Shown one piece after another: positions 1-64,000 of a stretch of 64,000 nucleotides of DNA. Numbering within the stretch: position 1 is the first letter of the stretch; the number at the start of each line of letters is the position of its first letter. Source of the DNA: Marsupella aquatica. Taxonomy: Eukaryota > Plantae > Marchantiophyta. The notes under the pieces are model-generated. The model was given only the letters and a program-made list of their open reading frames with translations, made no database searches and was not told the origin of the DNA. The position numbers and the translations under genes were made by a program. The stretch lies in contig OZ316896.1 in assembly GCA_973895155.1 (NCBI GenBank), positions 20,386,754 to 20,450,753 of the forward strand. The letters are read 5' to 3'.

Positions 1-3000
1 TTTCTAGAACTGCTAAAAGATAGAAATTGCAATGCATCTCTTGAGTATTTGTTTTGAATGGGCACAATGAACCACTTGCACCGAGTGAACTATTGACAAA
101 GAGTTTTCTGGCCATCTGATTCATTTTATCAATGCACTCAGCACCTCCGTGACTGCATGTCTCTAAACACACCAATGCACGCACCCGACTTATGTTTTGG
201 GTGCAGCCTGCTCTTGTTTGTAAAACACACTGGGGGCCCTTCGAAGCCAGGGAAAGGTAAATATATTCAGTCCGTCCGTTATAATTTCGATCTTGTTCTT
301 TGAGACAAAACAGAATCAAATAGTACCTGGACTGATCACAGTCAATTGACTTCCGTTGGCCAATCCTGCGGTGTCCAATGCTGAGGTACGTCAGGTCATT
401 GCAAGTTACATTATTGTTCGAGATTTTCAGCAGGTTTACTCAGTTGTACATTTGATGTAGAATTCACCTGATAAAAACAGAGTAAGTATCCAAGGGAGCT
501 TGAAGGTGGTGCAAGCAATGTTTTCGAAGACTCATTGTTGAGTTCGAAGTAGTATTGTTCCTTCAATAAGATTTGTGGCATTGTTTTGGATTCTCAACTC
601 TTCTGCTGGCAAGTTATCTGGAGGCTCAACGGTCGAAAAATTTTCATTTCTGTAGCAACGCAAAAGCTGGTAAACAACATTTTTTCAACAAGAATGAGCA
701 GCTGGATGTTTAGTCGATTCAATGTATCTCTCAGGGTACCTGTATCCAAGAAAAGCAGAGGCTGCATGGGATCCACAACCTGAACAAAAGACATGAAAGG
801 TATCAGTGAACCCTCGAGACGTTTCAGCAGTTTCCTGGTCAGATTGAATATTCACCAATAAGATGTCAAAGTTCAGCATAATCCCTCCTGTAGTTTTAGC
901 TTTGTATATCTATGTAAGGTTAAGAGCCAATACCCCCCCTGCCAGCCTGGCCTGGGGTGGTGAGATTTTGGCCCCCTTGGCTAGCCAGCCTGGGAGGGTT
1001 ATCAAGGGCATATGCTTGTTAATCCAGTGGCCAATCTGGAAGGGTTATCCAATTTTAGGTGCAATTTTCAGGTCATAAATAGAGTAAAACTGCATTTGGG
1101 GGCCATGATTGTAACCCCCTCAGGCTCACTGCCCTTGGGGACTCCCAGCCAACTGAAGGCACTAGGAAATTAGCTCCTCCTTCTTAGGTCAGGAGAGCAT
1201 TTGCAGAATGATCTTTGGATTGTAGTCCCTCTGCTAGGTTCTGTCATCTGCTTTTTTATGAATTGATATATCGATATAGAGACAATCTTCCTTGGCTTCA
1301 TTTCAGAGACCTTCAGTCATGTTGTTTCTATCTGAACATGGTGCTTCAATTTTGTGGATCGCAAATCATAACTTGCCCATGAAATAGAGAAGCAACTTGT
1401 ATTAGCTCTGGACCAACTGAAACTAAAGACAGAGCCTTCTCCTCAATAGAAGTCTTTGTTCTTGTACATTTGTACATTTCTTGGCCCTTGTTATTGATGA
1501 TTTTGTGTTTGATTACTTCAACATCAAATTTAGCAGATGAGGAACCTCTTTTCACCTGGCCTTGCCTGACCTATAATAGGGATAGAGCAAAAGTGAATGA
1601 AATTAACCTTTCGTGCTAAGTCTGTGTGAGACACTAGGATGCATTTCAAGTTCAGTCAATCAACATAACATGATTACCAATCTAAACACTATAATATGGA
1701 AGCTCCTTAGTTGTTAGATTATGGTGACATTTTTCTTTATCATGAAATGGACATAAGGTGTCACTGTGCATCTTTTCCATTGCCAACCCGTCACTCTCTT
1801 CATAATTGACAAAATCTTTGAGATCCAGTTGTCAAGCCGGTTGGGTCTGCTCTATAACACTTCAGCTCAAGATCACTTATTTTCAACAATACTCACTTCA
1901 ACTCAAGGTCAATTATTTTCAACAATACTCTATACTACTGTGCATTGGGCTAGTGTGTAACCTCATCACACCGCGTGTTAAATCTACATCAGCCATACAA
2001 CCAGAACATAAACCAAGACACCTTTTGTTCAAATCACTTGGTTTATAGATCATAAATATATAGTATATTGCTTTATGTTCTGATGTACAGAGCGCATTAA
2101 CTTGACCTAGATTTAACATGCAGTCCTCATCACCTTAGGGCACAACAGCGAGAATGTTTTAAAGATATATTTACGGACTCACTACAACATATTTGACACT
2201 TTTGCGAAGGTATTTTTGTCGACGCTCTTGTATTTCCGATGGGCGGCGCTTTGCATAATTTGCGAATCAACCCGCATCGCAATTTGCGATTCTATCCCTA
2301 TCGCAAATATAATACTTGAAGCGCATTATATCGCTAATACGTTGCGAAGTAAGTGGTTTTGCAAGTTTTACCGAAACGCGCCGAATGGAAAGGCGCCTTC
2401 TGAAGACGGGAAAATCACTCGCCGACTCCGAAACTAACTCATGTAAATATTTGCGAAGAAGGTTGGATTGAAAATTTTTTGCGATAGTAGTTTTTTGACA
2501 AGTTTAAGAATGTCGGAGGATGGAAGATTTGCAAAACGGTGAGAATATGAAATTTGTGATTGATTTTGCATCACAAGTTTGCGAAGAGTATAGTATGGAA
2601 ATATTGAGAAACGAGAAGCTTCATAGAAATTGCGAGTCCGGTGAGATTTTGTGAGCTTCGCAAATTGTTCGCAAACTAAAAATTAAGATTATTGTGAGGT
2701 GAGACAATGAAGAGGGTGGATGGTCCAATATATGGATGGGGCAGGAGGGAAGAGGAAGGGAGGAAGGAGGGAGGAGGAGGGACAGACGTACCACGGAGGA
2801 GGGAAACACGAGGGTGAGAATGAAAATTATGGAATAGGTAGGAAATAAAGTTATATTGAGCAACAGAGGTTAGATAGAAAGTTGCATGTAAAATTCACAA
2901 GTGATCACAATAAAACAATACAATACATATGTCATGAGTATGACTCATTCAAAAGTGAATGGCAAATATAAATATAGACAATACTTTTTTTTATATCACC

Positions 3001-4088
3001 AAACATGAACAAATCAAATATAACATGAACAAATGTCTAGGCTGGACCCAAGTGCATATAAATATGTCCCTCACACTTGGTCCTCATCGGCCTCAAGGTC
3101 ATCTAGGTCTGATACAATAACATCTGGCTTCTCAGTAACAATGGAACGAGAACGTGGCACATAGGTGATGACAATTGACCACTCGGTGTCTAAGGGGTAT
3201 GGAATGTAGAAACATTGCTCCAAGTGTAATGGGAAAGCAAATGGTTCTGATGTTTGCCAATGAGATGCTTGAACACTAGTGGCACTTGTCTTCAACCGTG
3301 TAAACCCACTCTCATCTTGAAGTATAGTGCAATTTTGACCAACAAGGTTCACTTTGAACCACTTGCACTTGAAGACATATTCCTCAAACTTTGAATGGTT
3401 GTCATATGATACCACCAAGATCTCCTCTATCTTCCCATAGTGTGGCACAACATCTCTAACAATGTTCCTATCATGGCGGCTGCTTCTGGAGTCTTGAGAA
3501 AATTCCCCTTGAACTCCACAATCAAAAGTACGACCCCTCTTCTCATCAAGGGAAGAAACCCTGAAATTAACAAAACCCACAAATTTTTATTACACAAAAG
3601 ATACCATTAATGTAATAATCATCAAAATATGACACCCATCCCTAAATAGCCAAAACCCACATGGCCTATGGCATAAATATAGAAGCCAACATTACAGTTA
3701 TGGATGTCATTAATGATAATAGAAAGTTTTTAAACAATAGAAATAACTAATCAAAATAAGGTCTACATGAATTAATAGAGGAAGAAAAGTTAGGTACTAG
3801 TGGACCTGAAGTGTCTCCCTTGTGTCCACATAGCCGTCTTGGATGTCACCACTCTCAAAGGGCCATGAACAATGGTCCGAACGTCATCTGTGATGGTAGG
3901 AAAGTGGGACACATCTCCTCCTTGTGTCACCATGTCATCCAACTCAAGCAACTTTTGCTTCATATACTCATGCATCTTAGGAAAAATTCTTGCTCTTTGA
4001 CTTGTTCTCTTGGCATTCTCATAAAACTCTCTCCATTTCTCCATGATATTACTATTACTCAACATAAATGTTGTCAACTGTGACCACT

Positions 4089-7000
4089 AACAAGAAGCCT
4101 TAAAGGGTGAGTAACAAGCCCAAACTCTAAGCACTCTCGTAAAAAAATTGCAGAAACAAAGAAAATGGCAAAAAAGTGGCCAAAAATACTACCTGTTTTT
4201 TGACAAAATTATAAAACAAACTGAAAGTATTAAAATGACACTTTTTTCACCATCTCCTAATTACAAAATGATCTCAACTTACTTTTGATAAAATTACTAC
4301 CTATAATTTTACTATGCCATTTTAGCAATTTTTACCAAAACATGATTTGTATTTTTAACAAACAATCAAATTACCTCCATAATTCATTAGACTTGGGAAA
4401 AATTCAAATTCATAAAATATGATCTCTTTTTGACTCTCCAACATGCGCCCCTTCACTCTTTGAGGAAGACTTTTCAATGGAAGATGATATCTCCACAAAT
4501 TCACCACCTACGCTTCCAGATGTACCCGTTCTGATCCAAATCAGATCACTCAATGGCTCCTCTTTTACTCTCAACCTGGCTCTCAACATGCCTGAGTTTG
4601 ATTTGTTAGGCAACATCTGAATTTCACAAACATATTGACCCAACTGGGCTCCCCCAACCTCTTCTTGGGGACCTCTTCCAAATTCTTATTCTTCCCCTTC
4701 AAGTTAATTTCTTGATATTGATTGGCTTCCAATCTCAGCCAAATGATGCAAGTGTGCCCGGGTGACCTTCTTGTGATGATCCTTTCCTTGCCGGAATTAT
4801 TTGCAGCCTCAGTAGGTCTTCTTGTGTCCCCGCTTGTGTCAGCGCTCTTACACCTTCCTGGAATTTGAGAGATGTCAGATGACCATATTCACTCTCTCCC
4901 CTTGGTGCTTGTTGCAACGCTTGACCTTTCCAAAATGCACAACAATCTGGTTTTGAGACAGGACTTAGTGTTTTTAGAAACTTGTTACAATCGGTCTTCA
5001 TGAATTCATGAGTCCGCTTTCTCAACTGTCCACTATCTTGAAGACCCTTGAGTCGGACACCCAAATTAACACTAGTCTCAACCACATGGGATAGAACTTA
5101 ACGCCCGGGGAGGCTAGTGCTCTCAAATGAGTGAGAAGAACTTAATGTAGACAAAACACACAAAAGAGCAAAAACCCTTTAACTTGAAACAAATGAAATA
5201 ACATGTTTTCATGAATAGAGGACGCCTATTTGAACTTAATTGGTCCTTTCTCTAATTTAAATGAATAAGAAATGCTTAAATCATTTTTCAATAATTAAGC
5301 CAATCCTTTCATGACATAGATGAACAAGTCAAGGAAAAAGTTGAAAAAATTATATTTCCAAAAGTTTTTTATGACACAACACTTTATTAATTAGTCTTCT
5401 TGGCTACTAGGTGGTATCTTAGTCCTTTGACTTTTTGGCTTGTTGGGCAACTTAGGGCTTCTTTGGGCCTTTTCCCTTCCCCATACCTCCCTTTACTAGA
5501 TTGCTCAATTATTAATCTCACAATATTGTTTGGACTACCCAATCCAGTTTACTTGGAGAAATAAATCATTTTTAGGTTTGCATTCCCAAGTTTCATGAGG
5601 ATAAACATTGGCATTAAAAACCCATATGTTTTTGCCCACCAAGATACGTACTTCCATGACTCATGATTGGAGAGTTTGTCTTGTTGACCTACTGTTTCCA
5701 TATGGTTTTTGAAATATTGGCATTTGGAGCACTTTTTGCTTTTATTTCACCATATTTTTTGCATTTCTTGAGATTGAGTGGTTTGTCTTTATCCCCTTTT
5801 CTTTCACTTTTGAAGTCTTTCTTTTGGCTATTCTGGAGATTCTCTCCCTAAGATACCTTATTCTCTTTCATGAATTCATGAAGGGGCTACCACCTGGGAA
5901 ACTGAGAAACCAAAAGCTTCATGAATTCATGAAGCCCAAAACTGGTTGTGACAAAATACAAAGGGCAAAGACTGTGTTGCAAGCTCAATGACCTACAAAG
6001 GGCTAGGGTAGCCAATTGGCTATGGCAAAGGAGGCTGCGGCCTGGAGAGGGCTATTGCCCCTCACTTAAGCTCAAGTCGCATCAAGGTGCTGTCATCAGC
6101 TGCCGATTGAGGTCAGGCCTAATTTATGGTCTGGGAATGACTGCTAATCTCTGCTGTCGCCTTCAAAATCCTGAAGCTGAAATTTTGAATTCCTGGTTTG
6201 ATGTTGATGCTTTGATTGCTGGATTTCACCTGAGTGTTGGACTTTGATTTCTCAGATTTGGTTATTGAATGAGCTTCTACTGTGATTGACTGCTACTTGA
6301 ATTAGCTGTGGTAGACTCTGATTAAATGAGACAGATTCCAATTAGGGGAGATAGCCACAAAGGATCAGGGATAATTTGTGAAAAATTGAGCTTGAGAGCT
6401 AGATCTCAATCGAGCAGACCTAAGGATTGAAGGGGGAGCGAGTGGAGGATGGGAGAGGGAGCAAGGGAGATTGGAATGGGATTGATAAGGATTGGAAGGG
6501 GATTGGAAGGGGGGCCATTTAGGGATTGGAGGAGGGTGGACAATCGACCGTCAGGGGAACGATCAACCATCAGAGGGGGATGGAGCACCGGAGGAGGGCA
6601 GTCGAGCATCAAGGGGATGATCAAACATTGGAGGGGGAGCGGTAAAAGATTGGGGGGGAGGGTTTAGGATTGGGGAAGGGTTTCACTAATCAGGGACCAG
6701 GGGAGGGCCGATCGGGAATCAAGATTGATCCAGGGAGGATTAAGGGTTGACCAGGCCTGGTCTGGGTCAAAAATGAGTCCAAGGTGGGTGGATTGGGAGC
6801 AGAAGCAAAGAGAACTATCGAGCTTGGGGGAACTAACTGGAGGGAGCTAGGAGGATCAGGTAGCTTCTTTCAGGTGAGAACCCGGCTTCATGATTTCATG
6901 AAGCCAGGTGGCTGCCCAAATCAAACTCGATGTACATTTCAATATTGGTATGGATCAAGAGAGTGGGGAGGACGTGAAGCGCACCAGAGTAGAGGGTGCA

Positions 7001-7411
7001 ACAGAAGATGTAACTATTGAGCTAGCTCGGATTGAAGCAAGGATCTTCTAGAAGTGGAGAGGAGGTTAGAGAAGCCTTAGATTAGTTGAGTTGCATTGTA
7101 TTTAGAGATTTAGTGGACTTAGATGCACACCTACAATGGATAGTGGCATTCTACTTAAGATTTTGAGTTTGCACAAACTCAGATCAAAGACCGTAAATTT
7201 TATGTTTGTAATTAAGTATGGATTTGTTGTTTTTGGTAATTGTGAAAATGATGTTGAAAATATCCCAAGATTTTCATTGAAAGAATTATAATAGCAAAGT
7301 TCACAAAACATGTTTCATTTTTATATGTTTTTTTAAAGCACTTTTGGAAAAATCATGAAAATCTTGAAAAAGGAATTCGGGCCTTGGACTCATCCCTTAA
7401 GGCTCCATGTT
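4089..7411. mobile_element. Non-autonomous TIR element nested in the CACTA-1 transposase (Kolobok-like inner ends; superfamily uncertain)
   Basis: Imperfect ~38-bp TIRs: AACAAGAAGCCTTAAAGGGTGAGTAACAAGCCCAAACTC vs reverse complement of the right end AACATGGAGCCTTAAGGGATGAGTCCAAGGCCCGAATTC. Flanking CACT duplication at 4085-4088 and 7412-7415. Transposase coding sequence resumes on both sides. No recognisable transposase inside. Confidence 0.75.
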
Positions 7412-7975
7412 CACTATGTTGATGTCAACATGCGTGTTTTTGTGGCACCTGTTAAACGATCCTCCTCTTCTCTTTCCTCCATCCAAGTATGTGGACAAGT
7501 AGGATCAATGGTGGCCAAGATGTTACTACAATAAAACATACTCTCTGCTGCCAAGTATCCTGTAGCTATGCTTCCCTCCACCCGTGCACGGTTACGTACA
7601 TAAGCCTTCAACACCGCCATGTACCGCTCAAGCCAATACATCCATCTACAATGCACTGGACCTGCAATGGCAACCTCCCGCACAAGATGCACAAGTAAAT
7701 GAACCTGACAATCAAAGAAGGAAGGAGGAAGGGCTTTCTCCAACTTGCATACCACCTCAGCTGCCAATACCTCCATCCCAGAGATTTCTTCTACATATAT
7801 CTCCTTTGAGCATATCCATCTCAACAAACGACCCAATGACCAGATGACATCTTGCACTTCTTCACTCCCTATACCTATAATTGCCACTGGCAATATATGC
7901 TGCAATAGGCGATGATAGTCATGTGTCTTCAGATATCGTGGCCACTTGTGATTGTCCTCCATCCCAAAAGCTTTT

Positions 7976-10900
7976 TGTGACAGGTACCCCATCACGGGAA
8001 GTCACACATAACTGATCGCGGAGGCCTATGCATTGTTAATAGCCACTATAAATAAGCCGTTTTTTTGAATTTTCGAGTTAATTCCATCCTTTCAAGTTGG
8101 CGCTGCCAGGAGGACCTTACTTTATTTTATTCTCTTCTCAGAATTGTTCTAAACGGTCACGGCAACCTAGGGGGGGCAAATAGGTGGCCTTGCCATTTCA
8201 CTTGAACCATTGTCAAGTTCCCCCTATAAGTCCAAGAGGTTAACTTTTCTTTTTGGGGTTAAATGGGTATAACCACAACAAGGGCCAAAAGAAAAGAATG
8301 AGTTCTTTTGAGAGGTTAACAGTTGTTGGGGTAAAGGGGAGGGAAATAGGGGGTCCATAAGGGGCAGCCCCTGTGGACGCCACCTGGCATCTCCATAAGG
8401 CAAGCCGGGGCGCATGGCGAAAAGGAGTTGGGGGGAATTAAACCCCTCTCGAGGAGCCCTCTTAAAAGGGGCCCCACGAGTGAACGAAGGAGAGGGCCGC
8501 GAGCCCTGCATAGGGTCACGAGCCCACCAGCCGCAGCCGCAAGTAGACGCAGCAGCGAGGGGGAGAAAGCAGGGCGCTAAGCGGGGCTCCACGAGTAAAG
8601 GAGGTACCGCAAGGAGGGAGCGAGCCTTGCATAGGGCCGCGAGCCCACCAGCAGAACCCGAGGCGGGGTGCCGGAGCCGAGAGGAGGAGCCCGCGAGTGG
8701 GCGAGCCCAGGTGAGGCGAGCTAGGGCGAGAGGTGAGCCGGGGCCGCAGCCGGCGCCGGGAGGAGAAGACCGCGAGTAGGGGGGGAATTAAATTTCCCTG
8801 GCCTTGGAGGACTGGGCGCCTGCAGCGAGGTGCGGGGACGTGGGTAAGGAGGGCCGCGTGTTGGCAAACGCAAGCCCTTCATAGGGCCGCGAGCCGGGGC
8901 GCATGGCGTGAGGGGAGCCAGGAGAAAAACTTGATGAGGAGGGTGAAGAAAGGGGTTTACTTCCCTTTCCTTTGTATTTGTTTTTTTTCTCCCTTTCTTC
9001 TCTTTGCGACTTCTTACTCTGCCGAAAGCAAGTTCTCTCATTGCCGAGCTCTCTCCACATTCTAATTATTTTTGAAGCTCCCTCTCTCATGGTAGATTGG
9101 TGGGGCTTGGTGGCGTGATTCTTCCGGGCATTAGCGGCAGCAGCACGGAGTGGCTTCTGAGGGAATTGAGAGTAATTGATTGATCGGGATACGGGGGCGC
9201 CAGGGAATTGACATTGCTACGGGTGACGGGATTTGGTGATTGAGGATTTGATTTCTGGATGCATGGATGCTGGATCAATCGGAGTTTAGTGCGGCACGCA
9301 TGTGGAGATACAAGGCTGCTTACCGTGACTACGTTGAGACATTGATTGAAAGAGAGAGAGAAGAGAGAGAAGCTACGATGAGTACTGGATTGGCGGTAAG
9401 TTCCGCACCGGTGAGTAGGAAGGTTTTCCGTCGAATTTATCCCAAAACCTCCGCCAAGGTGATGGAGGATTGTAGGAATATTTTTCAAGTCATCGGGCTC
9501 ACGGAGTTCATGAAGGTGGAGATTACAATCCCTTCGGGGAAGAGTTGGAACATTGAGGCCGGGATGGAGTTACGTACGGAAGGAATCTACTTTGAATGTC
9601 TCCAACGGGTAGTGCCCCATGTGGAGTTAGCTAAGCTGCTGTTCCTGGAGAACCAACAATTCTCATTCACACCTCGGAACATAAGGGGAGAGCTCACATT
9701 GACAATGGTGGCTGGTTGGGTGATTAACCCCACCTCCACTACTTCCATTCCTCTTTCCGCCGTCAAGGATGCAGAGCACAAGGGATTTCTGGCCAAGGTT
9801 CATCAACGGGTCCTTGGTAACGTGCAATTCGGGGTGGTGAATGGAGAGCATTTCGTGGTAGCTATGGACATCAAGAACTATCCAGCCCATGTGTACGGAT
9901 GGTGGTACTATGGGTTGAAGAAGCTATTGGACGCCGATCCCGGGAGTGTGAAACCAGGTGGGGCTGTACATTTGATGGGGTCATTTTTGCTAGCTAGAAC
10001 AGAAGGGTGGATTGTTTCCCCGGGACAGGAAGACACTGGATCATCCCTTACCACGGAAATCAGGAGTATTGCCACTACCATTTTGGGGAAACTAACGGAG
10101 GGATCATCGTTGGCGGTTGGGGATGATAATAGAGAGGAAGAAAACCAGGATGAGGACTCCACAATGGAGTGGCTTGATCACTTGTGGGAAATCCGGAGGA
10201 GCCCCTGGTCTACAACATTCCTGATGTCTACCTGGCAGAGTTGCGGGAATTCCGGGAGGGAGTCCATGAGGGACTCAAGCTAGTCCACGCATTGAGAGAT
10301 TCTCTCAAGCAAACCACCGCCAGAGTAGAGACTTTGGAGCAGAGTGCCCTATCTATGAAGGAGGTGATCAAGGCCAAGGAGGAGGCCATTCATGAGAAGG
10401 TTAAACTTCTCCAAGTAGCTCACGTAGAGATCTCCAACTTGAAGGGAGCCTTGTCCACCAAGGTCAAGGAAGCGGAAATGGTTGGAGTATTGAAACAGAC
10501 ATTGGCCAAAGAGAAGCAGAATTCTGGAGAAGTGGTGGAGTTAAGAGCCCAGGTGGGAGCACTACGGAGTCAAATGGTGATCTTTGAGACAAGGGCTAAG
10601 AGGAGTGAGGCCTTGAGTCTGGGGAAACGGAAGAGTCCCTGCACGCCTAGCTCCACACTCTCCCCGGATTTGATCTCCAAGGCCATTGAGTTGGCGGTGA
10701 AGGAGGTCAGTGGGAAGTATGGACCCCTGTTGGATGCAGCCAAGAAGAGTCAAGAGAAGAGCAAGAGCTTAGAGAAGAAGCTCAGGGAGGTACGTAAATC
10801 GTTACGAGAAGCTCAGGTCAACACGGGGATGCCACCCCGATCTGTCACCCCTGGGACTCCCATGGCCACCGGGCAGGTTTTACCGTTGGAGTTGCGGTCC

Positions 10901-12224
10901 GGTGAAGAGGCTGCCTTATGGAAGGACACCATTGGTGAGGGGTACATCAAGGCGTGGCAGGCCTTGGCCAATTTGAGGAAGCAGGGGAGCACTAGCACCA
11001 GGAGTACCCCGGTGAAGAAGAAGAGGAGTGAAGTGGCACTCACTCCAGTGGAGAGTGATGAGGAGGCCCACTCACGGGGCTCAAGCCAGGGCACCGTGAG
11101 TGAAGAGGAGGAGGATTAGAGTGGTCGTACGGACGTGGTTGTGCGGCCCCTAAACTTTCCAACTTTTTTGTGAGGGGTCACTCACGGGCTTGCTGGAAAG
11201 AGCTCGCGGAGCTGATTCCAACAAGGGGCGGTGCTCCTCAAACGGAGCCAGGATGAGCAGGTTATGGCCCGACGAAGTTGTGTTTATGGGATACAGAAAC
11301 GGCCATAACTTGGTCGTCCGATGTCCGTTTCGAGAGCGGTTGAGTGATTCGTGATCAGGAGGAGGAGAGATATCCAGGGGTGAACTCAGAAGTGCAAGTG
11401 GAGGGGCGCCTAGTTTTGGCCATTATGGGGTTCCTTGCAATTTCACGGTTCACAGAGTAATGTTGGGGCGCTGTCGAAGGCACCACCGGCCCATTGTTAG
11501 TTTAGGGTTTAGGGTTTTAGAAGCATGTGTGTGCCGCATGGTTTTAGTTTAGGGGTTTCTTAGTAAAGGGTTTAGCGGCGCCGCTAGGGAAGGCCGCCAT
11601 CGTTGTGGCCTCGTGAGGGGTGCTTTGGTGTGTTGTTTTGAGTATTTAGGGGGAGAGCCCCGGAGTAGTGAGGGGGGGAACTCAGTTTAGTGTTGTTATT
11701 AGGGAAGTTAGCTCATAGTCAGAAGGGGAATTTAAGCCAGAGTAGTGAGGTAGAGGTGTAGCGCTTGCCCCAGTGAGGCAAGAGTTGGGCAGACGGTAGG
11801 AGGCTGGGTTGTCCTTGCAATGTGTTACCACTTTTTGCCAAAAGATATGGATTTGGTGTGATTTCTCAAGTTTTGGTGTGGCGTTATCTTTTTCGGCTCA
11901 CAATTGTGTTCTTTCCCAAGAAGTGTCTAAGGAATACTTGCACGGATTGGTCGATTGTGTGAGTAAGGGGGTGGTGACAGCACTCCAGCGACCAGTAGGA
12001 GTGTGTGTGTGTGGCGTAGTCCATGGGACTTGATCAAAACCAGAGGGGCTAGTAGGTAGACTTGATCAAAAATTACACTTCCGGGAGCGGAATCAAACAT
12101 ACTCATCCTACGTGCAATAGAATCCTAATAGCGTCCCTCCACGTTCCCCGTCATACGATAACAAACGATTTTAGTAGGAGTAAATACGTATTTGTCGTGT
12201 AAATCGTTTGATAAGCAGGTGACA
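7976..12224. mobile_element. 4.25-kb TG..CA insertion with 5-bp TSD (probable ORF-bearing solo LTR or LTR-retrotransposon derivative)
   Basis: Starts TGTGACAGG at 7976 and ends GCAGGTGACA at 12224. TSD CTTTT at 7971-7975 and 12225-12229. Removing it restores GANLRK-AFGMED of the transposase. No gag/pol and no internal LTR pair seen. Confidence 0.85.
9267..11119 (+). pseudogene. Retrotransposon accessory ORF (plant-transposon-protein-like N-terminus plus coiled coil), one frameshift near 10180
   Basis: Overlapping ORFs 9267-10283 and 10184-11119. The C-terminal part is a heptad-rich coiled coil followed by a basic/acidic tail. Family assignment is by impression only. Confidence 0.55.
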
Positions 12225-14312
12225 CTTTTCGAAGGTTGGCACCATAGCCTGTAGGAAACCGCATCTCTCCTATACGGTTCCGAAATTCACGTCTTTGGCC
12301 AACACTCAACACCCAAGGAGCAGAAGGACGATTCTCCACACCTGTGATAGGATCAGTTGTCATCCAAAGATCTGGATGCATTTCCATCTCCTCGCATGCC
12401 TCCCTAAAATTAGTGTCCTTCTCCCCATAAAAATGCTTTATCAAAGCCTTCCCCACATTTCCCTCTATGTGCATGGGGTCTAAAAGATGGCGGATCTTCA
12501 ACTTAGATCAATAGGGCAAAGTGGCTAGTATACTCCACCTGGTCAAACCTGTCCTATCAAAGGTGAAGGAATCATTTGGGTCTGCCACCCTATCAGCTAG
12601 TGACTTCCAATGTGCAAAACTTGTTGCATCAGGAATTTCACGCTCATCACCAAATGGCATGTCAAAGGAGGAGAATAGAAGTGGGTCAAACCTCATCTCA
12701 TGCCCCATGGGAAGAAACTTTGTATGCCCAATATAAACAATCTTTCTAATCCATGAACAATATGTGGCCATGTCCTCTAAGCTTGGGCCACAAGTAGAGC
12801 AAGCTTTGTACCCCTGAGTTTGCAATCCAGAGACAAAACCAAACCCTGCTTACATAGAAGAAATCAAACCATGCAAACTTTATGTTAGGGTTGTCACATG
12901 AGAAACAACAATAGGAACTACACATTATTGAAGGGTTGCAAATGGCATGGAAGTCATCTTACCAGGATAGTCATGCATTGTCCAACATATGATCCCTCTC
13001 AATTGAAAGACACGTGGAAAACCTCTTGTAATTTTCCTACCATCATATGCCCACACTCCATTCCATAATTTTTGAAGTTCTCCAACCAATAGTGCCAAGT
13101 AAGTGTCAAAGTTCTTCACTTTTTTTGGACCTGGGATAATCAAAGATAATAAAAGGAACCCCTTCTTCATGGATAGCCATGGTGGGAGGTTATAATTCAT
13201 GACAACCACAGGCCAAACTGATGTAGGTTGCCCCTTTCCTCCAAGTGAATGAGGGCTAACTCCATGAGATGCCAATCCTAGCCTCACATGGCGAGGATCA
13301 TGTGCAAAGTCTGGCCATGTTGCCTCAATATGTTTGTGAGCAGGGGAGTCAACTGGCAACCGCATGACACCAGACTCTGATCGATGAGTCTTATGCCATA
13401 CCATCAACTCTGCCAAGTCAGAACACCGATACATGTGCAACAATCGAGGAATGATGGGAAACCAACGAACAACCTTCCTTGGCACCTTCTTTGTTAGCAT
13501 GTTGGGGTCATAGCGAGGCTCATCACATGTTGTACATTGTGTCATGTTTGCATTGGCCCCATGAAATAACATGCAATCATTCACACATGCATGAACAATA
13601 TGATATTCCATGCCAATAGATGAGAGAACACTTTTTGCCTCCTTCCAAGTTGCTGGCAACACATTCTCAGTGGGTAACATAAGGTCATGGCAAAGTGCAA
13701 ACATATCAGATAACAAGGCATTGCTTGCCTTGTGTTTGGCCTGTAGGTTCATCAACCCCAAGATGGCTGAAAGACGACTCAAACGAGCACCCTCATAGAT
13801 AGGTGTTCGGGCATGTTCCTCTGCTTCTTCCCATTGGCGTTGTCCCTCAGGGGTATGTCTTGGGCGTGGATCATTGGGGGGCACCTGCCCTTCATTGGGA
13901 AGGTCATCACCAGGGTTGTCGGCACCAAACCAATCAACCATAAAGTCATCCATGGCTCTATCCTGGTCATCAGTTACTTGTTCATCCGTTTGAGGTACCT
14001 CTTCATCAGGGTTACTGCTTCCACTAGCACTTGATGAGGAGTGTGACTCTGATCCATGCCCTTCTTCTGGCATACCCATTTCTTGATATGTTGCTCTCAA
14101 TCTCCGTGGTAACATATTTGGAGAGGGTCGCACATTCTAAAAACAAAGCAAACAATTGAAAGTTATATTGCAAAGAGAACACACACAAAAATGGGCTAGG
14201 GGTGTGCAAAAATGAAATAATATTGGTTGTGGTGCAAATACAAAATGTGGCCAAAGGCCATATGTAGTGTCCTTTGATATGCAACATACCACCTATGACC
14301 CTTAACTTAACC

Positions 14313-15465
14313 CTAATCCCACTCATAGTGAGTAAATAACTCGTCCCCTGAGTTAATGGTCCTCGTTGCTACAACTAGGCAATGGTCATGATGATATGTC
14401 TGGCCATAAGGTGCTGGCGGAGGACCCTCAATGAAAACCCACTCACAATTTTGCCTACGCTTAGGGCGAGTCCCCACGGTACTGTTTATGAAACCAACAA
14501 TATTCCCAGTCCGTATGGGGTCCCCATCTATGACACGCTGCTCACTATACCTTCTAGTGTTTCCATCAAAAGTATCCATGTCCAATGCATAAGTCTTCCA
14601 CTCAGGGTGTTGTGCAAGGATCATGTTCCAATGTCTTCTCTTGTAGATGGGTCCACCATAAGGAAACAAAGTAGGCCCCTCTCGGCTGCGTCCACCTCTA
14701 CCACTCTTGGCGTCCACAATGATGTCCTCACAGGCAAAAACTCCATAGCCATGTCTATCCCCAAGTGTGGAAGGTTTGATAACCCAACGTCTACCCCAAA
14801 CCTCTACCTCCTCACCATAGGAAAGCTCTTGTGGCAAACCAAGAGTCTCAGGATCCCAGTCCTTGATGATAGGGACACATCTGCCAGTGAACTCACAATC
14901 ACCCCACCTACCCGTAACCACTGCCTTGTACAAATCAGTATCCCCTCGGGCCCGCCTCTTGGAACGCTGTCTCCCTCTTGGGACAATAGCCTCAACCCCA
15001 ACTTCCCTAGGACTGGTGGGCCTTGCCGCTAGACCCAAGGCTTTTGAGAATGCATTGCCTATAGCATCTAGAACACCTTGTGATGGGACATAGGGTGCTT
15101 GTGCCGCAGGTCTAGGCCTATTGGATACCTATTCCACCGAAACCAAAACAAACAAAAGTAGGTGTGAAATTAAAAACCTTCAACCATTGAGTAATGGGAA
15201 TAGGGTAGGAAAACTAAGGCATAACACTTACCATATGAGATGAAGAAGCCCCTATCGTATGATGTCCACAACGCCCATATCTCTCAATATGTTGGGCACA
15301 TATGTAAGATTTTTGGGAAACCTGACCCACACATCTGGAACATTCACAAAGTTGACGGGGTGGACCGCGAGGAGGAGGTGCGGTCGTGTGATGTTGAGGT
15401 GGAGGTGGTGTATCTTCATCAGAGGAGGACGAGTCTGTGGTGGAGATTTCAGAAAATGAAGACAT
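14313..15465 (-). CDS. CACTA-borne SET-domain protein (exons 15465-15232 + 15128-14313; 349 aa predicted)
   Basis: SET motifs GYGVFA, FPYGG, IDGDPIRTGNIVGFINS, VVATRTINSGDELFTHY. N-terminal exon has CECSRC..H. Phase-0 GTAAGT donor at 15231 and AG acceptor at 15130-15129. Frame is open throughout. Confidence 0.88.
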
Positions 15466-16129
15466 ATCCCCTGTAACAAGATATAATTAAAATGGGCATG
15501 TTATGACCAAAACATACCACAAAATGATATAAATCAAAGTTCCCAAATAATGATGACAAGAAACCCAAACCAAAATGACCATAGCAATAAAAAAGGTACC
15601 TTTATGAGACCCGGGCTCAGCAGTGCCAATAGGTCTTGTGGCTCTAAGATAATTAATGAACCCAATCTGAAAGTATGAGGGAAAAACTGCAACCATTCCA
15701 TGTATATGTAAGCACAATAATCTGGACCAGACAAGAACAAAAAACCCTACATACATGTCCCCTTTATACATAGTGGCAACCAAAAGTGTTAAGTACATGA
15801 AAGGAACACTTGAGCCGATCATGCAATGTTTACCTTTCAGATGCCCGGGCTCTCACAATGCATATGCATTAGTATCAAATCATCAAAAAGTGCCGCACCC
15901 TACAAGCTATCATATATTCCCCTCCTTTGTTAGCAAAACCCATGCCAATCCCTTTTTGATTCATAAACCCAATGAACCTCTCTTAAACCCAAAAGGCTGC
16001 AATATAAATCTCATGAAACCTTGCTTTGTCTTATCCAAACTTTCAACCCCAAACCGCATCCTACCTATTAAACCTAAATCTGACTTACACACAAACCCAA
16101 ACCTTTCTTCAACCCTAGAGACCTTTCTA

Positions 16130-16300
16130 TTAAAAAACCCCAAACCCTAAAACCCTAAACCCAAACCTTACTTATTTCTTGTAAACCAAATCCCACACCT
16201 TTATTATTTCTTCTAAACTAATGTAAACCCAAACCTTAGCCTAAACCAACACCATACATAACCCATTAACCTGAAATCTGCCTAACCCTTCAAACCCGCC
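16130..16300. repeat. Degenerate telomere-like (AAACCCT) tract between the divergent CACTA-1 genes
   Basis: AAACCCCAAACCCTAAAACCCTAAACCCAAACCTT and further AAACCC units; a homologous longer tract is present in CACTA-2. Confidence 0.6.
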
Positions 16301-16765
16301 TTCAACTATTATCTAACACCCAAAACATGGCCAAAAAGCATTCCAAATATGAGTATAGAGGGGTCCACTTCACCTTTGAAAAAAACCCTTTCAAATGAAA
16401 CCAACATTCCCCCCAGGACGAGTTGCCAATGTCTTGCGAAGCCGCTTCCTTCGCAAATACCATCACAAATTAGAATTGAGTTTTGCGAAGCTGCTGCTTT
16501 CGCACGACCTTCAGAAAAACAGAGCCCGAGAGCATTTCTGCAAGAGAGCAAAGGTGTTGCGAAGCCTTTCATGTTGCAATGGTTTCGCAAAATTGAGAAA
16601 CTACATGCGAAACTAGAAGGATCGCAACTTGCAAAACAGGTTGCTTCGCAAGTCTTTCCCGCTTGTACTTTTGCACTCTGCCGCGGCGTACTCAGCGGCA
16701 TTTGACAAATTTCAAGCGTAGGGAGGGAGAAGGGAGCTTGCGCGCGCTCGGGGGGTGGCTTAGCT

Positions 16766-18722
16766 ATGGATTCCAGTGGAGCAAATGGAGGTGATTTGGC
16801 AGGGGTGAGTGACAGTGGCAATGGGAATGAAGGCAATGGGGAGCAGGAGAGGAATCGATGGACCGATTTGATGGCTGAGCACCTCAATGCAGCACAGTTG
16901 AGCCACTTAGATTTGACTACACCAGCAGGGATTGCTTCTTTGAGTGCAATCCTAGGGCAAGCCTTGCAAACGGGAGTAGATGCAGGGAACATTGCAAGGG
17001 AGGAGGAGCAAAGGAGTGCAGCTCAACAGAAGGCAAGAGAGAAGAAGCGTAAGAAGGAGGAGAGGGCCAAGGCAGGAGTAGTCTCACCTGCTGCCCTAGA
17101 AAAGAAGAGGAGGAGAGAGGAACGAGATGAGATAAGAGCACAGCGGGAGGAGCAGCGAAAGAAGGAGGAAGAGAGGAAGAAGCTGCCTATGATTGCCTTG
17201 ATCGAAGGCATTCCTACTGAACTGGCCTACACCGGGGCAAAGAGCACTATCAGGCTTATGGTGCGCTCCAATTTTGCACGAGGAGTTGAGTGGGGGAAAC
17301 TCAGCAAGGCAGACCAGAAGAAAATAATGAGTCAAATCAAAGATTCATTTCGAAATGGAGCAGAGATTGATGAACAGTGGCTTGCAGATAGAATTTCCAA
17401 TTCAATGTCTCAAGCACGGTACCATGATAGGAAGAAGGTAAGGGCCTACCTGGCAAACTTGGAGGAGTACAGAAACATGAGGAGGCCACTGCAATTCACT
17501 GAGGACGTGTGGAATGCCTTTTACAAAGTGGAGGTGCAGATGAGAGCTGCCAGGAACCTTCTCTTCTGGAAGGAGATGGAAGCCAAGGCACAGAAGGCCG
17601 GGAAGTCCGACCGAGACCTCAAGGCAATGGCTGAGAAGGTGTCTCACATGCAGCACATTGTGGATGAAGTGGGGGCACCACCCCAAAAATTCATCCTTGC
17701 AGCTGAGCGAGTCAGCAAATGGCCCAAGACCACGCACAAGATGGGCCAAGGTGGACTTCCCGGCCTCAAAGCACACTTTGTGAGTGGGCCCTCTCCTCCC
17801 CTGCTTCTGTTTCCTTGCTTTCAATTGCTATCCAAACCTGCAATGCCCCCCTGCATACCTCTTGTTTCTTTCTTACGGCCTGCCTTGTACTTTAGGTCAC
17901 CCTGACACATTGCGTGCCTTAGAGATTTCTCGGATTAAAAAAAAACAGAGTTTGCGAAGCTTTTGCGATGCGGGTTGCTTCGCAAATGTTTCGCAAAGTC
18001 TATCATGGCATTTTTTAAAGTTGTAGATGCGAAGCTATTGCGAACTAACCCACTTCGCAAACTACTTCGCAAACAGCCAGTTTATTTGAATTTGCGAAGT
18101 GGGGAGTTTTGCAAGTGTGTATTATGTTTAAAAAATACTGCTAAGGGTTATTGAGCCCAGTTTTGTGTTAGGGGGCACCCTATTAGCACCTCCATGCATT
18201 TTTCTTGGGTTTATGGCATATTAACCTCGATCGATTTTGGTTTTGGAATGTTTGGTTGTGGTAGTATAAGAGGTACCGCAGGAAGATAACAACAAAAGAG
18301 ATGGAGATAGGAGCTGCGCATGGAGCCAAACATCTCTTTGACTTGGTTGACGCAAAGTTGGCGACTGTAAGTGCATGTATCCCCTCAGTTTTTCCCACCC
18401 AATCCACTTATCTTTTCATTCTGTAAACCTAAACCAATTTGGCGTTGTGCTGTGCAAACAGGATGATGAGGATGCCAGTGATACCAGCAGCACCGATGAG
18501 AACAATGAGGGGACCATGACAAAGGGGCCCACGGTAGGAGGGAGTAGTGGATCTGGACCAGTAGGAGGAGTTTCCCAGCAGGAGGGGGAGGAAGAGGATG
18601 AGGACGAGGAGGAACCAGATGTGGAGGAGCAGCCAGCACCACCTCCTGTGCCACGTCCGGATCGTCGCAAGAGGGACAAGGGGAAGAGGCCGGCGACAAG
18701 GAGTAGCAGGACCCCATTCTAG
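16766..18722 (+). CDS. CACTA second gene, TnpA/Ptta-like (exons 16766-17779, 18265-18366, 18462-18722)
   Basis: Three GT-AG exons with the same structure as in CACTA-2. Motifs WGKLSK..IKDSF..DEQWLADRISNS..RYHDR and HKMGQGG resemble the plant Ptta/En/Spm family. Acidic then basic C-terminal tail. Appears intact. Confidence 0.75.
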
Positions 18723-19407
18723 AGCTTGGTGGTGTAGTGCCTATGGGATGCCCATTTACTTAGTGTAGTATATAGTTTTGATATGGGTAGTCTTATAGGG
18801 ACCTAGCTTGTCATATGACACCCATCTAGGGTTTAGGGTTTAGGAAACCCTAATTTTTGTGTACCTATCAATTTTCTATAAAGCCATTTTGATTCAGACC
18901 TCATTCTCCGTGTTGGACAACAAGACCCCAACTATAATTCAAAACTCTAAATCTAAACCCTAGCCTCAAGACAGCTTGCGAAACCTATGCGAACAACCCA
19001 AATCGCATATTTACCATACTGAAGGTATCGCAAACATTATGCAAACCACATAAGTTCACACAAATGCGAAGCGATCTTCATGGCATAACTACCATTCACT
19101 TAATATCGCAAACATATTTCCAAACTCCTGGGATTGCAAATATTGAACTGCTTGATTATTATCGCAAGCCTCTCGCGACGCCCATGGAGTCGCTTAAATG
19201 TGAGTCCTTTGCGATTCTATTAGTGTCGCAAGTTGCGAAGGCGTTGCGAAGGTCTTGCGAAAGACCGGATGCGAACCTTTGGGCTTCGCAGTTTGCGATT
19301 CTATTGCGATGCGCGATACTTTGCAAAGACGAGTTTTGTTTTTTGATTTCCTTTGTTGTTTGCTATGCTTTCAAGTTCGCAAAGGTGTAGGTAGTGTTGT
19401 AGTGACT

Positions 19408-19528
19408 CCCATGGGAAGCTCCTTCCAGACTCCCTAACATGCAGTCCTCATCACCTTGGGGCACAACAGCGAGAATTTTTTAAAGATATTTTTACAGACC
19501 CCCATGGGAAGCTCCTTCCAAAATCCCT
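19408..19528 (+). repeat. ~94-bp tandem duplication; the first unit (2114-2179 + 19408-19434) is split by CACTA-1
   Basis: TAACATGCAGTCCTCATCACCTT(A/G)GGGCACAACAGCGAGAAT..TTTAAAGATAT..TTAC(G/A)GAC(T/C)CCCATGGGAAGCTCCTTCCA occurs across the insertion junction and again intact at 19435-19528. Confidence 0.9.
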
Positions 19529-22500
19529 GGAAGCATGTGCTGCCACATCAGCACTATTGGTCACAAACAAGAAGGGTTTGTTATACAAAAAGTACCAAAC
19601 AAGACTATGTATGTTTGAGACAAGTAAAAAAAAAAATTAGACCTTGTAACTGTACAAACAATGGAAAAATGAAAAGTAACTTTTCAGATAAAAAGAAAGG
19701 GGTGAAAAGAAATTAACCTTTGGATGGATTGTGATTGATATATCAAATGTTTTCTATTTAATTAGCAAGTTTTGGAATAACCGTGGGTAGAAAAAAACTC
19801 TTCAACTATTATAACATTTACCAAGTTAACATGAGAAACCCTTTGGCAACTATGGACAAAATAATCCCAAGAGAACATAAGAAACCCTTCAACTACTATG
19901 GAAAAAAGAATACCAAAGAAACGTAAGAAACCCTTCTACTTCTATGACACATTTTGCATGTCCTCTATGGACATAGGAGTACCGAAAGAATGTTGTGCAT
20001 GGACTACTACCATGAAAAATCTACTCTTCTTTTCCATCTCCATATTCACAGCTATTCCAGTATGCAACTCTTCATATGCTCTAACTTAGTTGTTGAATAA
20101 CATCAAACTTAAATAACCAACGGGTACTCTAACTAATTGGGGATCTGGACCTCAGAAGTGTGCAGTCGACGTTATAGATGATCCCAAAATAAGACTAACT
20201 GGGAGTAACTAATTAACCAGGAGAAAACATAGATAAATTAACTAATCAAGCAGGACGAATGAACTTTCATGTCATTAAGACTGTAGTATTCTGGAGGGAA
20301 GAGGCACATAAACCAGAAGACCAGATGGAAAATATTTCTCGCTCCCGTTCAACAGTACAGCTGTTTTTGTGTTGTTTTTGGAGCGTTTTCGAGGTGATCG
20401 CAGATTGAGAAGAAGCATTGGATGGAAACCAGTGGCCAAATGGTACACTAGTTGTTCGCACATTGCGGAATTGCATTCACATTGCGGCATTGCAATCGTC
20501 CCCTCGTCTCCTCCGCTTCCCAGAGGTACTCACTCATCAAGAGGCTGTCACCTCACCTGGCTGTCTGTCAATCTTCGGTACCTCTTTCTCTACAGTAGTA
20601 AAGATTGTTGTAAATCATACGACAGCTTGCTTTGAGGAGTGATCTTAATGATGCTGTGTTTCCCATTGTTGAAATGTCGTGCATGGAAGACTGTGTTTAG
20701 AGGAGCAGTCGGATGGAGTTTTGGTCGGGGCTGCGACTGTCGTCGTTTGGAAGTTTTTTTTAGCAGGCGTGATCGTGAAGGTTGCCTCTCTCGTGACTTC
20801 TGGCCTGAATTTCTCAATGAATATTGTTTGACTGATCACCTCTACTCAAGGTTGAGAAGTTGCCATACAGTTACCAGATTCTCTCGAGTTTTTTTCTGTG
20901 GATATTTGGTATTGGACTGAGGTGTAATTGTCCTTCCTGTGAAAGTGCTCTGAATTTCGGAAGGTTGTGGTCTCCCTCATCAGAATCAGCACATATCTGC
21001 TTGTTGGTGGGACTATCTTGCCAAATGAGGTTTGCAGTATGATTTAATGTGTTGACTTATCGATCAAGCCAACGTGGTCGTGCTAAGAACCTGTTTTATC
21101 TTGCGTGTCTTTTGGAGGAGGGTTTTGTATGCTTCTGTTACTCTATACGGAGTATTTATTACTATCTCTTGGCCTTCTGAACGTTTTCTTGGCTTTCGTT
21201 GGTCCTCTCTGGACCCCTTTCTCTGTTTCTTGTTGTAGTTTGTTGGCCCTTTTTCAGTAAAGGTTGTTTTCTTTGTGTATTTGAAAAAGTTTTCTATTCC
21301 TCTGTCCCGGCCCCATCACCCTGGGCCAAAGTCTCGCCAGTCCTATTTCATCAGTGTTACTTCTCATGGGTTCCCGGTTTGGCGGCCTGAACCTTATTTC
21401 ATCAGTAAGGTTGTTCCGTCCACCGTTTTGAGCTATCGAGAGGTTGACAGCAGGTTTGACTCGTCGAGGACCACACTAGTGAGAATAAGATGCTTTAGAA
21501 ACCCCAGACGTTTCAGATTCTGCTGACATCGGCAGTGAGAAAGAAGACAGGGACGACTGAAAACTGTATAAAAGGTTTCGTTCCCCCCACTAGAAAGATA
21601 TTCAGAAGGACTTGCACGGTGGCGCACTCCTCAATACAAATCTCCTTTCCCTTTCTCATTTTAGAGTACAGAACTGAAGTACGTGTAGGCTAGTATGTGG
21701 TAAAAGTTCGAGGAAGGCCGTAACGTTGGAGACAAAGGCTGTTGGAGAAGATGCCATCCGTCAGTTTGGTAGATTTACAATTATCTTTGTTCCAGGGTTC
21801 TTTCCTCGAGATTGCATTTTCACCTGGTCCCACTTGTCCTTGCGTTGAAGGTGGACGAATATTCTATCTACTTGCTTTGCTCATGGAAAGACCAAAATTC
21901 GTTAGCCTATGGAATGGGAATCAATTACTGTTCCGTGTGCCCGAGGAATCAAGGTAGATTGCTCGGGCACTGTTATCTGGTTCAGTGCAGTACTTGGTGA
22001 ATGTCGTAAACGCCAAATAGACCTAGCTACTAACAGCTGGGATCTTCTCCTCTTGTTGGTTCTACTCACATTTCCCATCTGTGTGTATAGTTGTTCCTCA
22101 TTGTGAAGAAGGACCATATTTTTCTTGGTTGATTTTGGACGATTTGGGGTAGAGATTGTGTGATCTCCAGTTGTGGTCCACATCATTCAATTTTTTCGTC
22201 TCACTAGTTGCAATCTCTGCCAGCTCCTCTGTTGGCGTCAGGAGGGTTTCGGAGCAATCCATCGCCTCTGCTCTCCTCGTGCTCCCGTAAGTCATCGGCA
22301 ATTCGCAACCATCTGGGATGATGCTATGGATGCAAGATCTCACAATTTCTCGGAATATTCTGTTAGAATCTAGACAGATGTCATCTCACAATCGTGATAT
22401 AATTCTGGCTCCGTATTACATTCTTGTCTGTTGCCCACGAAATCCTGTCTGCCACAAAATTTCTTGGGTAATCTCATCTCAGGAAGTGTGCTTGGCAGCA

Positions 22501-22661
22501 GAGAGCATCAGCAGGAATCCTATCATGTCGAGATCTATGGAGGAGTAGCAAGATTGGAAGGACGAAGGGAGGTAGACGACCAACGGCAAGATTGGAGAAC
22601 TGGGAGATGAGAAGAGGAGCAGCATGAAGAAAATTGTATAGCTTTCGAAGCTTTTTCGAGA

Positions 22662-25005
22662 ATGTCAGACGTGGAGATCGAGGGCGTGGTGTTAGTGATT
22701 GGGGGATCAGGCTACCTGGGCCTTCATCTTCTGCACTATTTTGTCACCAGCACGAGATTTCGCCTTGCCTTCACTTACAGTAAAAGCGACTCCCCTCCGC
22801 CCGCTCCGTTCTTGAAAAATGTTCCATCCTTCCGTGTCGATCTGCGCACAGGTGCCGGTCTCAGCGACATTTCCGACGATCTTGGGCCGGTAAGACATTT
22901 TCCCTTTTCATCTGCCCTCGTGTTTCCAGATTTTGTGCTCGTGTTCCTCTTTAGTTTGAATGAAGAGGGACCCGAGGCTGCTAGAGTGGGACATTGCTCG
23001 CCGCTTTTCAGCTCGCTTTTTAGCTCGAGAGACCAATCGCGAAAGCTTCTGCTGAAAGATGCTGCGACGGATCTCATTATGCGGGCTTCTGTCGTAACGC
23101 ACTGGCCATTAGATCTCTTTTACCTTGGTGGGGGAGGTACTACGGGCTGCACATTGATGGCGGTGAGAGTTGTGCAGCATTTGCAATTTCGGTGAATTGT
23201 TGTTGCGGATCAAGGTCGATCCTCAGCAGTTGTATATCTATGGCTGTTTGAATGTTGGGATAGTTTGTGGGAGGATAGGTTTTCTGATTTTTAATGGTTT
23301 GCCGGGTCTCGCCGTCATTTCCCCTCAAGTTGGGTGTCAGGCATCTCTTGGAAATAGAGTTTTGACATCTTGGACGTCAGTGCTCGAAGGGAATAAACGG
23401 ATCTTACTAACCTGCTGAGCTCGTGAGATGAAATTCGAACCAGTGTTGAGCTCGCGGCAACTGTCTTACTAAAGGAACGCTTCTTGGTTGGCCCAGCCGT
23501 CTGCTGTTGTGAATTGTGCAGCAATCGCAATTCCCAGGGAGTGTGAAGAGAATCCCGAGCTAGCTGACGGTGTCAATGTGCCACGATCTATCGTTCACTG
23601 GCTGAAATCATTCGCTCACAACAAGCCTCTGCTCATTCACCTTTCCACTGATCAAGGTTTACTTCCTTCTCCCTCGTGTTCTTCCCATGTACATGTTTTC
23701 AGCCTCGTTTGACACTCGCATGTGTTGTTTTACAAGAAATAAATCACTATAGCGAGTGGATGAACGATATGATGGAGTTTGCCGTTCTATAGATGTTAGC
23801 AGTTTTGGCTTCTGCGACTAAATATGGGTCTCTTCAGGATGTTACGGAAATCAATACAACCAATGTCTTGCATAGAAGATTTTCGTATGGATGTCAATTG
23901 CTATCGGCCGATTCGGTGGGTTTTCCAAACACTCGCGCGGCTTAAATTTAGGCTAGTCATAAGCGTTTTGTGTTTGTGATTCACAGTGTATGCGGGCACC
24001 AAGTCGTTTTACAAAGAAGAGGACGAAACCAAGCCTGTCAACGTTTACGGTAAAACCAAAGTGGATGCTGAGAAACATATTCGAGCTAATTGGCCTAATT
24101 ATGCCATCCTACGGAGCAGCATCATATATGGACCTCAGCCAGCTTTTCCAGTTCCCAAAACACTTCCAATTCAGGTGAATATGACTACAGCTCTTGCTTC
24201 CTTGGCGTTTGTAATTATTCACCATGTCCGTCTTTTGCAGATGTTTTACTTAACTCGTCCTTGTGACATGTGCAGTGGATCGATTCCACTCTGGCATCTG
24301 GCACGAAGACGGATTTCTTCTCTGATGAGTTCAGATGTCCTGTCTATGTCAAAGACGTTGTCAAGGTGGTTGTGCTTATAATGATCAGCTCACTGGCAGG
24401 TTTCAATCGATCCTTTCACCCTGCTTTTCCCATAGTATGCCTCCAATGCTCTATATCACTTCACACATAAATCCCCTTGCCACTAATTTCTTCTGCTACT
24501 AGTTCATAGAAGTTGAGGTTCACTTTTCTCACCTGCTCAGCCTTTCTTGGTCATTTCTGCTCACACTTTGTTCATATTGAAGAGGGGGGTTTTGCACAGT
24601 TATTGCTAAACGTTGGTGGTCCAGACCGGTTGTCTCGAGCTGGCATGGCTGAAGTGGTAGCTCAAGTTAGGGGACACGACTTGACTCTAATAAATCATGT
24701 TTCGGCATCAACGGTAACATTTCTTAAGACTTGCCTTCTCTTTCTTGGAGATCATGTTTCGGTGTCTGATGTGCCTGCTTATTCAGAAGACAGTTGATTT
24801 TCTTGTTTGTCAATCTACTAGACGGTGAGCTCTATTCAGCATGGAGAGATTGACAAAAGTGTCCTCTCAACATGCTTCCTTCCAGGTGAATCGAGGTGTT
24901 AAAAGCCCCCCTGACATTTCCATGAACATCTCCAAAGTCAAGGCTCTACTCGGCATTAACATGACAAGTTTTTCTGACGGAGTAAAGGAAACGTTTGAGT
25001 TTTAA
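22662..25005 (+). CDS. RmlD-like NAD(P)-binding Rossmann protein (MAT2B/dTDP-4-dehydrorhamnose reductase-like); exons 22662-22889, 23497-23656, 23987-24174, 24276-24399, 24583-24713, 24886-25005
   Basis: GGSGYLG, VVNCAA, LIHLSTDQVY, PVNVYGKTK (YxxxK), LRSSIIYG, DEFRCPVYVKD, NVGGPDRLSR, SPPDISM. All introns are GT-AG and phases are consistent. Confidence 0.92.
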
Positions 25006-26104
25006 TGGTGCAAGTGCCAAAGACAACGTTGAGGTTATTGAGGAGGCAGATCTCCAGGATAATACGACGATCCCTGTTGATGACACTGGACTAGACGAGC
25101 GATGGTATCAGAACAATCAGACTTTGCAGTAGAAACTGATGACAGGGGTTTGAGCACAAGAAGGTACCATCTCCAAATCGGTTTGGATCTCCTTCCGCAG
25201 AGCTTCTCTCTCGACCCTCTATGCCATATTCACTTAAATTCCATCTTCCTTCCTACGATGAACGATGACAATACAGGACCCAAGTACCCTAAACCCAGCT
25301 AAATCTTCTAATTTGTTGTAGTCCCACAGAAGGAGAGGATCTAAAGTGCAAATGAAAAGACCTAATTCAAGCCTATTGACCAGCATGAGATGCTCTGCAA
25401 TGTCATGGAGGTGGGGAGGAGCATCACCTATCCTCTTGTGGACGTACCATGGAATAATTGGGGCAGAGTTGGTCGTTTTGGTAGAAATCTAGTAGGCCTT
25501 GACCTATCTGCTCTATTCCTAGTGTGATCGATAGTCAGAGATTATTCTGGTCCTCACTGATACGAATAAATCGGGTTACTAGAGCCACTCTCGGGTACCC
25601 GCATCCATGCAAGACTTGTTTTTGTTGTCAACGCGTGAGTGATAGCTACTTGCTATTTACATTACTTTGTATCGTCTGGGACTGCTGACAGATATTTCCT
25701 TATAATTGAAGGGACTTCATCAATTGTCAAAATCGAATTTCCTGATCTAGTCACAATCGGATTACCTGACCTTGGAGCATCCTGAGTGGCAACGCAATCG
25801 ATTTGACGATAGTTTGCTTGATGTCTTTTGGTGCTTTACTTTGAGATCTGGCAAATTTTATGAAGCATCTAAGAGGCACTTTATCGGATCTTCAGCTTTA
25901 CTCCTCAATTTGAAGTTCATGTCCGTACTCTATCGGGCGGGTCTGTCTGCAGAAGAGTATGCAGAGATTCGAAAAGAAATGAACTAAAATATAGAGCGAG
26001 GAAAAAAAATTGCTACCGCATAGATAAATGGGTTTCTCTCGAACCCCAATTTCATTGGCCAACTTTGACAAGGTCGGACTTGAAAATAGTCCTGTAGGAG
26101 AGCC

Positions 26105-26341
26105 CCATCATAGTGAAAAGCTGTTTGAGCCATCATAGTGAAAAGCTGGCCATCGCCTTCGGGCTCATCAGCACACTTCCTGGCTCTCCGCTCCGCATTT
26201 TTAGAAATCTTCGAGGTTGTGGTGACTCACACGCCCACTAAAATCCTAGCATAGATTGTTGGGCGAAGGATAATAGTCAGGGATGCCAATCGATTTCATC
26301 GCTTTGAAAATGATGGTTGTTCCAGTGGAGATTACTGGTGA
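26105..26341 (+). pseudogene. Isolated C-terminal DYW deaminase-domain fragment of a PLS-class PPR gene
   Basis: [33 protein letters not shown], then a frameshift and stop, then IVGRRIIVRDANRFHRFENDGCSSGDYW*. A 19-bp local duplication is at 26105 and 26130. No PPR repeats upstream. Confidence 0.9.
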
Positions 26342-27635
26342 TGTTGTGGCCCTCTGCCCTCCGCCCTCTGCCCTTGCCCTTGACCATATGAGATGAGCAA
26401 GCTAAGGGACAGATAAATGCACACCCAGGACATCAGAGCTCTCCACTTCGCCGCAGATTTATATCAAGAGGTTGTTTCCAGCTCAGGAACAACAGACGCC
26501 GAGCAATTAGAGCAAAGAGGCACCGTATTTTGTGCATATGGGATACTTGGGAAATTTGAAAGGGCCACCTTGGCTTATTAGTTTGAAAGCAAAGAAATTG
26601 GCTTCGTGATAAAATGTCCTTTGGTTTCAAGTAGAGTAACAATTGAAGAGTATCAGAAGCTGCAAGATCCAATCCTAAGTGGGATATTCTGAAGTATGTC
26701 TCTGGGATTCGCTTCTTATGAGTTTTTCTACTTGTTTCCAGAAATGTCCCTTTTACAGGTACGGGCTGACCTTTGTAGAGCCTCAGAAGTTGCAAGTCCC
26801 TTCATGTGCAGTTTCCCCATCGCATTCTCAAATGGAGCTGAGTTGTGGATTGACAGATTTCGTTGGGTGAGTGTTTTCATTTGTCGACAATTGTCACCAA
26901 CTCCATTACTCCTGATTCGACGGACTTGAAAATTTATGCGCCATCGCGACAGGGAAACTCTTCGTACTGTAATTGCGGACATAAGTTATCTAAGCTTTCC
27001 CGACAGCAGAAGATTGCTCGGCCCTGCATGGAGGCATGATTCGCCGTTACGCACAACTGAGGACAACCAATCCGAAAGAAAGTCCTACCGGACAGCGAGC
27101 ACTAACATTTGTTTTTGCCTCACAGGCTGCAGATCTATTTGTTCTCCCGTCTTCGCTTTGAATTGCTGCTCGGAGTCTCACGAGTATGACAGTCTCTTTA
27201 CAACGGATCTTCTAAAACCGAGCCTGTTCAATTGGAAAAGTTCTTACAAACTAGCATAAGCATATATGTGTGGAGTCATTACTCAATTTCCAACACGTAC
27301 CTCAATGGTGAAACAACATGTTCGGAGTTCCCTTTGATCTCTGGCTTTATTTCCCGTCCGGACCGATTCTACTCCATCGCTCATCCCGGTTTGAACTCTC
27401 TCCATTGGGACTTCAATGTTGGTCAAGAAGGAGAATCACTTGCTGCTAAGTACCTCAATCTTGAGCTCTTACATCAATGTCGAATCAAGATCCAAGTAGA
27501 AATCCAACTCCTGACGAAAACGGAAACCAAGGCAACAAGGTAGCCATGGTTGTGCTGTCTTTCCGCTTCTCTCGTATAGAAATCTTAAGGAGAGAAAGAT
27601 CCACAGTTACGACGAGGTGCCAGAAGCATTAAATC

Positions 27636-28640
27636 CTAATCACCGACATCGAAGCAGAGCTTGGCTTCATCCCAGGGCCCATTGATCTCGAACTTGTACT
27701 CTTGTATCTTGATGAGCCAGTAGGGGCAAACAACCGTGATGAACAGAATCACAATGACGAACACGGAGAAGGCAAGCCGGCTGACGGGAAAAATCAACAG
27801 CATCGTCACCACAATGAGAGTGCACGAAAACCCGAGATGGAAGTTAACCGATCGCCGCCTCATGCAATGCGTCACCAGCGGGAAGAGCAGAAAAAACTCC
27901 AACGAGAAGAGCATGATTGCGAACACTATGAGCCGGTTCGGCAGTCGCGACGCAATCAAAACCGACGCCACGATGGATGCGTTGAGGGAAACATTTGCGG
28001 AGAATGTGATCCCCGTGGCGGCCTTCCTCTTCACCGCTGCTGCTGCTGGTTGTATGATCTCTTGCGATATTCTTTGTGGAGTTCCCGGCGAACCCAACAA
28101 TACATCATCATCCACAACCTCCGGCTCCATTGTGGTAAAAGTGTAGTCGTGGAACAGGAGGTGGACCAGAAGTAAACACACAGTGGAGGTCCAGATCGAA
28201 TCAGAGCTTATGGCTCGAGTGAGCGTCTGGAAAATCGGTGCCAGGATATAGAGCGCTGCGACGAAGAGCGAGAAATTGAAGACGTGCCGTCGGAGAAATG
28301 AAGCGGAGAAAATGTCCTCCGTGGTGAAGACGAGCGTTGCGAAACCTAGAACCAGAACGAGTGCATCCAGCTGAAGGAGGATCCAGGAGTCGAGCACTCC
28401 GTTGAGGGCATGCGTCCACACCGTGCCTACCAATCCTACGACGCACACGTGCTGTGAAACTGCAATTGAATCTCGCATCACTGTCCAGGTTCGCCGTTTC
28501 CTTACGTTGGCGTTCATAACCATGTCTTCCAGGAACGACGAGTCTGTGTAGTTGTCCGCGAAACCGGGTTGTACTCCTCCGTAAAGAACCTTTTTCCATG
28601 GTCCTCCACCACACCCTCTGGTGTCCTGTGCACCCTCCAT
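27636..28640 (-). CDS. PIGC: Phosphatidylinositol N-acetylglucosaminyltransferase subunit C (GPI2), intronless, ~334 aa
   Basis: WKKVLY..QPGFADNYTDSSFL, LTRAISSDSIW, HLLFHDY, SLNASIVASVLIASRL, KIQEYKFEINGPWDEA. Multiple TM segments. First in-frame ATG at 28640. Confidence 0.95.
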   Translation of the reverse strand: MEGAQDTRGCGGGPWKKVLYGGVQPGFADNYTDSSFLEDMVMNANVRKRRTWTVMRDSIAVSQHVCVVGLVGTVWTHALNGVLDSWILLQLDALVLVLGFATLVFTTEDIFSASFLRRHVFNFSLFVAALYILAPIFQTLTRAISSDSIWTSTVCLLLVHLLFHDYTFTTMEPEVVDDDVLLGSPGTPQRISQEIIQPAAAAVKRKAATGITFSANVSLNASIVASVLIASRLPNRLIVFAIMLFSLEFFLLFPLVTHCMRRRSVNFHLGFSCTLIVVTMLLIFPVSRLAFSVFVIVILFITVVCPYWLIKIQEYKFEINGPWDEAKLCFDVGD

Positions 28641-30502
28641 CGCTGCAGTAACTGTGTCCGATGATTTTGGTTTTTGGGGAGGCGACAATAGTGGTACTCT
28701 GTTGGAGAAAGAAATCAATTCCAAACCCTCACGATGTTTCTCGAGATGAGTCCAAACCGAACTTTCAGTTGAGATTGCACGAAGATTGTCAAGATCTTAA
28801 ACCATTGCGAAGAACAGTACTTCAAATTTGAATTTCGTAGAGGGAAGCATACTGCCGTGGCCATCCATTCAACATCAGAGAAACCGCAGATCTTTCCACT
28901 AGTCATTTTGCCGCCCGGAGAGCCAGTGGTCGGAGACTGTCGTTATTGTGGTCCGTTTTCATTCTGTATGAAAGGTGACCCAATGCTTCGAACTACACTA
29001 ACTTTGAGAATGAACGAGATAAAACGTGATTGATTTTAACCGAACTGTAGTGAAGCAGACTTGTCGCTCTGCAATGTCGCGCGTGATAGTGCTGAACAGC
29101 CTTGTCCCGCGCTGCAGGGAAAAGAAAACGTGAAATCACATGTTTAAAATGAGTTCAAATATACCGTACATGTGCTCTACATCCACCGACTGAAGAGGAC
29201 TGGGGCAGAGAAAACAACTTCCGCTGATTTGGAATCATGGAGTTGAGTAGTTGAAAGTGGTTTTTCCTGGCTTTATGTTACTGCATTGATTCTCAGTGCC
29301 AGCAAACGAAAGATGTCCTGTTCGGTTTCATGCTGTCATCCCATGATTTGCGGAGCTCCATTTTGACGCTAGCGTTTCCATCTCCGCCGAATTCTTTGTG
29401 CCTGCCTTTCCCCTCGATGCCGATCGTGCACCGCACTGGAATTCTCGTGATGTCAACATTCTTCCTGGCTACTCCACTGGAAAGTCCATTCAACTCGACC
29501 ACTTGAGCCTCTTCGGACAATGTGACGAATGTCAAGAGATAACGAGATTTCCAGGCTTCCTTTCCCTTCCCTACACGCTAGATCTCAAGGTCAATCCTCG
29601 CTTTCTCAGCCCTACGATTAATAAGTTCCCTCCAATGGCTCTATTTCTCTTTGAATCCCAGCTTCGGTGTGGTCCTTTTGAAGTGTGCAATTCTTCTGCC
29701 GGCTTATCTCCTAAATGCACGCCCAATGATGCCCCTGTATCGGTTAAACAGGTGTTATCTTTTGAAAGGATGTTGACCAAAACCAGCACTTTAAAGATGT
29801 ACTCCGAAATTCCACATTCTAATCTGTTTGCACCTCGCGCGAGTCCGATGGTTCTTGATCGGCACACGCCAATGTATCTTCCTTCGTTCGGCCCTTTACT
29901 TGTATCCTTTGTGTAGCCGCTGTAAAGTTTCTTACTACTGAAACGGAAGGCATCCGCTGTCCCTGTGTCGAGACATGCTACTCTGTTGTCAATACATTCT
30001 CAAAATGTTTAGACGAGACGTTATAAGCACAAAAGTCGGGGACCGATTCAGGACAAAAACTTCGCGAGAAAAGTCCCGCAACAACAGTGGCTCCCCTTCT
30101 ATGCCTGAGCTTAAAAGTGGAATGACCTGGAAATGATGTACGGTGGAGAAAGGCTCAAACTGCAGCTTACATGCAGAACAGGGATTCAAATCTGATTTCC
30201 TGTGGTGGCCATTTAGCCCTTGTTTCCGGCGCTCTTCCTCGATACTTTGAATTGACTCATGCGAAGTGCTTTAGCACACGGATACTACATCGAGGAAACA
30301 TCCCTTGAAACGACGCCTCTGCCTACAAATCTACGCGCTACTTTCTGCACTTTCGACGTGAAGGTGAAGAAGGTGGAGGGACATTCTTGCTTCTCGTCTC
30401 ACGTTCCTCGAGTAGTGAGTACAATAGGAGCGTTGGCTGTCTGGCTGTCTGGCTGGCTTGCTCTTTCTCCCTCGCAATATTGGGAAACAGGTTCGTAGAA
30501 TC

Positions 30503-32609
30503 ATGAGAGCGGTGTTGCAGCGCGTTCTCTCTGCTCGAGTGGAGGTAAATTCTGTTACTTCTCGTCAAAATCTTCTCTGTCCATCCTCCCTCATGCTCCC
30601 TCGTGCACTCCTCCAAATAGTTCATTTCCTGAGGACTTACAGAGACACTCTCGTATTACGATGTTTCATGATCCATTCTCTGTTGTCAACCCGGTTGCTG
30701 TTGTCTTGAGCGTATGTGGATTGAAAATCTAGGGTGACACCGGACCCCACGTCAATATAAAAACCTTCTCATCACTCAGGTGCTTGATGGCGTTTAGGGA
30801 GCAATTATAGATGCGAGATTAGTGTTCTGTCAAAACTTCTTGCGCAGGTGGAGGGCCGTGTTGTATCCTCGATAGGGCCCGGTATCTTGGTGTTCGTAGG
30901 CCTCCTCGACACAGATACCGAAGCCGATGCCGACTACATGTAAGAATCTCCTCTGGACGCAACTGTCTCTCTTCCATCAAGCAAATTCACCAATTTTCTT
31001 TGATCAATGTACTCGGCGTTCCTAGTAGCGATTCAACTGACATTCTCGATATGGTGGCAAATGGCTGTTTCTCTCTTCATGAGGTTCTTTTGTAGACATA
31101 CACAATCCTCTCTTCTCCAGATTGAGCAGCAACAAATCAAGAGGGCTCTAGGTCATCACCTGAAAACTGACATGATTGTTTATGCAGTTGTAGAAAGATC
31201 TTGAACACTCGACTCTTTCCCAACGAGAAGACTGGCAAAGGGTGGGACCTCAGTGTAAGTGCTACTATCAAGTTTGTCTCTGTATAATTCAAGATCTCTC
31301 CACGTGAGCTTGATATCATGCCTCGCCTTCAATGATAAGCAAACGACCGTTTCTCGTAAAACATCCTTCGCGGTAGTGGATATCAGATTGTACCACTAGA
31401 TCTAAGGTTTCGAACTCTTCGTTTGTGGCAGGTCATGCAAAATTTTTATGAGGTGTTACTCGGTAAGATCCTCGTCTCAAATTTGTTGGCGTCTGTTTGA
31501 AAGCTCTCTGATGATACAACTTGATTTATACACGTGTTGCTAATAGCTACTTCATTTCCATTTGTCTCCGGCTCTTGTTTATGTCAGGTTCTGATCGGGT
31601 TTAGAATGTTCATAGTTCATCAGTCCTGTCTTGGCAGTTCTATACTTGTTGCATCTGTTTGCCATTGTCAAACCTGAAATCTGTCGCCTGCTCGTTTGAA
31701 TGTCACACGATGGTAAAAACTAAACCTAACACACATTCCATTCTTGGTTGTTGACTGACCTAGGAAAATTGTTGCAAGATGTCCGAAAGAAAGCTAATAC
31801 ACATTTCATTGTTGGTGGCTGACTGAAGTTAGTCAATTCACACTATACGGGCAGCTGAAAGGAAACAAACTAGATTTTCACGTAGCAATGCCACCTGAAC
31901 GGGCCAAGCCCTTTTATGAGTCAATAGTTCAACGTGTGTCGAATGCTTACAGAGCCGATGCTGTCAAAGGTCTGCTTTCTGGAAACTCAAATTTGTTGTC
32001 ATTTCTGCTGTTGTCAATATTTCAAGAATAAGAGACTTATCTCAAAACTAGTGTTTCAGTTCAATCCTGACCTTCAGGTCATCCCGTGCCAGTAGCCCCA
32101 ATTTGATGTCAGGAAACTACATCCTATCTGAAGAATTCTGGCCTGTTCATCCTGCTAATCTTCTTGTAGAATGAAAGACTAAGGTATTTTGACTTGGAAC
32201 ATAGGTCATATCAATCGAGTCATGAGGTGCAATGAATTCGACAAACACTCTAGCCTGGGACTGGAAGAGAAGTTCTGAGGTAGCTATCTTGAAAGCATGG
32301 ATGTGTGTATAGCCAAAGCATAAGCAGGAGTTTTCTGACTCTCTCGTGGCAATGTCTGTTATGTCCATATCAGATGGGGTATTTGGAGCAATGATGCAGG
32401 CAAGTTGTTCAAACTCTTGTCTTTGCCGTTGAGTGTTGACAATGCAATCTCTCTATTTCAAAACCTTGATTGTGTAGCTTGCAACTGTCCTTAGAGTATT
32501 TGCATTTGATCGCTTGCAGGTCCATTTGGTGAATGATGGACCCGTGACCATACAACTTGACACTCAAAAGACCAACGGGAAGGAAGCCAACCAGAGTAAT
32601 ATTGCTTGA
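30503..32609 (+). CDS. DTD1: D-aminoacyl-tRNA deacylase; exons 30503-30544, 30848-30939, 31188-31254, 31432-31462, 31829-31969, 32374-32399, 32520-32609
   Basis: MRAVLQRVLSARVEV, RKILNTRLFPNE, VSQFTLYG, DFHVAMPP, GVFGAMMQVHLVNDGPVT (SQFT and NxGPVT signatures). The last intron is GC-AG. Confidence 0.95.
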
Positions 32610-35600
32610 CATTCTGGTTCCTAAAATAGTTGGTCCTGTGAACCGTGTTCTCTGCCCATGGGCACAAATGAGAAAATTCAGTCTTTCTGATTGCATTCGA
32701 GATAGATATGGAAAGTGGTGGTGTTATCTGTGGCTAGCGCATCACCAGCTTCCTCCAATTTTGTCAAATCCTTTCGTGCTATTGTCAATCGAGAACACAG
32801 CCGCATATTGACCGATTCACTTGAAATTTGGCAATATAAATTTATAATGAGAGCCAATAATCAGAACTGAGTGAATTGAAAAACAGCCTTATGAGTTGGT
32901 TATTAGCCGAGTGAGAGTATTCCCAAGAAATGGAGTCCTGTGAATTTCGTTTTAGTTTAATTTAACAGATTTTATCAATGGTTCCCCACATATGAACGAA
33001 GAAAATGCGAAAATGACCTCTTAAGCTGGCAGAGGTCTGCAAACCCCTTCCTCCAGCAATTACTGACAAGCAAAAGATTTTAAGCAATCTTAGTCTTAGG
33101 AGGTGTGGTATCAATGTCTGTTGAGCTTCAGGGTACAGCTGATATGACTTTACACAATTCGTTCGCATATAGTTTATCGAAGTACTCGGACTTCTGTTCT
33201 GTTGAATAATGTGGAAGGGAATCACACTGCCATCAACAATACGATTCATACTCCCTGCTAGAGAAGACCCAAGCAGGGTCGTTAAAAATATTACTATAGC
33301 AACCAGTGCTGAATTCTTGTCACATATGATGGCCCCAGGTTCCCGTCAGGATGCAGGAGTGCAGGCAGGGTATCAGGTAGGTGAAGGCGCTGCATGGTCA
33401 AAACTATACAGGTTTGAGATGAATGGATCCAGGACAAAGATAGTCTGCACATCTTCCTTGTTGCAAAGTGTGCACACACTGCGTACACCTCGAGTGGCCA
33501 TCGCCAAAACTCCATATGGGGCTTCTGCTGTGAGTCTGTGGAAAAACTGGCCAATGAGTCACTATTGCAGCATGACACCTTGTAAGTTTTTTTGAAACAG
33601 CTATCAAGATTTCTTGCTGTTCCTCTATTAAGACTCGTATCATTGTCACAACTAAAAGCTGGCATTCTCTCCATGAGTTGGGTTCAATGTCGCTTGGTAA
33701 ATGTCTCGAAGAATTGACATGCTCTTTCAGGAACGCAGACCTCCCTGTCCACAAGACTCTTTATGGTGAGGATGATTGATTTTAGTAGCCTGGTGGCATT
33801 TTGCTTGCAACAGGTCCCTGTCATCAGGTAACAGCGTTTCTGGGGGCATTTTGCCTCATATAAAGTTTTTCAGGCTGTCGTGCCTGGAATTTAATTTCCT
33901 CCTCCTTTCCCAAAACTGCCCATGTGTTTGTCCAGGCCACCGTTTTTGGAAGTCAACATTTTGTGCTGGGCCCAAAGTTTTTGTGCCGCCCCTCATATAG
34001 GGGTCCCGGTAACTGCACATTAAAGTATGACATATACAACAGCACCCCATACCATGATAAATCTGGTTATTTTCTTTAAATCAATGAACGCACATTGTGT
34101 ATTATCCTATTTTGATGTGTGATTACCCGTAGGGTTCATATACTAGTTGAGGTTCTGCTTTTCCCAGGATGGTAATGGTCCCCAGTCACTTGAAGAAACT
34201 AGTTGGAAGTTAATTTACTCCCCATTTCCGGACACTGTGCACTTATTTCTCCAGCCTACCTTTTCTGGAATGTGAGAATTTTTGTGCTGGGCCCAAATGC
34301 TGCCCTCGTAGAGTAGATGGGCTTGCTTTTTCCAACGAAGGCAATGGTCCCTACTGTCATTTTAAGAAAGTAGTTGGGCTCCTGCTTTTTCCAAGCAAAA
34401 TAATAGTCCCCACCGTCATTTTAATTAAGAAAGTAATTGGGGTTTCCCCCTTTATTGGGGTTTTGGCCTTAGTTTGGGACCCTAAGCATCCCTGTTTTTT
34501 GTTCCTTGCAGTTCCATGTATATATGTTATGCACTATGTTGCAAGGCTAAAGGAACAATGCAGCGGCATATTTTAAAGGTCTTTCCTTCTTGGCCAGAGC
34601 CAATTAGAATATGCTGAGAATTTTTGTCCTCCAATTTTCTAGCATTAAATTTTGATGTTTGATCTCCCTGGATTTAAAGATTTAAGGATAACCATTGGAT
34701 TCTGGCTAATGAGTTTAAGGATAACCATTAGATTCTGGCTAAGGGGTATGTGACTACAAATATTAGAAACTGACTAACCAAGACAAGAAGCTCAAATGTT
34801 CATAGATTCAATTTTGATGTTTGATTTCCCCAGATTTTAAGGATGACCATTAGATTCTGTCTAATGGGTTTGTGACCACACATGTGAGAAAGTGGCTAAT
34901 CAAGATAACAAGCCTACCTAATTTTTGCCAAAATTGGCTAATAGTTAGGGGTGAAATTTGGCTTGCACTTAGAAAATAGGCTGCACTGCAAGTCTTCACT
35001 CCAATGTTTTGCACCCTTCTCCAGATTATTTGCTGAACTTTGTTCTTTTGTTGTTATGAAGGCCCAAAAGTCACCCCAGACTGTATCCTCTGATGTGCCT
35101 TGTCTCCTATGTATTGTTAAAAGTGATGTCAAAACAAGAATGCATACCTTATTATCATCAAGGATCAAGGAACAGTGTGCTTAACATGAACAAATAATTG
35201 ACATTTTTGTAATGGCCTAAAGGGCATCTGACTGCTATTTTTCTGTTTTTCACCCATCACAGATAAATCTTCTGGATTTTCATGCTCATTTTATTTGAGT
35301 GAAACATTCAAGCAGTGTTTCCTCTCACATTCACGCCGACTGCCCTCTGGGGCTTAGGTAGCATGAAATATGACAAGGACAAATAAATTACAAACTTCAT
35401 GGAGTTTAGTTTATAATTTGGAGGCTTCTGTCAGTACTTTACTAATGTGCCTGTAAGAGCTCCAAACGCTTCTCTTGACTATTTCATAGGTTTTTATAAC
35501 AGCAACAAAGAATTTGAATTGACCCGCACTACCAGACCTGGTTGTACTCCACGAATGAGAAGTTGAGCATTGAATTGAGGTGACAATATGTCTTTGAACA

Positions 35601-36749
35601 AAGAATACAATGTTTATTTTTATTTGAATCTAGAATTATAACGCCATTATTTTCTCTATTAATCCAGTTTACCTGAATGTACAGTTGAGAATTCAGTTGA
35701 ACTTCTTGCATTGTCCTCTCTCTTTTGTCATTTACTTCAGGGTTTACAATTATTTGCCCTTTCTTTTATTCACTATTCATTTTTCATAGAAATCTTAAAG
35801 TTAACACTCCTTTTCATCTAAAGAAGTTACTTTCATTTTTCATTTCTTTCACTCAAAGACAATTGAATTTGTTAGCCCATTTGTTCACAATCAAAATACT
35901 TCTAGACAGTTACATTTTTTGACAATTTTACCTTTCATGCTCGGACTCTGATGGCCGAAGGGTAGTGCTCAATCTATTGTGACCAAAAACCTTTGGTCAC
36001 GGGCCTTGTATTGGACATGGTGGCCCTTCAGTGTATCTCCATCCAAAGCAAAGCTGAGGGCTAGTTGCACACACTACAGTTAAAATTCCTGAGCCAATCG
36101 TATCAGGTCTGGAGATAAAGAAAAGGTGGCGGTGCACTTGCTCCACTCTTTTAGACCACCTCAAAGAGAAGGTCTAAGTGTTTGACAAAAAAACATACAC
36201 ACTTCAGGAGAAAAGGGACCCACAAGGGGCCCATGGGTAAATGAGTAGGAGTGGTATTTGTTTTGCATGAATGTGTCCCCAAGTTTATATAAAGTGAAGT
36301 GTGGCCAGCTCCCACATTTGAACTGCTAGGATTGCATCTCACATATGGAAAATAAAAAGGACTGTTTCCCCCAAGGTCTTGTAAAGCCCCCAACACCTTG
36401 CACGCCCTGAGTTCTTGTAAAGCTACAAAATACGTTACACTGTCGCTCTGTTCTTTTGCACCCAACTTGAGATGATATTGGAGGTGGCTCGATTAGCTGG
36501 CCTTTCTTGGCCCCTTTGTTGTCCCTCCTTGATTGGGTCTTTTGCATGAGGGATCATGTCTCCCCTTTGGGCACCCTTTGTTTTTGGCAGAAAGGTGGCT
36601 TGATTAGCTTAGATACAAAATACGCTGCATTGCATGTCTTCCCTCCATTCTTTGGCACCCATCTCGAGATGATGTTTGAGGTGGCTCGATCAGCTTAGCT
36701 AACGTAACCATTTCTGGTTTCTACTCCTGCTCCAAAACCTCTGCGGCCC

Positions 36750-37750
36750 GCGTCCATTTTGTGCGCATTTGGATAGCTACTACCTCGACGCTGACCTTCA
36801 GCACCATGCTGCGTTGTCTACAAAGCCTAGAAACTCGAGCAAAACCTGCAGGACATGTCAAACTGTTGAAGTCTTCGATCAGCCTCATGCGAGCAAGACT
36901 TTGCTTTACACTAATGACCCTTCAGGGGCTGACTCCTTTTGTTCCTTTCGATCCTTTTCCCCGTTCAATGAGGAAGGGGAGAGCGGACGGCTACTCACGA
37001 TGACATATGGGATGTGGTGGCCGCCATTGCTCGTGATTTCGGGTATCATGTTATGATGGAGCAATGGCATGTGTTACCACCCCGGGATGGTGTTCCAGAC
37101 AGGCGTCGGGCTGATTTGGTTTTCTCTCGCGCTGGTGTTCGTGCCCTTGGGGATGTGGTTGTTGCTGACCCCACGAGTGGAGCCAATGTGGCGTCCACTG
37201 CCCATATCCAGGGTCATGCTGCTACGAGGGCTGCTCGCCTTAAAGAGGAGGCTTATGCTACGCGTTACCCGGGGGACCTTTTTTACCCATTTCTTGTGGA
37301 GGTCTTTGGAGCACTGCACCCGACTTTTGACCATTTCTTGCGCTCTTGTGTTGTTCATTATGTCAAGCGGTGGCCTTATCCCCCCGTCTCTGTTATCACA
37401 GCCTTTTTTAGACAGCGGGTGTCGATTGAGCTTCAGCGGGCACAGGCCTTCACTATCCTTCGTAGAGGAGAGGCGGTTGGAGTCCGGGCATCTAGGTGGA
37501 TTCCCTTGCTTGACCCCCCTATGCAGTTCACAATAGAGCTTTATCAGGCCCTTCAATTTGTAGCTGGGTAGACTTTAGGTTAGTGTGTCCTTTGTTTTCC
37601 TTGGGCTGGGCTTGTGCCCGGTTTTTCTTGTTTTCCCTTGATTGGGTTTTTTGGCGTGTGGTATCCTTTCTCCCGGTTCAGCGCCCCTGCTTTTTGTTAT
37701 ATATTGGAGAAACCTCCCGTGTGAGTCCATTGACGGACCAAAACAAGAAA
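36750..37750 (+). mobile_element. 5'-truncated non-LTR retrotransposon with restriction-like endonuclease (CRE-like clade)
   Basis: ORF 37014-37571 and upstream: THD..WDVVAAIARD..RRADLVF..GDVVVADP..AARLKEEAY..FYPFLVEVFGAL..QRVSIELQRAQA, a typical RLE C-terminus. T-rich 3' UTR and an A-rich end near 37750. The 5' boundary is approximate. Confidence 0.8.
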
Positions 37751-37951
37751 CGGGGCTGCTCAAAATAAGGCTCCAAGGAGTCCCGCGTGGGGTCCCGCAG
37801 GGCTATAGACTCTGCCCTCCAAGAAGACTTGGCTAAGCCCACGTAATCAAAATTTGAAATTCAAAGGATTCACAATGAGGGTTCCTCTCCGCATTGCATT
37901 GCGCTAACTCCACTTACAAAGCTCGCAGGACTTCAAGCAAGCAGCTGCAAT

Positions 37952-38844
37952 ATGGAGCCCATCACCATTCACAACTTCATTTCCGCAGCAGATGTTGAGA
38001 GCAGTAGCACAGATTTCTGTAAAGAGGACGCCGGTGATTCTTCCTCTCCCATCGACATGCCTTCCAACACTCCGAGGTCGAATGCAGGAGCTCCGATGGG
38101 TGCTTTTGTTCCTCCACGCCCAACTGTCGTAGGTGCTGCTGCACAAGGTATGGGGATGTCACAGGGGCAACAATCGATTCCGTTTTCCATGTGTAACACG
38201 CAAATATAGGAGCAGGGCAGACTGGACGAGCTCCAATCAATCATCTCCAACCAGGACGTTGCCCTAGTTCAAGAGTACCTGTTGATCGAGGCACAAAGCT
38301 CAAGCATGAAGATTACGCAAAAATTCTGGATTACATTGAGGTCAGGGAGAATTTCAACGCCATACACGGGGCTGGGAAGAAGACCAGGATTGGTGGCCGA
38401 TACCAGTCCAAGAAGTCCACATTTACAAGCATGGCAGCAGTCCTAGCAGAGTATGGTTTCCCAATCATGGATGGACAGAATCTGAGCAAGAGATTTGGGA
38501 GATATGTTGACATGTATAGGAAGGCTTTGGAAGTGAAGAACTCTAGCGGTGGAGGATTGATAGAAGAGGAGTTTCAAACTGGTATGACGATTCAAGGGAA
38601 ACTGGAGAAGATGTGCCCCCATTTTGACAGAATGCACATGATTTATGGAGAACGTGCGAACGTGGCAACACCAGGTAGTTTCAACCAGGGATTTCGCAAT
38701 TCTGGGCTGATCATTCTTGAGGACACTACTGAAGATGCTACAGACAACATTGACAGTGAATGGAACGATTCTGAGCCCCATGATTATGAAGCTACACACA
38801 TACTCACAGGTATTAATCAACAACAAAGAGCTAGTCTTTTCTAA
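37952..38844 (+). pseudogene. Myb/SANT-like ORF remnant of the type found in PIF/Harbinger elements
   Basis: KILDYIEVRENFNAIHG..TFTSMAAVL..KRFGRYVDMYRKA..LEKMCPHFDRMHMIYGERANV. Internal stop and frameshift near 38209-38290. The 3' end is apparently cut by the next element. Confidence 0.55.
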
Positions 38845-39734
38845 ATTTATCACCCTATTCATTAAAACTGGAATTTCTCTAGTCCAAAAGTTGACGTTTA
38901 AATCTATTATTTTACACCCCAAAATTCTATAACTTTGTCCCCAAAATCATACATTTTCGTGGCCAAATGTACACTTTTTAAAGTCTAAATTTACAATTGT
39001 AATGCTCAAATTATTAAATAACTAAGTTATTAATTATAAATATAAACAGATAAAAATACAGAATAAGACAATATTAGTTTGACAATACAATAAATTCAAA
39101 TGATAACATTAAAAATGACACACTCTAACCAAGGGTCATGAACACGGAACTCCAGGAAAACAAGTGATGTATTATAAAAAATTATAAAACCTATTTTTAC
39201 AGGGTCGAGATCACGTTGACCCCTATGTAGGGTCCAGATGGTTCTGACCGGTTGTTGAATGCATATCTGTAAAAATCTATATGGTGACCATCTCGACCCA
39301 AATGGAGGGTTCACATAATTTTGACCCGTTGTTGAATGTATATCTTTAACTTACTATTCTTTCTGTACAGGGTTAAGCCCCGAATAGACTAACCTTTTTA
39401 TGAGTATATATCTATAAGTAAAACCCTATTTCTTCAGTAGAGGGTTAAGAACATTTAGACCCAAATGGATGTTACGGTAAGCTTCACGCTTTCTTGCAAA
39501 CATATACCCCTAACTAATAATCAGTGTTTGGTGTAGGGTCGAGATCATCTAGACCCAAATCTCATGATCCTCCTCCCCGCAAAATTCGTTTGAGCAAGTA
39601 AATCTAGACCCTGACGGGTCATATTTCATATCGTGATTGCAGAAATCTAGAGGATTTCTATTCCAAAACTTAGTCGTGAGGTCTCTAGTCCTCAGAACTT
39701 CCGAAACAAATGCCAGATGATCGTCTCTATAGGG

Positions 39735-40606
39735 TCATGTATACTGATCCCCAATTAATATCCTTATAAGGTCCTCGATCGCCTCCTCCGTCAATTCCTC
39801 AATTGGTGGCAATTGTTGCACTTCATTCTTGATGTCCCAGGGAATTTCGTCCGCTGTAACATCCAAGACTGTATGGATAACATTGGGAACCCATACCATA
39901 CTACCCCACCTCTCCGACAACAGAGCATAAATGGCAGCCTGTTGATCCCTGTCCGATAAAACATTGATCATAGACCACTTTGGGTGATTGATAAATAGGT
40001 AGTGTTGAAGATTGAAGGCATGATACAATTTCCTCAGCAGAGGCCACAGTATTTTGGGAAAGAACGTATCATCCGTGGAGTGATGCAAAAATGAAGAAGG
40101 GAACAACCCACAATTCTCTGGATTTGCAAACGCCTTCATTGGAGAGTCATCAAGGAGGAGTGTATTAGTCTCATCGTATAATAAACCATAACGTTTCCAA
40201 ACAACCCTCAAATCCTTCAAAAGAATATTTGCCTTTCCTTCGGTGACGTCAGGCCTCTGGATTCCAGTGTCAAATGTATCTTCTTGCGTCAGAATAAACT
40301 TGAATTGCTCCTGCTCTTCTTGAGTGAAGATCAAATGAATCATTTCATTTGCCCTGGGCTTTCTCGCACAAGTCCAGATGGCAACATCAAATATAGCAAA
40401 AGTTGTGATTAAGAACTCGTGAAGATGGGGACGCTCAACATACATAAAGTTAAATCCTCCACGTCTCCCCCAATGAACACCCTTGACACTTGTGGCACTT
40501 CGGCGCGGTCCAGGACTCGGAGTTCTAACAGAATCCCAACACATTTTGTTGAGGTCAAGAATCAATAGCTTCCGTCTGATTGGACCGTGAAGTGGAGGCA
40601 AGGGTC
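39735..40606 (-). pseudogene. FCP1/SCP (NIF) HAD-phosphatase-like exon, 3' part of the cargo gene
   Basis: RRKLLILDLN, ERPHLHEFL...FDVAIWT, LLKDLRVVW, ETNTLLLDDSPMKAFANPEN. Joined to upstream coding sequence by phase-1 GT-AG intron 40711-40607. Confidence 0.85.
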
Positions 40607-41359
40607 CTGCAAACAAGAGACACCTATATTAGAATTGTGTGAGACAGAATAAAGGTAGGCTAGAGATGATCTCGAGCATGAAAAGTAAATTAACAACAGT
40701 GCGAGACAAACCTGCAATTGGCTGAAGGGCAGATGTCAAAGAATGTGGAAAGCTTCGGAGACTATTGTCGACGCAATCCACAACTGGTAATGGCCCGCCT
40801 ATCTCTGTGAAGGTAGACATAATAATTTAGATGGCTGAATTTGAGGACTGAAGGTAGCTTGGGTTTCAACGTCACTTGCTGAAAGACCCAAATTCATCTA
40901 GAAGGTTATCTCCTAATTGGTTTTGGATGTCCAAATTGATCCCTCCAGGAAGCGTTTCAACAAGAGCTGGCTCAGACCAAACTGGCACTAATTTGAACTT
41001 ATTTTTCCTATAATCCCTAGAACGCATAATCTTCTCAGCCTGATCTACATTGACTTGTTTGCCTTTTGATGGACCATGAATCCACACATAATGAGTAGCA
41101 TTAGCTTTGAGAGATTTGTAGCCAGTTCTACCGATTTCAACACCAGGTTTCCTAACAAAAGGAAGAATTACGGGGCTTCCAGTAGAAGAATCTGTGAAAA
41201 CAAGCTTATCCTCTGAAGCGCAAAACATTTGGTCCAAGGGAGAGGACGATGCACCTGCCTCATCCTGAGGGGAGTTGTGGCAGGGGAGCGACAAGCTTTC
41301 TTGGTTGAAAGGATGTCATCGAGTCGAGGTGGGCTAGGAATTGGGTGGCTGGCAGCATC

Positions 41360-43150
41360 CTACAAGGTGGTTTCCCAACCAACATCCAAGTTCGAAAACT
41401 GCTGCTCACGTTGTGCATCCTCTACATGAAACGTGTCCACCGAAGAAGGTACACCAGGAAGCTCGAGATCATCTCGACCATCATTTACCTCATTAAATTC
41501 GGGCAATATTTCACCCTCCTCTTCCATGTAGCTTGGGATTTTGGGACCCTCTGTTTTGCGATGCTCCAAATTCTCCGCAAAAACTTCCTCGGAAACACTC
41601 TCCTCAACTGGAGCTGGATCCGAGGCCACTTCTTCCAAAACAGTAAGGGGACCGGCTTCAATGGCCTCAGATGGCAACGACCCTGGGGGTGGAATATATA
41701 AAACATGGCGGTTGTCATGGAGGAGCCGCGCATAAGCTTTGATGAATTCCATCTCTTGAGCTGTGTCAGAATAAACAAAACAATCCCGACCAACAATGAC
41801 GCAAGCTTTGAGGGTCTGCCCTCCGGAGAAGAAGTCAAGCACTGTGTGACCAGTGCTGGAGAAATAATCAACAAGACGCTTTGTCATTCGTATAGGTTTA
41901 GCTCTGGGGTTTACAAAGCCCCCTCTCCTACCGACCATCTCATAAGACGGGGCCATCTTCTCCAATACTTTGACATCAACTCCAACTTCATCCTGCTTCT
42001 CTTTCCCTCTTTGTTGATCCTTGCTTTTCCCAGCGGAAGACCTCATCGGTAAGACGGTGAAGTCTTTGTCGTACTTAGCACTGTAATTCCAGAATGCATA
42101 AAAATTGTCAAAGAAAATTTGGGACCAGTCAGGCTCTTCGTCACAACAAACTCCCCCAAAAATGATAGTGTCCCGTGCTCCTATGAGAAAGTCACCTTCC
42201 TCCTTGGGTACATCTTCACGGTAGTAACTACCGTACTCGAGCTTAGTGTGGACTTTCTTCTCATGACGGAACTTCTCAAAGGCACTCTGAATCTGGCCTA
42301 TTAAAGGGCCTTGACGAACAAAAATTATTGCCAAAAACTCGGTTGAGTTAGACATCTCCAGACAATATTCCAACAAGACAAAAATCTCAGCATCTGTCCA
42401 CTGACGTTGTCGAATACGACCAAAGTTGACAACGGCAAGTGCGCACATATTATGAAAGGGTCCAACTGATTCCGGCTTCATCGTCCTCATAAGATTGTCG
42501 CTTAAAAAACTGTGATAAGGAGTATCCACCATAGTAGGAGTCCCACCAAACGTCTTGCAGTATATCTGCTCAAGCTTCACAATGAGACTTTGCGGAAATG
42601 GTTCTTTGGCCCTATTTCTCTTTAGGAGATTGGACAGCCAAACCTCACCAGCGAGCTGTCTCAGTTTTGGCAATTCGCCGCGATCTAAAAATGCTGGCAA
42701 AAATTGAGTTAGCTCAAACCAAGTAAGTGAATCGGAAAAATGTTCGAGATACTTTAAAATGTAGTACTCCATGATTTTTGCCCTCAGCTTTGTCATGACT
42801 TTAAACGTATGGGCCATGTCACTCATTGATTGAACATCAGATTTGTTCGTCGGGTCTTTCTTCAATAGAACCTTCTGATGATGAACTGCAGTGAACACCT
42901 TTAGAATGTCCTCACTACTGAGGTCCCCTTCAAAGCATCTAAACAATGCCGGTGTAATCATTTTCATTGTCCGGCTTTTCCCGTTCGTTTTTGAACCTAA
43001 CTCACCAAGTCCATCAGGAAGAAGCCCCTTGACCCAATCGATGCACATTAGTCTCCAAGATTGGAACAGTTTCTCTTCCGAAAACAACAACCAAAAAATA
43101 TTCCTCAGGTCGGATTTTCCAGTCGTTATTTTGGCCAAAGCCATGAAATC
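41360..43150 (-). pseudogene. Cargo-gene exon with N6/N4 amino-DNA-methyltransferase-like domain
   Basis: VNPRAKPIRMTKRLVDYFSSTGHTVLDFFSGGQTLKACVIVGRDC (~41915-41780) matches the HP..KP..L..rli..fS..gd.VLDpF.G.G...aa...gR block of beta-class amino-MTases. Acceptor AG at 43152-43151. Confidence 0.75.
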
Positions 43151-43305
43151 CTGATCCAAAGATAACAGTGAAAATATGAGGCTCGAGACGATCTAGAGGT
43201 AGAAGAAACTATGTTGAAATTTATTGAAAAAGACTTGAATACATAAACTTGACCTCGAGGCTCGAGACAATCTCGAGCTAGAAGTGGATTTGAGTTTGAA
43301 TATAC

Positions 43306-43779
43306 CTGGAACTTTTGATGATCCGTTAGTCTATTGGACCCAATCACGGGTCTCTCGGGACGGCCACACTCGTCAAACTGTCGACGGGCATGGACCATAG
43401 TATCAAGAAAATAGGACTCATACTCCATCATCTTGTTAACTGCATTTGCCCTTTGTGAGTGTTGAGCAAGTATTGTTCTTGGAGTTTTGTCCGAAAGAAT
43501 TCGTGACTTTCAAAGCTGAAGACTCTTGGCGACCTCCTTCAACTTTGCATCGCTCTTAGACCAACCAATGATCCAAACTGCTGCCTTGGCCGAGTGTTGT
43601 CCACTAATTGCAAGGAATTGCACCTTCTTATTCTTAACACCCCACTCGAACTCCTTTCGATCCTCAGGAGTATTATCATAATGGAGCAACTGCGAACTCT
43701 CTCTTGAATACGGAATTAAATCCGCCACAGCTGGTACAATTCCAGGGTTTCTAACCATGGATTTTGCGATCTCCATGGC
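43306..43779 (-). pseudogene. Cargo-gene ParB/Srx-like domain, 3' half
   Basis: AMEIAKSMVRNPGIVPAVADL...FLAISGQHSAKA..., then an in-frame TGA at 43510-43512, then KSRILSDKTPRTILAQHSQRAN. Donor GT at 43305. Confidence 0.65.
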
Positions 43780-44534
43780 CACTACTACATATTGGCCCCT
43801 TTTGCGAAGCTTTTTTTTGACGCCGGGATGGTCTTGCGATGTCATCAACTTCAGATATTTTGTGATCAAACACGCATCACAATAAACCATGCTCACAGGT
43901 TCGCAACATGGTGTTGCAAAGCTAAATACCTCGCAATTTGTTTGCGATCGGATTGAATTCGCAACTCTTTCAGATACTATTCATCTCGCAAAGTATTTGT
44001 GGATCCACGACCATCGCGACTGCATTTGGATCTCTTTTGTTTCATAATTTAGCGATAATAATGTACTCAAATATATATTGTGAACCTATTAGCTTCGCAC
44101 AATATTGTGAAGCATAAATAGTCGCAAGTTACCGAATCCAGTTGATTCGCAAAGTTGAGAACACATTGGCATCACAATTACCGATGGTGTGTTATTCACA
44201 AAGTGTTCAGAAGTTGCTTCTTGACAAGCTTGAAAATGTTTTGCAAAGAGAGTTGTTTGAAAATTTTGTAGAATGGAAATGTTTGAGAGAGTTTCTTTAC
44301 AAGATGGAGAATGCATGTGTTTAGGTTACAGCTAGGGTTTTCAAAAAGGTGGCATGCATGAGGATAGCTTTGGAAACGGCTAAGGTTGCATATATAACAG
44401 TGAGATGAAATTTCAAAGTCCAATTAAGTGTTTGTAAAACAAAAGAAGAAAAGTAATATGTTAATATAAATAAAACCATGATAGTTAGTTTAGGGTCAAA
44501 TTCTGGGCCCACAACAAGTTTTACTACTAGTGCA

Positions 44535-47500
44535 TCAAACCTGGTCCTCATCCTCGCCTCCATTTGACACAATAATAACGTCAGGTTTTTCCGAGATAAT
44601 GGAACGGGACCGTGGCACATACGGTATAACAACTGACCACTCTAGGTCTGGTGGGTACGGAATATAGAAACACTGCTCAAGGTGACTTGGGAATGTAAAT
44701 GGTTCAGATGTTTGCCAATGAGATGGTTGAAAGCTAGTTGTTGATGTCTTCAGTCGAGTAAACCCACACTCATCAAGAAGTACCGTGCGATTATCACCAA
44801 CCAGGTGAATTTTGAACCACTTACACTTGAAGACATACTCTTCAAATTTGGAATCGGCATCATAGGATATGATCAAGATCTCCTCAATCTTCCCATAGTG
44901 AGGCACCACATCTCTGATCACATTAGTGTCATGACGGCTACTTTGTGAATCTTGCATGAACTGCCCTTGAACTCCACAATCAAAAGTTCTTCCCCTTTTC
45001 TCATCAAGGTCAGAAATCCTGAAATGCCTCCCTTGTGTCCACATTGCTGTTCTGGTTTGAACAAGTCTTAAAGGACCATGAACAATTGTTCGAACCTCAG
45101 GAGTCATATCTGGAAAATGTGATACATTCTCACCTTGGGCCACCATAGCATCCAACTGAAGTACTTTCTCCTTCATATACTCAAGGAACTTTGGAAAGAT
45201 CCTTGGGCGACGACTTTCCCTCTTTGCATCTTCATAAAACTCTCTCCAATCTTCCATCACATTGCTGTTACTCAACATGAAAGTACTAACCTGTGTCAAC
45301 TCCACTGCGGTTAGTAAGCGTGTTTTTTTTGCACCTGTTAAACGGTCCTCCTCCACTTCCCTCTCTTCCATCCAAGTGCGTGGAAAACTAGGATCAATGG
45401 TAGCTAAGATGTTACTACAATAAAACATACTCTCAGCTGCCAAGTATCCGGTTGCCATGCTCCCCTCCACTCGTGCACGGTTCCGTACATAAGCCTTTAA
45501 CACGGCCATATACCTTTCCAGCCAATACATCCACCTACAATGCACCGGACCGGCAATGGCAACCTCCCTCACAAGATGAACGAGAAGATGCACCTGACAA
45601 TCAAAGAAGGAAGGAGGGAGGGCCTTCTCCAACTTGCATACCACCTCTGCTGCCAATACCTCCATCCGTGGTATCTCTTCTTCATATATTTCCTTTGAGC
45701 ATATCCATCTCAACAAAGTGCCTAGTGACCAAAGGGCGTCTTGCACTTCTTCACTCCCCAAACCTATGATTGCCACAGGAAGTATATGTTGTAGTAAACG
45801 ATGATAGTCATGTGTCTTGAGATACATTGGCCATTTATGACTGTCCTCCATCCCAAAAGCCTTACGTAGATTGGCACCATAGCCTGTAGGAAACCGCATT
45901 TGCCCTATGCGTTGTCGAAACTCTCTTCTTTCACCAACACTCAAAACCCATGGAGCTGAAGGACGATGTTCCATCCCTGTGGATTCATCAACTGTTATCC
46001 ATACATCTGGATGTCGTTCTAGATCCTGGCATGCCTCCCTAAAATTAATGTTCTTTTCCCCATAAAAGTGCTTGATCAAAGCCTTCCCAACATTTCCCTC
46101 TATATGCATGGGGTCTAACAAGTGATGAATCTTCAACTCAGGCCAATAGGGCAAAGTGGCCAGTATACCCCACCTTGTCAATCCACTACCATCAAATCCC
46201 ATGGCATCTTCAGGGTCTGCCACCCTATCAGCTATGGACTTCCAATACGAAAATATTGTGCGGTCAGGTATCTCACGCTCATCACCATTGATCATGTCAA
46301 AGTCTGAAAACAAAAGGGGGTCAGACCTCATGTGATGCCCAAGTGGAAGAAACTTGGTATGACCAAGGTAGATTATCTTGTGCAGCCATTTTGAGTACTT
46401 GGTCATATCGTGAAGGCTTGGACCACAAGTGGAGCATGCCTTGTACCCTTGAGTTTGGAACCCAGAAACAAACCCAAACCCTGCTCACAAAATAACATTC
46501 TCAATTAGAGTCAAAGGAATTGAAAAGTTCATGTACATAGAATTAAAGAGGGACTTCCTTCCAAACAAACTTGATCTCCAATACATGAAAAAAATACAAA
46601 TCCATACCACTCACCTGGATAGTCATGCATGGTCCACATAATGATTCCCTTCAATTGGAAGACACGTGGTAACCCTCCTGTAGTTGTCCGACCATCATAT
46701 GCCCATACACCCCCCCATAATTTATGGAGTTCCCCAACCAAGAGCGCCAAGTAGGTGTCCATGTTTTTTACCTTAGATGGACCTGGGATAATCAATGATA
46801 GCAATAAGAATCCCTTTTTCATGGACAACCATGGGGGAAGGTTGTAATTCATAACAACCACCGGCCAAACCGAAGTAGGGCGCCCTTTCCCTCCAAGGGA
46901 GTGTGGGCTTACCCCATCTGATGCCAACCCCAACCTCACATGACGAGGGTCACGTGCAAATTCTGGCCATTGTGACTCCACATGCTTGTGAGCAGGGGAA
47001 TCAACTGGCAACCGCATGACACCGGCCTCTGATCGATGTGTCTTATGCCATACCATCAATTCTGCCAAGTCAGAACATCGGTACATGTGCAACAATCGAG
47101 GAATAATAGGAAACCAACGAACAGCTTTTCTAGGCACCTTTGAGGTCAACATGTTGGTTTCATATCGAGGCTCTTGACAAATTGGACACTCAGTTGCGCT
47201 GGCATTGGTCTCATGATAGAGAATGCAGTCATTCACACAAGCATGAATGATATGGTATTCCATGCCAATGGATGATAGAACCCTCTTTGCCTCCTTCCAA
47301 GTTCCTGGCAACACATTTTCACTAGGTAACAAGAGATCATGGCAAATTGCAAACAAATCTGATAGTAGCGCATTGCTTGCCTTGTGTTTTGCCTGAAGAT
47401 TCATCAATGCCAAGATGGCAGATAGTCTATTCAAACGAGCACCCCCATAAATAGGTGTTCTAGCATGTGCCTCAGCTTCTTCCCATTGTTTTTGTCCTTC

Positions 47501-49115
47501 AGGTGTACGTTGAGGCCTTGGATCATGTGCAACATTTGGTGGAGGGTCTCCTTCATTGGGTGGGACACCTCCTTCACCACCAATGTCTACACCAAACCAA
47601 TCTGTCATGAAGTCATCCATGGCTGACTCTTGGTCTTGCATGACCTCATAATTTGTCCGAGGTGCCCCTTCATCTGGACTGTCATTATCATTGTCACTTG
47701 ATGAGGAATCTGCTGATGATGTTTCCCCGTCTTGTGGCAAGCCCATTTCTTGATATGTAGCTCTCAACCTCCTTGGCAACATATCTTGACTAGGCCGCAC
47801 ATTCTATAGAAAATACAATAAAGTATTCACAAGGAAATTAACGCCAAATATAGTAGTGCTCGAAACATATTATTAACAATATAAAAAGAACATGTCATTA
47901 CAAAACATACGTTCACATACGATGAACGTATAATACATGTCCCTAAAGTAATCCTAATCCCATTCATAATGTGTAAACAACTCCTCTCCAACCAGAATGG
48001 TCCTATTAGCTACAACTAGACAATGGTCATGATGATATCTCTGCCCATAAGGGGCTGGAGGGGGACCATCAACAAAAACCCATTCACAGTTTTTCCTACG
48101 CTTAGGCCGGGTCCCCACAGTACTGTTGATGAAACCGGCAATATTCCCACTACAGATGGGATCACCATCAATTATACGCTGGTCACAATACTTTCTGGTG
48201 CAACCATCAAAAGTATCCATGTCCAATGCATAAGTCTTCCACTCAGGGTGTTGAACAAGGATCATGTTCCAATGTCTCCTCTTGTAAATGGGTCCACCAT
48301 ACGGGAACAACGTTGGTCCATCTGAAGAGCGCCCTTTTCCACCCATATCATCCACAATAATGTCCTGACAAGAGAAAATCCCATACCCATGCCTCTCCCC
48401 TAGGGTCGAACTCTTGACAACCCAACGTCTTCCCCAAACTTCTATCTCCTCACCATAGGTTATATCACATGGCAAACCAAGGCACTCCGGATTCCAATCC
48501 TTTATGATAGGAACACACTTCCCTGTGAAGGTACAAGGGCCCCATCTACCATCAACCCTACAAGTGTACTGATCCACTTCCCCTCTAGGCTGTCTTTTTG
48601 ACTTTTTTTTCCCTCTTGTAACAATACCGTCACCCTTAATTGTCCCAACACTACCTTGCCCTGCTGCCACTAAACGAAAAGCTTGTGAAAGTGCCGAGCC
48701 TATAGCATCTAGAACTCCTTGTGAGGGAACATAGGGTGTTGGTGTAGTGGGTGTAGGCCTACTGGATACCTATAGGAAGAAATGGAACCAAGTGAGTGTG
48801 ATGAACCTCCCAAATTTTATTTTATGCTACCTAGCAAGATTTACAAAATAAAATGGAAATCACAGTAAGTTTACAACTCACCATACGGGATGAAGAAGCT
48901 CCCGGTGTAAGACCTCGATGTTGGCCATATCGAGCAATGTGCTCCGCACATACATATGACTTTTGGACAACCATCCCCACACATTTTTTACAACCACAAA
49001 GTTGGCGTGGTGGACCACTAGGTCGACGTACGGTTGGTTCAGGTTGAGGAGGAGGATGACTTTCTTCATCGGAAGAGGAATCTGATGTGGTGGAAGTTGT
49101 AGAGGATGAAGACAT
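44535..49115 (-). CDS. CACTA TnpD-type DDE transposase, apparently intact (exons 49115-48882, 47803-46615, 46480-44535; 1122 aa predicted)
   Basis: LASDG, MHDYPG and MHIEGNV (putative D-D-E) are intact. The exons sum to 3369 nt, are in phase, and contain no stops. Confidence 0.93.
47954..49115 (-). CDS. CACTA-borne SET-domain protein (exons 49115-48882 + 48769-47954; 349 aa predicted)
   Basis: GYGIFS, FPYGG, IDGDPICSGNIAGFINS, VVANRTILVGEELFTHY. N-terminal exon has CGCKKC..H. Donor GTGAGT at 48881 and acceptor AG at 48771-48770. Confidence 0.88.
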
Positions 49116-49548
49116 CTGACAAGTATAGCAATTGGAAGGCGATTAGTAAAAACTTCACCAAAACCATCATTGATAATCCCTACCTAAACATATTAAAAAG
49201 AATTGACAGAAAAATACCTTTATGAGACCCGGGCTTAGCAATGCCTTGACGGATCTTGTGGCTCAAATTTCATGAACCAAATCTGGAAGGAGGGGAAAAT
49301 CTGCCAATATACAATGAATTAAGCCATGCCTTATGGTGAACCAGAAAAAAAGGATGATAGATTGTAACCCTCCATATTTACAGCAATGACTAGAAATGCA
49401 TGAGAAAATGTTATACCTTTCAGATGCCCGGGCTCTCGCAAGGCATTATCATGCATTAGCCAAAACTTTAAAAAACATGGGGAAGTGCCCTACAATGCCA
49501 AAGAGTTTTCCTCTCCATGTTAATGAGATAGACAAAGAAATATAAGTA

Positions 49549-50340
49549 ACCCAAACCCTACCCTAAACCCAAACCATGAAATGAAACCCTTCATTAAAAC
49601 CTAACCCAAATCCCTCAATCACCCTAAACCCTTACCCTTATCCTAACCAATACCCAAATCCCTCATTAAAAATTCAAACCTTTACCCTAAACCCAAACCC
49701 CTACCCTAAACCCAAACCATGAAATGAAACCCTTCATTAAAACCTAACCCAAATCCCTCAAGCACCCTAAACCCTTACCCTTATCCTAACCAATACCCAA
49801 ATCCCTCATTAAAATTTCAAACCTTTACCCTAAACCCAACCCAAATCCCCCAATTACATATAAAACTCTTACCCTATCTACACCTTACTTTACCTATATA
49901 GGCCAACCCCCACCCCTATAGTTATTCTAAACTTCACCCTAACCCCTAAATTGAGGCCCTTTTTTAAAACTTAAGCAAAAATTGTACCCCCTCAATTAGA
50001 ACCAAATCCAACCCTATATCATGTTACACCCCAACCCAAACACTTACATTAGAAACCCAACCCCTTTAAAAAACCACAATTAAACCCCCCAACTAAAAAC
50101 CAAACCCAATCCCTTTAAAAAACAACCACAATTCAACCCCTCAACTAAAACCAAACCCAACCCCTGTAATTACTCACAACCTAATGCAAACCTCTACCTT
50201 GAACCCTAAGCCAAACCCATTAATTTAAACCCAACCCTTTTATTCCAACCTAACCCAAGTTTTAACCCCCTTAATTAAACCAAATACTCCTAGATTAAAA
50301 CCAAATATAAACCTAACCTTTAATTAAACCCAAACCTTTG
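49549..50340. repeat. AAACCC(T)-rich telomere-like tract including a 2 x ~143-bp tandem duplication (~49558-49840)
   Basis: CTACCCTAAACCCAAACCATGAAATGAAACCCTTCATT... occurs at ~49558 and ~49701. The + strand is nearly G-free. Confidence 0.8.
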
Positions 50341-51014
50341 TTAACTTATATTCTAGTTATCCTTACAACCCAAACATCCATTGACACCCCTTCCATGTTA
50401 ACTTATGGGCACTTAACATACCTTAAATGTCGTTTGACAAACCTTAATAGCCGTTTGACACCCCAAAGTGTTTTCCAACCCTAAACCGATAAGACCTGCC
50501 TCGCAAATTATTTCACAAGTTAGAGAATATTTTTGCGAACCTAAGACCTTCGCACTTGCTTCGCAAAAACAGAGGCCGAGAACAATTTTTTGGGTCTTCT
50601 GCGGGTTGCGATGGCTTTGCGAAGGGAATAGATTCAGAAGTGCCTCGCAAGTTGCGAGACTATTTGTGAGGGCGCGGGCTTCACAGTTTCCCATGCGTAT
50701 GTCATCGCAAACCCGTTTTTGAACGGCGTAAACATCGGCGGGAGCTCGCATTCGGGCTCATTTCAGTTTTTGAGCGAGACGAGAAGGGACGGGGCGCGCG
50801 CAACAGTACGAGGGAGACTGTGAGAGAGGGGAGCTATGGCTACCGGTAAGGGGAGTGGAGGGCAAGGTGGTAGTGGTAGTGGTAGTGGCAATGGGGGAAA
50901 TCCAGAGAAAGAGAAGAATGCCTGGGCAGACTTAGTGGCCCAACATCTCAGTGCTGCACAATTGGGAGAAGTGAATCTCAATTCTCCAGCAGGGCTTGCC
51001 TCTTTGAGTGCCAT

Positions 51015-54000
51015 TGTGAGTATTGGGTAATACCGAAAACCTGAAATTACTGAAAAATTTAAACTTTTTACAGTATTTAAGCCTGCTGTTGCTGTTAAAA
51101 TGCCAAGTGTAAATTACGGGTTTACGCTGTTACGGGTTTACGGGTTTATGCTGTTACGGGTTTACGGGTTTACGCTGTTACGAGTTTACGCCAATACGGG
51201 ATTACGGCTTACGCCTTACGCGTTTAAGGAAAGTTCACGTTACGGCGCTACGGCTAACTTCGCAACGGGACTTAGAAACGGATTGGGGACTTCATACCTT
51301 GATAGGAATCAAGCACAGAGTTCAGGCGCTCACTCCTGTATTTTCACCACCCCTATTCACTTGCTCTTTCTCTTCGAAAGCAACCTTCGCAGCAAGCAAA
51401 TCACCGTTGCAGCTATGGCGAACCTGGGTGCTGAGGAATAGTATCAAACTGAAGCTCTAGCAGTCTCAAAAGTAGTGGCAGCTCGCATACCACGAGCGCC
51501 TGATAGTCTTTCTAATTTACAAGACTCTTTACAGCACTTAGGATTGGAGCGCTTGCTCAGGATCCCCTGGAATGTCGAGCTCGACTCCTACTTGCAGGAT
51601 TTTGTGAAGGGGACTATCATCCCGATTGAATTCAGGCAAACGATTCGAGCTCACCCCAGCCTGTGGACTGTTGAGCAAATTGCTTACGCCTTTGGATGCC
51701 CGTCAGAAGGAGAGGCGTTATATTCCAAGAAGCAGGACTTATCTGCTCCATACTTCTCAGGAACTCGAAATGCCAAGAATGGTTGGAACTTGTCCCAGTG
51801 TACTTATCCTGAATTGAGAGTGCTCATGGAATTTCTGGTACCCATTCTTCATCCGAAAAAGCCAACTCTCTGTCCTGTGGCCTTGGCTAACACCATTGTA
51901 GCTGCTCATAGTGGAGCTATAAAAGTAAATTGGGCCCTACTTCTGTTTAATGTAATGAAGGATCAAGTAAGGAGCTTGGAAGCAGGGAGGACCACTTGCT
52001 TACAGAATTATCTCTCTCAGCTCTATTATACTCATGACTGTTTATATCTGGAGGAAGAGACAGAGAGGGGGTTACTCCTGATTGACTTGGGTATTGAAGA
52101 AGAAATTCCTATGGAGGACATTGTACATGTCACCCCATTGAATTCGAATGATAAGAACGTTGAGGAGAATGCTGATGTTCCTATGGAGGATACTTCATTA
52201 GAAATCCCTACACATTCTCCTATGCATAGCAGGGAAGTTGTTTGCCAATCAATAAGTAATGAGAATTTCCCTAGCCGGACTATGGATGCAGATCCACTAG
52301 AAGCTGAAGAAGTAAGGAGCATTCATCAACAAGACGATGATGCTACACCAACTGATGCTGCTCCTCATGAGACCACCAGGTCCACTCCTTCGAAGGCAGA
52401 GTCGAATCAGCAGCTTATTGATAAGTTGATATCTCTCCTCAGTTGTAGTGATGATGGACTATATGATGCTGTTAATAATTTGAGAATGGAGGCTGTTAGT
52501 TTAGGATCACCATTTCATGATCAGCTAAGCCCTGTCAGAATAACCTTTCCCCCAAGAGAACCAGCACCAATGGAGTTTGTGATCTGTACTCTTGTCACTG
52601 TACACCCCCCTCCCCTAGAAACAAGTGAGCCCATTCCAGTAACAGATAGTATCAGCTGTGTGGCTATTGTGGATGACTTGTTAGAACTACTACAGTGTGA
52701 ACCTCGACAGATAGCATCTGTGGTCCGCAACTTGGTCCAACAATGTCCAACTGCTAGTCCTACTTCTAGCCCAGGTTCACAACCTTACAGCCCTGATTCC
52801 AACTACGAACCCACAGAAGGACCCACCTACAATCGGTCACAATATGAGCACCCTTTTGACAGAGAAGATCTACCTGAAGACTCTGATCCACCCTCAGATG
52901 GTGAAACTTATAGATCTTATGATAATTCTCTTGAGTCATCCCCAAGGCAGGGATTTGAAGATGTTGATACTGCCTTAAGATCCAATCCAAACTTAGTAGC
53001 AGTTGTCACTTCATCTACTCAAACACCTCGGAATGCCACCATCGAGAGTAGATACCCGAGACATCCCGAGTCCCAAGTGCACAGGTATGTGGAGACCTGT
53101 AAGATTATGCAGGCCAACAGACCACCGGTTGGAGAATTTTGGAAATACTACTATCTCAAGAAGACAGAGCCCAGTTATATCTTCGACCTCAGGTGTTTTG
53201 GAACTTCCAGACTGGAGATGGCACAATTCGATGAGTTCTGGACTGACTCTCTCTATTTCCGACCCATTCTTGCTGTGATGCTACTTCAAGGAGATGTGGA
53301 GGTGGAGGATTCAGATTTAGTTCTGGCATATTTTGGAAATTTGGCAGCTTATGCCCTAGATTTTGTGGTTTCTTTTCTCATGCAGAGTAAGAAATCTACT
53401 TCTCCCCAGAACGCTTACCTTCCTCGAGAGCCCAAGGTTACCCTTGTTTCAACCAGTTCATTAGCTGAGAAACAGAGAATCTGGAACAATGTCACCTCTC
53501 AAACTCTGGCCAACTTCAATCGGTATTTCAGAGATGTCAAATGGAGGCTTCACCCTTTCTATTCCAGGATGCTGAACTCTGATGAATTTCTATACCATTA
53601 TCCCCAAGTATATGCTGCTACTTGCAATAATTATGACGTGATTGGGATATATAGAGAAGCTCTTTGAATAGACATATGTTATCTAAGGAGAAGAATGCCC
53701 CTGATGTATCCTGAAAGGCAATTGAGATGCCTACCCTACTCTCGAGGATCCCCACGCCAGGCTGAGCTGATGGAAGTTACTCAAGCTCGGACTGTTACCC
53801 TCGTGGAGCTACTCGAACCAGAAGATATCCGACAACAAGCTTGAGGCAGAATCTAAGTCTTTTTAGTTAAGTTTTAAGAATAGTGCATCTTTCCCTATTT
53901 TTCAAAATGTGTTATAGAGCTTTAAAAGCTATGAAACTTATTTAGTGTGTAGCCTGTACCTAGGAAAACCTACTGGCAAAATTTCAGAATTTTCCGAGCC

Positions 54001-55044
54001 AGGAGTAGAAAGTTAAAAATAGTTGAATTTGGTAAGTCTTTAAGTCTACCGCATTCACCAGATTACGCCTTTACGTTTTTACGCTTTTACGCGATTACGT
54101 CTTTACGCTTTTACGCTTTTACGGGTTCTTACTTAGCCATTTCCCGGCTTTTCACTTACTGAATCGCTGTTTTGACTTTTTGAGGACTATGAAGAGGCAT
54201 GTCTCTTCGACCCTATGACCTCTTACCCTATAGGATTTTACTATAAGACCCCTCCACCACTAGTGTAGAAGTATGGTAAAGTCTAGCAATTTTTGCCTTT
54301 CCTTGGTGTTCTGCCAGTTGATCATGAATGTTAAGAGTTCGAGATCAAGCTTGACACCAGGAGAAGACTTTCCTCCTTCTTGTGGTTTAATTCTTTGAAT
54401 AAATCATAGGAAGTAAAATTCCTTTTGTGCAAATCTTTTGAGTTGTGATGACAGATTCCTTGTTGGTGACTCATTGCAATCTCCTGAGTTCTTAAAGTTA
54501 ACTCATTGAGTTTAAGTCTCATTGAAATTGATGGATTTTCTTTCATGTTGCTTAGTACCATCTAAATGTTGAAGTAGCCACTCTTTTAGATCTTATCTGA
54601 GTACCACTTAGAAAGAAAGGATAAGACATGCTGACGACATTTTAAAAGGTACTCTAGTAAGCAATTTAGATCTGAAAAGCAATATGGATTTGAAACCTTA
54701 AGTCTTTTCATTTTGACTTATGTCTAAGGAGTAACCTTGGTCTATTCCAGACTCCCTTAGCGTACTTTGAGATTATTTTCTCTTGTGTTTTGTTAATCAT
54801 TCCTTTTTCATTAATTTATGGTTACCCAATGCTGAGTTATCATTGAAAACTACTCACCGCTGTGGAGCGATCTTCAAAATACCTTATTAAAGTAATCAAT
54901 TCTGATTACTATGTGTTAAAGAGAGTTCTTAAATTCTCATTTGTGTTTTTATGTATCAAACCAACCCCATCTTGTTCTTTACGGGAACGAATACCGAGTT
55001 TGAAGACCTTTAAGTGTGTTTTTGGTTCTTCATAGCAAACTACA
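51015..55044. mobile_element. 4.0-kb TG..CA insertion (probable ORF-bearing solo LTR or LTR derivative); TSD imperfect
   Basis: TGTGAGTATT...AAACTACA. Removing it restores SAI-LGQVLQTG of the TnpA-like gene. The flanks GCCAT and TGATT are not a clean 5-bp TSD. TTACG micro-repeat arrays lie at ~51113-51250 and ~54062-54125. Confidence 0.7.
51415..53844 (+). pseudogene. Retrotransposon accessory ORF (~800 codons) with two in-frame stops (51439-51441, 53665-53667)
   Basis: 730-aa open stretch 51475-53667. The frame is continuous from ATG 51415 and on to TGA 53844. N-terminus LGLERLLRIPW..TIRAHPSLWT..EFLVPILHPKKP..VNWA resembles hypothetical TE proteins I recall from liverworts (not verified). 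Confidence 0.6.
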
Positions 55045-57692
55045 TGATTCTTGGACAGGTTTTGCAAACTGGGATTGTAGCAGGACAAGCTACTAGAGAG
55101 GGGGAGGAGAGGGCCGCAGCTGAAGAGAAGGCTAGAGAGAAAAAAAGGAAGAGAGAGGAAAGAACTAAGTCGGGAGTTGCCTCTCCTCAAGCCCTAGAGA
55201 AGCAGAAGAGAAGAGAGGAGAGAGATTCAATTCGAAAACAGAGGGAGGAGCAACGTTAGAAAGAGGAAGCAAGAAAAAAACTTCCATTCATTGCCTTGGA
55301 GACGAGTGGGACTCCAACTGAGCTAGCATATGCAGGGGCTAAGAGCACAATCAAGCAGATTATCACAAGCAATTTCTCACGAGGCATGCAGTGGGGGAAG
55401 ATTGAGAAGGCAGAGCGAAAGAGGGTCATCAACCAAATCAAGGATGCATTTCGCAATGGGCCTGACATAGATGAGCAATGGTTGGCAGATAAGATTTCAA
55501 ATTCTCTGTCCCAAATGCGATACCATGACAGGATGAAGATTAGAGCCCACCTGAAAGACTTGAGATCATACAGGAACTTGCGCAGACCCCTCCACTTCAC
55601 CGAGGACATCTGGAATTCGTTTTACAAGATTGAGGTGCAAATTAAGGCAGCTCACGAGTTGGAAGAGTGGAAGGGCAATCTAGATCGAGCCTTGAAAGCA
55701 AAGGGGGCCGGGAAGCTCCCCCCTGACCACGACCTGAAGCCACTTGAGCAGAAGGTAGCTGAGATGCAGAAGGTGGCCGACCAGGAGGGAAAGCCACCCA
55801 AGCGTTTCACAGATGCAGCCAAACGAGTGAAATCCACCCCCAATCCAGTCCACAAGTTGGGTCAAGGCGGGCTCCCCGGCCTCAAGTCACACTTTGTGAG
55901 TGCCTCTTGCTCCTCCCTAACCTCTCTATTCCTTTCAGAGTTGTGCAATGCAAGTGAATGACATCCCCGAAGGTTCTTGCTGTTGTGCATGCTTGCTTGG
56001 TTACTAGTTTAGGGCAACTCTGACACTTAGAATTTCTGGCAAATTTTTAAAAACTCTCGGGAACACAGTTTGCGAAGGTGTTGCGATGCGTATTTGTTCG
56101 CAAACCCCTCGCAAAGTCTATCATAGACTTTTTCCATTTCAATTTTCCGATGCCTTTGCGAACAAATGCGCATCGCAAACTCCATCGCAACGCCTTCGCA
56201 AAAAAAGGTGGTTTGCAAGTTGCTATGCTTATAGGTTCGCAAATTTGAATTTTAAATTATTTTTGGGTCATGTTTAGTAGTTGAGGATTTAGGCGTCACT
56301 TGTGGCTATAGGGTATGCTTAAGGGCAAATTTAACCAATTTTAATTGGTTTTATGCATGGCAGTATCGGAGGTACAAAAGGAAGATATCAAAAAAGCATA
56401 TTGAGGTGGCGATAGAGCATGGACGAAAGTACCTCTTTGCGATGGTAGATGCCGAGTTGGCTACTGTAAGTGTCTAAGTGTGAACCATATGATTAGCATG
56501 CGAACATTGTGAGTGACCCTTTATGTCTTGCGGAAACTAATGATATGTAATGGATGCAGGATTCGGATGAGCCTGAGGGGTCGGGTGCTGATGTGACCAG
56601 TAGTGATGACGATGAGGGGGCTACTCCTGGTACTAGTGGTGCTCGGGGGGGGAGTAGTCGTGAGGTAGGTTCTTCCCACCGTGGTAGTGGTGGTAGTCGT
56701 GTGTCATCAGCACACGTTGATGACCAGGGGGAGGAGGAGGACCCTGAGGATGAGGAGGAGGAGCAGGAGGAGCCAGAGGAGCAGCAGGAGCAGGAGCAGG
56801 AGCGCCGACGGCCATCACGCACCCGTCACCAACAGGATCCCCGGAAGGATAAGGGCAAGAAGCCAGCCAAGAAGCCAACCAAGAGGAGCCGCAAGAGCCC
56901 ATTCTAGTTATTTTGTAGAGATACATGCATGAGAGTGACTTGTCATGCCGGAGCTTAGGGTAGGAAGAGGCAGCATAGGTTTAGAAGGGCGGACCTAGCA
57001 TCAGATATTTCCCCCCTCTTGTCCATGTATAGGGTTCTTTGAAGCCCTATCATTTTGTTCATGCTTTTCCATTTTATAAAACAACAATTTTGCCTTCCAC
57101 ATTGGGTTCCAAGGAAAACCCCTCGCAAATAATGTATTGAATCCTGTGTGATCATAATTTTGCGAACCCTTTAAGAACTCATTCCCATCGCACAATATTA
57201 ACCCCAAGGCGTCGCACTTTTTGAGTCAATTAACTTCAAAACTTCAGATCCAAATATGTCGGGTTTTTGTGATACTTCTAGGATCGCACTTTCCTAATCG
57301 CAACCGTTCACAAACTTCTGAAATCACCGGTATCGCTCTTTGTCATACAATCCCCATCAAAACAATTGAACCAGTATCAATCGCAAATATGATGCGATGG
57401 TAAATCCGTCTCAAATATTGACGCCCGCGCGGGACGTGTGCGTGTATGTTTGCGAACCTTATGCGACGTATAATGGATCGCAGAAGTATTGAATATTGCG
57501 AACCTCTCAGCTTCTCAGTTTGCCATGATGTTGCGATGCCGTTGCGATGGTCCGCGTGCAAAGTTATTAGGTTTGCAAAGTGCGAAGGGGGTGCGATGCG
57601 TGTATGTTTGCAATAGCCAGAATTATGAAAATCAGGGGCTTGTTAGTTGCGATGAGATTGTCTTCGCAAAACCGGCCGATAGTGTTGTAGTG

Positions 57693-58693
57693 GGCATGGT
57701 CCTTATTGAACATCCTATATACCAAAACTGCAGAAGGTGAATCTATACTAGTGACAGGAATGTCAAAAGTTTCATTCATGCCAAATGTGTAATACTCCTC
57801 AATCTCCTTAAGAACTTCGACTCCTTCTTTAACGCTCTTTTCACCCGGAGCATCTCCTGGAGTGCCATCATCATCGGTATGTACAATCACACCTGAAGAA
57901 GATGCCGGAATGAGATCTACCTTTACAGGAGCAGACTTTTTCTTAGGTGGAGCCTTCTTCGAACCGCTTTCAGGTTTCTCAACCCTTTTCCTCTTTTGCG
58001 CCACCTTTACCTCCTTCTTGTCCGAGCCTGACATCTTATCACCTGCAGCTCCTGATTTCCCTTTACCTGTTTGTCTCCGATGAGACAACACCCACTTCTT
58101 GCACCCTTCCTCGTCAAATTCACCAGCTCCAAAAACAAAATCAGGGGAAATGGATTGAAACTCTCCCACCTTGGAATCTGACATTATTCTCAAAACCTTC
58201 CAAGTGAAAGGAGTCGTGAATTCATTGTCATGATCAAAACCGTATTTCCGGCAATACAAGAATCCAAAAATTATATCTGCCCCAGTCATTTTGGACTCTT
58301 CCAACAAATTACTGGCAGTAAATCCATCGGGGAAGAATCCCATTGGTATCACGCTCAGTTGTTTCCTAGCAGCACGTTCAATATCTTATCGCACGAGTAG
58401 TTCTTGGAGTGAAGCCTAATGAGAGCCCATTTCCCAGTCTCATGGTTCTCCACCGTCAAGACCATGTCCTTACCATTACTTGTGACAATGGAAACAACAG
58501 GCCCAAGTAAGCTGCAAACTAGAGGTTCGGTAGATGGAGACCGCGTCTTCAAACAAATAACTGACCCCTCCATCTCCTCAATTTCAGCTAGCTCAATGGC
58601 CCAACAGAATCCTATATCAGTTTGTCCACGGCACAAAACCTCAAGGGCATGTTCATCTTCAACAATCAAATTGGGCGATCCCAATTTTGCACC
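57693..58693 (-). pseudogene. Cargo-gene upstream coding region, including the 5' half of the ParB-like domain
   Basis: ORF 58352 to 57693 ends TFDIPVTSIDSPSAVLVYRMFNKDHA exactly at the CACTA-2 TSD and continues in frame at 43776. Frameshift near 58385. Further degenerate exons probably extend to ~60200. Confidence 0.7.
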
Positions 58694-58976
58694 TGGAAAA
58701 AATGAAAAATAGACCAATTGTCAGAATCACAGAAACGAGAAATCCCGTAAGAGGCTCGAGATGATCTCGAGCTTCCCTCACCCATTAACATAGTTGAACT
58801 CAAATAAGTACAAAACTGTTGTTTCATGGCCAGATGTATTTGGGGGGAGGAATTGATTCTAAAATATCATAAACCCAACTACCAATCACCTTTTTGAACC
58901 CCAATCATCAATGGAAACGAGTTGGAGGGTATTTCGCAATCTACAGAGGCTAGGGCAAGCATGGAATACAATGGAA

Positions 58977-59700
58977 GCTCGAGATGATCTCGACCCTAAA
59001 TTTGTGAACAATACTTTAGAAATAGAATACAGGAAGAGTCAATCATGGCTAAACAGTCAACATTATCTAAATCTCTGCATTATCATATTTCATCATAGGA
59101 AAACATCGATTCTCAATTATGAGAATCTCCATCGAATACGAACATCATACTCAAAGGTTGACCAAGCTTACGTCTAACACCGGCTTCAAAAACTCTCTAA
59201 CTCGGGATGATTTCCATGATCAGAACGAGTTGGAGAGTACAGAAGTCGTTGACAGAAGCAAGCTTGGTCGACTTCCGATAGGATGTTGGTTTTCGACAGA
59301 CGTGGTCTTCCATACGCAAAAAATCTGACAAGGCAAAAAGTTAGTACACTGTTGATGAATTGGATATTTTAATACTTGGGTCGAGATGATCTCGACCCAA
59401 GTCTCTAAAAGTTAGAATACAGAGACTCACAGTGGCATTCGTTCACCGTTAACTAAATCTTTGCATTATTATGTTTCTTCACTGAAGACATTGATTCTCA
59501 AATATGATCGATCGAATACGAACAACATACTCAAAAGTTGTCCAATTTTACCTCTAGAAAAGGCTTCAAAAACTCTCTAACTCAGGATGATTTCCATGAT
59601 CAGAACAAGTTGGAGAGTACAAAAGTCGTTTTTAGAAGAAAGTTTGGACGACTTTCGATATGATGTTGGTTTCCAAAGGATATTGTTTTCCATCGGAAAT
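58977..59700. repeat. Diverged direct duplication with ~390-bp period
   Basis: GGCTTCAAAAACTCTCTAACTC(G/A)GGATGATTTCCATGATCAGAAC(G/A)AGTTGGAGAGTAC at ~59181 and ~59561. Each unit begins near a palindrome (58977, 59379). Confidence 0.85.
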
Positions 59701-61350
59701 AACAAAACATCCGTCAAATACGAACAGCATATTCAATAGGACTCTAAATCTGCCTTTTCCATAATCCCTTTTGGATATGCTGTTAGTATTTGACAGATAC
59801 AACATGACAAATACCACAATCTGATAGATACATCAATATGAAAATGACAGAAACCTCTTAACTTTATGGATATTAGGCTCGAGATGATCTCGAGCCTAAT
59901 CTCAATTACAAACGATAAACTTGTTCACTTCGAAGCCACCTCTTGAAGCAAAGTAATGTAGAAAATATCAATCAGCTCGAGATGATCTAGACCCTCAAGT
60001 GGATCAAAAACCAAGTATGATTTGAAGCTCGAGATGATCTCGAGCCAAACCTCCATCTAACAATGAGAAAAGATAATATATTACGTTTGATAGTGCGGTG
60101 GATGTTCTGCGATGAATCTAGAAGGGTCTAAAGCTCCATCGCTACAGTTGATGCGTCGTACTCGGCGAAGTCATCCTTGGAGAAATCTACAACGGTCGAC
60201 ATGGCTACTGGATACTGGATATTGGATACGAGATTTGGGTGATATAAGAAAAATATGATCTCGAGGCTCATAGGAAAATCTCGATCCAAACGGCTATAAA
60301 ATATCTCGAGGCTCAAAGGGGATCTTGACCCTAAACAAGTCTCGAGGGAAAAATAATGATCTAGAGGCAAAAGCGATGAAATATCTAGAGGCAGTAAGCA
60401 AGAGGCGAGTGAGGCGCGGAGGGGAGGTAGGCAGGGAGGCGAATGTACAAATGAGGGTGGCGACGTTGCGAATGTGCACTATAAGCCGCTCAGTCGGCCC
60501 TGAGTCAGGCTGGGGTGCCTGGCGATGGATGCCCGGCCACGTGCAGGATGCCACGCGCCCATGCGTGGGAGTGAATCTTGAGTTGAGTCATGATGATGGT
60601 GCTGTCACACGTACCGTCATTATTGCGGTCCGTACTTCACCCTGCCGCTAGTTCATCCCTGCCATTGGTTTGACATAGCCATTTGGTCAGGCAGGATTTT
60701 ATATATTGCTCGTTTTTCCTACCCACCGGGTCATTCTTCAGATATCGTTTCATTGCTCGCTTCCTGCTCCCCTCATTCCCTCTTCCTGCCCCTACCTCTT
60801 GCTCCCTGTTCTCTGGCTCTAGATTTGTTCTCGAATCCCTTTCTCTCTCAGTTGTTTATTTGGTTTTGGAGACATTCTCATTTGAAGCCATGAAGTTGGT
60901 CTAAAATAATTGAACCCATACCTTTTAGAATACCAAACCATTTATGCTTAAAACATTGCCACTCAGAATCCATTTGTGAACCTTTTCTCTTTTTTTTGAA
61001 GCTATTTCTCATTTCTCATTAGTCTTCTGTAAGCCTACTTTATGTATTTCAATGTCAAACTTTTACCTCTAGATCATCTAGAGCTCCTCATTCATTCCAA
61101 CATATTTTTCAATTAGAGTGTCATGTGTGGCTCGAGATCGTCTCGAGCTTTAGGTATCTTCCTGGGAATTGTCTATTTTTGTTTCTATCTCCTTTAAATT
61201 CACAAGTATTTAAGTATCTTTCCTTCTCTTGTGTGAGTTCATGCTTCTCTGAGGAGTTATTATGAGCTGTTGTTTCTATGCACTTCATAGTTCTTCTTAT
61301 AGGGTGGATTATTGATCGTGGGAAATATTGAATTCCCTCTTCATGTGGAT

Positions 61351-61580
61351 TGTCTCGAGCTGAAGACTTTTGTTAATCTATATCTCATGGTTTTTGTGGT
61401 CCATTCTTTACCTCAAGATCGTCTCGAGCTGAAGACTTTGTTAATCTATATCTCGTGGTTTTTGTGGTCCATTCTTTACCTCGAGATCATCTCGAGCTGA
61501 AGACTTTGTTAATCTATATCTTGTGGTTTTTGTGGTCCATTCTTTACCTCGAGATCGTCTCGAGCTAAAGACTTCTTAAT
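61351..61580 (+). repeat. ~68-bp tandem repeat (about 3.3 units), each carrying the element palindrome, just upstream of the transposase
   Basis: TCTCGAGCTGAAGACTTTGTTAATCTATATCTCGTGGTTTTTGTGGTCCATTCTTTACCTCGAGATC is repeated. Confidence 0.92.
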
Positions 61581-61677
61581 CTGTTACTGCTAGTTCAGTT
61601 GGTTTGTTTTTGCTAGTCACTTTACCTTGAGATCATCTCGAGGTACAACAGCTTCCTGTTTGGAACATCTTTTCTAA

Positions 61678-64000
61678 ATGGGGATATTCTTTTGAGGAGA
61701 CGAGGTTTCCCTCTTACTTGACGGAGTTGAAGTTGCCTCTGGAATAGTCCTTAAGGTTGACCCCGGTGACTCAGTGCGTAACGTTGATTTGGGTATTAAT
61801 CATATAGGAGTTCTTATTGAGAGGTGCTATGATGGATCTCAAGAAATTCCATTCCCGTTGCCACCGATCAGGACACTTTTTGATGTTGTAGACTCCTGCA
61901 TTATTTGGGATGCCTCTTTCGCATATTTGAGGTCACAGTCAACTCCAGCGATGACACAAGTGGATGCTACATGTTCTACAAATGATTCATTTCCCAATTG
62001 CTTACCTGAAAAATCTGCGGTGGGAAGTTTGGGAGACTCAATTACGGATGGTGATGAAGTGGAGCTCTCGATTGGAAATCAGATTGTGTGTCAAGGATTT
62101 GTATTCAAGACGAATCCCGATGAGACTTGTCACAATGAAAGACTTGGCCCTGATAGGATTAGTGTGAAGATATGTGAAGTTGTTCAAGGAATGGAGAGGT
62201 TACCCTTTCCGCACGCTGGAGCCGTTACCATTCAGGAAGGATTGGACAGTTTTGTAATCTGGAATTTAAGGAATGTTCATCGGAGGAGTTCTTCACATGA
62301 TTTATTAGATGAGCCGTCCGCACGGGATGTTTTTGGAAATTATAATTTCAAAGATTATAGTTTGCGTTCGAACTGGATGGCGGAGGAAGTGGAATTGTAT
62401 GTTGATGATAATCGGACCAAGGTCGGGCTTGGCATCATCATAGTTCCTTTCGAGTCCGGTGCCATTGATGATGAGGTTCTTGGGCCAGATCACGTTGGGG
62501 TTGTTGTCACAGGTGTGATTGACCCTCAATGTTTCCTGAATATCTCCCCCGGAGTGCCCGGTCTTGTTAGGTGGGCCATCTGTTCACTTGTGTTGATATC
62601 AAGGGGGATTTTTCTTCTGGATCTCATTGGAGAGGTTTCCCCCGAGATAATTATTGATGGTCGAGATCGTCTAGAGGTAGATATGAATGGTCACACTGAG
62701 TTTTCAAAACGGCCTTATAATTTCATCAAGAGATCGAAGGGGAACCCTGATGAAAAAAGGAAGAAGCACCTGGAGTTGAGGGCAATTCTGAAAATCACAG
62801 AAGAGGAAATTGATTCCATCCAAAGAGAAGGTTGTTGTAAGTTGAAGTGTTGCCTCAACATGCCGAGAGAAGACCTACAGGCAATAAGGAGGGAATACCA
62901 TGGGATGTCAAGCGACAACAAAACCAGTCACATTTTCACTCTTTTTGGTTGCAGGGAGAAGGAAGTGGAGACAAAAGGATATTTTGTTGTAAGAGGTCGA
63001 CTTGTATGCAAGGGTGCATTTATTAAAATGCATGGATTCAGCACTGCCAAATATTATGATTACAAAAATCAATACAAAGCAGGTTGCAAGGTTGGATTCC
63101 ATGGAAACAAGGGTTCACACAAGACACGGGGAAGCACCTTGCACGCTCGTGCTTTGTTGGAGTCCATTCTAACCCAAAACGGAGAACCCATGCCGCATCT
63201 ACCCTATGGAGGGTCTCATGGTACTGACACGGTTGAGTATAGACTTCCATCTTGTTTCACGAAGAAAGAAATTTTTGAGGAGGTGTACTCCAAGATGGAA
63301 TTAGATGGCTACGTGAAGGTGAGTGCATTTGCAAAGTGTACACTTTGCACTGATTTCAAAGATCAGTTGATGCGTGAGAAGAGAAAGAAAGAGCGTTTAG
63401 AGATTGAGGAAAGAAGAGCTCGTCATCTTCGTGAGCAAATGTCTAGGAGATATGTTTACTATGCTCACAGGGTTCTTGCGAAGAAGGATCCTGAGAACTA
63501 TCTTTGCATTATACATGACAAGATGGACCAAGCCAAGACATGGATCCCTAGGTTGGTCCCCACTCCTAAATCATTGTCTGGCAGTGGTCAACCTCTCCCC
63601 ATTGCGCTCACTGGGATGTTGACCCACGGAAGGGATCCCAGAGTGTATGCTCACTTCAGTTTCACTGGGCTTTGGCCGGGAGATGCAGACTTCACAGTGA
63701 CATCGTTGGCCAAGTGCCTTAGAGATCTGGAGGATTACAAGGGGGACAAATCTGGAGACCTCCTTGAAGGGTTATATTGGGCTGCAACGAGGCCAATTTT
63801 TCAATCTCTTTTGGACTTTGAAGCATTTCTTGCAGGGTACTTAGAACCCAAAAAAGTCTCAATTGCTAGATTTCAAGGAGCTGAAGATGACCAAGATATT
63901 GGGTTATCAAATGTGGTGGATGACGAGTTTGGTATTGATCCCAAGGCTGCTACCTCTTTCAAACCATTGCCAAGGCACCTGACCTTGCAAATGGATAATT
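61678..64000 (+). CDS. Sola-like/DUF7869-type DD(D/E) transposase, 3'-incomplete at the window edge
   Basis: Not in the ORF track because it runs off the end. Frame 1 is open 61696-64000 (ATG 61678 is followed by TGA 61693). Motifs CCKLKCC, LVCKGAFIKMHGFS, HGNKG, GEPMPH, FAKCTLC, CIIHDKMDQ, TGMLTHG, PLPRHLTLQMDN. Confidence 0.78.

Follow-up and report, generated by a model that had tools for sequence, protein, structure and literature searches.

A Sola-like transposon of the liverwort Marsupella aquatica with dispersed palindromes, a cargo protein of probably non-catalytic methyltransferase fold and a separate FCP1-like phosphatase gene

In Ectocarpus the transposon Sola1-1_Ec32 carries, on the strand opposite its transposase, an accessory gene for a protein of 1104 aa with ParB and N4C/N6A methyltransferase domains; the available part of the account predicts that this protein is a 4mC/6mA writer, and the best match of the transposase is the moss Sola1 element Sola1-1_PPa (PMC12477816). 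The Plavaka elements of red algae, according to the portion of the source at hand, encode PAG2, in which PF01555 is combined with SET, and PAG3, which combines a ParB-like domain with a 2OG oxygenase and has adjacent inverted-repeat arrays proposed as its self-binding sites (bioRxiv 2025.02.11.637652). VANC of the Arabidopsis VANDAL elements is described as an anti-silencing protein that binds non-coding motifs (PMC5735166), and DUF3723 as a conserved cargo of the fungal Starships, which are giant eukaryotic mobile elements (bioRxiv 2021.12.13.472469).

Here we report on a window of 64,000 nucleotides, the whole stretch of DNA that was analysed (Marsupella aquatica, contig OZ316896.1, positions 20,386,754 to 20,450,753), which holds a land-plant version of a design known since 2025 from seaweeds in the form of Sola1-1_Ec32, and hence not an unprecedented one. 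Our preferred reading, with a rough probability of 0.55, is that a Sola-like element encodes a protein, ORF-A, in which an apparently ParB-like region is joined to a methyltransferase fold without the catalytic motif, that this protein likely binds the element's own 17-bp palindromes, and that an FCP1-like phosphatase is encoded by a separate ORF, ORF-B.

The host DNA transposon, of Sola-like/DUF7869 type, occupies 38850..64000 (no strand assigned), as delimited by a jump in contig depth, the onset of variants and the span of the palindromes. Depth rises from 351-542 (38000-38827) to 6,235-141,146 past the left end (run X1), variant-bearing contigs begin near 38856-38862 and a joint returns to 38855, which together place the left end at ~38850-38862; the right end lies beyond the window, and ~11.2 kb of the element falls inside it after subtraction of a nested CACTA insert. 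Multiple copies of the element exist, related ones occur in Calypogeia, Riccia and a fern, and an internal-deletion joint from 38935 to 43739 was found in two runs. The copy of this Sola-like DNA transposon in the window has decayed, and the linkage of cargo and transposase is known from this one copy only. The transposase-like ORF (61696..63999, plus strand, open at the window edge) displays three N-terminal repeats of ~80 aa followed by a DUF7869 region (HDKMD...; LTLQMDN). It lies head-to-head with ORF-A, where the initial annotation had placed a Sola-like transposase; the position holds, and the family name is carried by DUF7869, which we take to mark a Sola1-type DDD transposase. In Pfam, PF25273 stays under its cut-off (E 2.8e-4), and in the Atlas the ORF scores 0.92, with DUF7869 in 26 of 30 matches.

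The nested CACTA-2 element (43780..57692, no strand assigned) was recognized by its terminal inverted repeats (CACTAC/GTAGTG), a flanking 3-bp GGC duplication and its Pfam content, and encodes a Tnp2 transposase, a SET-domain ORF and a further nested insert. It cuts ORF-A, a single minus-strand gene, in two, and its removal restores the gene as initially proposed: the empty site reads YRMFNKDHA followed by MEIAKSM, and the intact homologs P0103 and P0106 align across it without interruption. A tentative first exon with its ATG is placed from sequence only at 60084..60202, and upstream of about 57800 no homolog support was found for ORF-A. The 5' part (57693..58690), defined by sequence and homolog alignment, covers the ParB-like domain up to its midpoint (IPV...YR.FN) as well as a basic linker, and is frameshifted near 58386-58390. 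The second half of this ParB/DUF3723-like domain (SGQHS...N; 43306..43779) contains an in-frame stop at 43512-43510 in the window copy, a position absent from the 40 variants listed, and is followed by a phase 0 GT-AG intron (43151..43305) enclosing two palindromes, at a point that the Calypogeia gene model P0002 spans without a break. Downstream lie an all-helical domain of about 205 aa (42530..43150) kept across the family, a beta-class amino-methyltransferase fold (41696..42529), an acidic low-complexity linker (41268..41695) and a C-terminal domain (40872..41267) ending in DEFGSFSK before the stop at 40874-40872. We infer that the helical domain is a candidate DNA-binding domain; comparison of its profile with the ParB HTH region gave no significant score. 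The core of the C-terminal domain is modelled at a pLDDT of about 95 (P0103 model), and 9 of 10 changes in it among the variants listed are synonymous. The entire ORF-A is contained in two intact homologs that have no introns, P0103 with 1009 aa and P0106 with 1219 aa. The window copy of ORF-A is dead, with the CACTA insertion, stops and frameshifts. Stops and frameshifts in this copy had been noted from the start. Two of them, the stop at 41362-41360 and the 1-nt frameshift at about 41268, both in the acidic linker, are specific to the window copy, as the frame stays open there in other copies. The stop at 40874-40872 is family-wide.

The ParB call on the N-terminal domain is plausible but did not reach statistical significance. 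Pfam and PHROG profile searches gave no match for it, the AF2 pLDDT is 30-65 across the region, and hhalign against ParB was on par with shuffles in 4 of 5 set-ups, the remaining one scoring 14.8, with 14.0 for the highest of 30 shuffles, on a ParB set that included some wrong-strand rows. Three segments fell into the ParB register in separate hhalign runs, with scores that were not significant. The sole positive result is from the Atlas, in which the domain reaches 0.95 with DUF3723-type fungal clusters and 0.91 with one cluster where ParB_N makes up 35%. The arginine of the nucleotide-binding GxxR box (R70), invariant in 23 ParB rows, is missing from the ORF-A family if the register is right: five of the six rows have GQHS (43602-43591 in the window) and the sixth has RQHS.

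The methyltransferase fold, modelled by AF2 at pLDDT 90 over 41696..42529, was compared by Foldseek with M.BceJIV, CcrM, RsrI and PvuII (E 8e-7 to 1e-5) and by VIA with CcrM (Z 17.3, rmsd 3.5, 215 aligned), and has the permuted Rossmann order, with the catalytic strand ahead of the SAM-binding region. The initial proposal of an amino-methyltransferase-like domain is borne out by these comparisons. The proposal of transposon cargo with a prokaryote-type beta-class fold also holds. The top viral fold match, obtained with a query without the ParB part, is a phage protein annotated as ParB/Sulfiredoxin (E 2.2e-7, TM 0.32). Against PF01555 the window ORF-A scores 22.6 bits, under the gathering score of 26.7, a cut-off reached by 5 of 30 homologs, mostly via the motif X/I block; in the window, NPRAKP lies at 41911. 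A motif census covered the position of motif IV in 36 of 71 aligned rows: none has [DNS]PP[YFW], and no [DNSH]PP[YFW] was found anywhere in the family proteins collected for it. The consensus is instead hhD-F-[STA]-R (32 rows have D, 34 have F/L after it and 27 carry R where the aromatic would stand), with both prolines and the base-stacking aromatic absent in 36/36, and the window copy reads VVNFGR (42433), that is N-F-G-R, with N replacing the Asp. A DTPY at 42526 was rejected as motif IV; it precedes the domain's first strand, and of its residues just the proline is conserved. Further, motif I, DFFSGG (41836), is one residue shorter than the DFFAGSG of RsrI and departs from FxGxG, and the acidic residue of motif II, retained in 24 of 32 bacterial controls, is replaced in 29/29 family rows, mostly by S/A and also by V/C/T and similar residues; in 13 of the 29 an Asp at the next position could partly compensate. 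Given the absence of DPPY from the census and the altered SAM-binding motifs, the domain is probably a pseudo-enzyme family-wide, as judged from these alignments. The suspicion that the methyltransferase may be inactive hence applies to the family and not to decay of the window copy, and the DNA-marking module that had been proposed is unlikely. Strong conservation of the motif IV Asp and of DFFSGG extends from liverworts to a fern, which could point to retained chemistry.

The initial annotation read one coding series through to the FCP1-like domain and a three-domain ParB-MTase-FCP1 fusion. Both are contradicted by the family: the stop at 40874-40872 is conserved, two other subfamilies having TGA and TAA there, respectively, each of the 15 homologs in which the terminal motif is present stops 3-21 aa past that motif, and P0103 and P0106 end 4 aa beyond EYGS, without FCP1. 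The stop is followed by a 51-nt spacer (40821..40871, minus strand) that diverges among copies (depth dip, loose ends, a 3-nt insertion) and by ORF-B, which begins at its own ATG (40820), unaffected among the 40 of 46 variants listed. ORF-B, on the minus strand, comprises exon 1 (40712..40820), a phase 1 GT-AG intron (40607..40711) with one palindrome inside, and exon 2 (39735..40606), and encodes 326 aa when spliced; both this intron and that at 43305-43151 keep the frame, as had been claimed. Exon 1 is poorly conserved (1 of 9 synonymous among the variants listed; a stop in one low-depth contig), and in exon 2, which encodes the FCP1/NIF-like HAD domain, 4 of 5 variants listed are synonymous. 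This domain, recognized from the start, passes PF03031 (E 3.6e-17, 62.9 bits vs a cut-off of 21.8) and matches UBLCP1 (3shq) in phmmer at E 3.4e-9; of the NCBIfam models, HAD_IIID1 (E 1.3e-12) is far under its cut-off and FCP1_euk scores 20.5 vs a cut-off of 135. Motif I of FCP1/NIF HAD enzymes is DxDx(T/V). ORF-B departs from it with DLNKM at 40565-40545 and onward, retaining the nucleophile Asp with the acid/base Asp changed to Asn, and the T of motif II, K of motif III and DD of motif IV are all present. The FCP1-like phosphatase is a separate ORF in the window clade, and the window copy of ORF-B is intact. Domains encoded as separate genes in intact copies had been named beforehand as evidence against the fusion, and for FCP1 in this clade that is what was found.

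The element contains 18 palindromes of 17 bp, of the form TCKAGAY-N-RTCTMGA (consensus CTCGAGATNATCTCGAG), spread over 39538..62676 (no strand assigned), where 0.20 would be expected; none of 100 shuffles reached 18. With up to 3 mismatches allowed, none occurs in CACTA-2 or in 1-38850. Sixteen are non-coding (introns, UTRs, intergenic) and 2 lie within coding sequence, with the greatest density at the shared promoter region and the first ~680 nt inward of the left terminus. One is within the transposase ORF and others are within both cargo genes, a pattern that links the three ORFs as parts of one element. The observed/expected ratio of TCGA is 3.1 in the intergenic part vs 0.57-0.69 outside the element, and therefore the element's CpGs resist decay.

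We regard it as quite unlikely that ORF-A works as a non-canonical N6A/N4C methyltransferase, active with D-F-S-R in place of DPPY, and marks the palindromes or element RNA. The complete beta-class fold, the Asp in 32 of 36 rows, the nearly invariant DFFSGG and the predicted writer of Sola1-1_Ec32 (PMC12477816, seen in part) would favour it; they are offset by the family-wide loss of prolines and aromatic, the motif I deletion, the replaced motif II acid, the N in the window copy, and the precedent for inactive transposon-borne amino-methyltransferase domains that DIRS1 offers in the accessible part of its description (PMC4738411). An unlikely alternative use of the palindromes is as transposase-binding or end-pairing sites, with ORF-A as a scaffold that joins the ends of the giant element, unrelated to silencing. 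ParB proteins compact DNA, the three tandem repeats of the transposase ORF could read DNA and the palindromes crowd around the shared promoter region, all of which would suit such a role, but the palindromes are also spread through introns and coding sequence, and the first is ~680 nt inward of the left terminus rather than at it.

It is very improbable that alternative splicing or stop readthrough yields a single ParB-MTase-FCP1 polypeptide. The spacer is just 51 nt, and methyltransferase and FCP1 are joined in distant gene models, though only in those of Riccia: Riccia sorocarpa P0075 has MTase and NIF (E 2e-13), P0091 continues from the MTase into HAD motif I, and the FCP1 domains of window and Riccia are 28% identical. 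Yet the stop persists through a synonymous exchange of TGA and TAA, the spacer differs between copies, ORF-B starts from an ATG of its own and all 15 homologs that have the C-terminal motif terminate at this point, and the Riccia proteins are computed gene models of a separate clade (SH-aLRT 100, quick tree), the joined ones being without the ORF-A C-terminal domain.

We return to the reading of ORF-A as a protein binding the element's own palindromes, with a system that is likely self-recognising rather than DNA-methylating. A dimer of ORF-A would load on the palindromes in the manner of ParB on parS, the methyltransferase fold serving as a non-catalytic DNA-gripping or dimerising module, and the resulting coat may label the element as self and help it to be transcribed or to transpose in the face of host silencing, the part that VANC plays for VANDAL. 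ORF-B, probably a captured host phosphatase gene, would be expressed from the ORF-A transcript or its own short promoter and might act on, or as a decoy for, RNA polymerase II CTD phosphorylation, which is the weakest step. A doubtful extension is that transposons of seed-free plants possess a two-gene self-control cassette, in which a ParB/pseudo-methylase on a parS-like palindrome brings in a captured phosphatase of the RNA-polymerase-II-CTD type. If true, this would be sequence-specific transcriptional anti-silencing from bacterial partition parts, independent of VANC. On this reading the phosphatase would be translated from a separate ORF of a near-dicistronic message in the window clade and be fused in a Riccia clade.

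Among known systems, CcrM, M.RsrI, M.PvuII, M.BceJIV, the bdelloid N4CMT and Marchantia DN4MT1 share the permuted Rossmann fold with ORF-A and have [DNS]PP[YF] and FxGxG, both absent from its family. No link to the Marchantia 4mC writer was found, a liverwort enzyme of this kind having been mentioned initially; DN4MT1 carries TSPPY in the consulted part of its report (bioRxiv 2021.02.12.428880). The likeness to VANC is a functional analogy, an accessory protein with a family-specific motif enriched in non-coding parts of its element, for, as far as the available text goes, VANC is an unrelated protein of a Mutator element with a 9-bp non-palindrome, and its activity is demonstrated whereas that of ORF-A is inferred. 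Starship DUF3723 genes are the nearest Atlas look-alikes (0.95) of the N-terminal domain, at the level of features and without a Pfam match, and Starships, in what is accessible of their description, use a tyrosine recombinase. Plavaka likewise is a DNA transposon whose cargo has amino-methyltransferase and ParB-like domains, the ParB call of PAG3 being equally weak (HHpred E 0.29; bioRxiv 2025.02.11.637652), but the excerpt at hand has them in separate genes of an EnSpm/CACTA element, without a phosphatase. For Sola1-1_Ec32 the accessible text holds no mention of an extra C-terminal domain, an FCP1-like ORF or 17-bp palindromes, and no named brown-algal member was among the 30 ORF-A homologs looked up. 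Likened to it by layout and published description, seen in part, ORF-A differs in its land-plant host and in the family-wide loss of the catalytic motif. Both are nonetheless borne by giant elements of Sola or, for ORF-A, Sola-like type as an accessory gene opposite the transposase, with the same order of a ParB-like part (no more than plausible in ORF-A) and then a methyltransferase domain, and are of similar size, ~1100 aa: 1104 aa in Sola1-1_Ec32 vs 1009-1219 aa in the intact ORF-A homologs.

Removal of the nested transposon CACTA-2 (43780-57692; CACTAC/GTAGTG ends, GGC duplication) restores the minus-strand cargo gene that it splits, ORF-A, across the junction of YRMFNKDHA with MEIAKSM, and two intact, intronless homologs without an FCP1 domain, P0103 (1009 aa) and P0106 (1219 aa), align across this junction without a break. 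The gene that the initial annotation had read through two phase-consistent introns is real, both introns being GT-AG and in phase, and other copies read through two lesions of this one, a stop at 41362 and a frameshift at about 41268. To define the element carrying this gene we placed on 38000-44200 the contigs of four DNA-type public runs, which come from two studies and bear two coded organism labels. Contig depth, which is not equivalent to copy number, climbs at about 38850-38860 from the low hundreds into the tens of thousands, with 2418 contigs placed from the run coded X1, and two runs contain an internal-deletion joint from 38935 to 43739. Such a profile is the one expected for a DNA transposon present in multiple copies, with its left end near 38855. 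A contig of another of these runs, X2, connects the interior of ORF-A at 42692 to the left end of the element at 38855, suggesting that one copy of the element inserted in another. A plus-strand Myb/SANT-like ORF of low depth (38197-38841; weak Pfam E of 0.15), which we take to resemble a Harbinger-type partner gene, stops a few bases short of this end.

At the other side of the element lies a plus-strand transposase-like ORF (61696-63999) that matches DUF7869 in Pfam below the cut-off (E = 2.8e-4) and DUF7869 proteins in the Atlas (0.92), with 26 of 30 matches being to DUF7869. This ORF corresponds to the Sola-like transposase of the initial annotation and is presumably of the Sola1 type. Its N-terminus (61696-62625, plus strand) comprises three repeats of about 80 aa, 28-34% identical, which found no match in Pfam and presumably resemble the En/Spm TNP1-like domain.

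The AlphaFold model of the ORF-A methyltransferase domain (71 rows, pLDDT 90) matched beta-class amino-methyltransferases with a Foldseek E of about 1e-6 and a VIA Z of 17.3 to CcrM over residues 208-485, and a wide structure search with an intact homolog had the same outcome (Z 17.9). The predicted beta-class fold, recovered by both Foldseek and VIA, agrees with the amino-methyltransferase-like domain originally suggested; Pfam N6_N4_Mtase gave a sub-threshold E of 1.1e-4, confined to the motif X/I block. The strand expected to end in DPPY ends instead in D-F-[STA]-R: among the 36 rows that cover it, the motif IV position has D in 32 and R at the aromatic position in 27, and [DNS]PP[YFW] in none. 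Further, motif I reads DFFSGG, one residue shorter than that of RsrI, and 29/29 rows have another residue at the column where the motif II acid aligns, as against its retention by 24/32 bacterial controls. The prolines and the aromatic residue of motif IV are required by amino-methyltransferases for holding the target base. As they are lost family-wide, this domain is likeliest to be a family-wide pseudo-enzyme, and the earlier suspicion that the methyltransferase might be inactive is strengthened by all three motifs. A DTPY considered as an alternative motif IV was rejected, since it precedes the first strand of the domain and the family shows no conservation of it as a motif. Among the best-supported variants (the best 40 of 658 in the 38000-44200 mapping and the best 40 of 46 in the stop and spacer region), synonymous changes account for 9/10 in the C-terminal domain and 4/5 in FCP1 exon 2, with lower shares in the methyltransferase exon (3/10) and FCP1 exon 1 (1/9). 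Loss of the catalytic motif in a domain that is nevertheless under selection argues for binding over marking, and the proposed DNA-marking role is unsupported for the Marsupella element, DPPY being absent throughout the family.

The ParB identity of the N-terminal part of ORF-A is a lead. By eye the motif order agrees with ParB (IPV..I, R, a helix, P, GQHS replacing GERR, and a later N), and in the Atlas this part lay near DUF3723 proteins of fungi (0.95) and near a ParB_N cluster (0.91). Neither Pfam nor PHROGs gave a match over it, the AlphaFold model of P0103 is of low confidence over residues 1-221, and hhalign against ParB gave no confirmation in five set-ups, three of which were not significant; with cheap gaps the score of 19.0 was uninformative, the median of the shuffles being 18.5 and an unrelated control reaching 25.5. 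The original ParB assignment thus retains the motif order and the Atlas match, and lacks confirmation from these four other approaches. Should the motif register be correct, the nucleotide-binding box would lack its invariant arginine. The Foldseek and VIA lists are dominated by the methyltransferase domain and barely cover the helical and C-terminal domains.

Past the acidic linker, ORF-A continues into a small conserved domain and ends at a minus-strand stop (40874-40872). The 15 homologs (12 clusters) that extend as far as the terminal E[YFH]GS, including the full-length P0103 and P0106 and a Calypogeia gene model, all end 3-21 residues after it; most are ORF calls on contigs, which prove an in-frame stop and still allow splicing around it. 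Decay as the origin of the 40872 stop was rejected, as other subfamilies have TGA or TAA at the same position, followed by a divergent 51-nt spacer. The downstream ORF-B starts at its own ATG (40820, minus strand) and encodes 326 aa with a motif I of DLNKM; it matches NIF/FCP1 in Pfam (E = 3.6e-17), and among proteins of solved structure UBLCP1 is its best relative (E = 3.4e-9). The FCP1-like ORF-B is therefore separate from ORF-A in the Marsupella element, and the single ParB-methyltransferase-FCP1 fusion of the initial annotation is unsupported there. Two Riccia gene models do fuse the methyltransferase to an FCP1-like domain (28% identity to that of the window); both lack the C-terminal domain and form a separate clade in a quick tree. 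Since these models also join the two domains, the FCP1 association is old, and in the Riccia clade it may be a true fusion. A homolog search limited to proteins of 1043-2975 aa recovered none, which is weak evidence, the 1219-aa P0106 having been found separately.

The window contains 18 copies of a 17-bp palindrome, CTCGAGATNATCTCGAG, where 0.20 would be expected, and none of 100 shuffles reached 18. All 18 copies lie within the host element, on both flanks of CACTA-2; allowing up to 3 mismatches, neither the CACTA-2 insert nor 1-38850 contains any. Two copies are coding, one of these in the transposase ORF, and the other 16 are non-coding, including four in introns. That the palindrome is common to the cargo genes and the transposase in this copy, the one examined, indicates that they form one element. 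Three tandem 68-bp units at 61369-61574 contain one palindrome each, and a duplicated 195-nt block (59128-59322 and 59508-59702) adjoins another. The palindrome is multiplying through tandem duplication, as has been reported for the spread of targets of VANC, the VANDAL anti-silencing protein. It provides a precise candidate target that opens the self-recognition idea to direct test in a tractable group.

The best explanation as a whole, with a probability of about 0.55, is that ORF-A is a pseudo-methylase recognizing its own element via the palindromes, with ORF-B a separate phosphatase-like ORF. An ORF-A dimer would use its ParB-like and helical parts to bind the palindromes, the methyltransferase fold serving as a non-catalytic DNA-binding or dimerizing module; this binding might mark the element as self and aid its escape from silencing in a VANC-like manner, and ORF-B might adjust how polymerase II is phosphorylated on the element or serve as a decoy. 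That ORF-A is instead a scaffold pairing the element ends is unlikely. An active non-canonical writer is rather improbable: the conserved aspartate and the glycine motif would be compatible to some degree with an altered chemistry, but the catalytic motif is found in no row and the motif II acid is consistently replaced. Highly doubtful is a triple fusion generated by splicing, for which the two fused Riccia models speak; against it are the stop kept as TGA or TAA, the divergent spacer, the start codon of ORF-B and the common endpoint of the 15 homologs.

To delimit the ORF-A family, 1.84 billion representatives were searched, with 98 matches; the organisms named among 30 homologs looked up were the liverworts Calypogeia fissa and Riccia sorocarpa, the latter with several gene models spread over different chromosomes, and one fern, Ceratopteris richardii. 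The cassette is real, ancient, multi-copy and transposon-borne in seed-free plants. Searches of phages, plasmids and one bacterial phylum recovered no close prokaryotic relative: tblastn against phages matched solely the motif X/I block, the plasmid search returned nothing relevant to ORF-A, and 8 of 301 genomes from the phylum had weak partial matches, none of which spanned the entire protein. A metagenome scan yielded a single 1.8-kb contig without neighbors or palindrome. As the tree covers 29 of 71 rows, is midpoint-rooted and has long branches, we claim no donor or order of events.

The window holds a second CACTA element, CACTA-1 (2180-19404; CACTAC/GTAGTG ends, ACT duplication, own nested inserts), 77-86% identical to CACTA-2. 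Just upstream of the Tnp2 transposase both encode a homologous 271-aa minus-strand ORF (47957-48769 in CACTA-2, with Pfam SET at 24.5 over a threshold of 22.4 bits; 14316-15128 in CACTA-1), and this SET-domain cargo of a land-plant CACTA family recalls the accessory gene PAG2 of Plavaka elements. CACTA-2 also contains a mobile insert of about 3 kb (about 51050-54150), whose 741-aa plus-strand ORF (51442-53664) has no Pfam match; TTACG-type 8-bp units form direct arrays on either flank of the insert. A plus-strand ORF at 36972-37568, likewise without a Pfam match, resembles the terminal part of a restriction-like endonuclease from a non-LTR retrotransposon.

To our knowledge, transposon accessory genes with a possible action on the element that carries them are rare. 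Two algal papers of 2025 propose that a ParB and methyltransferase cargo binds the transposon encoding it and methylates that transposon (PMC12477816; bioRxiv 2025.02.11.637652). The former reports, for Ectocarpus Sola1-1_Ec32, an accessory gene with ParB and N4C/N6A methyltransferase domains on the strand opposite the transposase, and the latter describes PF01555+SET genes, ParB+2OG genes and inverted-repeat arrays in Plavaka elements of red algae. The present locus carries this algal cargo design over to liverworts and a fern. A literature search, with most subscription papers outside its coverage, found no land-plant or FCP1-bearing report of such a design, nor one combining ParB, transposon, FCP1 and methyltransferase. 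New relative to the algal kind are the family-wide catalytic loss, the defined candidate palindrome and the tightly linked FCP1-like ORF. Amino-methyltransferases carried by a transposon in inactive form have a precedent in DIRS1 (PMC4738411). Marchantia DN4MT1, which bears TSPPY (bioRxiv 2021.02.12.428880), differs from the ORF-A family, which lacks SPPY, and a link between them was rejected, with 0/30 looked-up homologs named from Marchantia. A functional analogy would be with VANC, which helps its element to escape silencing (PMC5735166), and ORF-A may act likewise.

Follow-up and report, generated by a model that had tools for sequence, protein, structure and literature searches.

Two copies of a CACTA transposon in the liverwort Marsupella aquatica belong to a bryophyte family that probably uses a single splice donor in two ways, with its first coding exon joined either to an exon encoding a SET domain (349-aa product) or, past that exon, to the transposase (1122 aa). 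The DNA itself establishes the element, the SET fold, the selection acting on the SET sequence and the layout of the exons. The family is real, under selection and widespread in bryophytes, and its nested-exon design is well supported by the DNA. The analysis covered a window of 64,000 nucleotides (contig OZ316896.1 of assembly GCA_973895155.1, positions 20,386,754 to 20,450,753 of the forward strand), and all coordinates refer to this window.

Both copies, termed E1 and E2, are complete CACTA elements with CACTA...TAGTG termini, which the accessible text of PMC4158355 gives as a feature of canonical plant CACTA/EnSpm elements, and both are flanked by target site duplications of 3 bp (ACT/ACT for E1, GGC/GGC for E2; Table 1). 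Repeats of the TTCGCAA type number 37 in E1 and 31 in E2 compared with 9 in the intervening 24 kb, and they cluster close to the element ends and also at internal sites. The internal clusters (16434-16645 and 17952-18092 in E1; 50533-50704 and 56070-56236 in E2) sit in the divergent promoter region and in the accessory-gene intron of both copies and may be candidate binding sites for self-regulation. Across 3.3 kb, E1 and E2 are 73.7% identical. Their introns have an identity of 0.50-0.54, against a shuffled background of 0.49-0.51, and their exons are conserved at the codon level.

Table 1. Coordinates of the elements and of their predicted parts in the window
Feature	Positions	Strand	Remarks
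E1, whole CACTA element (copy 1) including nested insertions	2180..19404	.	ends CACTACAACA / TGTTGTAGTG; ACT on each flank
E2, whole CACTA element (copy 2)	43780..57692	.	ends CACTACTACA / TGTTGTAGTG; GGC on each flank
E1 first coding exon	15232..15465	-	234 nt; phase-0 donor at 15231
E2 first coding exon	48882..49115	-	Ser/acidic leader and CxCxxC...H module; 234 nt; phase-0 donor at 48881
E2 predicted untranslated 5' exons	49218..49441	-	two conserved donor-like sites (after 49417, after 49218); same motifs upstream in E1
E2 predicted short intron, exon 1 to SET	48770..48881	-	112 nt; GC 0.33; identity to the E1 intron at shuffled background
E1 SET exon	14313..15128	-	intact; first Met at codon 169
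E2 SET exon	47954..48769	-	271 codons and TAG; GxG at 48388-48380, Asn at 48127, terminal Tyr at 47968
E2 T-rich spacer, predicted to serve as 3' UTR in the SET form and to end intron 1 on its 3' side in the transposase form	47804..47953	-	150 nt; T fraction 0.46
E1 transposase exon 2	12963..14136	-	first catalytic Asp replaced by His (ASHG), from sequence
E2 transposase exon 2	46615..47803	-	N-terminal half of Tnp2; ASDG and HDYPG motifs; Transposase_21 E 3.8e-39
E1 transposase exon 3, in pieces	3071..12845	-	about 12227-12845, 7432-7996 and 3071-4088; stop near 12508; insertions
E2 transposase exon 3	44535..46480	-	rest of Tnp2, DUF4218, DUF4216 (Pfam)
E1 divergent accessory gene	16766..18722	+	first exon open; no Pfam match
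E2 divergent accessory gene, no known family	50836..56908	+	split by 4-kb insertion (about 51016-55049); stop codon; no Pfam match

The donor of exon 1 reads ATG/GTGAGT in E2, where an AG immediately precedes the exon-1 ATG, and ATG/GTAAGT in E1, and two acceptors follow it in each copy. The proximal ones (48769 in E2, 15128 in E1; AG/GTATCC) yield, when joined to exon 1, 349 aa and a stop, and the distal ones (47803 in E2, 14136 in E1; AG/AATGTGCG) open the transposase frame. The initial annotation had placed the 234-nt exon 1, the phase-0 donors at 48881 and 15231 and both acceptor pairs exactly, and the 349-aa SET product that it claimed, with its own stop and a frame intact in both copies, was reproduced. 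Its statement that exon lengths are identical holds for E1 against E2 and fails beyond them, the family of Sphagnum-named proteins having 77+266 aa.

The intron between exon 1 and the SET exon would measure 112 nt in E2 and 103 nt in E1 and offers no usable in-frame ATG, and the first Met of the SET exon is found at codon 142 in E2 and at codon 169 in E1, in both cases past the GxG motif. With no Met ahead of GxG and no usable ATG in the intron, the splice from exon 1 to the SET exon is nearly forced and is considered highly probable. When AGs were ranked by upstream T content, the distal acceptor came first of 78 and the proximal one third (tied) in E2, and the two took ranks 1 and 2 of 83 in E1, the distal one leading. 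A strong conserved donor was sought inside the SET exon and the spacer and none was found; the exon-1 donor scores 5 of 6, and the four conserved phase-0 GTs in the SET exon reach 0-2. The distance from the SET stop to the distal acceptor is 150 nt in E2, 176 nt in E1 and about 146 nt in a third case, so that the frame of the spacer is not kept, and neither a positionally conserved donor nor a conserved poly(A) hexamer was found in it. Translation through the short intron or past the SET stop can be dismissed, because some lineages have lengths that would break the reading frame. The layout exceeds chance, given a SET match above the Pfam cutoff, top-ranked acceptors and introns at background level next to conserved exons. 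Of the shared-exon arrangement described initially, the nested SET exon in phase is present in the DNA, and the splice switch is the part that is predicted from it.

The identification of the SET domain in the initial annotation was confirmed, both copies matching Pfam SET (PF00856) above cutoff (E 3.8e-5 and 1.4e-5) and the structure searches with Foldseek and VIA returning SET folds. SET was the sole Pfam family matching within an 84-member alignment of relatives, 65 of which matched it at E<=0.01. A model of the SET core based on this alignment reached a pLDDT of 91.4 and a pTM of 0.87; an earlier model from an 18-row alignment (pLDDT 37) was unusable. The matches that Foldseek listed for the model are SET domains (best E 6e-7), and its best VIA match had a Z of 12.0 and an rmsd of 2.6 A over 130 residues, with many SET families tied; over both searches the SET matches ranged over Z 11-12, rmsd 2.2-3.1 A and 118-135 residues. 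The model also matches SET domains among viral structure models. By sequence, the closest solved chain was LegAS4/RomA (E 2e-7; next best 1.4e-3), solved SET chains being reached with a broad profile only and a narrow profile matching none.

The positions of cofactor binding and catalysis are well kept in the covering rows of the 84-row alignment (G128 92%, G130 98%, Asn 90%, Tyr268 95%). Many SET domains have an RFINHS-type motif, with a His after the conserved Asn and an Arg alongside. Here the motif reads GFINS, in which the Asn is kept, Arg and His are replaced and a Ser takes the place of the His, and active LegAS4 reads RYINFS at this site, also without the His. A GxG cofactor motif and a C-terminal catalytic Tyr are features of SET methyltransferases according to the accessible part of PMC10653858. 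The post-SET segment, which closes the cofactor and lysine pocket, is absent from both copies and from most close relatives, the chain ending 3 residues past the Tyr. The dN/dS ratio, proposed initially as a check, was 0.157 for the SET core, next to 0.156 and 0.199 for the transposase exons; over all pairs it was 0.16-0.32 at a synonymous divergence of 0.76-1.37. The SET core is constrained as strongly as the transposase and is under purifying selection. The exon encodes a protein of SET fold, a predicted lysine methyltransferase, and the SET form is likely to be an active enzyme.

Exon 1 is less constrained (dN/dS 0.41, E2 vs E1). Its E2 product resembles the Pfam family Transpos_assoc (PF13963; E 0.0086, 16.7 bits, below the cutoff of 27.7), as does a Riccia protein (P0099, E 0.031), two of 12 aligned members matching and both weakly. 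A search of the Atlas with the module gave no usable match, and a homodimer prediction for exon 1 scored 0.00 with the exon's own fold uncertain, which speaks neither for nor against dimerisation. In the preferred reading, exon 1 would encode the transposase's own N-terminal Cys/His module. The three transposase exons of E2 join into an open frame of 1122 aa with the ASDG, HDYPG and WLER motifs, and its only Pfam matches are Transposase_21, DUF4218 and, under its cutoff, DUF4216. The E1 transposase is dead by its Asp to His exchange, stop codon and insertions. The first 8 codons of exon 2 have a pN/pS of 0.57 (95% range 0.30-1.08), and a distant Riccia family shares the N-terminus that exon 2 encodes (P0166, E 2e-5). 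The weak Transpos_assoc match, the top-ranked T-rich distal acceptor, the lack of a strong conserved donor in the SET exon and the conserved start of exon 2 together favour a splice from exon 1 to the transposase, which is predicted with good confidence.

One metagenome scan yielded 40 related loci, mostly near-identical copies of the family matching Sphagnum-named proteins, so that the independent test of the splice sites comprises only 3-4 lineages. Among the 19 loci reaching 300 nt or more upstream of SET, 16 had exon 1, and among the 26 reaching 260 nt or more downstream, 23 had the transposase; all six loci lacking one or the other carry truncated SET pieces. The GT of the exon-1 donor was found in 17/17 loci, a phase-0 AG stood 12-18 nt ahead of the SET match in 22/25 (two mutated, one ambiguous), the distal acceptor AG was intact in 21/23, and a stop codon followed the SET end in all 22 loci in which stop and acceptor were readable. 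Donor and both acceptors keep phase in moss-type relatives. One locus (L040) had no SET match at 1e-4.

A word search among 644 candidate proteins found 41 relatives, the best being a 351-aa Calypogeia fissa model (66%) and a 343-aa Sphagnum family, and a profile search found 132 representatives at E<=0.001. Where organisms could be named among 29 distant or unnamed proteins and one Sphagnum protein, they were Riccia sorocarpa, Calypogeia, Sphagnum and, with a single remote protein, Ginkgo. Of 228 stored proteins, 26 have the Cys/His module joined to SET and no transposase, at identities down to about 30%; gene models from Calypogeia, Sphagnum and Riccia (30-66% identity) are among them, as is the unnamed contig protein P0058, which holds module and SET within one frame. 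Other contig-type proteins run directly from exon 1 into the intron, which suggests that such calls are unspliced. An exon 1-transposase protein without SET was found in 0/228 stored proteins (most of them retrieved through SET), an exon 1-transposase junction in none of 10 matches from 35 candidates, and the exon-2 N-terminus in none of 498 long candidates.

The SET family has diversified to about 25% identity, and in mosses as in liverworts it is tied to this module and transposase. A tree built from 75 of the 84 rows, after removal of 9 short ones, places E1 and E2 together with the Calypogeia protein (97/88). A remote and well-supported clade contains a Ginkgo biloba model (P0168) and two unnamed proteins (P0107, P0121). 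Synonymous divergence is 0.76-1.61 between E1/E2 and the moss-type copies (L004, L007, L014), little above the 0.74-0.86 between E1 and E2, and given the liverwort host this could point to transfer between mosses and liverworts. Viral contigs were searched for relatives and none were found; a Paenibacillus genome gave a weak 58-residue match (31%).

The same data can be read without a switch. If exon 1 served SET alone, the transposase would start at the Met at codon 8 of exon 2, by means of an upstream untranslated exon, a second start or a two-frame message, and SET would be an ordinary separate cargo. This Met is kept in E1, E2, the moss-type family and Riccia P0166, conserved donor-like motifs do exist upstream of exon 1 (in E1 at 15834 and 15600, the first motif also in L007), and stored proteins lack an exon 1-transposase form, with the retrieval bias given above. 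Against it, exon 1 resembles a transposase-associated domain, a promoter would hardly fit into the spacer of 150-176 nt, in which no donor is positionally conserved, and four Riccia proteins (P0101, P0133, P0141, P0123) align by eye to the exon-2 N-terminus without Met8, an alignment not significant by HMM. Such a separate start is considered unlikely. A single SETMAR-like fusion of exon 1, SET and transposase, made through an internal donor or read-through, is suggested by six gene models that link SET pieces to transposase (P0027 from Sphagnum; P0100, P0101, P0123, P0136 and P0141 from Riccia), but most of these cut SET at differing places, a usual result of gene prediction on broken copies. 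The stop after SET in 22/22 readable loci, the varying spacer length and the missing strong internal donor make a fusion very improbable. CACTA elements often capture gene fragments, and the SET exon might be such a captured host fragment without function. The selection test largely refutes this, as low dN/dS ratios persist in all pairs despite high synonymous divergence, and a family that has diversified this far and is still linked to module and transposase in mosses and liverworts leaves a mere passenger hardly credible.

A further alternative accepts the switch and questions the enzyme: the SET fold could be non-catalytic, acting as a SAM or lysine reader or as a decoy, or the isoform could act as a brake by diverting transcripts and the shared module. 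The missing post-SET tail and the deviant Asn-His motif fit this view, and inactive methylase domains in DIRS1 elements provide a precedent in the available text of PMC4738411. However, no columns are better kept across members of 22-80% identity than those for cofactor binding and catalysis, and LegAS4/RomA, which lacks the same His, is described in the accessible part of PMC10653858 as an active H3K14 methyltransferase, albeit one with a post-SET segment. This alternative as a whole is considered improbable.

Under the preferred reading of a splice switch, a SET sequence would have entered the intron behind exon 1 and would act there as an alternative last exon of the transposase gene. By default the short splice (103-112 nt) would be made and give the form with Cys/His module and SET as the predicted major product, and the long splice (about 1.1 kb, with the stronger acceptor) would give the transposase as the minority. 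Competition between the two products is proposed to limit transposase output. By analogy with the anti-silencing factors TnpA and VANC, the SET form may methylate a histone lysine at or near the element's own chromatin and keep the element transcribable; a histone substrate and a methylation that serves the element are put at slightly below even chances, and the element's own proteins are the second guess for the substrate of the predicted enzyme. CpG and CHG values are 0.27-0.38 and 0.59-0.68 in the element, compared with 1.02 and 1.04 in a host gene. This depletion indicates that the lineage was methylated over time and did not escape DNA methylation in the long term, so that any protection by the SET form would be partial or temporary. 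A broader scenario, considered less likely than not, is that a CACTA lineage of land plants, found in mosses and liverworts alike, makes a histone methyltransferase of its own by means of an alternative last exon in transposase intron 1, that the shared module recruits the enzyme to the element or transpososome, that splice choice balances the protective mark against jumping, and that the active site of the tail-less SET may have to be completed by the transposase or by the divergent accessory protein.

Transposons carrying SET are already known, and what appears unusual here is the nested-exon design. Within the EnSpm/CACTA superfamily, SET cargo is published for Plavaka PAG2 of red algae (bioRxiv 10.1101/2025.02.11.637652). 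As far as the accessible text of that report goes, PAG2, like E1 and E2, has a SET domain (PF00856) and chromatin modification is proposed for it, but its accessory gene fuses an N6-adenine methylase (PF01555) to SET. In E1 and E2, SET has no methylase partner, lies inside the transposase gene and accompanies a transposase of Tnp2, DUF4218 and DUF4216, which is not of the Plavaka type in a comparison of Pfam matches rather than a transposase tree. The published SET cargo weakens the initial view that SET is no standard CACTA cargo. Neither a SET in a canonical land-plant CACTA element nor a SET exon sharing a transposase exon was described in the titles or opening abstracts that full-text searches listed, a scope that leaves Repbase Reports, most subscription journals and bioRxiv supplements outside. 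A survey of 962 Repbase Spm protein structures reports various accessory domains in its available part (bioRxiv 10.64898/2026.08.24.746577), and its supplements could include the present family. HarbingerS, oomycete MuDR and Helitrons/Helentrons carry SET genes as well (PMC12730594, PMC4067079); in the accessible text, HarbingerS, MuDR and Helentrons resemble E1 and E2 as DNA transposons with a SET methyltransferase gene and belong to other superfamilies, and the Helentron SET is a separate intronless ORF resembling Clr4, with no exon shared with the transposase described.

Maize En/Spm and Arabidopsis EN/SPM3 produce TnpA and TnpD from one gene by alternative splicing, and the accessory factor TnpA, like VANC, has anti-silencing activity, as described in the available portions of PMC13547354 and bioRxiv 10.64898/2026.08.24.746577. 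Those portions match the proposal in that one CACTA transcription unit gives transposase and accessory regulator by splicing. TnpA is there an HTH DNA-binding protein, reportedly confined to flowering plants, whereas the predicted alternative product of E1 and E2 has an enzyme fold, and E1 and E2 have in addition an unrelated accessory gene in head-to-head orientation. In CSB-PGBD3, according to the accessible text of PMC2268245, an alternative 3' terminal exon within an intron captures upstream coding exons in frame. This is the mirror image, a transposase in a host-gene intron there and an enzyme exon in a transposase intron of a mobile element here. LegAS4/RomA (PDB 8sr6, 5czy) is among the top fold matches of the SET exon and also lacks the His after the Asn, but it is only about 20-24% identical, and it has a post-SET segment, absent from the SET exon, as well as ankyrin repeats required for activity (PMC10653858, accessible part). 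The match tells neither the substrate nor the origin of the transposon SET.

SET genes are known from several transposon groups, and in the accessible reports their function is proposed only. The family described here is compact, diversified across bryophytes and strongly selected, and E2 has an open transposase together with SET. One small protein and two junctions thereby make it testable whether a transposon writes its own histone marks. The family also bears on gene annotation: a single Sphagnum cluster of 'SET domain-containing' gene models has 360 members, and hundreds of such Sphagnum models, like others from Riccia and Calypogeia, probably represent transposon products and not host methyltransferases.

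The accessory gene lies head-to-head with exon 1 in both elements and has same-position homologues in 8 of the 40 metagenome loci. Its ORF was searched for a TnpA-type identity and gave no Pfam family match and no usable Atlas match. The insertion that splits it in E2 (about 51016-55049) shows a possible ATT duplication and tandem TTTACGGG-like repeats at both ends, and contains a 741-codon ORF (51442-53667) without Pfam and PHROG matches. In exon 3 of E1, an LTR-like insertion (about 7997-12226) has TG...CA ends, an AAAAG duplication and two ORFs without clear family (9252-10283, 10178-11119), and more inserted DNA lies at about 4089-7431. Telomere-like TTTAGGG/GGGTTT tracts are abundant 5' of exon 1 (49560-50400 in E2, 15960-16300 in E1). 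A 65-nt direct repeat, 94% identical, lies beside the E1 ends (2114-2178 and 19435-19499), which identifies the E1 insertion site as locally duplicated sequence.

The insertion of E2 split the coding frame of a further gene (58385-57693 and 43779-41360, minus strand), the flanks being in frame across the duplication. The upstream part of this gene has an ISGQHS motif, which looks ParB-like, and its downstream 610-aa ORF has weak DNA methyltransferase matches (Pfam N6_N4_Mtase E 1e-4, PHROG E 6e-7). The interrupted gene may be related to bryophyte N4/N6 methylases, or a larger mobile element may carry it as cargo. Close to it are a NIF-type phosphatase ORF and a weak Myb/SANT-like ORF (39735-40628, 38197-38844), and an intronless host PIG-C/GPI2 gene is located between E1 and E2 (27636-28796).
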